DNA from: Epithemia pelagica
Lineage: Eukaryota; Protista; Bacillariophyta
Direction of reading: 5' to 3'
Length of the DNA: 64,000 nt
NCBI GenBank assembly: GCA_946965045.2
Contig: OX337240.1
Location: 2,914,001-2,978,000 of the forward strand
Each line of letters starts with the position of its first letter. Positions within the stretch are counted from its first letter, which is position 1. Both the position numbers and the translations under genes were made by a program. Positions 1 to 64,000 of the stretch are shown here, one piece after another. The notes under the pieces were generated by a model, which was not told where the DNA came from, did not search any database, and saw only the letters and a list, made by a program, of their open reading frames with translations.

Positions 1-125
1 GAGGCGTAGGAGAGCAACGGCAAGGACACACGGCAATCAACTGGAGGATTTCGAAGCAACCAAAAAGCTATTTATCCGAAAGTCCTTCTATATGTTCCTC
101 TAAAAGTCCCTCATTTCCCTATTCC
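1..125. mobile_element. End of a non-autonomous Mutator-like element (MULE), truncated by the window start
   Basis: 1-125 is the near-identical reverse complement of 24955-25083 (one 3-bp indel) and ends in the TIR AAAAGTCCCTCATTTCCCTATTCC. Confidence 0.75.
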
Positions 126-210
126 CTGAGATCATTCACCATCGACCACAACCAAAAAGAGCAAACAGCGTCAGCTACAACCCTTGGATACAACAAAGCC
201 GTATCGCGTC

Positions 211-2232
211 ATGAGCAATAAGAACAAGAATGGCCGCTTACCAGCAGACAGGAATACGACAACGACGAACAAGAGATGTGTCGTCCACAACAACAGCAGT
301 GGTGGTTTCACTGCAATTCGTCTGACTTGGAAACGGATCTTTTGGCATTTCGCGCTAGCAACGGTCGTGCCATTCGCCCTTGCGATTGTGTTGCGCCGAG
401 AAACAAGTCTTTTTGCTTCTCCGAATGACAATACTGCTACCCACCCAAGCTTTGTTGGACGGGCGAAACAAGAAAAGGTTTGTCGACGACAGGTGGGAAG
501 GAACAGTCTCGATAATACACGGCAAAGGAAAAACAAGACGCAGTCTTCTTCTTCCTTGGAAGTCTATCACGAAACACTGGTTCATCCGGCCTTGCTGTCG
601 CACAAGTTTCCTCAGCAGGTGGCCCTGGTGGTTGCCAGTCGGATCAGCAGTGACATGTCGGTGGTCCATCATGTCTTGAAACACACGACCGTCCAACACT
701 GTCATGTGCTGCACTTGGTTCACCATGAGGAGAATGAGAAGGACGCTTCGTCCTTGACGTGGAAGGACGATCCACGAGTGCATTGGACGACGGTAACGAA
801 TCTAGAGGCCGCTCGGACATGGTTCCTCGATCGCTGGGGTGCACCGAATGACGATGCAGAAGAAGAAGAAGAGGAAACAATAAAGAAAAAACTGGATGTC
901 ATTCTTTTGGATACCCTACTGTAAGTACATGAGCAGGACTGAGAGAATGTTTTGCAGCAGTGCCATGCATTCTGCTGGTTCTTTCACAAGAACTGCTCAC
1001 GAAAGCATTTCTCTGCCGCACCTTTTTCTTGCAGAGACATGGATACACCATATAACTTGTTCTCTCATCCCATGTTACGTGACCAATCCTTTCTGGATGC
1101 TATGGCTTTGGCACTCTCTCCGACGGGCGTGTTGGTAGCCCATGTTGGAGCAGTTACAGCCGCGACACCACCATCAATAATAACAACAGGCGGTGTGGAT
1201 TCTTATCCCCTCGAACGCTTTACGAGTATCTGGACCGATTCCGAGGCTACAAGAATGGTAGCCTATTCCGAATCGATTATCCTTGGTGGTCACCGCTCGG
1301 ATCACCAAGTCCACGAATTTCGTATCGTCTTTATGGATAATGATGCCATGCTGGCCAAATGGTATGCCGAGGCCTCCTCCATTCAGGTCGAACTGACCAA
1401 GAGGATTTCAAGTTCTGGTGGTGGACCACCAGCTGCACAACCACTGCGGTTTCTAGACGGAGCCACTCAACAAATCTATCATTTCCCCAGCCGCATGCAA
1501 GAAAACCATTATTGTCAAACGACGACACAAAAATCACCGCATTGTACCGTCGTTCGAGGGTTTGACCCCGATGTGCCCAATTTACCCGTTTCAGCTCTGG
1601 AATTTGGTACCAGTCGCGTGGCCAATGCCGGAAGGGGCGTCTTTTTCAAACAAGCCTTTGCCAAGGGAACCTACTTTACCATCGAAGAGGCAGTCCATAC
1701 TATGTTTGTCAAGCCCATGACGACTAAAATTATTCAAGATTTATGGAAATTGATACCAGCCAAGTGGAAAGCCTTGGGCAATTACTTGGATGGCTACGGA
1801 TTCATGGACGATTTTTGGGGTCTGGAAGCATATATGGTCGATCCAGGCATTACCACCTTTGCCAATCATGGATGCAATGGGACCAACAATATTGGATTAG
1901 CTACAAACTTTACCGAACTTACGGCCACTGTAGAGGAAATTACCACCTTGCTTCTGCCGTTCCAGTACCTCTTTGATCCTGCCGGGGATCGGTCCCACTT
2001 GCACCAATCCACCGCATCGGATGTTTTGTCACAATCCGTCCAGGCCGGAGACGAAGTCTTGGACAATTACATATTCTTTTCGTCTGAGAAGTATTGGGAA
2101 GAGGATTTACAAGAATTAAAGTTGATTTGTCTCGGACAACTGACAGGTATGGTGGTGGCTGTCGAGGGAAAAACGGTCGAACCGGCGGCTACCAGTCCCT
2201 ACAGGGGAACTATGTCCGTAGTCAAAGACTAG
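211..2232 (+). CDS. Membrane-anchored degenerate aminopropyltransferase-SET methyltransferase fusion (LCPA-synthase family), copy A; exons 211-920 and 1035-2232
   Basis: ATG at 211, then an N-terminal hydrophobic helix and the spermidine-synthase-like motifs YHETLVHPALL and LDVILLDTL; the GGG[D/E]G motif is absent. Phase-2 intron 921-1034 (GTAAGT..TTGCAG) restores the frame. SET motifs AGRGVFF, FANHGCNG and GDEVLDNY are present. Confidence 0.85.
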
Positions 2233-3498
2233 ACTTGAGATAACCAAATGAAATGAAAGGTGTGCTTCAATTAAGTCTTCTCATGTCAGTATCTTTCAAA
2301 ACTGCTGCGGGTAGTGTTGGTTTGGGTTACTAGAAGAGGATGGGCAAAGAGACTGCCTAGCCGGATTCATTGCTGTTGTTCACATAAGATTGCCATTGGG
2401 GTTTCCACACCTGCTTTTGTTGGACATGCCTCCTCCAGTTCCAACTCTCCACTGTCGAACGCAGAGGTTCCGTCAGATTTGCATGGTGAAGGAGAGAAAG
2501 AGGATGCGTCTGCTGCAGGAGGGGCCGCACGAGGTCAAGGGATGGGACGCTATGAACACTCCACGAACGAGCAGTCATAGTAGTCAACGAGTGGAGTGTT
2601 GCGTCGTTTCTCATTTTCCATGAATCATTGTTGGTGGAGCACTGACGAACAGTCAGTTCTCGCTGCCATCAATGGTGTCGAATACAAGCCTCGCAAGAAA
2701 CGAGAGTTACCCTGCCGATCGTAGTAATGTGACGACCATTATTTTAGACAAGATCGCCCGGTGCGAAGGTGCGATGGGCTTATGTATTGTCGGAATGTCT
2801 TTTCGGCCATGCGCCATTCAATACATATGCCCTACCCATCACTGCGGCGAAAGGATGGCCAGACCGTATCGGTAATCTACGATAGGAATAAGATGTGAGA
2901 CGAGCTAACCTACATAGTCTGATGTGCTTGGAACAAATCCCCGACTTGTCAGTCCCTAGAACAGTCAAAGGGTACTTCTACTAACAAAATCCACAATGCA
3001 TTGAGCAAGAAAGAAATAGACTTTCCAAAGAGCACTGGCTGCTGCAGCAGAAGCCCCTGTAGTGCATTGCACCGTAGTTTTGTTAAATTGACTACAGCAG
3101 CACTCCATAGAAACCTTGGTAGATATTTCGAAAAGGACGAACAAAGACAGCGGATTGCGTAGTACGGTGGCAATTCGCTTCCGCACAAGGATCATTGTCG
3201 TCATGATTTGGGTGCCAGGAAAGGATTCTCGTCTTCCGGTACCTCTCAATCCACGCCATCTAGAGATAATACCTAGTTGCACATTCCGGTCATTCCTCGC
3301 GGGGTGCTAATGCAAGTACAGAAGCCTTTTCGTAGTGGTGGCGGTGGTGGTGGTGGACCGTTCGTTTCGACGACGACGAGGGGATCCATGGACCATGCAA
3401 AACCTTGCCGCGATGCGCAGGCTCGTGAATAAGAGGAATCCACCGAGCAGAGGGGGCGTGCCCTTCCATAGAGATATATTCTGCGATTGGTCCTGATG

Positions 3499-4761
3499 CT
3501 AATGCAAATAAAATCCTCCTCCTCCTCCTCCTCCTCCTCCTCCTCCTCCTCCTTCGAGACGACAACACAAGGCATACAAGGCCAGCCCAGTGGTTACGAC
3601 ATCGTAGCACAAAATCACGACAGTATCTTCCGTCACGCCAAACACGTGTTCAAACAAGACTTCATTCCAGGCCTTGAGCGGGCCTTCCAATAGTGCATAA
3701 CCCAACAAGAACAGGACCAGTTCTACCTGTGGAAGACGTCGATGCAAGAGGTACAAGAGAGAGCAGTGGGACCATGGTTGTGGTTGTTCGAGTTGTTGTT
3801 GTTGTTGATTGTGGAGATGGAATTTGACACAATCGTAGACACGGGGTGAGGAAAACCAAAACAGACTGGTGGTCATGCCCCGCAACAACAGTGCTCCTGC
3901 TATCACAAACGCGACTTGTTGGAAGCCACTAAATCCCCGAACCAGCACATCGTCATCGTCGGCCGCCATGCAGGCGGTGGTCCATGATGATGACTGTTCT
4001 TGGGAGGCCGTTGTTGTTGTGGTTGTTGTTGTGGTTAATAAGAGACGATCCAGCAAGGACTGGAGTGCGTTGGTAACGATAAAATACCCCACGAGTGACA
4101 CAAGGCCAATGCCATGAGTCGTCCATTCCATCCGACACCACTTGTTCCACGGATTCGGAACAGTTGTAGGATTCTGGATCGCATCGTCCACTTCTTGCTG
4201 TTCTTGTGGAGCATCCCAAAACACTTCGTCTTCTTTTTCTTCTCGATGTTGGATTATATGGTGCGAGGGAGAGGATGGCATGTGGCTGGGTGGTTTTGAG
4301 CTGTAATGAATCGTCGTCTTTTTCTTTTTCTTCTTTTGTGGTTGTTGTTTTGGAATGATCAGGGCCCCTCCTTGTTGTTGTTGTTGTTGCTGCTGGTGCC
4401 TGTCATGACCACGACGACGGACGGCCAATTCTCCCTGCCACAAATGGTGTCGAATACACGCCTCGAGAAACGACGACGAGTTGTTACGAGTGGTGCTGGT
4501 GATGCGATGAAAGACCTTGGTTCGGTAGGCAAAGGAAAACTCTTCTTGTTGTGGTTGTGGTTGTTGTGGTTGTGTTTGCAGAGTCGATCCGCCATCGACA
4601 AACGTCTTGCGGTTGTTCTGGAAAAGGGAGGACGACGACGACCGATTGCCAGAGGAACCACAAACGCTTTTCTTGTCTTGGGCAGTATTGTTCTGGTCCA
4701 ACAGTGTCGTCTCAGGAACGGAACCAGAAGGGCCATTCGACGACCACAACAGCAACACCAT
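3499..4761 (-). CDS. Hypothetical low-complexity multi-pass membrane protein (possibly degenerate)
   Basis: 420-aa ORF with ATG, poly-Q/T/K tracts and about four hydrophobic segments in the C-terminal half. A homologous but disrupted copy lies at 20707-21640. The 3' end is uncertain. Confidence 0.4.
   Translation of the reverse strand: MVLLLWSSNGPSGSVPETTLLDQNNTAQDKKSVCGSSGNRSSSSSLFQNNRKTFVDGGSTLQTQPQQPQPQQEEFSFAYRTKVFHRITSTTRNNSSSFLEACIRHHLWQGELAVRRRGHDRHQQQQQQQQGGALIIPKQQPQKKKKKKTTIHYSSKPPSHMPSSPSHHIIQHREEKEDEVFWDAPQEQQEVDDAIQNPTTVPNPWNKWCRMEWTTHGIGLVSLVGYFIVTNALQSLLDRLLLTTTTTTTTTASQEQSSSWTTACMAADDDDVLVRGFSGFQQVAFVIAGALLLRGMTTSLFWFSSPRVYDCVKFHLHNQQQQQLEQPQPWSHCSLLYLLHRRLPQVELVLFLLGYALLEGPLKAWNEVLFEHVFGVTEDTVVILCYDVVTTGLALYALCCRLEGGGGGGGGGGGGGFYLH
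3514..3552. repeat. (TCC)13 microsatellite
   Basis: Read directly; the paralogous position near 21441 has only about three units. Confidence 0.9.
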
Positions 4762-5569
4762 GACTGGAACAAAATACTATAGTTAGAGGGCAGAAAGAGG
4801 GGAGAGGGGAAAAGAATGATTGGATTCAGGCCGTGATGGATAGCGAACACAGCGTTCGGATCCAACAGTCTACCATAATATTCTTCTCTCTAGAGTAGAG
4901 ACAACAGACAACTGGATCTGGGCTGGACAAAACGAACACCACGACGGTAGCTTGTCAATGATGGTTTCGACGTTCGACACCTCTTTTTGTGTTCTTTGTT
5001 GCTAGAAAATGTGCTCTCTTTATTCTTCTCTAACATTTTTCGGTACCGACTCACACGTGTTGTTTGGTGAAACTCATAGAGTCATAGCACGTGCGTTGGA
5101 TGCTCGCTCGGGTGTTCGAAATTTTGGGTTGGTAGTACTCCAAAAAATGGTTCGGGGAGAACCCCCCTCCGGGCGCGCTCTATGCGCCATCCATCCAAAT
5201 CCAACAGATAGGCCTACTACTACTCCTATTTCCTTTTGCATCTACGAGTACTACGATGTACTATCCGTATGTGTAACACGAGACCTCGTGGAGACGATGA
5301 GGAGTCTTAATCTTAGTTATCGTTGCTGGTTGCTGGACACTTGCGACAGCGAGAATTCAGGTCATGCCCGCGTGTCCGCACATGTCATGATAGACATGAC
5401 CACGTGCTTATAAGCGTGCCGTATCATGCAAACTCTTAACTGCGTCCTCACAGACACACACCTCCGTTGCGAACCTTATTTTTTGCATCCAACAACGACA
5501 ACGGCGTGTCTGTTGAATGAAGCCCATTGCGTTGTCGAACAACAGTGTTAAACCATAACGACGACGATT

Positions 5570-8550
5570 ATGAGAAGCAATACCGTTTCCTCCTCTTCCT
5601 CGTCACCGACAATGACTCCAACAACAACCGGAAAGCCCTCCTCCTCCTCCTTTCGGGTACGATTGTCCCTTCCCTTCTTGGTGGTTTCCTTGGTGACGGC
5701 CATTGTGCTTCCCTATTATCAAGCTCGACAGCAACTGTATTGGCGCCCTTCTTTTCTGAACACGGCTAAATACTCCAACAACAACAACAACAGCAATAAC
5801 AACAGCAAGTCCAAAAGCCAACAGTCCGATACGACCACCACAACCAGCACCAGCACCTCTCCTTCTCCTCCTTCGTCCAAGGAACCTCTGGACGTTCTGT
5901 ACGTGAATGCTCCTGGAGCAGCCGAGGTACAACGCCAGTTTCCAGCTCCTCGCTTGCATCCCGGCAAGGTTCCTCCCTTGGCACGCTACACGGGTCAATG
6001 CTTTGACAATCCCCTCGATCCCGAAACCACTGCGACCACCACCACCACCACGTGGAGTCAACATCGTGTCAATGTGCATCTCGACCTGGAGGACTCCTCG
6101 AGCCACAACGTCACCACTACTCCAGAAGAAGAAGAAGAACATGAGTACGATCACAAGGGTGGTCCGTATGAACCTGCCGGCCAGCACTTGTTGATTGACA
6201 TTCAACACGTTTCACCACGATTCTTGTTGGATACCCAAGAGCTCGTTCAAGCCATGTTGCAAATTGTCACACAATCCAAATTAACCCTCTTGTCCTATCA
6301 TTGCCATGATTTGCAGGCACCCATGGGAGTTTCCTGTGTCGGTGTCTTGCTCGAATCGCACGTCTCGTTGCATACCTGGCCCAGCGCCGGTGTCATTGCC
6401 TTGGGTACGTATATTATATTTTATAGAGTGAGTCTTATCTGTGTTTTGGAAGGACCATGGTTCTGACAATCTTGTTTCTATTTCATGTGGTTGGTGGTTG
6501 CTGTTGGTTCGTTAGATTTGTTTACCTGTGGATCGCAAAGTTTAATGCCCCTCTTGCCTCTTTTGAAGGAACTCTTTGCCATTCGCAATGACAGTGTTCC
6601 AAACGCACCTGAACCAGTCCTGACATGGTCTCACAAGAAACGTGGCTATCGCGATTATTTTGGAGCCGACGGTCAACTCCGCAACAGTACCAACCACGAG
6701 GATGATGACGACGACGACGACGAGCATTCGGGTCCAACGACCGAATTGGAACTCGAACGATACTTGTTGGGTTCGACCGGAGTAGACAGCCAAGCCAAGA
6801 CACCGCAATTGGAAACCTCAACAAAGTTTCAACAAGTAGAAATATATGGTACGGCTTCTTCCAACAAACGCCTCTTTTTGGATGGCGTTGTTCAATCCAC
6901 CTTGAATGGATTGGAAGCCTACCATGAAGCCTTGGTCCATCCAGCCTTGACCATGGTCGAAGGAGCCGCTTCCGACTCGTCCTCCTTGCGCGTGGCCATT
7001 ATTGGTGGGGGAGAGGGAACCACCCTCCGTGAAGTACTCAAACACCAATCGGTCGAATCTTGTACCATGATTGATATTGATGCCGAATTCATGGACTTGG
7101 CTCGAGTCCACCTACCCGAATGGAATGACTGCCGTGATTTGGTCGATGCGGCGCCCGTCAACAACAACAACACGACGGATGGATACAGCTCATGCTTTGA
7201 CCATCCACGCGCTCGGGTGTTTCCTGAAGATGCCATTTCGTGGTTCATCGACCGCTATCACAACGAAGAGGATATTGACGAATCGGAAAAGTTTGATGTG
7301 ATCATTATGGATGCTCTGTAAGTTTTCCCGTTGGATGCTTTTCTTCGCAATTGCAATCATGGTTTCTCTGTTCTTATTATCAAACCATGACTCTCAACTG
7401 GACTCTTTCCTATTACTTTTCCAGGGATCCTTCTTCGGCAGTGGAGTTTTCTGATATCTTGTACAAGGACGAGACGTTCGTATCCTCTTTGGTTCATGCC
7501 TTGACGGATCTTGGTGTCATGGTTGTTCAAGTGGGCTGTGCTCCCTACATGAGTGATGATGACTCGAACTTGATTCATGTCGCTAAGGCTCCCACACTGG
7601 CCCAATTTGAGCACATTTTAGAATCGCACGGAATGGTTTCCATGAAGTCCTATCAAGAGACACATGGGCAATTTCTGGGCCCCTGGGAATTCCGAATCGT
7701 TCACAAAAGCTATGATACGCTCAAAAATTACTTTTACGAGCCGGCCATGGTGAATTTACAACAGGCCAAGAGCGCCATGGCAACTCGGTCCAAGGACTTT
7801 CCCTTTTCGTACTTTGATGGTGCGACATGGGCATCGGCGCAGTATCCGTCGCGCATTGATTCTAGATTTTACTGTTTTACACATCCCCGTGCATCGAAAT
7901 TGTGCCAAGAGCTACAGGGGTACGATCCGAACCTTCCGAATGTTCCGGGATCTGCTCTGGAAGTCAAGCCAAGTCTCATTCCCAACGGAGGTCGAGGCTT
8001 GTTTTTCACACAAGATTTTGAGGAAGGATCATACTTGGCAATTGACCAAAGTGTATGGCATATGGACGCATTGCCCGATACCGTTGAGCTTCTCCTGGAC
8101 GACATGATTCAGAGTCCTGCACGGCGCAATTTTGAGTTGTGGTCGGCCTACTTGTTTGGGTATGGGTTTTCGAGTGACTACTATGGATGGCCCTCGTCTC
8201 ATGTAGATGCCGGTGTGGCAACCTTTTTAAATCATGGATGCAATGGAACCTATGTGGTGGGCAGACGCACCAATGTGACTGAGCTCACCGCGGATCCGTT
8301 GGAGATACCACCGGAACTCATGGAAATTGAAGAGGAATTGGCATTTTTCAATCCCATCGTAGATCGTAATCACTTTGTTTTCCAAGGCAAGGAAGTATTG
8401 TTGGAGAACGTACATGCGGGCCAAGAAGTGTTGGGGAATTATCTTGAATACTATCACGAAGAAAACTATCAAGCCGCCATTGCCGATATCAAGGCACAAT
8501 GCTTACAACAAGGAACTGGGACCATTCATAAATATGAGAGTCACCACTAA
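5570..8550 (+). CDS. AdoMetDC-aminopropyltransferase-SET triple fusion (putative LCPA synthase/N-methyltransferase); exons 5570-6404, 6516-7317, 7425-8550
   Basis: N-terminal TM. Prokaryotic-type S-adenosylmethionine decarboxylase motifs GQHLLID, LLESHVSLHTWP (pyruvoyl-forming ES site) and spliced ALDLFTCG. Aminopropyltransferase motifs FLDGVVQST, YHEALVHPAL, IIGGGEG and FDVIIMDALDP. SET motifs GGRGLFF, FLNHGCNG and GQEVLGNY. Both GT-AG introns restore frame and motifs. Confidence 0.92.
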
Positions 8551-8747
8551 TAGGCAGAACGTTAACAATTCCATGACATTGTGTTGACATCTAATTCGTT
8601 CCCATGCAAGTCTTTATGGAATCATGCGTATACAGTGGTCCTATCTTGGGGCCTTAGGTTTTCTCTCTAGCTATCTACATGGGGAAAGGGACTTGGAATC
8701 CGGCGTGACACATAGCGGATCGGACAAGAAATGCGAACGAACGCCTG

Positions 8748-9136
8748 CACTTCGCCTTGCTCGCGCGCCATGATGTCACCTGCTTTCGGGTCCATGGACA
8801 GACGACATACACTTAGGCCGTTCCTTACGGCAAACCAAACCAAACCAAACCAAACCAAACCTGAATCCTCAAATTTCACCGTCTGGGCGTCGTATATTCG
8901 GGTTTTGGGCTTTTCAGGTTTGGTTACCAAACCTGAAACACACTAGGGATAAAGTTTTCGTTCTGCTACTGTACGCATTTCTTACAGTTTCGAATTCGAC
9001 TTGGCATGCGTGCGTTCAACTCCAACGGTCACTCGTCCCACTTCGCCTTGCTCGCGCGCCATGATGTCACCTGCTTTCGGGTCCATGGACAGACGACATA
9101 CACTTAGGCCGTTCCTTACGGCAAACCAAACCAAAC
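8748..9136. repeat. 291-bp tandem duplication: unit 1 is 8748-9038; unit 2 starts at 9039 and is split by the copia element
   Basis: CACTTCGCCTTGCTCGCGCG starts at both 8748 and 9039. Unit 2 resumes at 15433-15619. Each unit contains an (AAACC)n tract. Confidence 0.9.
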
Positions 9137-9258
9137 CAAAATATGGCTAGCCTATTGAGCGAAATTAGCGATAGTAAGGCTAGTAAGGCCTCTAAGCTTG
9201 AGGCATGAGATAGTCACAATTTTATATGTTTTCGAGTCACACCCCTACGCGTATTTTG
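9137..9258 (+). repeat. 5' LTR of copia-1
   Basis: CAAAATATGG...GCGTATTTTG, identical to 15311-15432, with a 7-bp terminal inverted repeat. Confidence 0.9.
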
Positions 9259-9272
9259 GTTTATCAGACCCA
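9258..9272 (+). promoter_or_regulatory. Putative primer-binding site, complementary to a tRNA-Ile(GAU)-like anticodon arm
   Basis: GGTTTATCAGACCCA abuts the LTR end. Its reverse complement UGGGU-CUGAUAA-ACC has anticodon stem-loop architecture. Confidence 0.55.
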
Positions 9273-9696
9273 AGAAACTCTGCGATTATGGTAAAAGCTA
9301 TGGCACAATGGCCTGGGAAGGTCGAGAAATATCTGGATCGATGATATAGATCCGCCCAAAGGTCGACTAATGAAGTCGTACAGCTAGTCTCGTAGAATAT
9401 CCGGCCTGCAACGGGGTTTGGACCGGACTAGCTAACAGATGTGGTCTGCGAGTGCGCACATCTGGGGCAATGGCGGACGCGCCGGTCTTGGCCGTTGACA
9501 AGACAAAGCCTGCTATGCGGTCATGATTATTTCATAAATGAAACATGTGCCGACGATGCAGCTGTGCACGCTTTCTACCTTTTGAATCGCCCGAGATGAG
9601 TGAAGAACCGGACCGTGTGACTGAAAGAGAATGCTCACTTCCGAGTACAAGAAAGTCCCAATTGATCCGTCTACTCGTAGATAAAAGAAGTAAACC

Positions 9697-11175
9697 ATGG
9701 CCGCACCTCCAACCGCTCAAGAACTGCTCACTCAGCTCAATGGCTACCTTGAGAATACCCTCCTAATTGGTCAACAAGAAGTCCGTAACGCTCTCAATGC
9801 ACAAGGCCTTGTTTCGATTGGCGATTTTGATGGTCTAAAGGAAGACGATATCGCTGAAATTTGCGCTAATGCCAGGAAACCCGGTGGAACTATTCCTAAT
9901 CCGGACTATGACGCTGCTAATCCAGTTCCTGGAGTCCCAGTTACCATTACGAACCCTGGAGTATTGGTCGGGCATGTTTTGGAAAAGCGCTTGAAGATGC
10001 TTGGATACTACGTTCAGTATCTCAACAAGGTCGATCGCGAGTTTAGTGCGGCAACGGCAACATTGGCTCAAATCCAAGGACTCTACCGTCTTAAAGAAGC
10101 AGACGATGAGTATGATAATGAGATTGAGCTTCCCGAGAAACTCACAAATGTTGAGAACATACGAGTCGTTCTCGAAGATTTAGACAACTACCTTGAGAGG
10201 AAAAGAGGAGTTACTATGATCCCTTTGGCAGCGTATACCCGCTCGATGCCAACTCCTCCTCCGGTTAACTTGGACCCTGGAATCGGAGCACCAACGTACT
10301 TGAGAGAACTAATCAGGCGTGCGCCACTAACTGGAGCAACTGCGGTGGCTGACAAAGAGGCAGTTTGGGATGTCATACGCCACATAACCCATGATGGCCC
10401 TGGATGGGGCTGGGTTCAAGCCTTTAGCCGCAGTCGAGACGGAAGAGGTGCTTATATTGCCTTAAAGAGTCATTACTTAGGCGACGCCTTTCAAACAAGA
10501 CTGAGGGCAAAAGCAGACCAAGTGTTGGAATCGGCCTATTATGACGGGTCAAAACGAAACTACACATATGAGAGGTACATTGAATCTCTCCAGAGGGCCT
10601 TTACGGACCTCGAATCAACTGGCGAGATGGTCAGTAATGAAAGGAAGGTTAGAGTTTTATTGTTGGGTGTATCTGATCCAAGGCTTGAAAGCGCGAAGAA
10701 CACCATACTCGCTACACCTTCACTCAGGGCAAACTTTGAAGTCGCTTCCAACTATTTGGCAGAGATTCTTGACAGCAAGGTCTCGTACAGCGCTTCAACA
10801 AGGAAGGCCCGAATCTCATCTATCCAGCATAACAAGAATGGAAAAGGTGGAAACAAGAAGAATGGGAGTAACCAATCAAACGGTTTTGACCCCAACAAAT
10901 ATTATCCCTTTAGAAAGTGGATAAAACTCACAAAGGAACAACAGCAAATGGTCCGAGAAGCAAGGGACGCTGTTAACAGCAGCACAAAGAAAAGGTCTGC
11001 TGCTGCTGTTCATTGTAAGAACGGTAAGAACAAGAGAAAAGGTGTTGATGGAAGCACGACGACAACTACCGATGAGAGTTCAGAGACAACTGGCGACTCC
11101 AGTGAGAACGACAAGGAACTCGGTATTGGCGCCATAATGAGCCAGAGAAAGAAAGGCAGGAGAGAAACCGTGTGA
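9697..11175 (+). CDS. gag: Copia gag-like protein
   Basis: 492-aa ORF directly upstream of pol, with a gag-like core (YDGSKRNYTYERY, RKVRVLLLGVSDPRL) and a basic C-terminus. Confidence 0.85.
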   Translation: MAAPPTAQELLTQLNGYLENTLLIGQQEVRNALNAQGLVSIGDFDGLKEDDIAEICANARKPGGTIPNPDYDAANPVPGVPVTITNPGVLVGHVLEKRLKMLGYYVQYLNKVDREFSAATATLAQIQGLYRLKEADDEYDNEIELPEKLTNVENIRVVLEDLDNYLERKRGVTMIPLAAYTRSMPTPPPVNLDPGIGAPTYLRELIRRAPLTGATAVADKEAVWDVIRHITHDGPGWGWVQAFSRSRDGRGAYIALKSHYLGDAFQTRLRAKADQVLESAYYDGSKRNYTYERYIESLQRAFTDLESTGEMVSNERKVRVLLLGVSDPRLESAKNTILATPSLRANFEVASNYLAEILDSKVSYSASTRKARISSIQHNKNGKGGNKKNGSNQSNGFDPNKYYPFRKWIKLTKEQQQMVREARDAVNSSTKKRSAAAVHCKNGKNKRKGVDGSTTTTTDESSETTGDSSENDKELGIGAIMSQRKKGRRETV

Positions 11176-14100
11176 CGAGATGTCCGCGAGATAGATGCAC
11201 TCTCCAGGGACATTAGCGTTAGGACGTCTATGTGCGAACTAGACAGTCACGCTGACACCTGCTGTCTTGGTAAGGATTGCCTCGTTTTATATGAGACAGA
11301 CAAGGCAGAAGTGAGTGGGTTTTCAACACAGCTCGGGAAACTAAAGGAAACTCCCGTAATCACAGGCGTGTTGGCATATGATGAACCTGTGACAGGAGAG
11401 ACTTACCTGTTGTACTTTCATCAAGCGCTCCATCTTCCGATGATGGAGAAGAGCCTATTGAATCCAAATCAGATGAGAGAGGCTGGTATCATCGTCAATG
11501 ATGTACCACTCAAGTTTATCAAACAGGAGCAAAGGACAAGTGAATCTCATTCATTGGTTGTTCCCATTAATGACGACAACGAGAGCACTCTGACAATTCC
11601 TCTGGAGTTAAAAGGAGTAATCAGTGGCTTCACCGTAAGGAAACCGTCTTGGGAAGAGATAGCGAATGTTGACCCTGCGAACAGGATTGAGATGACCAAC
11701 GACAGTCCAGAATGGGCCCCGAATGACTCGGCTGAAGAAGATGTCGATGAGAGGAGGCTCAGACAGGACGTTCGTCAAGACATGGTCAGAACGAGAGGTT
11801 CGAGGTCGTTGAGTAACAGAATGGCCAAGATGGTGAGAGTAAACTCAAGAACCGTAGCCGAAACGAGCCATAAGAGAAAGGGGACAATAGATCCCATTGG
11901 GTTGGCTTCGAGATGGGGAATCGGTTTGTCAGTTGCGGAGAGGACTTTCAAAGCAACAACGCAACTTGGGGTAAGAGATTTTTCCCAAGGCGTCGGAAGT
12001 AAAAGACTCAAGCATACGGCTTACCAGCTTAAGCATAGAAGGCTTCGGGCAGATGTATACACAGATACTCTGTTTTCGGATACAAAATCTTTGAGCCAAA
12101 ATACTTGTGGTCAAATTTTTGCGACCGAGTTTGGTTGGGTTCAATTTTATCCGTTGGAACGCAAGAAGGATGCTCACACGGCTCTGGAGAAGGTCTTTAA
12201 CGATTACGGGATCTTCAATAGTGTTGTCCCAGATAATGCTCCAGAATTGACGAGTGGGAAATTTAAGAAGACTGCCCAAAAGTTTGGTTGTCGTATTAAG
12301 CCCATAGAAGCTTGGACACCAAACCAAAATTTAGCCGAAGCGAACATCCGTGAACTGAAGAGGGCTTATAGAAGGGAAATGAGAAGGACAAATGCCCCTG
12401 CCGTATTATGGGATCATTGCTTGCAACTGGTAGCTGAGAGACGATCCCATACAGCTTCTGCGACTGAACCGTTTGATGAAGGCCCACCTATAAAAATGTT
12501 GACCGGCGATACACCAGACATATCCCATCTAGTTGAACACAGATGGTATGACCCGGTCTGGTATTCTAATCCCGGGTTTGAGAACAGGGAACTCGGAAGG
12601 TGGCTAGGACCAAGTAAATCGGTTGGTCAAGCAATGAGTTCGAAAATACTGACACGAAAAGGCAAGATTGTCCATCGTACTTCCGTGTGGCCCCTGTCGG
12701 TTGAAAAGTCCCATGATCCGTCGTTTACTGCACAACGTGACCAGTTTGATACTGACCTAAAGGAAGCTCTGGGGAACCGATTCGAAGGTCTTGACCCAGA
12801 GGAAGGAGATGATCCCGCAGAAGAAGGAAATGATACTCCTTTCTTCGAGGCCTATGAAGACGATGAACAAGAAGACACGAGAGTTCCAGAGGCCGACGAT
12901 TACAAGGTGGATGCATACGACAAATTAATCTCGGCCAAGGTGATGCTCCCTTTAGGGGACTCAAAGAGACCAGGTCAAGTTATACGTCGGAAAAGAGATG
13001 CAGACGGTAATCCAATTGGTCGGTCATCTTCAAATCCGTATCTGGATACGTCGTTGTACGAAGTAGAGTTCCATGATGGCCACGTCGAGTCTTATGCGGC
13101 AAACCTGATTGCCGAAAACATTTACGAGCAGTTAGACGATGAGGGAAACAAATACAAACTCATCGATCAGATCATGGATCACCGAAAAGATGCAACTGCC
13201 ATACCAATCTCAGAGGGTACGTTCTTTCATAATGGGAGAGAACATAAGAAAAAGACGACGAGGGGTTGGCAGCTTTGTATATTGTGGAAAGATGGTTCCA
13301 CGTCGTGGGAGATGCTCAAGGACCTGAAGGAATCGTATCCTTTAGAAGTAGCCGAATATGCAGTGGCTAACTTGCTCGACAAAGAACCGGCTTTCAATTG
13401 GTGGGTCGATTTCACTCTCAAGAGGCGTGCAAGACTAATCAAGGCCATCTCAAGCACAAGGTACATGCGAAAATGGCAAAAGTACGGTATTGAGCTTCCT
13501 AAGACCGTAGAACGGGCGTTGCAAATCGATAAAGAAACAGGAACAGACTTCTGGGCTAAAGCCCTTCAACTCGAAATGTCTAAGATCTTTCCTGCAGTCA
13601 AGATTTTGGAAGAAGGCGCGCCGCATCCACCTGGCCATCAAGTCATCCCATGTCATATTGTGTTTGACATAAAGATGGATTTTACCAGGAAAGCGAGGTA
13701 TGTAGCAGGGGGACACCGTACTCAAGAGCCAGAAACGCCTACCTATGCCAGTGTAGTCAGCAGAGAGAGCGTGAGAGTCGGATTCTTACTTGCAGCACTG
13801 AATGGAATCAATATCCTTGCGGCTGATATCGCTGGAGCATATTTGAACGCTCCTTGCCACGAAAGAGTGTGCACCAAATGTGGCTTAGAATTTGGAAAAG
13901 AAAATGAAGGGAGGTACGCGATAATCACTAAGGCACTATATGGCCTTAAGACGAGCGCCTTCGCATGGAGAGAACACCTTTCCACGACTTTGCAAGAGTC
14001 GTTAGGGTTTCGACCGTGCCGAGCAGATCCCGATGTATATCTTCGGGCCTCTACAAAAGATGATGGATCGAAGTACTATGAACTGGTGTTCATCTATATA

Positions 14101-15174
14101 GATGACGTCCTTGTCATCTCTCAGAAGGCACAGGAGATCTTGAATATGATCGACCAACATTATTTATTGAAACCGGATTCGATCGGAGTACCCAAGATCT
14201 ATCTGGGGAACCAAGTAGAAACCTTCGACATTGACAATGACGTGTCTAAAAGATGTTGGGCGCTAAGTTCAAAGCGGTACGCAACAGAAGCCATACGGAA
14301 TGTCAAGGTTTGGATGGATGAAAGAAACTTGAGTCTTAAGACTCGAGCCCCAAGCGTGCTCCCAACAGGATACCGTCCAGAATTGGATACGAGCCCATAT
14401 TGCAATGCTGATTGGCAATCGTTTTTCCAACAGCAGATTGGTGTCCTCAGATGGTTGGTCGAGCTGGGAAGGATTGACATTACTGCGGAAGTTTCAATGT
14501 TGGCGGCTTTCTTAGCAGGAGCAAGGGAAGGTCATGTTCATGCGATGCTTCATGTCTTCGCTTATCTGAACTTGCATGACCGTTCGAGACTGGTACTAGA
14601 CCCTTCATATATTCAGCACGGAGAAGAGTTGACAGCTGATTGGGCAGGTTTTTATCCAGACGCCAAAGAAGACATTCCGGCAGACGCTCCAGAACCATTG
14701 GGTAATCCAGTCCAGATGACTGTCTTCGTCGACTCTGATCATGCTGGAGATTTGATCACCAGACGTTCAAGAACTGGAGTTTTAATCTATCTGAATCGAG
14801 CTCCTGTAACTTGGTACAGTAAGAAACAGACCAGCGTCGAAACATCAACATTTGGGTCAGAATTCATGGCTCTCAAAGTGGGCATTGAAATGGTAAAAGG
14901 ACTTCGATACAAGTTAAGGATGATGGGCGTACCTCTGGATGGACATGCGCATATACGGGTTGATAACATGTCTGTGGTACTGAATACGTCGGTCCCTGAA
15001 TCAACACTGAAAAAGAAGTCAAATTCAATCGCATATCATTTTGTTCGTGAGAATGTTGCATCGGGCATGTGTCGTGTTGCTTTTGAACCGTCGAAGACTA
15101 ACCTTGCTGACATTCTTACCAAGATCCAAACAGGTACAGAGAGAACACGGTTAGCATCAATGATCCTATATTAG
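11176..15174 (+). CDS. pol: Copia pol (protease, integrase, chromo-like segment, RT, RNase H), in frame with gag after one TGA; first ATG at 11230
   Basis: Protease ELDSHADT; integrase YTDTLF / VVPDNAPE / NLAEANIRELK; RT KARYVAGGH, ADIAGAYLNA, KALYGLK, IYIDDVL; RNase H FVDSDHAGD, STFGSEF, VDNMSVV, NLADILTK. Open from 11176 to the stop. Confidence 0.93.
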   Translation, partial: RDVREIDALSRDISVRTSMCELDSHADTCCLGKDCLVLYETDKAEVSGFSTQLGKLKETPVITGVLAYDEPVTGETYLLYFHQALHLPMMEKSLLNPNQMREAGIIVNDVPLKFIKQEQRTSESHSLVVPINDDNESTLTIPLELKGVISGFTVRKPSWEEIANVDPANRIEMTNDSPEWAPNDSAEEDVDERRLRQDVRQDMVRTRGSRSLSNRMAKMVRVNSRTVAETSHKRKGTIDPIGLASRWGIGLSVAERTFKATTQLGVRDFSQGVGSKRLKHTAYQLKHRRLRADVYTDTLFSDTKSLSQNTCGQIFATEFGWVQFYPLERKKDAHTALEKVFNDYGIFNSVVPDNAPELTSGKFKKTAQKFGCRIKPIEAWTPNQNLAEANIRELKRAYRREMRRTNAPAVLWDHCLQLVAERRSHTASATEPFDEGPPIKMLTGDTPDISHLVEHRWYDPVWYSNPGFENRELGRWLGPSKSVGQAMSSKILTRKGKIVHRTSVWPLSVEKSHDPSFTAQRDQFDTDLKEALGNRFEGLDPEEGDDPAEEGNDTPFFEAYEDDEQEDTRVPEADDYKVDAYDKLISAKVMLPLGDSKRPGQVIRRKRDADGNPIGRSSSNPYLDTSLYEVEFHDGHVESYAANLIAENIYEQLDDEGNKYKLIDQIMDHRKDATAIPISEGTFFHNGREHKKKTTRGWQLCILWKDGSTSWEMLKDLKESYPLEVAEYAVANLLDKEPAFNWWVDFTLKRRARLIKAISSTRYMRKWQKYGIELPKTVERALQIDKETGTDFWAKALQLEMSKIFPAVKILEEGAPHPPGHQVIPCHIVFDIKMDFTRKARYVAGGHRTQEPETPTYASVVSRESVRVGFLLAALNGINILAADIAGAYLNAPCHERVCTKCGLEFGKENEGRYAIITKALYGLKTSAFAWREHLSTTLQESLGFRPCRADPDVYLRASTKDDGSKYYELVFIYIDDVLVISQKAQEILNMIDQHYLLKPDSIGVPKIYLGNQVETFDIDNDVSKRCWALSSKRYATEAIRNVKVWMDERNLSLKTRAPSVLPTGYRPELDTSPYCNADWQSFFQQQIGVLRWLVELGRIDITAEVSMLAAFLAGAREGHVHAMLHVFAYLNLHDRSRLVLDPSYIQHGEELTADWAGFYPDAKEDIPADAPEPLGNPVQMTVFVDSDHAGDLITRRSRTGVLIYLNRAPVTWYSKKQTSVETSTFGSEFMALKVGIEMVKGLRYKLRMMGVPLDGHAHIRVDNMSVVLNTSVPESTLKKKSNSIAYHFVRENVASGMCRVAFEPSKTNLADILTKIQTGTERTRLASMILY

Positions 15175-15310
15175 TGCGTTTCCCGCCAACCTGTGTTGGG
15201 ACTGGGTACGTCCTGCACCTAAACGATGAAAGGACTTTAAGCAGGTCTAGATGGAACGAGAGAAGATTGGCACAGCTACTTCATTACGAGACGAAGAACT
15301 GTGAGGGGAC

Positions 15311-15432
15311 CAAAATATGGCTAGCCTATTGAGCGAAATTAGCGATAGTAAGGCTAGTAAGGCCTCTAAGCTTGAGGCATGAGATAGTCACAATTTTATA
15401 TGTTTTCGAGTCACACCCCTACGCGTATTTTG
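15311..15432 (+). repeat. 3' LTR of copia-1
   Basis: Identical to 9137-9258 and preceded by the purine tract at 15303-15309. Confidence 0.9.
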
Positions 15433-15619
15433 AAACCAAACCTGAATCCTCAAATTTCACCGTCTGGGCGTCGTATATTCGGGTTTTGGGCTTTTCAGGT
15501 TTGGTTACCAAACCTGAAACACACTAGGGATAAAGTTTTCGTTCTGCTACTGTACGCATTTCTTACAGTTTCGAATTCGACTTGGCATGCGTGCGTTCAA
15601 CTCCAACGGTCACTCGTCC
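15433..15619. repeat. Remainder of unit 2 of the 291-bp tandem duplication
   Basis: AAACCAAACCTGAATCC...ACTCGTCC matches ~8852-9038. Confidence 0.9.
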
Positions 15620-16638
15620 CCTTATCTCTAATGAAATTAGACGACATGTCCTTTGTACGATGGAATTCTTTTAGGCTGTTCCTCGAGCACGACAAAACCA
15701 ATCTGAAAACGTGACACGTCATCAATTTACATCATCTTGACGTCATATTTCACTGCACAGTTTTTGTCGGCCCTCCATTCCGACAAATCCAAAGCTCAGG
15801 ATTTGTCGGCCGACAAATCCTGAAATAGCATTAGGGATTGTGTTATCTTTATTCTAGTGTACATATGGGATAGAGAAACTTCCAGCGCGCGTTCTGGACT
15901 TCAGCGGCGCGCGTTCGACTCCAACGGTCCCCCAATCCCTAATGAAGTATTCCAACTTTCGAATAGTATTGGTATTCAATTCCACAGAGTACTTTTGGGG
16001 AGTGTTGGGGACCTAGAGGTAGGCGCGGGCTCTTGTTTTGGTTTTGGTTTTGGTTTTGCTCGAGGATGGAAAAACTGGCCAATGTGAAAATTCTCCAAGA
16101 TGTCACGTTCTCAAATTGGTTTTGTCGTGCTCGAGGAACGGCCTTAGTATTGTATTCAATTTAATGAAGTCAAATGGGGGGGAAGTTGGGGGACGAGGCG
16201 CGGTCTCTGACTTTGGTAAGGACGGCAAATCGCGCCATTTTCCAAACAAATCCTGGAAAGGTCTTCACAGGTTTGGTTTGGTTTGCCGTAAGGAACGGCC
16301 TTAGGCCAATCCTTTAGCTCGCAAAACCAAATCGAGATTGCGTGCACGTTGGAACAGAAACTCTTGACACGACACGCACTCACCAACTGAGCACCCATAT
16401 CCGAACACACGCTCAGCTAGCTAGAGTTCTCGTCTTGAGAAATTTTCCTCGTAACGAATGCGATAATCGCCATAGGAAGACCCAACGCTCAATTACCAAT
16501 TATTCGTTCCTCGTACCTCCTTTCTTTGTTGACTAGGCTTCTTACTCCGCCCCCTAGTCTCAACGCAAGCGCCCTTTCCAAACAGCGAAAGCAATCTCAC
16601 TTTTCTTTGTCGTCCAAGAAGAAAACAAGGTGGGAGCG

Positions 16639-19369
16639 ATGATCCGAATGGCAATGACGACCGATAGCAGCAGCAATGTTCCTCAAGTGGACACTGGCAG
16701 CACTAATAGGACTAGTCTTTACGGGGTGCGACTTTCGTGGACGTTCGTGACGGTGTCCTTGCTCCTGTCCATGGTGGGTCCCTATTATGTGGCAAAGAAT
16801 GTGGCCAACGTCTTAACCAGCACGATTCCCAGTGCAACAAAGGATGGGTCGACACAGTCATTTTCCCCCTCCTCCTCCTCCTCCTCTCGAACCGCCGACC
16901 CAAACTTTCCCATTCCCATATTACATCCTGGAAAACCAGCTCCCAACGCACGCTATACAGGACACTGTTTTGATGATCCCCATCCGTCTTCAACGAACAA
17001 AGAACGAAAGCAAGTTTCGTGGAGTCAACATCGCATTGATGTTCATATGGACTTGGATTCTTTCTCCCCTTCCTCCTTGAACCAAAGTGATGTTGCTGCG
17101 GTCCATGTCGAACAGCAACAACAACAAGAAGAAGAGCATGAATACGATCACAGGGGCGGTCCGTATGAGCCAGCTGGACAACATTTGCTGATTGACATTC
17201 GTCATGTGGATCCCTCCTTTTTGTTGGACACGAAACGCTTGGTACAAGCCATGGTCCATATTGTGACACTGTCCAAATTGACCCTCTTGTCTTATCACTG
17301 CCATGATTTACAAGTTCCCATGGGAGTTTCCTGTGTCGGTGTCTTGCTCGAATCGCATGTCTCGTTGCATACCTGGCCCAGTGCTGGAGTCATTACCTTG
17401 GGTACGACAGTGTTTCCTAAACAAGAAACCTATCAAACATTCACCTTTCTCTCACACCCTGTTGTGTGCCTTTCGTTTCCAATGTTCCAGATCTTTTTAC
17501 GTGTGGAGCACAGAGTTTAATGCCCTTGGTACCCGTCTTGGAGGAACACTTTGCCATTCCATTCTCTGCTGGCGTTGACAAACAAGATCCACCACAACCC
17601 ATCATGACGTGGTCCCATAAGAAACGGGGATATCGAGATTACTTTAGCAACGGCAATGTGGAAAGTGGGACCTCCCCCCACAATGCATCCTCGTCGTCCT
17701 CTTCCACCAGCAGTGTGCACTTGGATTCGGGCGATGCCGATCGTTACTTGTTGGGTCTCACGAGTGTCGATCGTAGAGCCAAAACAGTCCAACTCGAGAC
17801 GGAAACCGACTTTCAAACAGTCGAAATCTTTGGAGTGGGTGCTGGCGGCAACATGAAAAAGATGGAGACGAAGGAAGATCCGGCAGCGTCCAACAAGCGC
17901 ATCTTTTTGAACGGTGTCTTGCAGTCCACCATGCATGGATTGGAAGCCTACCATGAAGCCTTGGTCCATCCGGCCTTGACCATGGTCGAACAAGCCTCCT
18001 ACCAGCAAAACCCAAAGAAGCTTCGAGTGGCTATTATTGGAGGTGGCGAAGGCGCCACTTTGCGGGAAGTTCTCAAACACAAATCGGTAGATTATTGTGC
18101 CATGATTGAAATTGATCAAGAGTTTGTCGAGTTAGCTCAGGAACACTTGAAGGAATGGAATGATTGTCAAGATTTGGCAATGGAGAAGGAGAATGCCGAA
18201 GAAGAGGATGATGACGACGACGAAGAGGACGATGATGAAGAAGAGGACGACTCTGGATATCGTTCTTGCTTTGACGATCCTCGTGCTGAAATTTTTACAG
18301 AGGACGCCGTGTCGTGGTTCGTTGGCCGTTATGGAGATCATGCCACGACCAAGGCGGAGAAATTTGATGTCATTATCATGGATGCTCTGTAAGTCAGTCG
18401 TTTCGTGTCCCACTGATGCAAAGCAAAGTTTGTCGACCCTTTCTCATATTGTTCTGTCTTGTTTGTGTCCTGCTGTTGTTGGACATGATCAGGGACCCTT
18501 CCTCTTCCGTCGAATTTTCGGACGTCTTGTATCGAGACAAGGCCTTTGTCTCCTCCTTGGCCCATGCTCTGGAGGATACTCATGGTGTCATGGTGGTGCA
18601 AGTGGGAGAAGTCCAATATTTTTCGGACGTGGACCCCATGCCTTTCCACGGTGCGTATACTAGTACCGACAAGACTCCCTATTTGACGACTTTTGGAACC
18701 ATTTTGCAACAACATGGCGAGATGGTGGCAATGAATACGTATTCCGAATCGCATGGTCAATTCATGGGACCGTGGGAATTCCGAATCTTGCACAAGATGG
18801 CCGACACGGCCCGACAGTATTATGCCTCTCCGGCTCGTATCGATTGGACTCTGGCTCGTAATGCCCAGTCTTCTCCTTCTGCTCATTTATCCACAGATAC
18901 GTCGTCGTCGTCCTCCTCCTTGTTTCAGTATTTTGATGGTGCCACGTGGGCAGCGGCCCAGTATCCGTCGACGGTCGATGCCACTGTCTTTTGTGGCCCC
19001 ACGTATCCAGCGCAAGGAGACGGCCAACAACCACCACAACCGTTGTATTGTCAAGAACAAGTGCGAGGATACGACCCTCACGAATCGGCCCGGTTGGTTC
19101 AGGAACATGCTTCCTCCTTGGCAGGGAAACTACACGTCTTGCCCGACACGGTCCAGTTGCTGGAAACCGAAATGGCCCACAGTCCAGCCTCTTCCGTGCT
19201 TCCACCCGTGTTGCAGCACCTTGGCAGCAACCATGAGACGACACCGCTCCTGCCAGCATGGCCGGACCATGCCAGTTCCACGACTGCAGATTCGTCGTCG
19301 TCGTCTTGGAATCCATCCGGGTTGTTGTTTTTTGATCCCTTTGGGGATCGCACGCATTGGACTCGCTAA
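16639..19369 (+). CDS. AdoMetDC-aminopropyltransferase fusion with an eroded SET region (LCPA-synthase paralog); exons 16639-17401, 17491-18388, 18493-19369
   Basis: Same intron positions and phases as the 5570 gene. ESH, TLDLFTCG, YHEALVHPAL, IIGGGEG and FDVIIMDALDP are intact. The C-terminus keeps GYDP, LHVLPDTVQLL and FFDPFGDR but lacks the GRG, NHGC and GxEV SET motifs. The start codon is uncertain (16639, 16648 or 16654). Confidence 0.85.
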
Positions 19370-19370
19370 G

Positions 19371-19575
19371 AAAAAAGAAAGACGAAGAAGAAACGCCAGC
19401 GTGGCGCGTGTTTGTTCCCTGCATGTTTGCGTGTGTGCATATCTGTATCTGCTTTTGCTCGCTCTCCTTCTCTGCCGTGTGTCAGTCTTTTCAAAAAAAG
19501 ACGAAGAAACGCCAGCGTGGCGCCTGTTTGTACCGTTCTCTGCATGTTTGCGTGTGTGCATCTTTATCTGCTTTC
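19371..19575. repeat. Imperfect ~120-bp tandem duplication followed by (CT)n, 3' of the LCPA paralog
   Basis: AAGACGAAGAA(GAA)ACGCCAGCGTGGCGC...TGCATGTTTGCGTGTGTGCAT occurs twice. Confidence 0.75.
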
Positions 19576-20139
19576 GATCTCTCTCTCTCTCTCTCCCTCT
19601 CTCCCTCTCTGTTCTGTCAGTCTTTTCGGGAGCGCATTTGCACTCCATTCCCTTTTGGAGGGTGCCTTCTAGAATTGTGATTTTTCTGGAACATTATAAT
19701 GTTCCAAAGAGGGTGTTTCTCCATCGCCGTGCCCATACTAGAAATGGACCTGACACGCTGGAGCACGTGTATATATACACACAGTATCCTTGTGTTGTGG
19801 TGACATGGCATCCAGTTCCAATCACCCGCAACAACGACGAGAGAACGATAGGTTCCTTCGAACCCACCACTAGCTAGAGGTAGTAGACCTTGTTTCATGG
19901 TTCTGTCATGTGCCCTTGTGTTCCATCCAGATGTGTCATGGGAGGAGTGTCTAGTCCAGGAACCGAACCAATGGTTGTTGTATCTATTCCAACAGAAGGA
20001 GAGACGGAAGAGATGGCATCGGCAATCGGCATGATGTCAAGAAAAGATACCTTACTGAGGGTCTTGTCATGAAGTATATGTGCGACCTATCTGAAGTCGT
20101 TCGTACGCACAACAGACAGCATGTCCTCAAAAGCCTCCA

Positions 20140-20410
20140 CGCGTTTCTCCTTGTGCGTATTCGCCAGTCGGACCATGACAACACGGCAAGAACAAAAGAC
20201 CACAACAATAATCTTGTTCCTTTTTTGAATACGACAGACGAATAGAGATGGAATGAACCGGACACTGGATTGCCTCTAGGAGGAGGGTGTTGCCAATTCC
20301 GTTTGGTGATTGAATGTAGCAGAATCAAACATGCCGTGGCGAAAAGGGACGCTTTCTCGCCATTGCTCGTTGGGTTCTGCTAAATTCAATGGCGGACATG
20401 CTGGGTGCTA
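20140..20410. repeat. Dispersed repeat also present at ~51040-51340 and ~51450-51670
   Basis: Shared blocks GTCGGACCATGACAACAC and AAACATGCC(G/A)TGGCGAAA(A/C)GGGACGCTTTCTCGCCATTG. Confidence 0.7.
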
Positions 20411-20706
20411 AAACGCACGTGCTGTGAACTCTATGAGTTTCACCAAACAACGCAACAACACGCGTGAGTCGGTACCGAAAAATGGTAGAGAATGTGCCCA
20501 TTTCACATTTTCAATTTTCTAGCTACGCAATAGTGTCTCTCCCGAGAACAAGAACGGAGAAAAGTCGAAACCATCTTTGACAACCATTTGTACTCTGTTG
20601 CGTGGTGTGTGGATCCAAACGCTGTGTTCGCCGAAGTCCATCACGCCCTGAATCCAATCATTCAGTTTCCCTCTCCACTCTCTGCCCTCTAGTATTTTGT
20701 TCCATC

Positions 20707-21640
20707 ATGCTGTTGTTGTTGTGTAATGATCCTTCTGGTTCCATTACGACTCAAGAGAAGAAGAGTGTTGGTGGTTCGTCATCTTCCCACAACCGCAACA
20801 ACAACCAGCACTGCAAAACGTCCGTCGATGGCGGATTGACACTGCAACCACAACAAGAGTCGTCCTTTGCCTTTCGAACCAAGGTCTTTCATCGCATCAC
20901 CAGAACCACTCGTAACAACTCGTCGTCGTTTCTCGAGGCGTGTATTCGGTACCATTTGTGGCAGGGAGAACTGGCTGTGCGTCTTGTTCGTTGTCGTCAT
21001 TGCAGGCAACAACAACAAAAAAGACGATTCTCCACAACCCAAAACACATGCCATCTTCTCCCTCGCACCATACCATCCAACATCAAGAAGAAGAAGAAGA
21101 AGAAGAAGAAGAAGAAGAAGAAGAAGAAGAAGAAGAAGAAGAAGAAGAAGAAGAAGAAGAAAAAGAAGAAGAACACGTGTTTTGGGATGCGTGCTCTACA
21201 CAAGAACAACAACAACAATTAGATGACTAGGTTCCGAATCCGTGGAACAGGTGGTGTCGAATGGAATGGACGACGCATGGCATTGGCCTTGTGTCACTCA
21301 TGGGCTATGCTCTGTTGGAAGGTCCGCTCAATGCCTGGAATGAAGTCTTGTTTGAACACGTGTTTGGCGTGACGGACGATACAGCCGTGATTTTGCGTAA
21401 CCATTGGGCTGGCCTTGTTTGCCTTGTGTCGTCGTCACGAAGGAGGAGGATGATTTTATTTGCATTAGCAAAGGAACAAACGCAGAATATATCTATATGG
21501 AAGGACACGACCCCTCTGCTCGGTGGATTCCTCTTTTTTATTAGCCTGCGCATCGCGGCAAGGTTTTGCATGGTCCATTGATCCCCTCGTCGTCGTCGAA
21601 ACGAACGGTCTACCACCAGCACCACGACAAGGATTCTGTG
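20707..21640 (+). pseudogene. Disrupted paralog of the 3499-4761 membrane-protein ORF
   Basis: Homologous blocks (AFRTKVFHRIT, MEWTTHGIGLVSL, GYALLEGPL) are spread over several frames. About 0.4 kb between GLVSL and GYALLEGP is deleted, and the (GAA)n tract is expanded. Confidence 0.65.
21085..21173. repeat. (AAG)~29 microsatellite
   Basis: Read directly; one interruption. Confidence 0.9.
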
Positions 21641-22748
21641 CGTGCATTAGCACCCCGCGAGGAATGACCGGAATGTGCAACTAGGTATCATCTCCAGATG
21701 GCGGGGATTGAGAGGTACCGGAAGACGAGAATCCTTCCCTGGCAAGCAAATCATGACGACGATGATCCTATCGATAGAATCCCACTGCCTTTTAGTACGG
21801 AAACGAATTACTCCTACCACCATAGTACGCAATCCGCTGTCTTTGTTCGTCATTTTCAAATTTTCGAAGGTTTCTATGGAGTGCTGCTGGAGTCAATTTA
21901 ACAAAACTACAATGCACTACCGGGGCTTCTGCTGCAGCAGCTAGTGCTCTATGTATTCAAAATGCTACAAGTCCATTTCTTTCTTGCTCAATGCATTGTG
22001 GATATTGTTACTTTTGACTGTTCTAGGGACTGACAAGTCGGGGAGTTGTTCCAAGCACATCAGACTAGGTAGGTTAGCTCGTCTTACATCTTATTCCTTT
22101 CGTAGATTTCCGATACGGTCTGGCCATCCTTTCGCCGCAGTGATGGGTAGGGCTTTATGTCTTGAAAGGCGCATGGCCGAAAGGACATTCCGACGATACA
22201 TAAGCCCATCGCACCTTCGCACCGGGCGATCTGGTCTTAAATAATGGTCGTCACATTACTACGATCGGCAGGGTAACTCTCGTTTCTTGCGAGGCTTGTA
22301 TTCGACACCATTGATGGCAGCGAGAACTGACTGTTCGTCAGTGCTCCACCAACAATGATTCATGGAAAATGAGAAACGACGCAACACTCCACTCGTTGAC
22401 TACTATGACTGCTCGTTCGTGGAGTGTTCATAGCGTCCCATCCCTTGACCTCGTGCGGCCCCTCCTGCAGCAGACGCATCCTCATTCTCTCCTTCACCAT
22501 GCGAATCTGACGGAACCTCTGCGTTGGACAGTGAAGAGTTCGAACTGGAGGAGGCATGTCCAACAAAATCAGGTGTGGAAACCCCAATGGCAATCATGTG
22601 AACAATAGCAATGGATCCGGCTAGGAAGTCTCGTTGCCCATCCTCTTCTAGTAACCCAAACCAACACTACCCGCAGCAGTTTTGAAAGATACTGACATGA
22701 GAAGACTTAATTGAAGCACACCTTTCATTTCATTTGGTTATCTCAAGT

Positions 22749-24796
22749 CTAGTCTTTGACTACGAACATAGTTTCCCTGTAGGGACTGGTAGCCGCCGGT
22801 TCGACCGTTTTTCCCTCGACAGCCACCACCAAACCTGTCCGTTGTCCGAGACAAATCAACTTTAATTCTTGTATATCCTCTTCCCAATACTTCTCCGACG
22901 AAAAGAATATGTAATTGTCCAAGACTTCGTCTCCAGCCTGGACGGATTGTGACAAAACATCCTGTACGGTGGATATCTTCCACAAGTGTGACCGATCCCC
23001 GGCGGGATCAAAGAGGTACTGAAACGGCAGAAACAAGGTGGTCATATCCTCTACAGTGGCCGTAAGTTCGGTAAAGTTTGTAGCCATTCCAATATTGTTG
23101 GTCCCATTGCATCCATGATTGGCAAAGGTGGTAATGCCTGGATCGACAATATATGCTTCCAGACCCCAAAAATCGTGCTCGAATCCGTAGCCATCCAAGT
23201 AATTGCCCAAGGATTTCCACTTGGCTGGTATCAATTCCCATAATTCTAGAATAATTTGAGTCGTCATGGGCTTGACAAACATACTATGGACTGCCTCTTC
23301 GATGGTAAAATAGGTTCCCTTGGCAAAGGCTTGTTTGAAAAAGACGCCCCTTCCGGCATTGGCCACGCGACTGGTACCAAATTCCAGAGCCGAAACGGGT
23401 AAATTGGGCACATCGGGGTCAAACCCTCGAACGACGGTACAATGCGGCGATTTTTGTGTCGTCGTTTGACAATAGTGATTTTCTTGAATACGGCTGGGGT
23501 AATGATAGATTTGTTGAGTGGCTCCGTCTAGAAACCGCAGTGGTTGTGCAGCTGGTGGTCCACCACCAGCACTGGAAATCCTCTTGGTCAGTTCGACCTG
23601 AATGGAGGAGGCATCGGCATACCATTCGGCCAGCAAGGCATCATTATCCATAAAGACGATACGAAATTCGTGGACTCGGTGATGCGAGCGGTGACCACCA
23701 AGGAAAATCGATTCGGAATAGGCTTCCATTCTTGTAGCCTCGGAATCGGCCCAGATACTCGTAAAGCGTTCGAGGGGGTATGAATCCACACCACCTGTTG
23801 TTGTTATTGGTGGTGGTGTCGCGGCTGTAACTGCTCCAACATGGGCTACCAACACGCCCGTCGGAGAGAGTGCCAAAACCAACGCATCCAGAAACGATTG
23901 GTCATGTAGCATAGGATGAGAGAACAAGTTATATGGTGCATCCATGTCTCTGCAAGAAAAAGTGCGGCAGAGAAATGTTTTCTTGAGCAGTTCTTGTGAA
24001 AGAACCAGCAGAATGCATGGCACTACTGCAAAACACTCTCCCAGTCCTGCTCGTGTACTTACAGTAGGGTATCCAAAAGAATGACATCCAGTTTATTCTC
24101 TATTATTTCCTCTTCTTCTTCGTCTTCTTCTTCTTCTTCTGCATCGTCATTCGGTGCACCCCAGCGATCGAGGAACCATGTCCGAGCGGCCTCTAGATTC
24201 GTGACCGTCGTACAATGCACTCGCGGATCGTCCTTCCACGTCAAGGACGAAGCGTCCTTCTCATTCTCCTCATGGTGAACCAAGTGCAGCACATGACAGT
24301 GTTGGACGGTCGTGTGTTTCAAGACATGATGGACCACCGCCATGTCACTGCTGATCCGACTGGCAACCACCAGGGCCACCTGCTGAGGAGATTTGTGCGA
24401 CAGCAAGGCCGGATGAACCAGTGTTTCGTGATAGAGTTCCAAGGAAGAAGAAGAAGAAGACTGCGTTTTGTTTTTCCTTTGCCGTGTATCATCGAGACTG
24501 TTCCTTCCCACCTGTCGTCGACAAACCTTTTCTTGTTTCGCTCTTCCAACAAAGCTTGGGTGGGTAGTAGAATTGTCATTCGGAGCAGCAAAAAGACTTG
24601 TTTCTCGGCGCAACACAATCGCAAGTGCGAATGGCACGACCGTTGCTAGAACGAAATGCCAAAAGATCCGTTTCCAAGTCAGGCGAATTGCAGTGAAACC
24701 ACCACTGTTGTTGTTGTGGACGACACATCTCTTGTTCGTCGTTGTCGTATTCCTGTCTTCTGGTAAGCGGACATTCTTGGTGTTCTTATCGCTCAT
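22749..24796 (-). CDS. Degenerate aminopropyltransferase-SET fusion, copy B; exons 24796-24063 and 23949-22749
   Basis: Intact reading frame paralogous to 211-2232 with the same phase-2 intron (23950-24062). SET motifs are intact. Confidence 0.85.
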
Positions 24797-24807
24797 GACA
24801 CGATACG

Positions 24808-25952
24808 TGTAGAAACCTGTAACGAACCGTGCTGTAAAGGCAACAATTCCTGTAACAAATTACGTATTCTCCTTAGAATGAGCACTGTTGTTTGTTTCGT
24901 TGCTCTTCCGTCCACGTCGTTTCACCTCAATCCATTCGTCATCACTTGCAGATGGGAATAGGGAAATGAGGGACTTTTAGAGGAACATATTATAGAAGGA
25001 CTTTCGGATAAATAGTTTTTTTGGTTGCTTCGAAATCCTCCAGTTGATTGCCGTGTGTCCTTGCCGTTGCTCTCCTACGCCTCATCCATCCATACCAAAG
25101 CATCCATTGTCGTCCCTCCCTGCAATCTTCGTTCGTTCCATCATAATCCATCTCCAATGACGATCATCTCGTCGCGACCTTCCACCCCCAAAGTGGAAGT
25201 CTTTCCAAATGTTCTTGTAGGTCGATCAAACTCGCCAACTCAATGCCGCCCTTTTCACCCATCACGGTACACTTGATTCTGAAGACTCCTTGATGGTCGG
25301 AGGAGTGCTAGGACCTTTCGTTGGAGGTGCACACCGGCTTGAGTGTGCCATTGTGGTGTTATGCAGTGCAAAATGACCGTAGTGGTCTTCCTACGAAAAT
25401 AGAATCACTATAGAGAAAACAGTGGAGGCCTTGAAAAGCACGGGCTACTGCTGTAACAATGTCAGTCCGGTGGAGCTCGTAAGTAGTATTGTGCCCACAA
25501 TTCGTTGCTGGTTGGGTTCATTATATAGTAGTGTACGGGGATCAAAAGTTTTCCCGAAAGTCTCTCAAAAAGCTATCCTAAAACTCCGAACGTCTCTCAA
25601 AAAGCTATCCGAAAGTCTTTCATTTGACTTTTTCAGGCCTTTATAGCGAAATGAGAGACATTCGGGGAAACTTTCGTTTTTAGGGATAGGGTTAAACTTG
25701 GGAATGCAGTTTAAGTGGCACTGACAAGACAACTAGGGTCATTTTCTTTAAGAAGAGTCAATATGGAAGAGTAATGGAGACATCGACGGTCACTGGATGG
25801 TCTGTCCGAATGTCAGTCTAATTTTTGAAAGTTTCTCCGAACGTCTGTCATGAAAGTCCCTCATTTCACTCCTCTCCTTGCAGATGGATCTTCGCCTTGC
25901 TCAGTCGCTGTTTTCGTTTGTTCTGCGACTCCTCGCGGGACTTCCTTCAACA
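24808..25952 (-). repeat. 3' LTR of copia-2, interrupted by a MULE
   Basis: 24808-24954 plus 25887-25952 reconstitute the 47719-47931 sequence. Confidence 0.9.
24955..25877. mobile_element. 923-bp non-autonomous Mutator-like element
   Basis: 9-bp TSD TTGCAGATG (24946-24954 and 25878-25886); imperfect TIRs beginning GGA and sharing GAAATGAGGGACTTT; no transposase ORF. Confidence 0.85.
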
Positions 25953-28731
25953 CACTCCTTCGTGACGAATGGTATTCACTATGAGGAGCGATATTCATAA
26001 TGAGGTCCCGCAGTTGATAGAACAAGCGACCCTGCAGCGGCTTGGTAAAAAAATCTGCAATCATTTGTTCAGTTGGGCAAAACTCAATTCGCAACTCTTT
26101 CTTGTTGATTCGATCGGTAACAAAGAAATAGCGGACATCAATATGTTTGGTTCTTTTCGAGCTTGAGAGACGCCCATTTTTGGCTAGGAGGATGCTGCTT
26201 TGGTTGTCCTGGTGGAGTACAACATCCTTCACAGCAATCCCCTGCGCTTCCATGAAATTGCGGGTCCATAACAGTGATGGCATCACATCATGGATCCCTA
26301 TCAGTTCACATTCGGTGGAGCTTCGTGCCACCAGTTTTTGTTTTGCCGAAAAGCCGATGACAGCTCCTTTACCGAGAGTCATGAACCCACCGGTATGACC
26401 CTTTGTGTTGGGATGGACTGCGTATGACGCGTCCACCCACCATTTCACTATCCACTCGGGTTTTCCTTCAAGACGCAAGACAAGGTTCATTGTGGTTTGT
26501 AGATATTTCAGAACGCGGCCCAATTTCCTGTGATCATCTTCGTCTGGTTTAGAGACTCGCGTGGAAAGGAAGGATATTGCTGTTCGGATGTCCGGCCCCC
26601 CACGGTGAGCCAAGTATGCCAATTGCATAGTGATACTATGAAACCAATCCGCATCATTCTCGCTCAATTTTGTTGCATGCTCATTGACATGGTACAGATG
26701 ATTTGCTGCTGGTGTTTGTGCTCTGCCTTTGAATGACGAAGGCATGCCGTCAAGGATGGTCTTGATATACGGGCGCATGTCTATTTGCAATACTCCATCC
26801 TCTGAATAATCGAGGAACATGCCCAGGTAGTCGTGTCGCTTGCCTCACGACACTGATATATCACCCAAACTACCAAACTCTGCCTGTAGGTCCGCCACAA
26901 ATGCTTCCACGACTTTCTGATCAACATGTGAGATCTTGAGGTCGTCGATGTGCCATGTTACTGTGCATTGTTTGCCATTGATAACCTTGTTGGCAACGCA
27001 TGAATCATATGGGTTGATTGTGTACCCCCAACTTTTTAGAACGCCGCTCAATTTGATCCAAAACAATCGGGCAGCTCGTAGTGTTCCGTAGAGTGCCTTG
27101 AGCATCTCTACGTAGATCACTGGTTTGTTGTGTTCATACACGAGGTATTTTGTGTACATATCTGGGTCGACTTCCAACAGCAATTCTGCCATGAGTCCCT
27201 CAATCCTCATGTGCACGTTAGGGTCCATATCCGAGTGCATGAATGCACCCAGAATGTCCGCTACGAACACATGTCTTCGTTCCACTGCATCCACAACCGC
27301 TGTGATGAAAACAGCCTCGGTGGCCACGGTTGGCGATGCGGCGTCTTCTTTGTCGATGAAATCACGTTGCTTTCGCCCATCGGCGCACCCGCGCCCCTTG
27401 ATTTTCCCACAACGTTTTTGTTTTAGAAACATCAGATAATTCAGTGCTTTTTTGATTTGTTCCCATGAGAGGTCCGTCTTGTGTACCCCTCGTAGAACGC
27501 CGCGCTCGTGAAGCTGCCTAATCTCTTTTTTAACTGCTTCCCGCCCCTTGTCACCAAATAGTTTGATGCCCATACGCATTGACATTTGGGGTGTGGCCAA
27601 GTTTGTTTCGGCCTCGATGAGATAGAGCACTCCGCGCAGCAAATATCCATCGTACCGTCCTGCTGGTAATGTATCGACTGATGCAAAGGTGTGCCCATAC
27701 CTATGGGCATAGCTTCGCTCTCTATTTGGCCGTAGATCGTATCGATTTTCGTTGGTTGTTGTTGTTGTTGTCGATGAGCTTGATTCATCACTAGCATCAG
27801 GACCAAACACGATCTCCATTTCCTCATCGTCATTCTCGTGTGCGGTTGCATTTGATGCGTCATTCAGGTCCTCCTCTATTCCCATATCCACCTCGTCCAA
27901 CATACCCCCGTCCTCTGCGACATGCTCTTCAACATAATCAGCATCGTCCTCGTCATCCTCCTCCACATCAACTCCATCGACGCCAACTTCGTTTATAACC
28001 ACTCCTTGGTTTTCCACTCCTTGGTTTTCCACTCCTTGATTTCTCGGTGGGACAAGGATATCCATGAGTTGGTTTTCGTTTTGATTCAGTCCTAATTCGT
28101 AAAAAGGACCCGGTGGATTGTTCATATCATAGTGATCTGTGTCGTCCAATGGACCGTGGTTTGGGTCATCATCAGCATCCAATTCGCCATCCACATATGC
28201 GTCGTCATAGCGGAGGACATCATCGTCCTCGTCAGGAGGCTCATCATACACGCTTCCTTCGTCGTCGTATAATGGATTGTCCTCTTCCATTGCCAGAATG
28301 CGATTGTCCCGATTACCAAATGCCAGTCCTGGCTGCATTTGTTGTGCAGCCGCTAACTGAGCGACACGCTGAATGACTTCATTTGGCATAGGGAGGCGTG
28401 TTGCGTGGTTTCGTGTGATGATTCTTCCGCTCTCCAGACTCATAAAGTAGTAGCTACCTTGACGGTTGCCGGTCGGCCGCAAGGCCAGGGCACCAATTGT
28501 CCGTGCTTCCATATTGTTGGAGTGCTGTTCATGACATTGAACGTACTCCCCAAACTCGAAGCGACAATGGCGGTGATAGTCCACGGTTTCTCCTGTGACA
28601 AGTTCTCTTGGACTTCTTGTGGTTGACAGCTGGTTGTTCTGGTTGGGAAGTCCATTCAGCCAGAACGTCGCAAATTTCGCCAGTTCAATCAACATGACCT
28701 TTGGCAGGGCCTCGAATGGTAGAGTGGTATA
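25861..28731 (-). pseudogene. pol: Copia-2 pol, C-terminal part (integrase end, RT, RNase H) with an in-frame TGA at 26845-26847
   Basis: RT KIKGRGCADG, KALYG, WHIDDLKISH; RNase H WWVDASY, SSTECEL, QDNQS, TKHIDVRYFF. The junction reads ISVS*GKRHDYLGM in frame. The ORF enters the 3' LTR and ends in the MULE. Confidence 0.9.
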
Positions 28732-29452
28732 CATCTAAGGAGGGAAATGGGCCCCGGCGCTTGATTTCCACCCCCAAAAGCGAATTTCTAAAAAAAATCG
28801 CCGAATTAAAATTTTTTATGCGCAGTTTATTTTTATATGCGCAGTTTTTAACTATAATCCTGCTTTCCCAACTAAATCTGCAAATCTAGGTCTAACAATG
28901 CACATTTCTCTAGCTAGTTCTAGAGATCGAGCTGACTATCACGCGCATGCCACAATTTTAATGCGCACAAGCCCGCGATCAAACCACGAATAACGCGCGC
29001 CACACTCCGATAATGCGCACTACAACTATCTGGCGCGCTCGACCCCCCCGAGACGCGCATGACGCAACCCTCATGCGCAAGCGTCTGTCCCCTCACCTTT
29101 GAATCACGAATTTCCACTCCCACCACATCACACAGCAGCTGCCAGAAAGACTGACGCACATGGATGTCCCAAAGAATGTCTCAGATGGATCCTCCTTCCC
29201 AATCACCCAAACCGCGGGGATTACCAACTCGACACTCTGATCCATCGAACAAAACCGAACAACTTAGCATACTAGTCATTCAACAATCAACGACCACCAG
29301 AATCGATGCTCATTCATCTCCCTCCACCTCCACCCAACACACCACAACAAACAACAACAACAGCAGCAGCAACAACAACAATCGATCACCCAACGCTATC
29401 GAGATTCCCCTGTTCAATCCCATTATCTATCCAGCTTCTTTCATCAACCTAA

Positions 29453-30350
29453 CAGCTCTGCCATTCCAATCACGCTACAATTAAAGCGGCTTGGGGCATC
29501 TGTCTGATTGTTTCTTGGTTCCTTTTCAGCCACCTTTTTGTTGCTTGCTTTCTCTCTGCCGAGATTCCCTTTTCAATCCTTTCACCTATCCAACTTCTTT
29601 CATCAACCTAACAGCTCTGCCATTCCAATCACGCTACAATTAAAGCGGCTTGGGGCATCTGTCTGATTGTTGCTTGGTTCCTTTTCAGCCACCTTTTTGT
29701 TGCTTGCTTCCTCTTCAGCCACCTTCACTCCAAAACCGCTGCACCAGAAGAAGAGGAAGAGGAACTCAAGCACGGCCAGAGCATTCGAGACATTGACACT
29801 TGCACTATCTTGCAGCTCTGCCATTCCAATCACGCTACAATTAAAGCGGCTTGGGGCATCTGTCTGATTGTTGCTTGCTTCCTTTCAACCACGACCTTCA
29901 CTCCAAAACCGCTACAACACTTCACTCCAAAACCGCTGCACCAGAAGAAGAGGAAGAGGAACTCAAGCACGGCCAGAGCATTCGAGACATTGACACTTGC
30001 ACTATCTTGCAGCTCTGCCATTCCAATCACGCTACAACTAAAGCGGCTTGGGGCATCTGTCTGATTGTTGCTTGCTTCCTTTCAACCACGACCTTCACTC
30101 CAAAACCGCTACAACAGGAAAACAAGAAGAAGAGGAACCCAAGAAGAAGAACGACCACCAGAGCATTCGAAATATTGTCGACATTTGTCCTATCTTTGAC
30201 ACTTGCACTATCTTGCAGCTCTGCCATTCCAATCACCACGCTACAATTAAAGCGGCTTGGGGCATCTGTCTGATTGTTGCTTGTTTCACTCAGCTCTGTC
30301 CTTCACTCCAATCACGCTATTACAATTGAAGCGGTTTCGGGCTATCTGTT
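29453..30350. repeat. Subterminal array: ~60-bp core repeated five times plus a degenerate sixth copy
   Basis: CAGCTCTGCCATTCCAATCACGCTACAATTAAAGCGGCTTGGGGCATCTGTCTGATTGTT at 29453, 29612, 29813, 30010 and 30216; degenerate copy at 30291. Confidence 0.9.
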
Positions 30351-30858
30351 AGATTGTTTATCAAGAACCCTCCTGTCCTCGTGATACTCGGACTTGAATA
30401 GAACAGACCCAAAGCAAGCAGTGTGACACGGTGGTAGCCAGTTGCTTCTGTTCTATTCTTGTCGCGAGATTGCTTGGACAACCAACCAACCCCTGGTTTT
30501 GGAGTAGCAAATTCTGGCACCGATTGTTGGATCACAACGAACAAGACGCTACACATAAAGCGCGTCGTAGTGTATTCCTTCGATTTGGTTGTTGTTTTGT
30601 TACCACCAGAGTTCAGGACCAAACCAAAGACGCTACACAATTCAGCGCACACTTTTTACTGTTTAGACAAGTACACAAGGTTGTCTCAAAGACGCTACAA
30701 TTAAAGCGCTTCCTCGACTACCCTTGTTGTTGTTGTTGTTGAAACAAAGACGCTACACAAAAAGCGCATCGTGACAAGTACAAAATGGCGGGCAACCGCA
30801 TCAAGGGCCCTCGCTACAAAAACCACCAACCGCCAAGAATCCTGGTGACCCTTCTTCA

Positions 30859-33800
30859 ATGAATGATGAAGTGCGAAACAAAAGAAAGGACGTGTCGACT
30901 ATGACTGTTTCTGGTACCAATCATACACTTCGAACACACACAAGCGAGGAATCTCACTACACCGGTATTATGCCCATTACATACGAAAGTGTCCTCAATT
31001 GGTATGAAAGTGTTTTCCAAGACAAATCAGGAAAATGGACAACAGTGGAGGTACCACATGACGGCCATTATGTGAAGATATTCCTACCAATCTGTTATTC
31101 GCCTGCATTCCAAGATATCATCTGTCACTCCGTTTTCTGTTTCACAAGAATTAAGAACGAGATGGATGATGATGACAAGTTGACTCCAATGGTTGGTCGA
31201 CTGTTGTTCAAAAACACTCTCTACAGTCCTGTTTCCAATATTTGGAATCAGGCATTTGGGACGACAGTGATAGACGGTGCTGAGAATCTGAGACAAACCA
31301 TTATCAGATTTCTTTCCTCTCATGGCTTAGTCTCTAAGAAGACACGCAAGGGGATCGGTGGGATTGGAGAAGCATTGAAACGATACCTTCTAGATGATTC
31401 CTCCCTTTACAGGAAACCGCGTCTCGTACCTGTTGGTAAAATCGCATGGGTTATCGAACATATGGTGGCCATACACCGTTTCATCTCAGAATCGACATCG
31501 GACGAGAACATGGACGTGATTTCCAATATCCAAATGGAGAAAGCACTGTTGTATACGATGCCTGACACATGGTTCAAGATGTACCTTGAAGAAAGAGATT
31601 CTTTGGTACAATATGGAAGAAACGGAGACGATGGCGGTATGTTCTACGATCTACTGCATTATATAGAAAAACAAGAGGTACTGTCTGCCAGGAAATCGAA
31701 AGAAATTGCCGTGCAACGTCGGAGTATAGACTCGCCGGCAAAAAAGAGACAGAAGGTCGTCGCTGGTAATGATCCTACTGACGAGAAAAAAGATCAAGTA
31801 CTACCAACTTCCATTACAACGTCGAACCAAGTTGCCCTCAAATCAGACCGTGTGGAAGAGGTCAGGAAGATTATAAGCGACGACAATGAAAAAACCGCAG
31901 ACAACGAGGTAAGATGTTCGAGCGACTTGCCAAGAATCGAGAAGGATTAGACAATCTCAAAAATGATTGATCTCTTTGTCTTAGAGACGTTATGCTTCCA
32001 TAAACAAGGGAATTGAGGAGACAGGTGATGGTGTGGTACCACAGCCTTTCATTGAAATTCCACACGTTCTTGATCCTATAGTAAACCAGAAGAGAAGAAA
32101 AGACTCATGGGACTCGAATGAATCAATCGACAACATTGGTGACGGTTACTTGGACAAGTTCGCGGAAAAACAAACTAACAGAAACAACGAGAACATCAAG
32201 TCGGCCATGAAGCTAGCAACCCAGTATGCTAAGAGTATGGGGAAGGACAACACGCATGTCGAAATCAAGACATTATTTAGGTGCACACTATGCGTGTCTT
32301 ACAGTGGGTTGATGAATGACCAGGACCCTACAACGCGTGTTTTGCATATCCCACATAGACATCGTCGGAGAGATCTTTGCTACAACACTTCAAGGACGGG
32401 CATGCCGATTGAGTCTTTCTATACTTGTTTGAAATTGATGGTCCATCACAACCATCAGAACCTAGTATATGTTGACAAAGTAACATTTGATGAAGCAAAC
32501 AGGAACCCATTTCCTAAGAAAATTCCTATGTCATCATGGAGACAACAGGATCCGAACACACTGATATTGGCGATCATTGCCTTGACAACAGCAACTGATG
32601 TCAGCGACCCAGCTTTATTGGCTTTCGAAATTGACAAAAAGATACTTCATATCTACGAACCAATACATAATCGATCAGACCAATACTGGGAAGGAACGAC
32701 GCGTCATGTACTACGGAAATGGGACCTGGTCAATACGTCAAAAGGTGCCCCGCCTGTCAGTCTATGTTATGACCCATCATTAGTGGAAGAAGATGAAACA
32801 ACACATGATACAAACAAGGAATGTAACAAGTGGCGATATCGCATTGTGAAAATGCCAGAACCTAAGAAGGATACTCCAAAGCCAATGCCACAAGCTATTG
32901 TGATCAGAATGCTTGGAAACATAATGAGTAGTCGACCAAACCCGGGTCGGAAAGAAGGTCAGATAGACAAGAGTATGACGATATCCAATTGTTTTTCGAG
33001 TAATCAAATACGGTACAATAATGAATTTTCGAGAGGACTAGAGCATGCTGTTGAAGGCAATTCGATTTCTCCTTTGGTGTTGGGACCTGACAATTTCGAT
33101 GGCAACAGCGACGACGATCCTGTTGAAGTGGGGTTTTCACGTGGTACCGATAAATACGAATACCAGGAGAACGTCGATCTATCTGATGGTGGGTGTTCAG
33201 AGACGTGGACTACGGATGGTGACATATTGTTCATACCGTGCCCGAGGGTGGGATTAGAACCCAAGGAGGTGTTACTTGACTCCAAACTTTCCAAGAGAGA
33301 TATAAATCGATTGCTACCGACCGTTGTATATTGTCCAGATTCTTGTGTATGCTGTAACAGGGCATTGAAAACAGATACAGACAGCGAAGTCTGTACCCTC
33401 ATCCCATGTGGACATCTGGTTCACGGAAATTGCTTACGAATACGGTTCAAGTATCATAATGTATGGTGTCCCCAGTGTGGACAAAAGATCAAGAGTAACA
33501 TCCACATGTTTGGTGCGGAGAAGATAGAGGGACACAAGAAAACAGCGGAAGACACTACAACTACGAGCGAGGGATTCCCTGAAGAGGGACATAGGAAAAC
33601 AGTCAAAGACACTACAACTACGATTGAGGGACGCCCTGAAGAATCATCAAAAAAATCACCCGTGAGTAACAAGCCATCAACACTAGAACAAAGAGGAGTT
33701 GAGACAAAATACAAGCCCGAGGTTTGTTCGATTTGTATGACCAGAAAAGTGGATTGCGAACTGTTTCTTTGTAGACATACATTTTGTCGGGAATGTGTTG

Positions 33801-36604
33801 GAGATTGGATGCAGCGGGGCCACAACACATGTATGGTGTGCAGCCAGGATATTCAAAGTCTATTGTACTTCTGTCCTATGACACGTTCTGTTCAAAGAAC
33901 ATATACTCATCCTTCTGAACACAAAGCAATCTATCAGTCACCAGAGTGTGAGAAGCCTAAATACCAGCAATGGGGAGGAAATAACTCATCACGTTCCGTT
34001 GCAATGCCTGCGAATTGGGGTAACCGGAGTGAGCTGCCTGAAGAAAGACATAGAACAGAGCAAACCCAACATGATAACGAAAGAACCAAGGACAAGAGAG
34101 AGAATCCACATGGGCTGTGGGGAGGACGGAATCAGAACAACGTCCTGTCGACAACTCGAAGCCCCAGAACAAATGAGTGGGGTTCGCTACCTGAACATGA
34201 CAGGCCAGTGTATTGTAAGCATGGACAGAATCGATTCAATGATGATCATCCAGGATCGAGAGGATCTAATACATCGGATTATCATGGGTCTCGTCATTCA
34301 CATTTCGATCAAGATAACCAACAAACTAGAAGAGGAGTCATTGAACGACAAGACCAACATGGATACCATGATAACCACCAAGACGAGTCTAGAGGGAGAA
34401 GAGATCAAATCATGGAAAACACTTACCGGGATAGAAAAAGAAGACATGATAATCAAAATCAATTGTCTAATCGACATTCGATGGATTGGAGGAGATTCTC
34501 TGGATACAACGAACATTCGAGAGAACATACAAGGCACCATTCGGTATATAGAGATAGCCACAATCAATGGTCTAATCGACATCCGATGGATCCGATGGAT
34601 TGGGAGAGATTCCCTGGATACAACGAACATTCCAGGCACCATTTGTCACTTAGAGACAGTCATCCTGGACACAACGATCATTCTAGGCGTACCAGTCAGA
34701 GAGAGCCTAACCGTCCCTCAACTGATAGAGGTAATAGTCAACCAAATCAATCACCTCGTAGAGAGAGAGAAAAGGACATTCATCACACTACAGCGAGTCG
34801 TGGAGGGCAGGATGGCCTATCCAAACTTGGTTGGAATTCCAAGGACAATCAGGAGAGGGATGATCGGAACAGACAGAGCGGTCAGAAAGCAACCTCCAGT
34901 CACCAAGATGAATGTGGACAAGGAGAAGAGATACAAAGCAGAGATGGCAACGGTTCTACAGACAAACAAAAGGGCAAGGAATGTGGCAAGCAAGAGATTG
35001 TTGCTTACGAACAACACGGAAATTCTGGAGAGAACGGGTCTAAGAATGCCAACAACACACCTGACAGTGATAATCCGTCTAGCTGTCACAATGACAGTGT
35101 CAACCAAGATGATGCGACACAAACCAAAGAAGGAAAGGATAGTACAGACAAACAAAAAGGTAGCAACAAGAACAACGTTGACCAAATGACAAAAAACGAC
35201 CATAACAAGGGAAGTAGCATCAACACGACAACACAAACGGATCAGCGCATACAAGACGAACGAGGTACGAAGGAGATTCACAAGTCTCCAATACACGGTA
35301 ATCATGACGATACTGACGAACAGAATACTTCACCGGAAAGGAAAAGAAAAGAATGTAAGACCATTGGTTCATCCAGGGGACTACCTACGAACAAGCAACG
35401 ACGACAAGAGGGCCTATCGAAGTTGACACTAACACATGAAACGATGAAGAAGTATAAGAGACGACAGGCTGAGAAACCTAGCCATTTGACGACAAAATTC
35501 TCCAAACCAAATGAATCCGATCATACAGAAATGTGTTTTTTTGGAATTCCTGACATGGACAAGGTAGCAAAAAGACTACGCGACTTACTATCACTCTGTC
35601 TCAGTAGCAATGATGATCGGAGAATGTTCGGCATCTGCTATACAAAGGTTCTGAAAGACTACGACATCACACCAACAGACCTCCAGACAATCATGGGAAA
35701 ATTACCTAACATATACGAACAAATGAAAGACATGGTTGGTGAGGTGACGGAAGATCCAGCAAGCCATTGTTGTTTCGAAGACAACAAGCTTCATGTGACA
35801 GAATGTGACCCGAAGTTCCTAACAACCCGGTCTCCATGTGCCTTCTTGGTAGAATGTGTACTGAATCGCTGTCAACGACATAAGGGACATCGGAAATACC
35901 CCAAAACCGTGTGGTCTGCGTTTGACGATACAATCTTCCATTGTCGCACATCCAAGAAAAACTGTGATGATTGTATGGACCATATTTTCCATGACGTGAT
36001 CGTTATCATCCCTTTGGCCGGTATTTCTTATACTTCGGCAATGATAATGAATACTGGGTATGCAACATCGGAATGCACTTCATCTTTGGTAGCACTACCT
36101 ATATCCTGGCTGCGTTTACGACATTCCGACGGCCAACCAAGTGGTGGGGCATTCCTCAAAAAGGTTGTCAAGTGTTGGTGTATTGATTGGACACAAAGTG
36201 CAAAGAGAGTTGTCCGTGAATGCTACCAAGCGTCTGATGTTGAAAGTGGTTCTCCACTTTGGGCCCCTGATCATTACACAAGTGAAAAGTCCAGACCAAA
36301 AATGACACCAAATGACCAACATTCTCTTAGAGTGTGGTATCGTGAAACACTGCTGAATAAAGCCAGTGCTAACAAGACTGGATGCCGAAAGTACGTCCAT
36401 GGAGCATTGTATAGAAACCTGTCCCCTCCGCCTGATACTTCGGTCCGTCCGCTCCTGTTTGATGTAAGGGATACCGGAGAAGATACAACATTCATTGTTC
36501 GGACACGTGGGTACGCGGGTAAAAACGAAACCTTGGGAATTGTGCCTGGTCCTTTGCAATTGGGCTTCAATTGTGAGTACACCAACGCCCGTCCAGCAAT
36601 ATGA
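30859..36604 (+). CDS. Transposon-borne large double-RING-finger protein; probable exons 30859-31908 and 31985-36604 (~1889 aa)
   Basis: Two RING-like motifs (CVCC...CGHLVHGNC...CPQC and CSIC...CRHTFCREC...CMVC) and a long R/H/Q/D-rich low-complexity middle. A phase-0 intron at 31909-31984 (GTAAGA..TCTTAG) joins the 363-aa and 1523-aa ORFs in frame; the join is inferred. Confidence 0.65.
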
Positions 36605-37437
36605 CAGAATCGCCAGACGAAGTACTTGTTGCAAGAGTTCCAACAACCATGCGAGAAGACGCATTCTGAATAAGAATTGCATGGCCTTAAGCAAGACTTA
36701 CACACCAATGGAACCTTGTTTATGTCTGATTCTTCGCGTGTGATATTCATCGAATCATGGATATACAGGGCTTCGGTGCAACAACGTTCATTCCCACCTG
36801 AATCACATCCGTTCATGGGCACTCCACAACCATAACAACAATCGGCACATGAGAGAGATTTACCGAAGCGATGCCAACATTTTCCTGTAAGTCTACGATC
36901 TGTTGAAAGGTTGTCGGTTACAAAACACCAAGGACAGACTGGCTCTGAGGGAACATCATTGGATCCATAGATTTTATTGACAAGCTCAGTGAACCAAATA
37001 ACTTCGAGATGCAGCTTATCTTGGTTTGCTCTTGGTTTACACATTGGAGGAGAGTCATGTAATAGCAAGATTGGAATAGTAGATGGATCGGCAACCTTGA
37101 GCTTCTTCTTATATGGGTTTGGGATCAACTGATACGATGGGCGCTTGATTGGTGGAAGTTTCTTCTCCTCTTCTTCCTTGGTATCAAGCTTAGAAGAAGG
37201 AAGTGGATGACATTTGATTATTGATTTGGACGCAGGCGGTGGCTTCTTGTCATGTTCACCGTCGCAAGTTTTCGGGGTTGGAGAGTGCGTTTTGACCATG
37301 GGGGTCTCTATTTCCTCTAGCTCGTATGGGTTGATCATCATTTCTTCATTAGATGGAGGTATCTTTGTGACTGGAAAGTTTGGTTTGACCACCAAGGGTG
37401 GAACTGTTTTCTTCCTCGATTTGTATGGGTTGATCAT
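36274..37437 (-). CDS. Hypothetical Cys-rich protein with repeated NPY motifs
   Basis: 387-aa ATG-initiated ORF with MINPYK, MINPYE and IPNPYK, then a dense Cys/His cluster. It overlaps the 3' end of the RING gene on the opposite strand by 331 bp. Confidence 0.45.
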   Translation of the reverse strand: MINPYKSRKKTVPPLVVKPNFPVTKIPPSNEEMMINPYELEEIETPMVKTHSPTPKTCDGEHDKKPPPASKSIIKCHPLPSSKLDTKEEEEKKLPPIKRPSYQLIPNPYKKKLKVADPSTIPILLLHDSPPMCKPRANQDKLHLEVIWFTELVNKIYGSNDVPSEPVCPWCFVTDNLSTDRRLTGKCWHRFGKSLSCADCCYGCGVPMNGCDSGGNERCCTEALYIHDSMNITREESDINKVPLVCKSCLRPCNSYSECVFSHGCWNSCNKYFVWRFCHIAGRALVYSQLKPNCKGPGTIPKVSFLPAYPRVRTMNVVSSPVSLTSNRSGRTEVSGGGDRFLYNAPWTYFRHPVLLALALFSSVSRYHTLRECWSFGVIFGLDFSLV

Positions 37438-37632
37438 TGTTTGAAGAGGAGTAGAATAGCCTTACTGACTGAAGACTGAGGATGACTTTTGGAAAACGAT
37501 GGAAAGTATCTACTATTTCATCCAATTTGTGTGTGACACTCTGAGTTGAATTGGTCGGCTCGCGTACGGTTGGGGGGGAGATTAGGAGGGGAGTGCTGGT
37601 ATGTGACAACCCCCCATAGAGGCAAATTATGA

Positions 37633-40600
37633 TCATGACGTCGAATTGCTAACGGATTGTTTCAATCTTTCTTTCATTTCATTACAGCGTTTCTCGAGAT
37701 TGTCACGGGCACTTTCATTGAATTCGGAAGCCCATTCTTTGATGTTGCGTACGGCCCAGACATTGTCACTAAAGTTTCTCAAATTACGACTGTCTTCTTG
37801 GAGTAAATCTTTTTCAAGTGAAGAATGGAAATATGTTGGGATAGAATCACGGTCTTGAATCATTTCTGGGTTCTCATCCACTGTGCGTTTCTCGAGATTG
37901 TCACGGGCACTTTCATTGAATTCGGAAGCCCATTCTTTGATGTTGCGTACGGCCCAGACATTGTCACTAAAGTTTCTCAAATTACGACTGTCTTCTTGGA
38001 GTAAATCTTTTTCAAGTGAAGAATGGAAATATGTTGGGATAGAATCACGGTCTTGAATCATTTCTGGGTTCTCATCCACTACACCAACAACCTCAACAAT
38101 ATTCCGTAGTGGAACCATGACAATTTCAGCTATTCGATGTAGGTCAAAACGCTTACGCCATTTTTGAAAGAGAACGGATGATTTATCGATATCAGCTGCA
38201 CTCCGTACATATGTTGTTCGGAGAAGGACATGGGTCATCTCGGGTGAAGTTGAAGGTTGACATACCGGTGATGGTTGCATTTGTATGTGGTCTGTTCGAG
38301 TAATGGGTCTTTGAATGAAGCATATCGTTTGACATAGGATGGTATCAAATTCTCCGAGAGGTTGGTTGTATACCTCATCAAGAGGTTTCCTTTTTTTCTT
38401 TGGAACTTTAGCCATCACCCAATCTCTCCATGGCCCCTCGCTTTGATAATTCGGATGAGCCCGTATATTTCCTATCCTGGGGTCTTCGAACTTAAGTTCT
38501 GTGCTCCCGAACAATTCCAGTGTGGTTGAAGTCTCATTTGTTGGATCATCACTCATCCTGTCTATATGATGAAAAAAGCGTTTGTAATGTAATCGAAAGA
38601 AGTGATTACAAAACTGTGGCAATGTCATGTCATGATTTGTTTTGGAATGGAATTCGATATTCACTGATACCACATCCTCCTCGTGTGGTGCTGCTGTCAA
38701 TCGCCTGTGTACACTACTCGTCTGGTTTCGGTTTGATCCGTCTTGTTCTTTTCTGGTCGTGCCTGGAACTTGAATCGACATACCCAATGGAGACGGAAGA
38801 TCCTTGTCTATTTCATCTGATGGCTGGTCTTGATTATCACCAGAAGTATGTACGTTCGTGTGAGGTACTGGAATCAAACATTTTTCTCTGGTCATGGATA
38901 CTACTATGACCGTTCCACGGCTATTCGAGGTTGATGTGGTAGGGAGTTGGTTTTGGGATCCCTTTTTTCTCCTTATTTCATAAGGCGACTTCCCTTCCTG
39001 GAGAAAGGTGACATGATCTTCTTCAAGACCTGTTGCTTCCTGCAGCATTTCCAAGCTTTGCATCCACCAGATATTTTCTGCAAGTTGCGACTCAAAAATT
39101 CCTTTTCCACGTTTCTGTACCGTTTTTGCATTCAATTTCACAATTTCCTTATGATTACTTTCCTCTGACTCCACATCAAGCAGTCGTGCTGGTCCAAAAT
39201 TCTGAATCTGTTGTATAATGTGTATGAGATTGTGGAATTTTGGTATCATCCACCCGTTGGACATCAATTTGCCTTTTTATCGAGCCTGGGTGCATATCTC
39301 CTGATGCCATCCATCAAAATCCGCACTGATTCGAGAGACTTGGATGCTGTTGTTTGTCCTTCTTGTGAGTCTGGGTCTGTTTCCCAGAATGTATCCATAC
39401 GAATCCAGCTGTTGAAACACAAAAGAGTCTCGAATAGATGCAGGAAGTCTATGTATGGTTCCCGCTCATCAACATCCCAGATAGACCTGTAAGCAACTGG
39501 GTCATCATCAAAAACAGTTTCAGCTGTGATATCAATGTCAACACTATCATCATCATCAAGACGTGTACGTTCGTACTCTTCATCTGGTGGAGTATCATCC
39601 TCATTGTCAGCAATAGGTTCACTTGTCTCTTGCACTTGATCCAAGTCCGCTTGACATGTCTTGTTGGTGGTTTTGGATGTTTGCTTTACTTGTCGTTTTT
39701 TCCATTCCGCAACCACCTTGTTCCATTTCTTTGCCATATTCTTCGCGAATATAAGGCGACCTCTGGCAGTGGCACATAGAGCTGCTGAAGCAAACATGAT
39801 CCCAACCCACTCATTGGCAGTTACTTTTGACAGGTTACTGATCCCGGTCGAGAATGATGTTCCGGGATATCCAAGTTTCGATGAATACGAGAATACAGTC
39901 TGTCTACTTGCCCGAAAGATTGAATTGTAGACATAATCAAACATGGCCCGTTCAGTTTTTGTCATCAACGTGAAAAAGTCAATCATGATGTATCTCATTA
40001 TCCCAGATTTCAATGTATGAAGAACATCACAACTAGTGGCCGAGAAAATTCCATGTTCAGAATTGGTTCCTTCACCCAGGTAAACCTTGGAAAAACAAAG
40101 ATCGACTGCATATTGTCCCATGTCATGCAATTGGGTTTTTGCAGCTGACACAAGGGTATTGACCCCTCCATCTCTGCTATTTTCTTGACTTACTTGCGAT
40201 GTGCTCAAACAGGTAGGAACAGTCAAAGTCGAAAATGTATCATTGTCTCTCTCTTGGTAATCAACATCCTGTTCAGTCAGTTTTTCTCGATTCTCATTAA
40301 GACCCAATGCATTCAAGCACATTTTGTATGTACTTGCAGCATTGATATAAGAACATTCATGCCATGGGTATCTGCTATCCCTTGGTTTAATGTTGCAACA
40401 CCATGATAGTCTTCCAACACTTGGATGATGCGAGGCATACCGACCTGCAAGGTTATCCTGAGACTTCCCGTCTCCTTTGACAACAATCATTGGCAATATC
40501 AAACGGACAACTTTGATAATCCCATGGAGACGTAGTTTCATCCATAAACCTTCCTGTTTTTGGATACTGACAAGACCTTCGAGGATCTTAGTCAATTGAG

Positions 40601-41687
40601 CATGATAATTTTGGCAAGGAGTCCCTTTATCGAGGATATGTTTTACCGCTGATGATTTTCTTTCCATGTCTGTAATAGTCCCAAGGATGATCTGTCGCCT
40701 TGCTTTCCTCATTTGTGTTTCCGTTAGAAAAGATGGCACCATTACAACAGGCTCCGATGTATATCTTCCATCCCCTGTTGCATGTGTTTTGTCCATATAA
40801 CAGACAAGACCAACCACGAAGGCATCTGGATCATCTCTATATTTTTCCACTGTTTTCCGAAATACTTCTCCGTCTTGTATATTTTGGATGTGCTTGTTTG
40901 GAACATATGGACGATACGGATCGTCATCATCGAGGATCGTATTTTCTTTCTTGGTTGCATCGGGATCTTGTAATACACGCTGTAGTTGACTGATCAAATC
41001 AAATACTGGTGTTGTTATTGATTTCTCACTCTCTGGTACAACCACACCCTGTTTTTGGGTGAATTCCATTGGTACCGGGAAAAATTTGGCCTTGGGATAA
41101 TTGAAACCTTTGGAAGAAAACTTTTCGATGAACGTTTTCCTCTTTGAATGGTTGTCCAGGAAGAACCCAGGACCGCATCTTGAGTATGTGTCACTCGACC
41201 ATGCCAGGATCGAATTGTACAAATATTTGGGGCAACCAGCTTTCCGAAGTAACATCATAAGTGAGACCAAGGCTGCATCGTGTTTATGAAGTTTCAATTG
41301 CTTCCCATCTCTATCGAGGAACGCAGGAAAATCAACCGGGCACTCCTTGCTGTTGCGCAGAATAATATTATCTGTATCACCAGGTACATAGTATGCTTTT
41401 GGTGGGTCAGCATGCGGAATAGTGGTTTCATCGTCCATGATATCAATATTCATTGGATCAGCATTCATATTACTGGCACAATCATTGTCGTCATCGCCAA
41501 CATTTGGCCATTTCCTTTGGGTGTTCATTTTCAATTCACAAACTGTTTCGTGACGGCTGATTCCTCTTGCATCGAAACGTGATTGACAGAAACGACACAC
41601 TTGAAAGGATATGAAGGACTCCTCTTGTTGGCTTGTATTTGAGCATCTCTTTCGCGACTTCTTTTTTACTTTACGACGCTGGCCCAT
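37633..41687 (-). CDS. Plavaka/CMC-type transposase, split by a 1-nt frameshift near 39270
   Basis: N-terminal C2HC-like finger CRFC...RHETVC; YMDKTH, VVKGDGKSQD, CDVLHTLKSGI; then GWMIPKFH...H, FGP...D...EESNHK. The family call is by recognition of these motifs, not by search. Confidence 0.7.
37687..38080. repeat. Perfect tandem duplication with 198-bp period in the transposase 3' end
   Basis: 37687-37882 equals 37885-38080; the VDENPEMIQ...RDNLEKR peptide appears twice in frame. Confidence 0.92.
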
Positions 41688-42251
41688 GATGGTACGATGC
41701 TGGTGGTTTTAGATTTTGGTTTGTAATGAAAAATGCTCTGTAATCGATTTCTGCAAATTGAGACATCGGTGGTCAATCTTGTGGCATATATCAGAATTTC
41801 TCCGCATTGGGTGGATCGGCCGACGTTGGTGCATAAAAGCGACTGAAAATCGCTTATGTACATGAACGGATCATAATATTTTCAAACGGTCGTGTGTATT
41901 TACTTAATCCAATCCAGCCTGCCGGGTTAGATACCAACGGTGATAGCAGCGATTGGAATTCAAACACTGTGTCAATGCCGAGGATACCGACACTGTCGAC
42001 ATTAGAAAGGAAATGACAATCATTCAAACCCATGCACCAATGTTCCATCTGACAAGTATGATGTACTTGAAACCACTTATGCTCATCTTCATACGTTCTC
42101 TAAAGGACCATCGTTCAAACACGGTGTTTATGATTCAAACATGGAGCATTCCAGCGTTTGAATTTGAATGGTTGTCCATCAGAGGTCTTGTTGTCACCCT
42201 GCTCTTGTTCACATCCTTGTCATAAATCAGACGGAGCATCCAAGATAAACG

Positions 42252-44244
42252 ATGGCAGGAGTCACCACCAGAAATGCAGCTCCAACGAGGCGTCGACCCT
42301 TAGCAGTCCGAAATGCAAACTATGGAAGTAATCAGAAAGAGGTTGAACGACAACGAAGAAGCATCTTGGCAGCAGTGGCAACAAGAAATAAAGAGAATCT
42401 TCCTAACAAGGACGGGACAATTACAAACAAAGATGCTCTTATTGCAGCAGCCAATGGAGGTTTAGTACTCCAAGAAGATAGTTCTGATGACGAGGAAGAA
42501 GAGGAACAGATCTCGATGAACAACGATCAAGCACAAGCACAAGAAGGCACAACTGTGGAAGGGAGTGGTAATCTTTTGGAGCAGGCAACAAATTCAGAAA
42601 GAGATGGAGCCGATGTGACTTCAGCAGATGATAGCAATAATGAACAGGGTGGGCTGAGAACACAACCATCATCTGGTTTTGCGCAACCAACAAACACGGC
42701 AGTTAATAACATGGAGGAGGACGACGTCGGTGTAAATATTCTCACTGGACCTGAAATGCAACGAGCATTGCAGAATATGAGCAATGGACCCAGTGAGTAT
42801 GATGGAGATGATTTTGATCCTAATGAGAGACATTTTCCTGCTGGAGGACTTGTCAGTAAGTTGTTAGATGCACAAAATGGAGGAGGACAATTTGTCGGTG
42901 AGACGGCTCTAATGACGGGGGTGTTTGTGGGTTGAATGCATCAGGTGATACCTTTGCTAACGACGTTTCTTCCCTTTCGGATATGTCGTCATCTTCATCA
43001 TCTACTTTGCTAACAACAGGGCCTGATCAGGCGATGGAAACTCTTCTACAAGACGATATTCAAAATCAGTTGGCACAGGAAACACAGACAACAACAGTAC
43101 ACCATAATCAATCATCTTGCCCGACAAGTACGATTGTAACATCCACTACACACAAAGGTTCTGTCGAAAAGGACAAGAATAAGAAGCAAAAGCTGAAGAA
43201 AAAGCCTGAGGTGGTATCGGAGAAGTTCTTTGATACATTTGTTCGGAAGGTGGCATGGCGTTATGTCAAGTATTTCTCCATGTCCGAAGATACTAAGGCA
43301 GATCCGAATGGTCTTTGGGGGAAGTATGGCAAAACATATTTTACTGAGCACTATTTCAAAGGCAAAGGCATTACGGATGCAAAACAACAAGAGGAGTGGT
43401 GGATTGAACATTCACCTTATATGCTTGACAAGTTCCGAAGCAAACGATCAAATGTTCTGGCTTCCATGCGAAATGCATTTATAAGTAAGTGTCAATCGAA
43501 GAGTGAATGTGTTGGTTCATCATGTCGTCTTCTCATAAAGAGATGTGAGATAATTTGTTGCTGAATCTAGAACATGTGGGTCTTGATCTATGGCGTGACA
43601 GTAATTTCCAGCGGAGGTATCCATGCCTTTTGAACGACTGTGAAGACTTTGGGCCAATGCCTACCCTGGAAGAATTTCTGTTATTGAGAGGAGAGAAGTG
43701 TGACAACTATGCCTATTCATATCTCTTGCAATTGTTTGGTCCATGTGTCTATGGTGAGAATATGCATAAAACCGTGATTGATTTCAATTTTGGTGACCAC
43801 ACTGAGCAGCAGGGAAAGGAACATTGCGAAAAGGCCTTGAAGTTATTCACTTCAAGTGACGAGGCATTCATATTGACCATCCTTGTGGATTGCTGGGATG
43901 TGTGGACTCACATGGGCAAGACCACTTTCAAGGCGAAACTATTTGAATTAAATCCAAGGTGGTACAATGAAAATGGTGTTGATCAAATGATTGATACATC
44001 CTCAGCAAGGTATCCTCGCTTCAAATATTCAGGCAGTTGGAACTCAAGTCGATGTATGAATGAGGATGGTATGGACTATTTTGAGGATATGGAAGAGAAA
44101 ATCGCTCGTGAAGACAGAGCAGGCGACCGCGGTATCTGGTTCATGATGTTTCTCAATGGGCAATATCGCTCTCGAATGGGGTATGCAGATGATGATGCTG
44201 TGACAAGGCCTTCTAAAAGGCCACGAAAACGGTCGTGGCAGTGA
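42252..44244 (+). CDS. Accessory (TnpA-like) transposon protein; probable exons 42252-42855, 42945-43484, 43571-44244 (605 aa)
   Basis: Two phase-1 GTAAGT..AG introns join three ORFs in frame (1818 nt). Motifs KFRSKRSNV..MRNAF and FTSSDEAFILTILVDCW. Transcribed divergently from the transposase. Confidence 0.65.
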
Positions 44245-44449
44245 TTGATCAGAGTGACAATTGGTTTCATTTCATATACTACTCCTATATAGCTACATGT
44301 ATTGTGTTCCATTCATTCGCTGGTTGTTAGTGGGAGTGTGTGCATGGTGTTAGTTAAATGCACTGTGTTCAACTTGCTTGCACTTGATGCTGGAGTAATG
44401 CGCATGATGGTGATGTGACACAATCAAGGATGAGTGCATACATAGGAGG

Positions 44450-44690
44450 GTATGTGATGACTGTTGGTTCTTGACTGTGCATGAAGGTGGAGGGATGTGA
44501 TGACTATTGGTTCTTGACTGTGCATGGTGTTGAAGTTGGTGAAATGTGGGTCATGCGCTTGCTGGTTCTGGAAAGCACATTTTTAGTAATAAAGTGAGGA
44601 AGGGCCATGCGCATGTTCTTGTAGGTGTGCGCATGTTCTTGTAGTTGTGCGCATGTTCTTGTAGGTGTGCGCGTGTCCTGCGCGCGGATG
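44450..44690. repeat. Right subterminal short tandem repeats of the 16-kb transposon
   Basis: GCGCATGTTCTTGTAG(G/T)TGT three times at 20-bp period and ATGTGATGACT(G/A)TTGGTTCTTGACTGTGCATG twice. Confidence 0.75.
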
Positions 44691-44772
44691 ATTCTAGTAG
44701 GATGCGCTTAGGGGTGCTTTCTTATCGATAATTAAACCGCCATAAACTGGCGTACCGTTCCTTCCTTAGATG

Positions 44773-46996
44773 TATACACTCCGAATTCGTTCTTGATCGT
44801 GCGAATGTGGCGCTCTATGTCACCGACATGCTCGTCTCGAGCTGTTGTATTAAGTTTTATTCCGAGCTCCCCTGTTCCCGCTTCCATGCTGTCACTCGCA
44901 AAGGCGCCGTCAGCTAGGAGAAACCGAGGGCGCAGACCGCCTCGTCGAAATACAGCGATGGTCTTCTTGATGGACCGAAGTAGGGTTCCTTCTTCTTTGT
45001 CCGCGATTGCGTCCATGGTGGAGAATCAAAATACGCGAGATGTCGTGGCGAGAAAGGACACATCATTGATATGCATTACGTTCATGGCAATGGTGACGTC
45101 TTTATGTTTTTCTTGAATGGGTGGTGGTATTGTGTCCGTTGTGTCCACCTTGGGTGGTCGTCTCCTGGTGGTCTTCCCTTTCAGGGAACCTAGGTCTTGT
45201 CCATAGATATGCTCTGCCCGCCTCACATCATCACTTGTATAAGGGGCGTTGGGTAGGAGCTTATGATTCAGAATATAGATAAGGTCTCTAGTTGACGGTC
45301 GGCCAATTTTGGCTTGTAGTGCCCGTACCTCTCTAGCTCTACGAATCTCAGATTCAGTATAAAGCGCTTCGTTGTTATTAACCGTGGTTAAGAAGCTACC
45401 ATGTATCGAAGAGAGATTCATATAGAAGAGGCCTTCAGGACTTTGCACAAACTTGTGCTTCAAGCGCCCCGTGGCTGGGTCAAGTAGTTGAAATTGATTG
45501 CCTTCATGGCTGTCGTAGGTAATGCGGTATCTGTTTTGAGCGGTGTGGAAAGATAAAATGTTGGCAGGCCCTTTTGGGTCATACCATACCAAGCCATATC
45601 CTGGCAATATTGCTTGTTGGTTCAGGATTCGTTCTCCGGCATGGCTGCTGATGGTGATTGGTGTCGTTGCTTGATGGATGTTGTGTAGAATGCTTGCATT
45701 GTGGATGATGTCCACTGTGGATTGATTGACGAGCAGGATCCAGTCAGGGGATATGTTAGACTGTAAGGCAGAAAAAGAGCAATGTTGAGAAGATGCGTTT
45801 TGGTTCAACATGGATTGGTGGTAAACTGTACCGTTTGAGTTGTCTCTGTTTCTATTGGTGGAGTCGGTTCCCTGAGCTGACTGTCGCCCATTTTGCGATT
45901 GACTCTGACCCGTAGTGGTCATTGTGGATCCTGTTAACGTGGATGCATCATCGCCTTGCGTACTGGCATTCTCGCGCGTGTGATAGGCCACACCTGTGGC
46001 GTTGTTCTCGTTGCTTTGTGTCTGGTGGCGACTATGCGTCTGCATTCTGTTATCTATGATGGCACGCGCATCGGCCAGTGTCTTTGGGTAACAGTTGCGT
46101 TTGTCCATGTCCAAGTAAGCGTTTTGTAGATGCGATTCATATTCGCGAGCGCCACATGTTCTGATGAAACGGATGGCCAGACACCTATGTTGAGCTTCTT
46201 CTTCGTCAGCCGTTGTTGGTGACCCAGCACGACCATTGTCAGCCGCTACTTGCTCCAGTAGATCCTTGTCGTATAACACCACGTCCAGTTCCTCCAGGAC
46301 TTGCGCTTTTGCGCGAAACAACTCGTAGTAGTTGTGCAAACTTTGGTTTTTACCCCTGCGCATCGTGTAGAACTCTTCCTTGAGCTTATCACGACCGACG
46401 AGAGGATAAATGCGCCCGGAATCGTATGTAAAAGTAGTTTGTTTGATCAATTTCAACAACGCTATACCGTTGCGCTTCTTCCGAATGTCATCATATTGCG
46501 TCTTTGCCTGTAGTTTGTCTTTCATCAACTGGGTACACTGCCCCAGGATGAGACTAAACATGGCGGCGCGGAAATTCTGATACTCCATCACCTGCTCAGC
46601 TCGCATTTTATACTTCATCTTCCACTCTTCTACGGCAAGGGTGTCTTTGTCATCTTTCGGTATTTCTACCTGGTCGGGTTCATCCAGTGACAATTCCTCC
46701 ACTGACTGCTGGAACTCCAGATTATATCGGTTGAATGTTGAGCCAATGTAACCGACCAGATACTCTACATTGCGCAAATACCGCTTGGACTGCGGGTCTT
46801 CGGAGTAGTCGAAGATGCAGTCTTTTAATGTAGGTTCTTGTCCTTGAAACTTGTTTGAGTTTCCTTGTTGTCCTCTGCCTCCACGTCCTCGACCACGACC
46901 ACCACGTCCTTGTCCGCTTCTTCCTCCGCGTCCGGTCATGCCGCCGCTTGACGACTCAGCTTGATCGGGCCGTGGTCCTTGCGGGGGTGTACTCAT
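44773..46996 (-). pseudogene. gag: Copia-2 gag-protease-integrase N-terminal part with an in-frame TGA at 45026-45028
   Basis: RGG-rich start, gag core, protease motif altered to ILLVNQST (catalytic Asp lost), pre-integrase KIGRPS, integrase DEHVGDIERHIRTIK. RVF*FSTMD continues in frame. Confidence 0.88.
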
Positions 46997-47660
46997 GGTG
47001 TTCTTGACGCGGTGCTAGGTTTTGTCGTTGTCTACAGTGTTGCTCTTGGTCGTGGGTGAAGGGATTGTATACCTGGATGGTGTATACAGTTCTTCGACCG
47101 TTTGCCTTTCCTCGCGACAACACTATTCCTTTTAGATGAGACCGTTTTTGCACTTGAGCCAACTTGAGGGGATTCAGAACCCAGACAGCACTGCCGATAG
47201 CCAGAACCGGTGGAATGGATGATGCGTTGGCTGGCAAAACGGGGATATTGTAAATAATCTCCACTCGTCCGTTCTCGTCTCGTACCACTACTTTGGCGTC
47301 GAGAAAACCGGATGCGTCCCGCGACGACTCCTCGTCTCCACTGGTGTTGTCCGGCACGACGGCGGCTGCCACTGCAGTTCGATGCTCCTCGGTTTGTACG
47401 TCCACAATTAACGCGCGACGTCTTGTCTGAAAATCGGATACGATCCGTTCTCGTGATGCTGTCAGCACCGTGTTATCGTGTTCGACCTCCGCCTGATGTT
47501 GTTGTTCCAACTCGGCTCGGTGTTCACGAAAGGTCGCCTCGCGCAACTGCACGTTGTGCTGGTGCCGACGATGCACCTCTGCAAGGCGTTCTTGTTCTTC
47601 AATGGAAAGGGCGGTGAGTTGGTTCAACAACGTAGTCAAACGACTGGGATTCTCCGACAT
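46956..47660 (-). CDS. Extra ORF upstream of gag inside copia-2
   Basis: 234-aa ATG-initiated ORF between the PBS and gag, with a helical N-half and a beta-rich C-half. It overlaps the gag start by 41 nt in a different frame. Confidence 0.6.
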   Translation of the reverse strand: MSENPSRLTTLLNQLTALSIEEQERLAEVHRRHQHNVQLREATFREHRAELEQQHQAEVEHDNTVLTASRERIVSDFQTRRRALIVDVQTEEHRTAVAAAVVPDNTSGDEESSRDASGFLDAKVVVRDENGRVEIIYNIPVLPANASSIPPVLAIGSAVWVLNPLKLAQVQKRSHLKGIVLSRGKANGRRTVYTIQVYNPFTHDQEQHCRQRQNLAPRQEHHEYTPARTTARSS

Positions 47661-47704
47661 GCAGTGTACTTCACCTCAAAATGAGAATCAAGAGGTAGTT
47701 ATTT

Positions 47705-47718
47705 TTCTAAGGAGAATA
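47705..47718 (-). promoter_or_regulatory. Putative self-priming PBS of copia-2
   Basis: TATTCTCCTTAGAA (element strand) directly follows the 5' LTR. It is complementary to 47777-47789 inside that LTR (13/13) and to 24865-24878 in the 3' LTR (14/14). Confidence 0.6.
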
Positions 47719-47931
47719 TGTAGAAACCTGTAACGAACCGTGCTGTAAAGGCAACAATTCCTATAACAAATTACGAATTCTCCTTAGAATGAGCACTGTT
47801 GTTTGTTTCGTTGCTCTTCCGTCCACGTCGTTTCACCTCAATCCATTCGTCATCACTTGCAGATGGATCTTCGCCTTGCTCAGTCGCTGTTTTCGTTTGT
47901 TCTGCGACTCCTCGCGGGACTTCCTTCAACA
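47719..47931 (-). repeat. 5' LTR of copia-2 (213 bp, TG...CA)
   Basis: Matches the split LTR at 24808-25952 with two substitutions. Confidence 0.92.
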
Positions 47932-48913
47932 ATACGGCTTTGTTGTATCGAAGGGTTGTAGCTGACGCCATTTGCTCTTTTTGCAAATGGACTGAAAGAC
48001 AATCGCTCTTTTGACAAACACCATGAGCGTGATGATAGTTTAAAATTACCCAAGATATACACCCAGACCAGGACTGGTTTGCTGATGTTGATGGTACTTT
48101 TATGGCCACATGCGTTCGAGAGAGGGAGAATTTTGAACCAGACGGGAAAGTGGAATCAGAAAGGGAACTGGTTTGATTGTTGCATGTCTTTCTCATCTTA
48201 TTCTGTCTAGTTGACCGTAGTTCATAGTTGCTTTCCTTCTCCATTTTACTTTCGTTCATATTATTTTCATTCTGGATGCGGCAGCGAGCCTCCCAGACCC
48301 TTTGATACGTCGAATAAATCCTATCGTACGTCTCTTCTCCACCTGGTGGAGCAATTTGACGGCGAATTCGAATCAAATCCAATGGTTCCCCTTACCACCT
48401 GTGACCCAGCCTCGGCCAAGCCTGCTGCTGGAATTGTATGCAAAAACAGATATGGTGCTGCTGCTGTGGGAGGATCGTCGGTCGAGGTTATCGTGGTGGG
48501 GGATTGGTTATCATGTGCGCTGCCGGCTTTCTCAGTAGGAAGTCTAGACTAGTAGCTTGTTTGTGCATCGTCGTACTCGTATTGCCATTTCTCTTGGTCT
48601 TGTTGCTCCTCCTTGTCGTTGCTAGTTGTGGTTGTCGTTGCTTGTCAAAGAGGTTGATTGCTGCGTTGGTTGGTCCATGGGTCTGTCGTTCCTCCATCCT
48701 CATCTCTTGTTGTCAGCTTTTGATTGTTGCGTTTGGGTTGCGTTGGCTGTTGTTATCGTTCGGCCGAAACTAGGAGTGGATTGTTGCTTTGGGTGCTGTT
48801 GTCGTTGGTATGCTGCTCGTTTGAATAGCTTGTGTCTGGTTGTCAATTGTTGAGTGTGTTGTTGTTGTTGATGTTGTTTCGTTCGGCCGAAGCGAGGAGC
48901 GGATTGTTGAGTA

Positions 48914-49174
<261 letters not shown>

Positions 49175-49339
49175 CGGTGTCGCCGCTTGTTTCTGATTTG
49201 CCTCGCATGATTGTTGCATTCGTAGTCATTTCGATTCGGTACTCCATCTGGTGTCGTTTCACAAGACAGGGGAAGCAAGGCATCCTCCGGCGTATTGGTG
49301 AGGAGGGATGGTTCTTGTTGCTGTTGTTGGTGAAGGAGA

Positions 49340-50700
49340 GTTACAGGCAATTGCCCCATCTAGCTTGAAGCACCGGTCCATCCGTGGCAGCAGCAGCAGT
49401 CGCCTCCACATGGTTGGACTTCCACAACAGTTTCCGGTTACGTTCCAGACTCAAGAGCCAGGCCAATTCTAGGATGGATCCTGATTCAATATTTTCCCAG
49501 AATCCCTCACACAAAAAGGATACTTCGTCTGCCAAGAGTTGTAGTTACCATTTACCATCGTCTTGCAAATTGTAGACATTGACCCCCACTCCACCATTGG
49601 TGGTATTTGTTGACAGTCTTTTACTATAGGTTTGTGCTGGGGCTGTGGGCGACTCGACCATGCTCTCGCTGTTGTCGGCCATTGGTTCCTTCAAGGGTCC
49701 TGCATGTTTTGATCGCAACCGTTTTGTTGTCGTCGTGGAGTGTGGTGGGGGCATTGACATAGCGCCGTCGTGTCGTTCGTGTACTATGGGATGTCGTGTA
49801 CGTGTACGGGGAGGTGTAGGAAAGGGACGAATAGGATGGAACGGAACTGCTGCTGCTCGATTCATTGGTTGTAGCATTCACAGTCCAACTTTGGTCATCG
49901 TCACACGAGGCAGTCCACAACCCTGCCTTTCTCCGCGACTGTTGGGGAACGCCATTCGTATCATCGTCCTGGTGCTGTGGACCTCCTTTGTTTGGTTTCT
50001 GCTGCTGTAGCTGTTCTTATTGCATTCACAGTCGGTTTGGCGGGGTTCGTGGTGGCGGTTGGTTTGCAATGGCCTCGGCTCCTGGATCGAGAGGAGCTTT
50101 CTTCCTCTTATATGTACCAGAGGAATTCCCTACTCCGTTTTTGCGTTGCCCCACCGACAACACTGTTGATGTTGATACTGATAAGACTCCTGTGGACGAT
50201 TGCGAGGATCCTTGGGACGAGGCAACCGCTGTGGTGGTTGTCTTGTGGCGGGACGGGGGGTGGCAATCGTTGTGGAACCAGTGTGCCTCGCGACGACAGA
50301 CGACCAAAGACGGATTCATCCTCACTGTCATCCATTTTATCAAAGTCCAATTCATCTCGAGCCGTCGGTTTCTGGTCCAAGTCCATTCGTTCCTTGGGAG
50401 GCGCATCAAAATTTGCTTGTTTTCTGGTTTCTTTGAAGAGTGGTTCCAAACGAACAAAGCCATTTCTTGGACGGATTTTGCTTGGCCACTTGTTTCGTCG
50501 TGTCCTTCTCGTGTTGTCGTCTTGGTGAATTGGGGCGGTGCTACTACTCGTCCTCCTCGTTTGGTTCCTTATTCTAGTCTCATCCTCTTCCCTCGATCGT
50601 GTCCGTACCATGTCGAGTTCCCCTTGTTTGGTACTACTACCCCTTTTCCTTGTTTGCTGTTGCGGCGGCCGACGGTTTGTCATCATGGTGAGCACCCGAA
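49340..50700 (-). pseudogene. Possible fragmented low-complexity gene
   Basis: Several hydrophilic, protein-like minus-strand ORFs in changing frames (50108-50695, 50026-50463, 49545-49877); no recognisable domain. Confidence 0.25.
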
Positions 50701-51039
50701 GTGGAGCTTGGAGCTCGGAACGTCATTCAACGTCAAATTACAGGCTTCGACACAGAAGAAACCCTTGTAGTGGTCATAGATCGATGGTTGGGAGTCGTGC
50801 ATTACTATGATGGATACGTCAAGGGTGAGACCTTACTCGCATAGTACGCGGTTGGAGGTGCACCTCCAAATCATACCATAACTCAACATTAAAGTACTCA
50901 TTGTATATATATTTAACCGTTTCATCAACCGCTATATCGGATCAATTGTACTTTTTACTTTATTGTCACCTGGTCATTGTAGAATTTCCCACCCCAGACC
51001 CCAAGCCTTACGGCCCACAGACGAACAGAATGTCCTCCA

Positions 51040-51670
51040 CGCGTTTATTTCTCGTGAGCGCATTCGGACGAGTCGGACCATGACAACACGCAACACGGCA
51101 ATGTGAACAAGAGCACGACAATCTCGGGCCTTGTCCTTTTTTGGATACGACAGACGAATGACGAATGGATGAAGTGAATAGGACACGGGCCTGCCTGCCT
51201 ACCTCCTCTTGACGGAAGAGGGCGGCGTTGTCAAATCCGTTGTGTGATGGAATTTAGCAGAATCAAACATGCCGTGGCGAAACGGGACGCTTTCTCGCCA
51301 TTGTTCGCTTGATTCTGCTAAATTCAATGGTGAACATGTTGACTGCTGCTGGCTGCTGCTGCTGTTGTTGTGTGTCATACAAGTTTTTGTAATGGGAGGA
51401 GACGATGAAAAGATCCATGTTGTCCACAAAAGATTGGGACAAGACGGCAAGAACCAGAGAGAGCACAACAACAATCTCGGGCCTTGTCCTCTTTTTGAAT
51501 AAAAAGACAGACGAATGGATGGAATGAACAGGACACGGGACTGTCTCCAGGAGGGCGTTGTCAATTCCGTTGTGTGATTGAATTTAGCAGCACCAAACAT
51601 GCCATGGCGAAAAGGGACGCTTTCTCGCCATTGCTCGTTTGGTTCTGCTAAATTCATATGTTGACATGCT
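51040..51670. repeat. Two diverged copies of the repeat also found at 20140-20410
   Basis: The minus-strand peptide NLAE(P/S)(N/S)EQWRESVPFRHGMF occurs twice, and the nucleotides match ~20290-20400. Confidence 0.7.
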
Positions 51671-53842
51671 GGTTGCTGCTGCTGCTGTTGTGTGTCATTC
51701 AAATTTTCGTAATGGGAGGAGACGACGGCAGATCCATGCCGTCCAAAGAATATCTTATGGACGATCTTGAATAGTCGATTCTCGACCGGTCGAGATGGAT
51801 GTGTTGTTGTGCGGTGGTTGCGGTTCACAATCGTTGCAGTGTGGCAATGGGTGTGGATCGTGTGGTGGCGCAATCCCACCGGGAGGCGCGGGGGCGAACC
51901 GTCGGTGGAGCTTACCAAACGAAACCACACTCTCGTCCCTTGTGTGGTGCCAACCAGAAGGAACGTTCCTCGAGCATTGAGTGTGCCACAGTGCGGTCTT
52001 TTTGGTCACCGCATCGTTGTTGCTGTGGTGGGAGGCCCCAACGAAGAAGACCTCCGTCTCTTGGTCGTTCCAGGAGGAGGTCTCGGTGCACACTCCGAGA
52101 TCCGCAGAGGTAGGTGGCAAGAACTATCGCACACAAGACTGTTACGACGTTGATTCGGTCGTGGGTTTTGGATCCTTGTGTGGCATGGAAGAGGAGACTG
52201 CTGCCTCGACAGTCATTTCCTCCTTGTCCCCGTTCACTCCGATTTGATGCTTTCCCTACGACAAACTCATTCTTTCATGATTGCTTTGGGATCCTGTCTG
52301 GTTGTGGCATGAGGAAAACGCAATCCAACCGTGCAAGTCTTGAATACACATTACAACCGCATTCTGTGGAATCTCCCACCATTTGGAGGAGGGACCCGAT
52401 ATTGCTCCTGTAGAGTGTCTCTGACAAATCAAGTTACCAACTACGCTCTGAGAACCAAGAATCGAACCGATTGTATCACTCGATGGAAGGATCGTCGGAT
52501 AGCCGCGATGATGTCATGGTACCTAAGGCAAGGACGAAACTTGAAATGCGCAGGAAGTTGCATGAATGTCCTACAGTAGTGAACCTTTAGAACTACGTCA
52601 TGACCGATATTCGGAGGGGGGAGCCCCAGTTTGTTCCACATCACACATCTCGATCCAGAAACATCCCGAATGACTTGTGTGCGCCTCGCTTGAACGGTGA
52701 CGTTCGTATGCATCCAGCAGCTTGGCAACCGTTGTCGGTGAGCAAACGTGTTGATCGTTCCTCCATGTTTGTGGCATGGACCTGGCTACCCCACAATTTC
52801 ATGGGAAGAAGTATGGTTGCTCATTATTTCACGGTTGCTTGTTGCGCGCAATCCCCAGTTCCTCCTCCATAACGACCACCACACACATGTTGGTCTATTA
52901 TTTATTGCTTGTTGAGGTCCAGTCATCGTCGTTGTCGTCGTCACTTGTTGCAGTTCTCCACGTTGTCATAGTCTCTGCGCTCCTCATCGTGTCCTCGTTC
53001 GTCATGTAGTCTATGTGCGATCCAGTTCCACACGTACATGGCACAGACGGCCTGATCAAAGGCTTCCCCATATCCCCCCCAAAAAAAGTCTGGGGACGAG
53101 TCTTGAATGCCCGTGATTCATATTAGAGAGTTCTGTGCACGTGAGAATGACACCCGCCACAGAAGATCCTATTCTCGAACTCGTCTCGTAGTTGCAAAGA
53201 TGCTGAACCCAAGAAGAGTGAGCTCAATACGAGCACTTCCGTATCAACGCGCGGCCTGCGCGCAAAGCCTTACTTATGGAATTTTAGACTTAGCGAAAAA
53301 AAACTGGGTGCCACCTTCACGAGGCTATAACTCGATCAATTTTCAATGAAAGTGTTATATTCCTTGTGATTTAAACTCTCTATACTATTCTTTTTCTAAA
53401 TCACAAAGAAAATAACACTTGCCATGTGAATTTGACTGTGCTACAGCCGTTCAAAGATTCAGGGTCTTGAAAATGTGAGGATGAGCCCACCCGGCGCGAG
53501 GCTAAAACTGCCACTTTCACTTAATGAATGCTGGCGCGTTTCATCTGCGCAAGCCAAGCACATGGCACGTGGAGGTGAGCAAAATTGATACACGAGTGCT
53601 CGTATTGTCTTCTCACGCTCCAACGACTCTGCATCAGGGACACCCGTGATTTTGGTTCCCACTTGAGAATTTTACCTATTCCGGCAACTGGGTAGCTAGG
53701 GATGATCGCTGTTTTAGCTAGCTAGCTTTATTTTCTGTACTCTTAGTATAGTAATCTACAGACACGTGCTCAAAACAAAAAATTATGTTAACTATTTCTT
53801 TTTTATGTCGCAACTGAGTCGTGGATTGGGATAATCGCTAAA

Positions 53843-54012
53843 TGTTTCGAGTTTGTGTCATGTCTGGTTTCGGGTTGGTCCCGTATTCAACGGCTGGTTT
53901 CGACTTTGTTTCGGTTTGTTTCGGTTTGTTTCGGTTTGTTTCGGTTTGTTTCGGTTTGTTTCGACTTTGTTTCGACTTTGTTTCGACTTTGTTTCGACTT
54001 TGTTCCGAAGAA

Positions 54013-54044
<32 letters not shown>

Positions 54045-54048
54045 TCTA
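53843..54048. repeat. (TTTCGGTTTG)n/(TTTCGACTTTG)n array followed by (AGAC)n
   Basis: Read directly; ends ...GACAGACTCTA. Confidence 0.85.
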
Positions 54049-54321
54049 ATGTGTGAAGTCAACCGCCCGCAACACTTGCCACGAGTCATTGTAAGTATTC
54101 TTCTATCCGCTATGTACTGGTCAGAAGATTTTGTGGATCTATTGTACGTCTATCCTACGTAGCCCAGTACCAGAAGCCTGGTCATTTCTGGTTAATTTGG
54201 TCATTTCTGGTCAATTTTAGACGAGGCATGGCGTGCGCGGGCACGGACACTCAGGCATAAAAGTGACTGTCGCACGACACCGTGAGCCGATCAGACCATC
54301 TCACCGAGCCCCACCCCATAA

Positions 54322-55111
54322 GGGCCTGTGTCCAGGGAATGTGTTTTTGAGTTCTGAAATCGAGTTTCGTGTTTCGAGGTTGAGCTAATAGGTTATGGTC
54401 CCCTTGAAAACTCGAAAACACAACCTCGAATCCCCCAAATCTTGGCAATCCCCCAACGACCTTGCCAAGATTCTGAAATCGAGTTTCGAGTTTCGAGGTT
54501 TGCAAAGAGCCCCACGCGCTCCTACAAAACCCACCTTTCAGCCGCCGGGCTCTCTGTCTCTCATTTCGCTCTCTCCGACAACAACAACGAGGCAATCTCT
54601 CTTGTCCATCATAGACAATAGTACAATAGTAGCACAATGATTGATGTGATATAAGTAGGAGCTTCTCTAGAAAATAAGCAAGTATTATTAACCTGTCGCT
54701 GCCATGGAAGTAATGGTCACAACCACTGTCAATGGTCAAAGGCAAATAGTTCTCATCTCTCCATAGATGACATGGTTACGGAACAAAGCCCGCATCCTGC
54801 TCCATGGACGGGCTCTACAAATATTCTACCTTCTCCCGTTATGCAATGTGATATTAGGAATTAGGAGTACTCAAGCGACATTTGTTTGTCGTCATTGTCA
54901 ATTGCCGTTGTGCTCGTTCATGCGCCGGTAGGGGGGAAGCATGGGAGTGCACGAGTATTGAAAAATAAAACTCGAAACTCGAAACTCGAAAATACAGTTT
55001 TTACCTGGACACGTACATCCAGATTGTTGTTTCAAGGTAGGGACAGAGCCCCACCTCAAAACTCGAAACTCGATTTCAGACCTCGAAAACACATTCCCTG
55101 GACACAGGGCC
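54322..55111. mobile_element. 790-bp PIF/Harbinger (Tourist-like) MITE
   Basis: TSD TAA at 54319-54321 and 55112-55114; ~58-bp TIR GG(G/C)CCTGTGTCCAGGGAATGTGTTTT...; internal TTTCGAG repeats. Confidence 0.85.
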
Positions 55112-55876
55112 TAAACAAGAACCCAAAATGCTATCTCTCGATTCTCAATTGTCTCATTTTTCCCGAAGAATTAAGAAAGCAAACCCTGGGGATGGATCCA
55201 ATACATGCAACAGTCAAACAAAGCTGTCAACACTACTTTATAAGGTAGAAAATGAGGACATCCTGTTACAAAGGATCCTGCATCCTGCATGGAAAAGCGA
55301 AAACTCTTGACCATCTATTCTACTTGGGATTGTAGCCTCTCGGCTTGGCTACCTACAAAAGATGGGCTAAGGTAGATCGTCACAGTTCATGCAATAAAAT
55401 ATGGATCCATCCATGTCCACAACAAGCTGGAATGTGTGAATTGGAAACTGGTAGCTTTTCCCTTTCCACTTTCCAATCAATAGATGTAGCTAATGTTACT
55501 CGTCGTCTCTAGCTAGGAGTACCTAGCTAGTTTATCCCTTACCTAGCTAGATGAGCCTATCTAGCATAGGTAGCGATCCTGAGTCCCGTATCGTAGTACG
55601 GGAGTATACATACTTGTACTCGTAGGGGTCACTCCTACCAAACAGCATGTTAGAAAGAAACCCACAAGAAGGCTGCGTCAGGTAGCTAGGATTCGTTCAC
55701 TTCATGGTTGATGGTTGATGGTTGATCGTTGATGGTTGATATGCCAAGATTTTTTGTCAGGGAGCATCCAAAATTTGAATCGTGGCAGCATGCCAACTGT
55801 CATTTCTTACGAGAGGACGCATGATGCATGGCTGGTGTGAAGGGTGGAAAAATAATTTATTAGAGTTAAGGTTTAG

Positions 55877-56050
55877 CCTGTCTGTCTGTCCGGCTTGGTT
55901 TCGAGTTTGTTTCGGGTTTCGGGTTTGTTTCGGGTTTGTTTCGGGTTTATTTCGGGTTTGTTTCGGGTTTGTTTCGGGTTTGTTTCGACCTGTTTCGGTT
56001 TGTTTCGACTATGTTTCGGGTTCGTGTCGTGGTTTCGACTTGGTTTCGAG
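55877..56050. repeat. (GTCT)n followed by a (TTTCGGGTTTG)n array
   Basis: Read directly; related to the 53843-54048 array. Confidence 0.85.
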
Positions 56051-56257
56051 CCAGCAGGTCACGGCTTATTTCAGCGAAACCCTATATTAACGGTCATGAT
56101 AAATAGTGGTCATGATTCAAGATCAAAGTTCTTAAATACAGGAAATCAACGGAAATCGGATTCTTAAGTACAATTTTTATTGTATTGTAGGGAGTCGCTG
56201 AAATCACACTGTACTGAATAGGAAGACTACTATGAAAGCGGAAAAGTCCATTCTGCT

Positions 56258-56819
56258 CAGGGTGTGGAAGTCAATGCACAGGACCTGCCAACTTAACTTT
56301 ACCCCTTAAAGTCAAGTCACAAAAGTTGACTGACTTAACTTCATCCACCAAAGTCACGGCCAACCATCAGGCAACTTGACTTTATACATAAAGTCATCCA
56401 ACCAGACCTCATGACTTGACTTCTAGAGTTAAAGTCAGAGACTCAAATACACTAACTTGACTTTAAGTATATTTGACTCGACTTAAAGTCAATGACTTCA
56501 TGACTTAAAGTCAACTTCACCCCATACTACGCACAGAAACATTGGTATTTGTTACTGCGGACACGGTGATATACGAGAGAAGTTGTGAAGTCACTGTCAT
56601 ATAGAAGTTGACTTGACTTGGGACATAAAGTCACTAGCAGTAATATGGTTGACTTGACTTTAAGGTTAAAGTCAATTAGCTGTGGATCAATGAATTGACT
56701 TTATCGCTAAAGTCAACTACCTGTGGATGAATGACTTGACTTTAAGTGATAAAGTCAACGTAAAGTTAGGGTTAAAGTCATAAAGTCAGACATGTCTAAA
56801 GTTTAACTTCCACACCCTG
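56258..56819. mobile_element. 562-bp hAT-type MITE
   Basis: 14-bp TIR CAGGGTGTGGAAGT; 8-bp TSD ATTCTGCT/ATTCCGCT (one mismatch); interior filled with AAAGTCA/TGACTT motifs. Confidence 0.85.
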
Positions 56820-57219
56820 ATTCCGCTACCAAAGTAGCGGGTGTCCCAGGGTCATCCTAAAACTTCCGATTGTGGGAATCAAATCGGATGCTCGCCTCGC
56901 GTCGAGGAGGCGGAGCAGTCGCACCTCTGTTGTCGGTCGCGGAGTCTGGCCAGCATCGGCCACGTCACTCCACCCAGTACAGACACCTCACCATGAGGGG
57001 TGTCTCATGGTCCATGAGACACCCCTCCTTCGGCCCTTGGCGATTGCTTTCAGTCAGATTTACCTAAGTGAATCTCATTCAAGATGATTCTTTGGAATCG
57101 AAAGAATAGACGCCAGTCGCCAGTCCTGAATCCTGAATCCTGAATAATGAGATAGATGATATGGGAGATATGAGATGCATCCATGCATCCTGAATCCTGA
57201 TTCCTGATACACTGCTTAT

Positions 57220-58124
57220 TAGAGCTGTAGCTTTTTTCTGCTGGAGAACTCAAGCGCTTGAGCGCTTGAGCTAGGACCAAATTCAAGCGCTCAAGCGCTC
57301 AAGCGGCAGCGAACAGGGCTAACACGGGAAACTATGGCAATAGACTCATCGTAGCATCTCTAGTGAAATGGTAACTTGTCATACTACATGATAGGTGATG
57401 GAAAATCTATTTCGAAGTTACTCTTAAAAAATACTTTTCATTCCGTTGTCTTTGTGCGATCTCGTGGTGTAGCTTCTTCTTGCAAGAATAATGCCTTCTG
57501 ATTGCGTGAGCTTAGTTCGTTGCTGGGCACAGACGAAGAGCTCGTAGTGGGAAGTTGTGGAGAGATTCTTGTCTAATGATGAGTCGTTCCTCTTTTCAAT
57601 TGTTAGAGTCTAGCTAGCGGAGGTTGTGTAGTAGGCTTGTCAGAGACTTCGTCCATTTTTTCTCACTCCAACATGGTACAAATGCCAATGAACATTTTTC
57701 CTGTCCAAGAATGGGACGCAAACTCCATCAGCAGCATCTTGAGATATCTTTGTAACACATATTTCCTTGCCTTTGTGGATGACAATAGTAGGAGGCCTTA
57801 CGTATTCTTTTTCCATGGATGACAATTTATTCTTCTCACTATCATCATTGTCATCTGTTGGGCCCTCTTCAGCCATTTGCTCATAATTTTCATCATCTGG
57901 ATGGTATGATGACTCATTGTGATCATCACTGGATGTCTCAGGCATTGTAGAAAGGCTGTTAGGGGCAGACGAATGATGGTTTGCTGCGTTTTGGCACTTT
58001 CCTCTAGTCTAGGTGCTTGAGCGCTTGAGCTCTCAAGCAACACCCTTTCTGTGCTGGAGCTCCTCAAGCGCTTGAGAAGTCAAGCGCTTGAGCGCTTGAG
58101 CGCTTGACGCTTGACCCAGCTCTA
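57220..58124. mobile_element. 905-bp non-autonomous hAT-type element
   Basis: TIR TAGAGCTG; perfect 8-bp TSD CTGCTTAT; subterminal TCAAGCGCTTGAGCGC repeats at both ends. Confidence 0.85.
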
Positions 58125-58481
58125 CTGCTTATACTACGCTTGTGGACGTGGATAGTGGATAGAGCCAGCCCTTTCCAATTTCGCAGGTCGTAGACAGAAA
58201 CAGAACAGGAAACCTCCGTGAAAGAAGTCCATTGGACGTTATTGTTCCCAAACTGACCAGTGACGGAGAATGACACAGAACCATAACATGTCCGGGACGA
58301 GAATCCACTTGCGAATTGGCCGGGCGTAGGCCGACTTCCAAAACTGGATTCTGGTTGAGTGTAGTGTAAAGTGTATAGTGAATCTATGGCTCCTTTAAAC
58401 GGAGCGAGGATTCATTCATATTATTATTTCATATCTAGGAGTATCTATGATCTATATCTATCTACTCTAGTATCTAGTATG

Positions 58482-58791
58482 TAGAGGTTGTTACCGCGCC
58501 GCGGTGCTGGGGATCCGCGTTGCTGCGAATTCGCGGTGCTGATCCTTGCCATCGCAACGAAAGAGACTGGCGGGTCCGATCCGCGCTACTCGCATCTACG
58601 CACAGTAATGGCGGGGTGGACCGATTCGGTGCTTTCGTTAGGTCTGGCCGTCCGTACGTCAAATTTGTGCAGAATACATAAAATCCTATAGTATTGCGAA
58701 ACTGCGAAACACGCTGGTATTTGGACCCGCAAAGGCTGAGATTCGCGCAAGCCCTACCCGCATCGATTTGAGCTCGCGGTAACAACCTCAA
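58482..58791. mobile_element. 310-bp hAT-type MITE
   Basis: TIR T(A/T)GAGGTTGTTACCGCG; 8-bp TSD CTAGTATG/TTAGTATG (one mismatch). Confidence 0.8.
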
Positions 58792-59411
58792 TTAGTATGA
58801 GTAGTTCGAATACTAGTACGAGTACAAGCTTGTAATAATAATATGATCCGATTATTCTTAGCTTCTAGTTGTACGAGTAACGAGTAATGGAAAAATCTAG
58901 CATAGAGTTACGAGTAACGAGCACTCTACAAACGACACTGGAAACTGGAAATTGGAAATTGGAGCATGCCTGCCACGGACGGATATATACTCGTATTATA
59001 CATCTGGGTCATCGGAAATAATCAGTATAGAGCAAAGAGTAGAGTGAGACGGACAAGAGAAGCCCGGCCTTTGTAGCACCAACCAGAAATCCCCGAAACC
59101 TGCCATTGTAGCGGACTGTGTGCCCGTACTATATGCGTTATGCGCCGCGCCAATAGAACCAAACCTCGGGCAGCAGACCATAGTCAACAACAAACAAGGA
59201 AACAACTCCAGTGCTTCCTTTTCGTTTACCAGAGCCCTTTCGTTCCTTGGATCGCTCGAGTTGCGCTCCCTATTCGTGGTTTTTCGGAGTGGTGTCGGCA
59301 GTGGGTGTGGCAAAGGTGGCCTTTTAGTTTCCAAAAATTCCATTTCTTATCAAACCAACCGACAATTTCGAAAAGGAGTTGTAGTATCTTCTCCCACGTA
59401 AACCAGCCATC

Positions 59412-62400
59412 ATGTCGGCATCTCCCCAACATCATCAAGAAGAACACTTCTTGGAAGAGGAATCATCGCCACAACAAGGACCTCTTCTTCCAGAGCACTG
59501 TTTAGAGGAAGATGCTGGGACTACCACTCTTTCTTATGGCGGACGAACGAATCGAAGTACAGCGGGAAGAACCTTTGGAACTACTAGTCCCACGGCAAAT
59601 CGATTGGGCAAGGGTCGTCGATCTCGATCGGTCTGGTATGGTCGATTGGTCTTTGTGGTATGTTTAGTCGGGGCTGCAGCGGCATTGGGTGCCTTGGCCT
59701 ATTGGATTTTGCGTCGGAGTGAAGAATCGCGTGCCGAAACACGCTTTGAAAGCATTGCAGAGCGTGCCCTGCGTATGGCGCAATTGGTCTTGGAAGAAAG
59801 AAAGTTGACCACGGATAGTTTGGCCCATGTCGCGGCTGCGGCGCACCCCTTGGCCAGTGCGTGGCCCAATGTGTATATTCCTGGCTTTGAAGAAATTGCC
59901 ACGAGTTTGCGACTCGTGACGGAAGGACAAGGTGTCTCCTTTTGTCCGCTCATAACCCAACCGGGAACGCAACAACAATGGGACTTTGAAGCCTTTGCCT
60001 ACAACTTGTTTGAGGAACGAGGCTTTCCCAATCATACCGGTATTAGTGCGTTTGGAAAGGGTATTTTCAATTTTGGCAGCGTCGATCCCGTGACCAATCA
60101 ATCCTGGCCCGACAGTCGATATCATGCCGTGACGAATAGGACCTATTGGGGCAATCCCAACGACATTTTGGTACCCTTTATCCAAAATGATTTGGGGTAT
60201 CATACGGTATTAATGTTGAATATCAATTACGAACATACGCGAGGGGAATTGATTGCGGATATCTTGAAGTGTGGAATGGAACGAGAAATCATGGGAGATT
60301 TTCGTGAATGTGGAGGATTGAGCAATCTCATGTGGAGTCCCACCAATCATGATGTCGATCCAGGACCGGCTGGTATGATCATGGTTCCTATTTATCCCGA
60401 AAAGGACAATACAACGGTACGTGAACTAATGCCAAAGAAAAGAGAGACAAGGAATGCCGGTTCGCGAGGAGTTTTGTGGAACTGTGTAGTCTCTTATCTC
60501 ACACACTCCATCATGGATCTCTCTCTCCTCTTTTAGATTACTGGCTTTATTGTAACCAAGACCATCTTTCACGATTTGTTGCGTCATGGCTTCACCGAAG
60601 ATGTCGATGGTATATATGCCGTCTTACGGACACCAACATTGGCTCACTCGTACATGATCAATGGAGGGATTGCCCATTATGAAGGACAAGTCGACCTCAA
60701 GGTCCCGGAAGACGGTGAAGAGGTGCATGAACATGAACCCATGCACAATGAAAACGAATCACATAACTATATGACCCCACACAAGTCGCGATATGCCGCT
60801 TCGGCGCATATCAATCCTCGATACTTTGGCACCTTCACCGTGCCTTATTATTTGGATTTGTATTCCACCCAAGAGTACGAGGAGAGTTTTCACACGCACA
60901 ATCCATGGATTGCCTGTATTGGTGCTGTGGTCATTATTTTGTGTACCAGTCTCTTGTTTTTCGGATACGACTTTTTTGTTAAGAAGGAATTTGACTCTCA
61001 TCAAAACTTGTTGCAAGCCAAACGTCAATTTGTTCGGTTTGTGAGTCACGAAGTCCGAACACCGCTCAATACTGTTTGTATGGGATTGACCTTGCTCCAA
61101 CATGACTTTGTGAGTCAATTGCGAGTCTTGCAACAGCAACAACAGCAATCGCATGAGGAGCGGCAACATGCAGAATCTTCGCCAAGCAGTGAAATGTCCT
61201 CCACAGGTGACAAGGATAGCTTGGAGCAGCCCAAACCTCAACATGACACGAGTGGTCCTGTCATGTCGTCGGATGGCAACTCGTCTCACAAGCAAAGTCC
61301 GTCCAACGCCTTGCAACCACAAGAGCAGTTGTTGGAAGAATGGGTGTCCCTGGCTCAACAAATTCATCAAAATGCCGACACAGCGGTGGGTGTCTTGAAC
61401 GATTTACTTAATTACGACAAGATTCAAATGGGAACCTTGACGTTGGAGTTTTCCCTTTTGTCTCCATGGACGGTTGTGGAACGAGTGGTACACGAATTCA
61501 AAATTGCCGCCTGGGAAAAGAAGGTTAAGTTGGAGTTGGATTGGTCACCACTTATCCTTTCCAAGAAGGATGCCATGGTGCAAGGAATGCAAGCCATTAT
61601 GCAGGGGTTAGAAATAAGCACTGCAAGTGGTCACCTCGAAAAAGAACAACAGGGGCAAGAAGAGACTCCTGCCGACGAGGAGAATACCAAGAACACAAAG
61701 GATGAAGCGGACTTTGTCGATCCCGAACAAGCCATGGCGCCAAAACGAATGTCCAAATCATCGTGTTCCAAGATTCGAAGCTCTTCACAACTCCCCAGTC
61801 ACCTGCGACACTACTGCAAGATTGTGGCCGATCACATTCGGATCGCTCAAGTTATACGCAACTTGATTTCGAATGGACTCAAATTCACCAAGGAAAACGG
61901 TACGTATTCTTTGCATTCATTCATTTTGATTATCCGTGTGTGAGTTTGTGTCTCACAGCTTCACGCCTTGTACTCCGCTTCACGTTTCTGTAATATTGAT
62001 TTAGGCCATCTGATTGTTCGAGTGCTGGAGAAACCATGCCGCAGAGGGAAAGTACGAGTCATGGAAGAATTCACACTCGAGAATGGAGAAGAAATCAAAT
62101 TGCTTCGACGAGGTGACGTTTTGGTTCAAGTTATTGACGACGGTGTCGGCATGACGCAAGAACAAGTCCGAAACGTATTCAAAGATGGAACACAATATAA
62201 CTCGAACAAGTTACAAGCAGGAGGAGGGAGTGGACTTGGCTTGAATATCGCCAAGGGTATTGCCGTTGAACATCGTGGACAACTCACCTGCAATTCAGAA
62301 GGAATCGGTAAAGGGGCGACCTTTACCTTGTCTCTTCCACACTACGAGGAGCAGAAAGTTGTGGTTGATCCTAGCAAGAATGACAAGGTCGGAAAGCAGA

Positions 62401-62903
62401 AACAGATTCCAGGCAATCCTATGGGTAACTCGCGATCCACCCAAAGTGAAACTGAAGAATGCGAAGATTCGTGTGAAATCCCTCAATTCCGAATCCTGGT
62501 GGTGGATGATTCAGCGACCAACCGGAAGCTCTGTATGCGATTGCTTTCCCGACATGGACACATCTGCGACGGCGCCATGGACGGTCAAGAAGGTGTAGAC
62601 CGGGCACTGGAAGCTATGGATCAAGGGCACCCGTACGATTGCATCTTGTTGGACTACGAAATGCCTCGTATGAATGGCCCCAGTGCTTGCCAAGCCATGC
62701 GTGAGCGTGGCTGTGATAGCTACATTGTTGGTGTCACAGGCAATGTCATGTCGGAAGATGTTGCTCATTTTAGATCCTGTGGAGCCAATTGGGTTTTACC
62801 GAAGCCTTTTCAACTCGAAGCTTTGGAGCAACGGTGGGTGGAGTCCGGTCTCACACCTCACAACACTCCCAATGATATTCACAAAACTGTCCATGAGCAT
62901 TAG
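59412..62903 (+). CDS. Membrane-bound hybrid sensor histidine kinase with receiver domain; exons 59412-60416, 60537-61899, 62005-62903
   Basis: Two TM segments flank a ~370-aa sensor region. H-box FVSHEVRTPLN, N-box RNLISNGLKFT, G1 VIDDGVGM, G2 GSGLGLNI; receiver ILVVDD, LLDYEMP, KPF. Both GT-AG introns restore the frame. Confidence 0.92.
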
Positions 62904-63067
62904 AATCGACACGAAGAACCTGCGAAACCTTCCATGGATGTTCAAGGGATATCTAATTCTCAGGTCGCATGGTGACTCCAAACTCAGTTTCTGGAGAATC
63001 AAAGTCTTCTTGAATGGAACCTTGTGACGAAAGCAAGTTCAACTTATGCCCCAGAAGGCCTTGCGCT

Positions 63068-63377
63068 TAGGGCTATCAAACTTAGGCACTCAGATTTTTA
63101 GCGTAGTTTCTAAAGAAGTTTAGGTGAAACTTAGGTTTTGAAGTTTAGGTAATTTAGGTAGCTCTGAAAAATGGCTACTTCCCTCAACTACACGGAAGAT
63201 CACTGGACGTTGACACCAACAACCAACATTCACAGACAGGCATTCAATTTATAGGCTAAATATTTAAAGGACCACCCGAAACTTCGGTAGGGCAAAAGCA
63301 GCAACATGAAACTTTGGATAAACTTAGGTACCGAAGTTTAGGACAAGAAACTTCGACGATGAAACTTGATACCTATA
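63068..63377. mobile_element. 310-bp hAT-type MITE
   Basis: Perfect 8-bp TSD CTTGCGCT (63060-63067 and 63378-63385); imperfect TIR TAGGGCTATCAA vs TATAGGTATCAA; internal AAACTTAGG/AAGTTTAGG repeats. Confidence 0.7.
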
Positions 63378-64000
63378 CTTGCGCTTTGCGACTGTTGAAA
63401 CACACGATGGCCAAAGGATGGATACGTTTGTCAAACGAGGCAAGCCGCTCGTTAGACCATACCGTTGTTCCATTTTCGAGAGTAAAATTGAAGATCTGAT
63501 TGGTTTACATTTTTCTTCCAGTAACATGGAAACACGTTGTCGACCGTTGTGGTTAGTCCACACTGTCATACAACCTACATGTCCTAGCATCAACAAAATG
63601 ATGTAATATTAGAAAGATAGATGGAACCAGTGACCAATAGGAGCAGTTTTAACAAGCCCTAGTAATGAATGGTTGCGCAAGAGAATGATAAGGTGTCAAT
63701 AGTAAATCAGCTTTCCATCCGCCTGTCTTAGGTGACCTTTCCAGGACAAACTCCCCGCAAAACGTAAGAAGTTGTCAATATGAGCTGGGAAATATGATCT
63801 TTTCTTTTTAAGAAACCCCGAACCTGACCAGGACTGTTACCTGTTATGTTTCCGTTCATTGAATCACCATGGACTCCACGGAAGAACTAAAATTCCTGCC
63901 TGTGCATCCTAGATCCTAGCTGATACAAATAATAGAAGCATCCGAGATCCGAGATCCGAGATCTAGGCATCAAAACATGCATGGACACGAACATTACGGC

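Follow-up and report, generated by a model that had tools for sequence, protein, structure and literature searches.

Organisation of the locus

We have analysed a 64,000-nucleotide stretch of the Epithemia pelagica genome (contig OX337240.1, positions 2,914,001 to 2,978,000), called the window in the following, to which all coordinates refer. The features considered are listed here (APT, aminopropyltransferase).

1-5097, no strand assigned: left arm of an inverted duplication, carrying gene A and a low-complexity ORF (3499-4761, minus strand)
211-2232, plus strand: gene A, exons 211-920 and 1035-2232, 635 aa; hydrophobic anchor at aa 43-61, pseudo-APT 541-1494 (intron included), SET 1543-2154
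5570-8550, plus strand: gene B, exons 5570-6404, 6516-7317 and 7425-8550, 920 aa; N-terminal anchor, AdoMetDC 6167-6664, APT 6857-7854, SET 7903-8529
8852-15620, plus strand: Ty1/copia LTR retrotransposon between B and C, outside the gene family
16639-19369, plus strand: gene C, exons 16639-17401, 17491-18388 and 18493-19369, 845 aa; weak anchor, AdoMetDC 17164-17648, APT 17793-18973, shortened and degenerate tail of SET origin 18974-19366
20412-25083, no strand assigned: right arm of the inverted duplication, with gene D and, in degraded form, a second copy of the 3499-4761 ORF
22749-24796, minus strand: gene D, exons 24796-24063 and 23949-22749, 644 aa, an inverted near-copy of A; pseudo-APT 23490-24463, SET 22827-23441

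Each of the four genes can be modelled with GT-AG introns as a single open frame. They have a phase-2 intron in common, with the boundary CT/GTAAGT after D(A/T)L (920/1035 in A, 7317/7425 in B, 18388/18493 in C and 24063/23949 in D), and the Epithemia clementina gene for the homologue P0007 also has it. A second intron, which is phase-1 and lies inside AdoMetDC, is common to B and C. Each protein has an N-terminal hydrophobic 19-mer, with Kyte-Doolittle values of 2.2 (2.22) for A, 2.1 for B, 1.4 for C and 2.35 for D, that of C being the weakest. The gene models and the hydropathy confirm thus the initial annotation of four spliced genes with an N-terminal hydrophobic segment and the same phase-2 intron.

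The further claim that the paralogs retain different sets of modules is in agreement with the family HMMs and the motif table discussed below. However, A and D arose recently by inverted duplication (dS 0.07), which means that the complementary retention stands, but with three module types rather than four. Judged by their sequences, the four genes are members of the diatom AdoMetDC-APT-SET fusion family.

AdoMetDC and APT modules of B and C

Pfam AdoMet_dc matches both B (3.2e-15) and C (1e-14), as does Spermine_synth (5.6e-17 and 4e-16, respectively). With HMMs made from full-length family members, all three domains are found in B, and AdoMetDC and APT without SET in C. Both proteins have the motifs LLESH...HTWP...FTCG in AdoMetDC and GGGEG, IDID/IEID and MDALDP in APT. 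The class 1b type AdoMetDC signature, that is, the Glu-Ser self-processing site, HTWP and FTCG, is present only in these two of the four proteins, and they also have the GGGxG dcSAM loop, the acidic (I/V)(D/E)ID and the catalytic DxxDP of an APT. In B, every catalytic motif is retained across AdoMetDC, APT and SET, and its AdoMetDC aligns to the T. maritima proenzyme 1VR7, the nearest solved structure, with ESH.HTWP kept. B has every motif that dcSAM production (a putative pyruvoyl AdoMetDC with an ES self-cleavage site), aminopropyl transfer and SAM binding in a SET fold require.

The closest solved relatives of the APT of B and C are Thermus thermophilus SpeE (1UIR, the nearest one for B) and the archaeal 2E5W (E 2e-20 and 1e-18). 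These have the same G-loop and acidic motifs, but they are stand-alone, soluble proteins without a membrane anchor, a fused AdoMetDC or SET. The enzymes from thermophiles contribute to long and branched polyamines.

Identity of the SET module

Pfam SET (PF00856) gives no match at E<=0.1 on any window protein, last exons included. Direct Pfam annotation of this module was therefore abandoned, and evidence from homologues, profiles and fold was used instead. Over the aligned region, the homologues P0044, P0054, P0042 and P0031 pass the Pfam gathering threshold of 22.4 bits, with 33.9, 30.8, 29.5 and 28.7 bits, respectively. Searched against the PDB, the family profile matches SET methyltransferases only. 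The AlphaFold model of the SET region of B has a pLDDT of 88, and all 50 of the 50 listed Foldseek matches are SET domains. The best named relative of the last exon of B is Epithemia clementina KAL7562640.1, at 58% identity. The motifs GRG, NHGCNG and E..NY are present in A, B and D, such that the C-terminal SET signature (GxG, NHxC, E..(N/D)Y) is found in these three proteins and not in C.

Since the aligned homologues pass the threshold and the fold is that of SET, the Pfam miss reflects a limit of sensitivity. The SET assignment of A, B and D comes from the PDB profile search, the fold search and the invariant columns, and the SET previously proposed for them is upheld by homologue, profile and fold evidence rather than by plain Pfam. 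Plain Pfam HMM annotation succeeds for AdoMetDC and APT in B and C but not for SET; HMM annotation had been suggested earlier as a check. SET domains are known as lysine methyltransferases.

Loss of SET in gene C

C is without all three SET motifs and ends after FFDPFGDRTHWTR, and the family HMM finds no SET in it. The tail models as disordered, with pLDDT below 50 and zero strands, and about one third of the ancestral C-terminus is gone. Pfam, family HMM, motifs and tail model all support the earlier description of C as having kept AdoMetDC and APT and lost the SET core. We have also considered a frameshift or a hidden exon as the reason for the missing SET, but tblastn of the downstream DNA up to 21 kb, in every frame, returns only the two in-frame islands that are already modelled.

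In a tree built without the SET columns, B and C come out as sisters (99/96). Another option considered was that C is an orthologue of the SET-less Epithemia paralogs, that is, a single old loss. However, AU tests reject this grouping (p 0.004 and 0.001), which indicates that C lost its SET independently. On the tree and these tests, C is best described as a secondary SET loss from a three-domain ancestor, and not as a primary two-domain fusion.

The pseudo-APT and SET of A and D

On A and D, Pfam gives only sub-threshold Spermine_synth matches (0.055 and 0.012). The family HMMs find APT and SET in both (1.7e-30 and 2.9e-56 in A, 8.5e-33 and 9.7e-56 in D), and AdoMetDC is absent by the same HMMs. 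The APT motif positions are replaced by VASRIS, LHLV and LDTLLDMD, so that the catalytic APT signature is not found, while the YHE-LVHPAL and LDVI..D segments are kept. The motif table and the family HMMs therefore bear out the degenerate APT, the lack of AdoMetDC and the intact SET noted initially, and A and D keep only a SET module behind a conserved, putatively dcSAM-blind APT-like domain. Two further A-type copies, E and F, are dispersed elsewhere in the genome, each alone.

Duplication history and haplotypes

The two arms (1-5097 against 25083-20412) are 91-96% identical over 1-3704, the outer part, and 69-90% over 4084-5097, the inner part, and A and D sit inside a palindrome of at least 5 kb. 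The duplication that gave B and C is old, with pS of 0.6-0.74 in every domain. Recent gene conversion was considered for a 284-nt stretch that is 82% identical between B and C, but the synonymous divergence is high everywhere (pS 0.42 in the lowest window), and constraint would be the simpler reading. One old tandem pair, B and C, is thus enclosed between the younger, inverted copies A and D.

The copia element has identical LTRs of 188 nt at 8852-9039 and 15433-15620 (direct repeats, 100%) and a pol ORF at 11230-15174 (RVT_2 7.8e-18). It is haplotype-specific, as the second haplotype L002 is without window positions 9043-15432 and holds one LTR copy. The locus is rich in transposons.

The same four-gene order is found in L001/L002, a second haplotype or assembly with 97-99% DNA identity, in which all four CDS are intact and the sole indels are multiples of 3. 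We have considered these sequences as synteny in another species, but at this identity they belong to the same species and count as allelic evidence only. Synteny of the cluster in other diatoms, which had been looked for on the basis of the initial annotation, is not borne out at the loci examined, as the order recurs only there. We have looked within 10 kb of five other members, which are Epithemia P0007 and P0037 (the nearest relatives from Epithemia that we found), a B-type gene from a metagenome and the dispersed A-type copies E and F, and none of them has another family member beside it. Upstream of B, C and D, no shared k-mers rise above shuffled controls. The clustering is best explained by its origin, that is, by tandem and inverted duplication, after which gene conversion has kept the outer arms similar, and not by a need for adjacency.

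Selection on the paralogs

Between C and B, omega is 0.12 in AdoMetDC and 0.12-0.21 in APT, at saturated dS. A and D compared to E and F give omega of 0.37-0.53 (p 5e-6 to 2e-12), and the pseudo-APT domain of the A/D type alone gives 0.37-0.50. For the A-D pair the value is 0.58, with 0.78 in the SET domain. The allelic non-synonymous fraction is below the neutral one in B (p 4e-4) and C (p 0.004), while the allelic changes in A (11 of 15 non-synonymous, p 0.46) are by themselves indistinguishable from neutral.

These values support that the reduced copies are not decaying and that all four genes evolve below neutrality, the A allele pair alone excepted. The reduced paralogs are thus not near a dN/dS of 1, a value that had been named beforehand as speaking against a functional division. 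It should be noted that omega of 0.4-0.6 in A/D-type genes is relaxed compared to typical enzymes. As the A-D pair is so young, selection may not yet be the reason that both copies are still present.

Recurrence in the family

We now turn our attention to the family as a whole, for which 664 representative homologues were gathered. On the family tree, architectures in which modules are intact, dead or missing are interspersed, the SET-only type requires at least five changes on the starred branches, and both reduced architectures, SET-less and SET-only, recur independently across diatoms. In the methylation-only relatives from other diatoms, which include Seminavis robusta P0098 (annotated as expressed) and the MMETSP transcript P0169, the SET motifs are invariant, and the G-loop, DxxDP and the ES site are broken in differing ways. 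A Seminavis robusta protein annotated as SET domain-containing belongs to an ancient subgroup that is mostly SET-only. Module decay of this kind is, throughout the family, a recurrent habit. The repeated SET-only and SET-less derivatives, their always motif-perfect surviving module and the selected pseudo-APT point to a routine uncoupling of elongation from methylation in diatoms, and to a function of the dead APT domain in its own right. This wider pattern may matter more than the cluster.

Relation to known systems

Fusions of this kind that combine alternatively ordered modules with a catalytically dead AdoMetDC were reportedly also part of the 2011 work of Michael. AdoMetDC-APT fusions with or without a histone-methyltransferase domain go back to Michael 2011 (FEBS Lett 585:2627), as quoted in PMC3820600 and PMC12029483, and the quoting passages present them as proposed LCPA (long-chain polyamine) synthases and N-methylases. 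In December 2025 they were listed as uncharacterised and needing further study (PMC12803844), and our literature search found no functional tests of LCPA synthases. B has exactly that architecture (bacterial class 1b type AdoMetDC, bacterial-type APT, SET) and C has the two-domain form, but by secondary SET loss, whereas A and D are without AdoMetDC and have a dcSAM-blind APT homologue before an intact SET. The fusion family and the split into elongating and methylating enzymes are already known and the reduced architectures are recurrent, so the initial description of the division of labour as new was overstated.

BacSETs are separate diatom-specific SET methyltransferases (Nemoto 2020, Mar Biotechnol 22:551), which PMC11151724 and PMC11554505 cite as LCPA regulators and describe as protein methyltransferases that regulate cell-wall proteins and LCPAs. 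In Seminavis robusta, cytokinesis is the point at which BacSETs and AMDC-APT genes reach a joint peak (bioRxiv 10.1101/2020.11.23.393678). A and D may resemble them, as SET proteins of diatoms whose hydrophobic N-terminal segment (one 19-mer each, Kyte-Doolittle 2.2-2.35, by hydropathy) is a candidate for ER targeting, and they would fit the proposed BacSET role of methylating cell-wall proteins or LCPAs. What may set A and D apart is the conserved pseudoenzyme domain of APT origin ahead of the SET, together with an intron position and an ancestry in common with the trifunctional fusions.

Human spermine synthase, a descendant of a bacterial AdoMetDC-APT fusion, has retained an AdoMetDC-like domain that is catalytically dead but required for dimer formation (PMC12803844). 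It sets a precedent in this enzyme lineage for keeping a pseudo-domain, but in A and D the dead module would be the APT itself and the live one SET.

Interpretation

The reading that we consider probable is that the locus holds locally duplicated candidate LCPA synthase/N-methylase fusions whose copies specialised after duplication. C would have become an elongation-only enzyme, while A and D would be methylation-only, with the pseudo-APT serving as a scaffold or a polyamine-binding module. A, C and D would act as separate enzymes of one secretory or silica-deposition pathway in which the complete B also works, and their relative dosage would set chain length versus N-methylation. That the family is linked to LCPAs is a hypothesis taken from the literature, SET methylation of free polyamine secondary amines is putative, and a physical assembly line of the four proteins is speculation. 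Which enzymes make and methylate the LCPAs of diatoms, the polyamines that shape their silica shells, is a question that has stood since LCPAs were described. The locus is a natural domain dissection in one genome, with a complete enzyme and, by predicted role, one elongation-only and two methylation-only copies, and it supplies clean constructs and a knockout set for assigning each LCPA step.

An unlikely alternative is that A and D are BacSET-like protein-lysine methyltransferases acting on silaffin or cingulin lysines and not on free polyamine chains, with the pseudo-APT as a structural leftover and the neighbourhood with B and C due to common descent. The SET fold and motifs are typical of such enzymes, the cited descriptions of BacSETs as protein methyltransferases (PMC11151724, PMC11554505) point the same way, and so does the ancient, mostly SET-only subgroup. 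However, a leftover should drift, and the pseudo-APT is under purifying selection. The descent from a polyamine fusion and the partial amine-side motifs also point to a polyamine or a polyamine-modified lysine as the substrate, which blurs the boundary between this alternative and the specialisation of separate enzymes.

We regard it as quite doubtful that the pseudo-APT of A and D pairs with the APT of C through the usual aminopropyltransferase dimer interface, rebuilding a B-like membrane-anchored unit in trans in which the subunit ratio would tune methylation. The modules are exactly complementary, the genes are neighbours in both haplotypes, and the pseudo-APT is as constrained as SET, with its YHE-LVHPAL and LDVI..D retained despite the lost dcSAM loop; the dimer-forming dead domain of human spermine synthase (PMC12803844) is a precedent. 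On the other hand, the promoters have no common motif above chance, two A-type genes occur singly elsewhere in this genome, the five other loci have no partner within 10 kb, and SET-less and SET-only copies arose repeatedly and independently, which makes an obligate partner unnecessary. Extended to the family, the A/D type would be an obligate partner of SET-less AdoMetDC-APT paralogs, its pseudo-APT heterodimerising with a live APT and threading the growing polyamine to the SET site; we give this little credence. If it were true, the split/unsplit stoichiometry would tune species-specific chain length and N-methylation, and hence the silica nanopattern, and the repeated independent splitting across diatoms would reflect selection for tunability.

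Finally, that C, or A and D, or all three are redundant copies becoming pseudogenes, with complementarity as coincidental decay, is very improbable: the C-terminal loss in C, the A-D omega (0.58, and 0.78 in SET), the neutral-like alleles of A and the transposon-rich surroundings would fit it, but the frames are open in both haplotypes with all indels in frame, the retained domains of C have omega of 0.12-0.21 over saturated dS and an allelic bias to synonymous changes (p 0.004), and the A-type architecture is found in other genera and has persisted in four paralogs (omega 0.37-0.53, p as low as 2e-12).

Results and Discussion

The exon structures of genes A to D, members of the diatom AdoMetDC-aminopropyltransferase (APT)-SET fusion family, were obtained by reading the junctions directly and then trying GT-AG combinations. 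Spliced by these models, the four coding sequences are free of interruptions:

A: 211-920 / 1035-2232, + strand, 635 aa; pseudo-APT (APT-like without the dcSAM loop) and SET
B: 5570-6404 / 6516-7317 / 7425-8550, + strand, 920 aa; AdoMetDC, APT and SET
C: 16639-17401 / 17491-18388 / 18493-19369, + strand, 845 aa; AdoMetDC and APT
D: 24796-24063 / 23949-22749, - strand, 644 aa; pseudo-APT and SET

As the initial annotation had proposed, a phase-2 intron is common to all four genes, with the donor CT/GTAAGT immediately 3' of D(A/T)L. An extra phase-1 intron within the AdoMetDC domain is common to B and C. The phase-2 intron must be old, since it lies at the identical codon in the gene of Epithemia clementina protein P0007, described as the nearest relative identified from another genus. 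Each of the four proteins has one N-terminal hydrophobic 19-mer, the weakest being that of C.

The domain content was examined by running Pfam on the exon translations (reporting to E≤0.1) and with three module HMMs built from an alignment of B and 12 full-length homologues. Pfam recognizes AdoMet_dc in B (3.2e-15) and C (1.3e-14) and Spermine_synth in B (5.6e-17) and C (3.7e-16), the latter falling below threshold in A (0.055) and D (0.012), while no exon translation of the four genes matches Pfam SET at E≤0.1. With the module HMMs, B matches all three and C only AdoMetDC and APT; A and D match the APT module (1.7e-30 and 8.5e-33) and the C-terminal module (about 1e-56), with no match to AdoMetDC.

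The catalytic motifs follow the same division. In B and C the AdoMetDC processing and catalytic stretch, LLESHVSLHTWP...DLFTCG, aligns with the T. maritima proenzyme 1VR7, and the APT domain, whose closest solved relatives are T. thermophilus SpeE (1UIR) and a Pyrococcus enzyme, carries the dcSAM loop GGGEG, the acidic site IDID / IEID and the catalytic site MDALDP. In A and D the AdoMetDC domain is absent and the three APT sites read VASRIS, LHLV and LDTLLDMD, with YHE(T)LVHPAL and LDVI..D retained. The family-invariant SET columns GRG, NHGCNG and E..NY are present in A, B and D, and none of them in C. Complementary retention of modules is therefore borne out by both the module HMMs and the motif comparison.

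The C-terminal module is a SET domain, as three lines of evidence agree. First, the last exon of B served as query in an exhaustive HMMER search that yielded 664 representatives, and in the full-length ones the aligned region scores above the gathering cut-off of Pfam SET; P0044, for example, reaches 33.9 bits where 22.4 are required. Second, all PDB hits of a 37-sequence profile of the region (A1) are SET methyltransferases, starting with Legionella LegAS4-type proteins (5e-5) and continuing with EZH2, MLL, PRDM, SMYD and SETD7. Third, the AlphaFold model of the region in B has a pLDDT of 87.9, and all 50 Foldseek matches listed are SET domains, with SETD8, MLL1 and NSD1 at probability 1.00. 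The original SET call was thus right, even though plain HMM annotation would miss it.

Protein C ends after FFDPFGDRTHWTR, and a search of all frames downstream turned up no trace of the missing part of the domain. The model of its last exon is folded in the APT half alone (pLDDT 67-85); residues 126-291 have pLDDT <50 and no strands.

The locus also exists in a second copy. ENA assembly ERZ21939226 is the source of the closest database proteins, and its contig ctg1362l matches the window at 97-99% DNA identity, with the same order (A, an unknown ORF, B, C, and D inverted) and without the internal part of a copia element. Given this identity, an origin in another species was set aside, and the contig is treated as a second haplotype or an independent assembly of the same species. 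All four coding sequences are intact when projected onto it. Substitutions number 15 in A, 44 in B, 20 in C and 6 in D, and the indels are all multiples of three (A, 6 nt; B, 3, 3 and 3 nt; C, 9 and 3 nt; D, 9 nt). The same assembly contains two dispersed A-type paralogs, E (L003 9166-11260, ctg1340l) and F (L004 9138-11167, ctg1358l), which share 72-75% identity with A as well as its anchor, pseudo-APT and intron, and in which SET is intact.

Table. Selection tests on the four genes
B, allelic: pN/pS 0.34; 25 of 46 changes non-synonymous vs 0.78 expected; p 4e-4
C, allelic: pN/pS 0.31; p 0.004
D, allelic: pN/pS 0.30; 6 changes only
A, allelic: pN/pS 0.82; 15 changes; not significant
A vs D: dS 0.07; omega 0.58; p 0.013
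A/D vs E/F, whole gene: omega 0.37-0.53; p 5e-6 to 2e-12
A/D vs E/F, pseudo-APT alone: omega 0.37-0.50
A/D vs E/F, SET alone: omega 0.34-0.68
B vs C: omega 0.12 (AdoMetDC), 0.12-0.21 (APT); pS 0.6-0.74, synonymous sites near saturation in all domains

The initial annotation had regarded dN/dS near 1 in the reduced paralogs as evidence against its proposal; the allelic and paralog comparisons in the table do not show this, and the constraint on the A-type genes is only moderate.

Turning to the wider family, every module combination occurs among the full-length representatives. Some keep all modules, some keep AdoMetDC and APT but have a decayed or missing SET, some pair an intact SET with a dead APT and a dead or absent AdoMetDC, and some have an intact APT and SET beside a dead AdoMetDC. 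Counts of these architectures are approximate, because many of the entries were predicted automatically and some may lack 5' sequence. In predicted methylation-only relatives the SET motifs are invariant, and the G-loop, DxxDP and the Glu-Ser site of any AdoMetDC remnant are broken in various ways.

A phylogeny of 52 sequences places A, D, E and F in a single clade (support 100) within an 11-member group that is almost wholly SET-only and includes Seminavis robusta Sro268_g103630, annotated as expressed. Further SET-only proteins occupy at least four other positions, and the starred branches force at least five changes. B and C belong to a well-supported clade of eight with Epithemia proteins, five of the eight being without SET motifs. 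Without the SET columns, B and C are sister to each other (99/96), and grouping C with the SET-less Epithemia proteins is rejected by AU tests (p 0.004 and 0.001); C therefore lost SET on its own, following a duplication in its lineage. Several Epithemia paralogs also stop soon after F.DP..DR, the motif where C stops, and the tree reads these as independent losses.

Concerning the layout, A and D lie in the two arms of an inverted duplication (1-5097 vs 25083-20412). The arms are 91-96% identical over the outer 3.7 kb bearing A and D, and 69-90% over the inner part. This gradient suggests either growth of the palindrome in two events or gene conversion holding the outer arms alike. The inner left arm has a low-complexity ORF (3499-4761, - strand, 420 aa) that is conserved in the second haplotype; it is intact in this arm only, its partner in the right arm being degraded. 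Between B and C lies a Ty1/copia LTR retrotransposon (8852-15620) with an RVT_2 polyprotein and 188-nt LTRs that are 100% identical. The second haplotype or assembly has one LTR copy at this site, which could represent a solo LTR or else an empty site with one repeat. Also missing there is 15675-16151 (477 nt), which has an inverted match upstream of A in the other assembly. A second copia-like element (25861-28734, - strand, RVT_2 1.2e-10) is directly upstream of D, where the other assembly has a similar RVT_2 ORF.

The tight clustering does not recur at the five other family loci covered. No second family member was found within 10 kb at the Epithemia P0007 or P0037 loci, at a metagenomic B-type gene (121-kb contig) or at E and F. 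P0007 and P0037 are ~190 kb apart on one E. clementina contig (JBGMNV010000226.1; L005, L007), one SET-bearing (KAL7562640) and one SET-less (KAL7562643). Within 600 nt upstream, B, C and D have no common words beyond shuffled controls. With these five loci solitary and upstream words at the shuffled level, there is no sign that adjacency is under selection, and the arrangement is the one expected from tandem plus inverted duplication.

The proposed subfunctionalized, membrane-anchored assembly line is partly supported. The specialization of intact, constrained paralogs is well founded; an interacting assembly line is putative, and so is any role in long-chain polyamine (LCPA) chemistry. In PMC11151724 and PMC11554505, BacSETs (diatom-specific SET methyltransferases; Nemoto 2020) are cited as regulators of cell-wall proteins and LCPAs. 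Cytokinesis in Seminavis robusta coincides with a joint peak of 24 BacSETs and eight AMDC-APT genes (bioRxiv 10.1101/2020.11.23.393678). According to PMC12803844 (December 2025), the diatom fusions still "require further study", and one Nitzschia species is said to have 32 fusions that contain APT. The same source describes a dead AdoMetDC-like domain kept for dimerization in human spermine synthase, a precedent for a retained pseudo-module. What may be new is that methylation-only proteins are decayed triple fusions with a selected pseudo-APT domain, and that loss of SET and loss of APT/AdoMetDC have each recurred independently; the presence of all three protein kinds at one locus may also be new. 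The locus gives experimenters a convenient way into a long-standing question and does not represent a new kind of system.

Elsewhere in the window, a RING-finger ORF of 1523 aa lies at 32033-36604, and successive ORFs with HisKA, HATPase_c and Response_reg at 59412-62903 (+ strand) are probably a single spliced hybrid histidine kinase.
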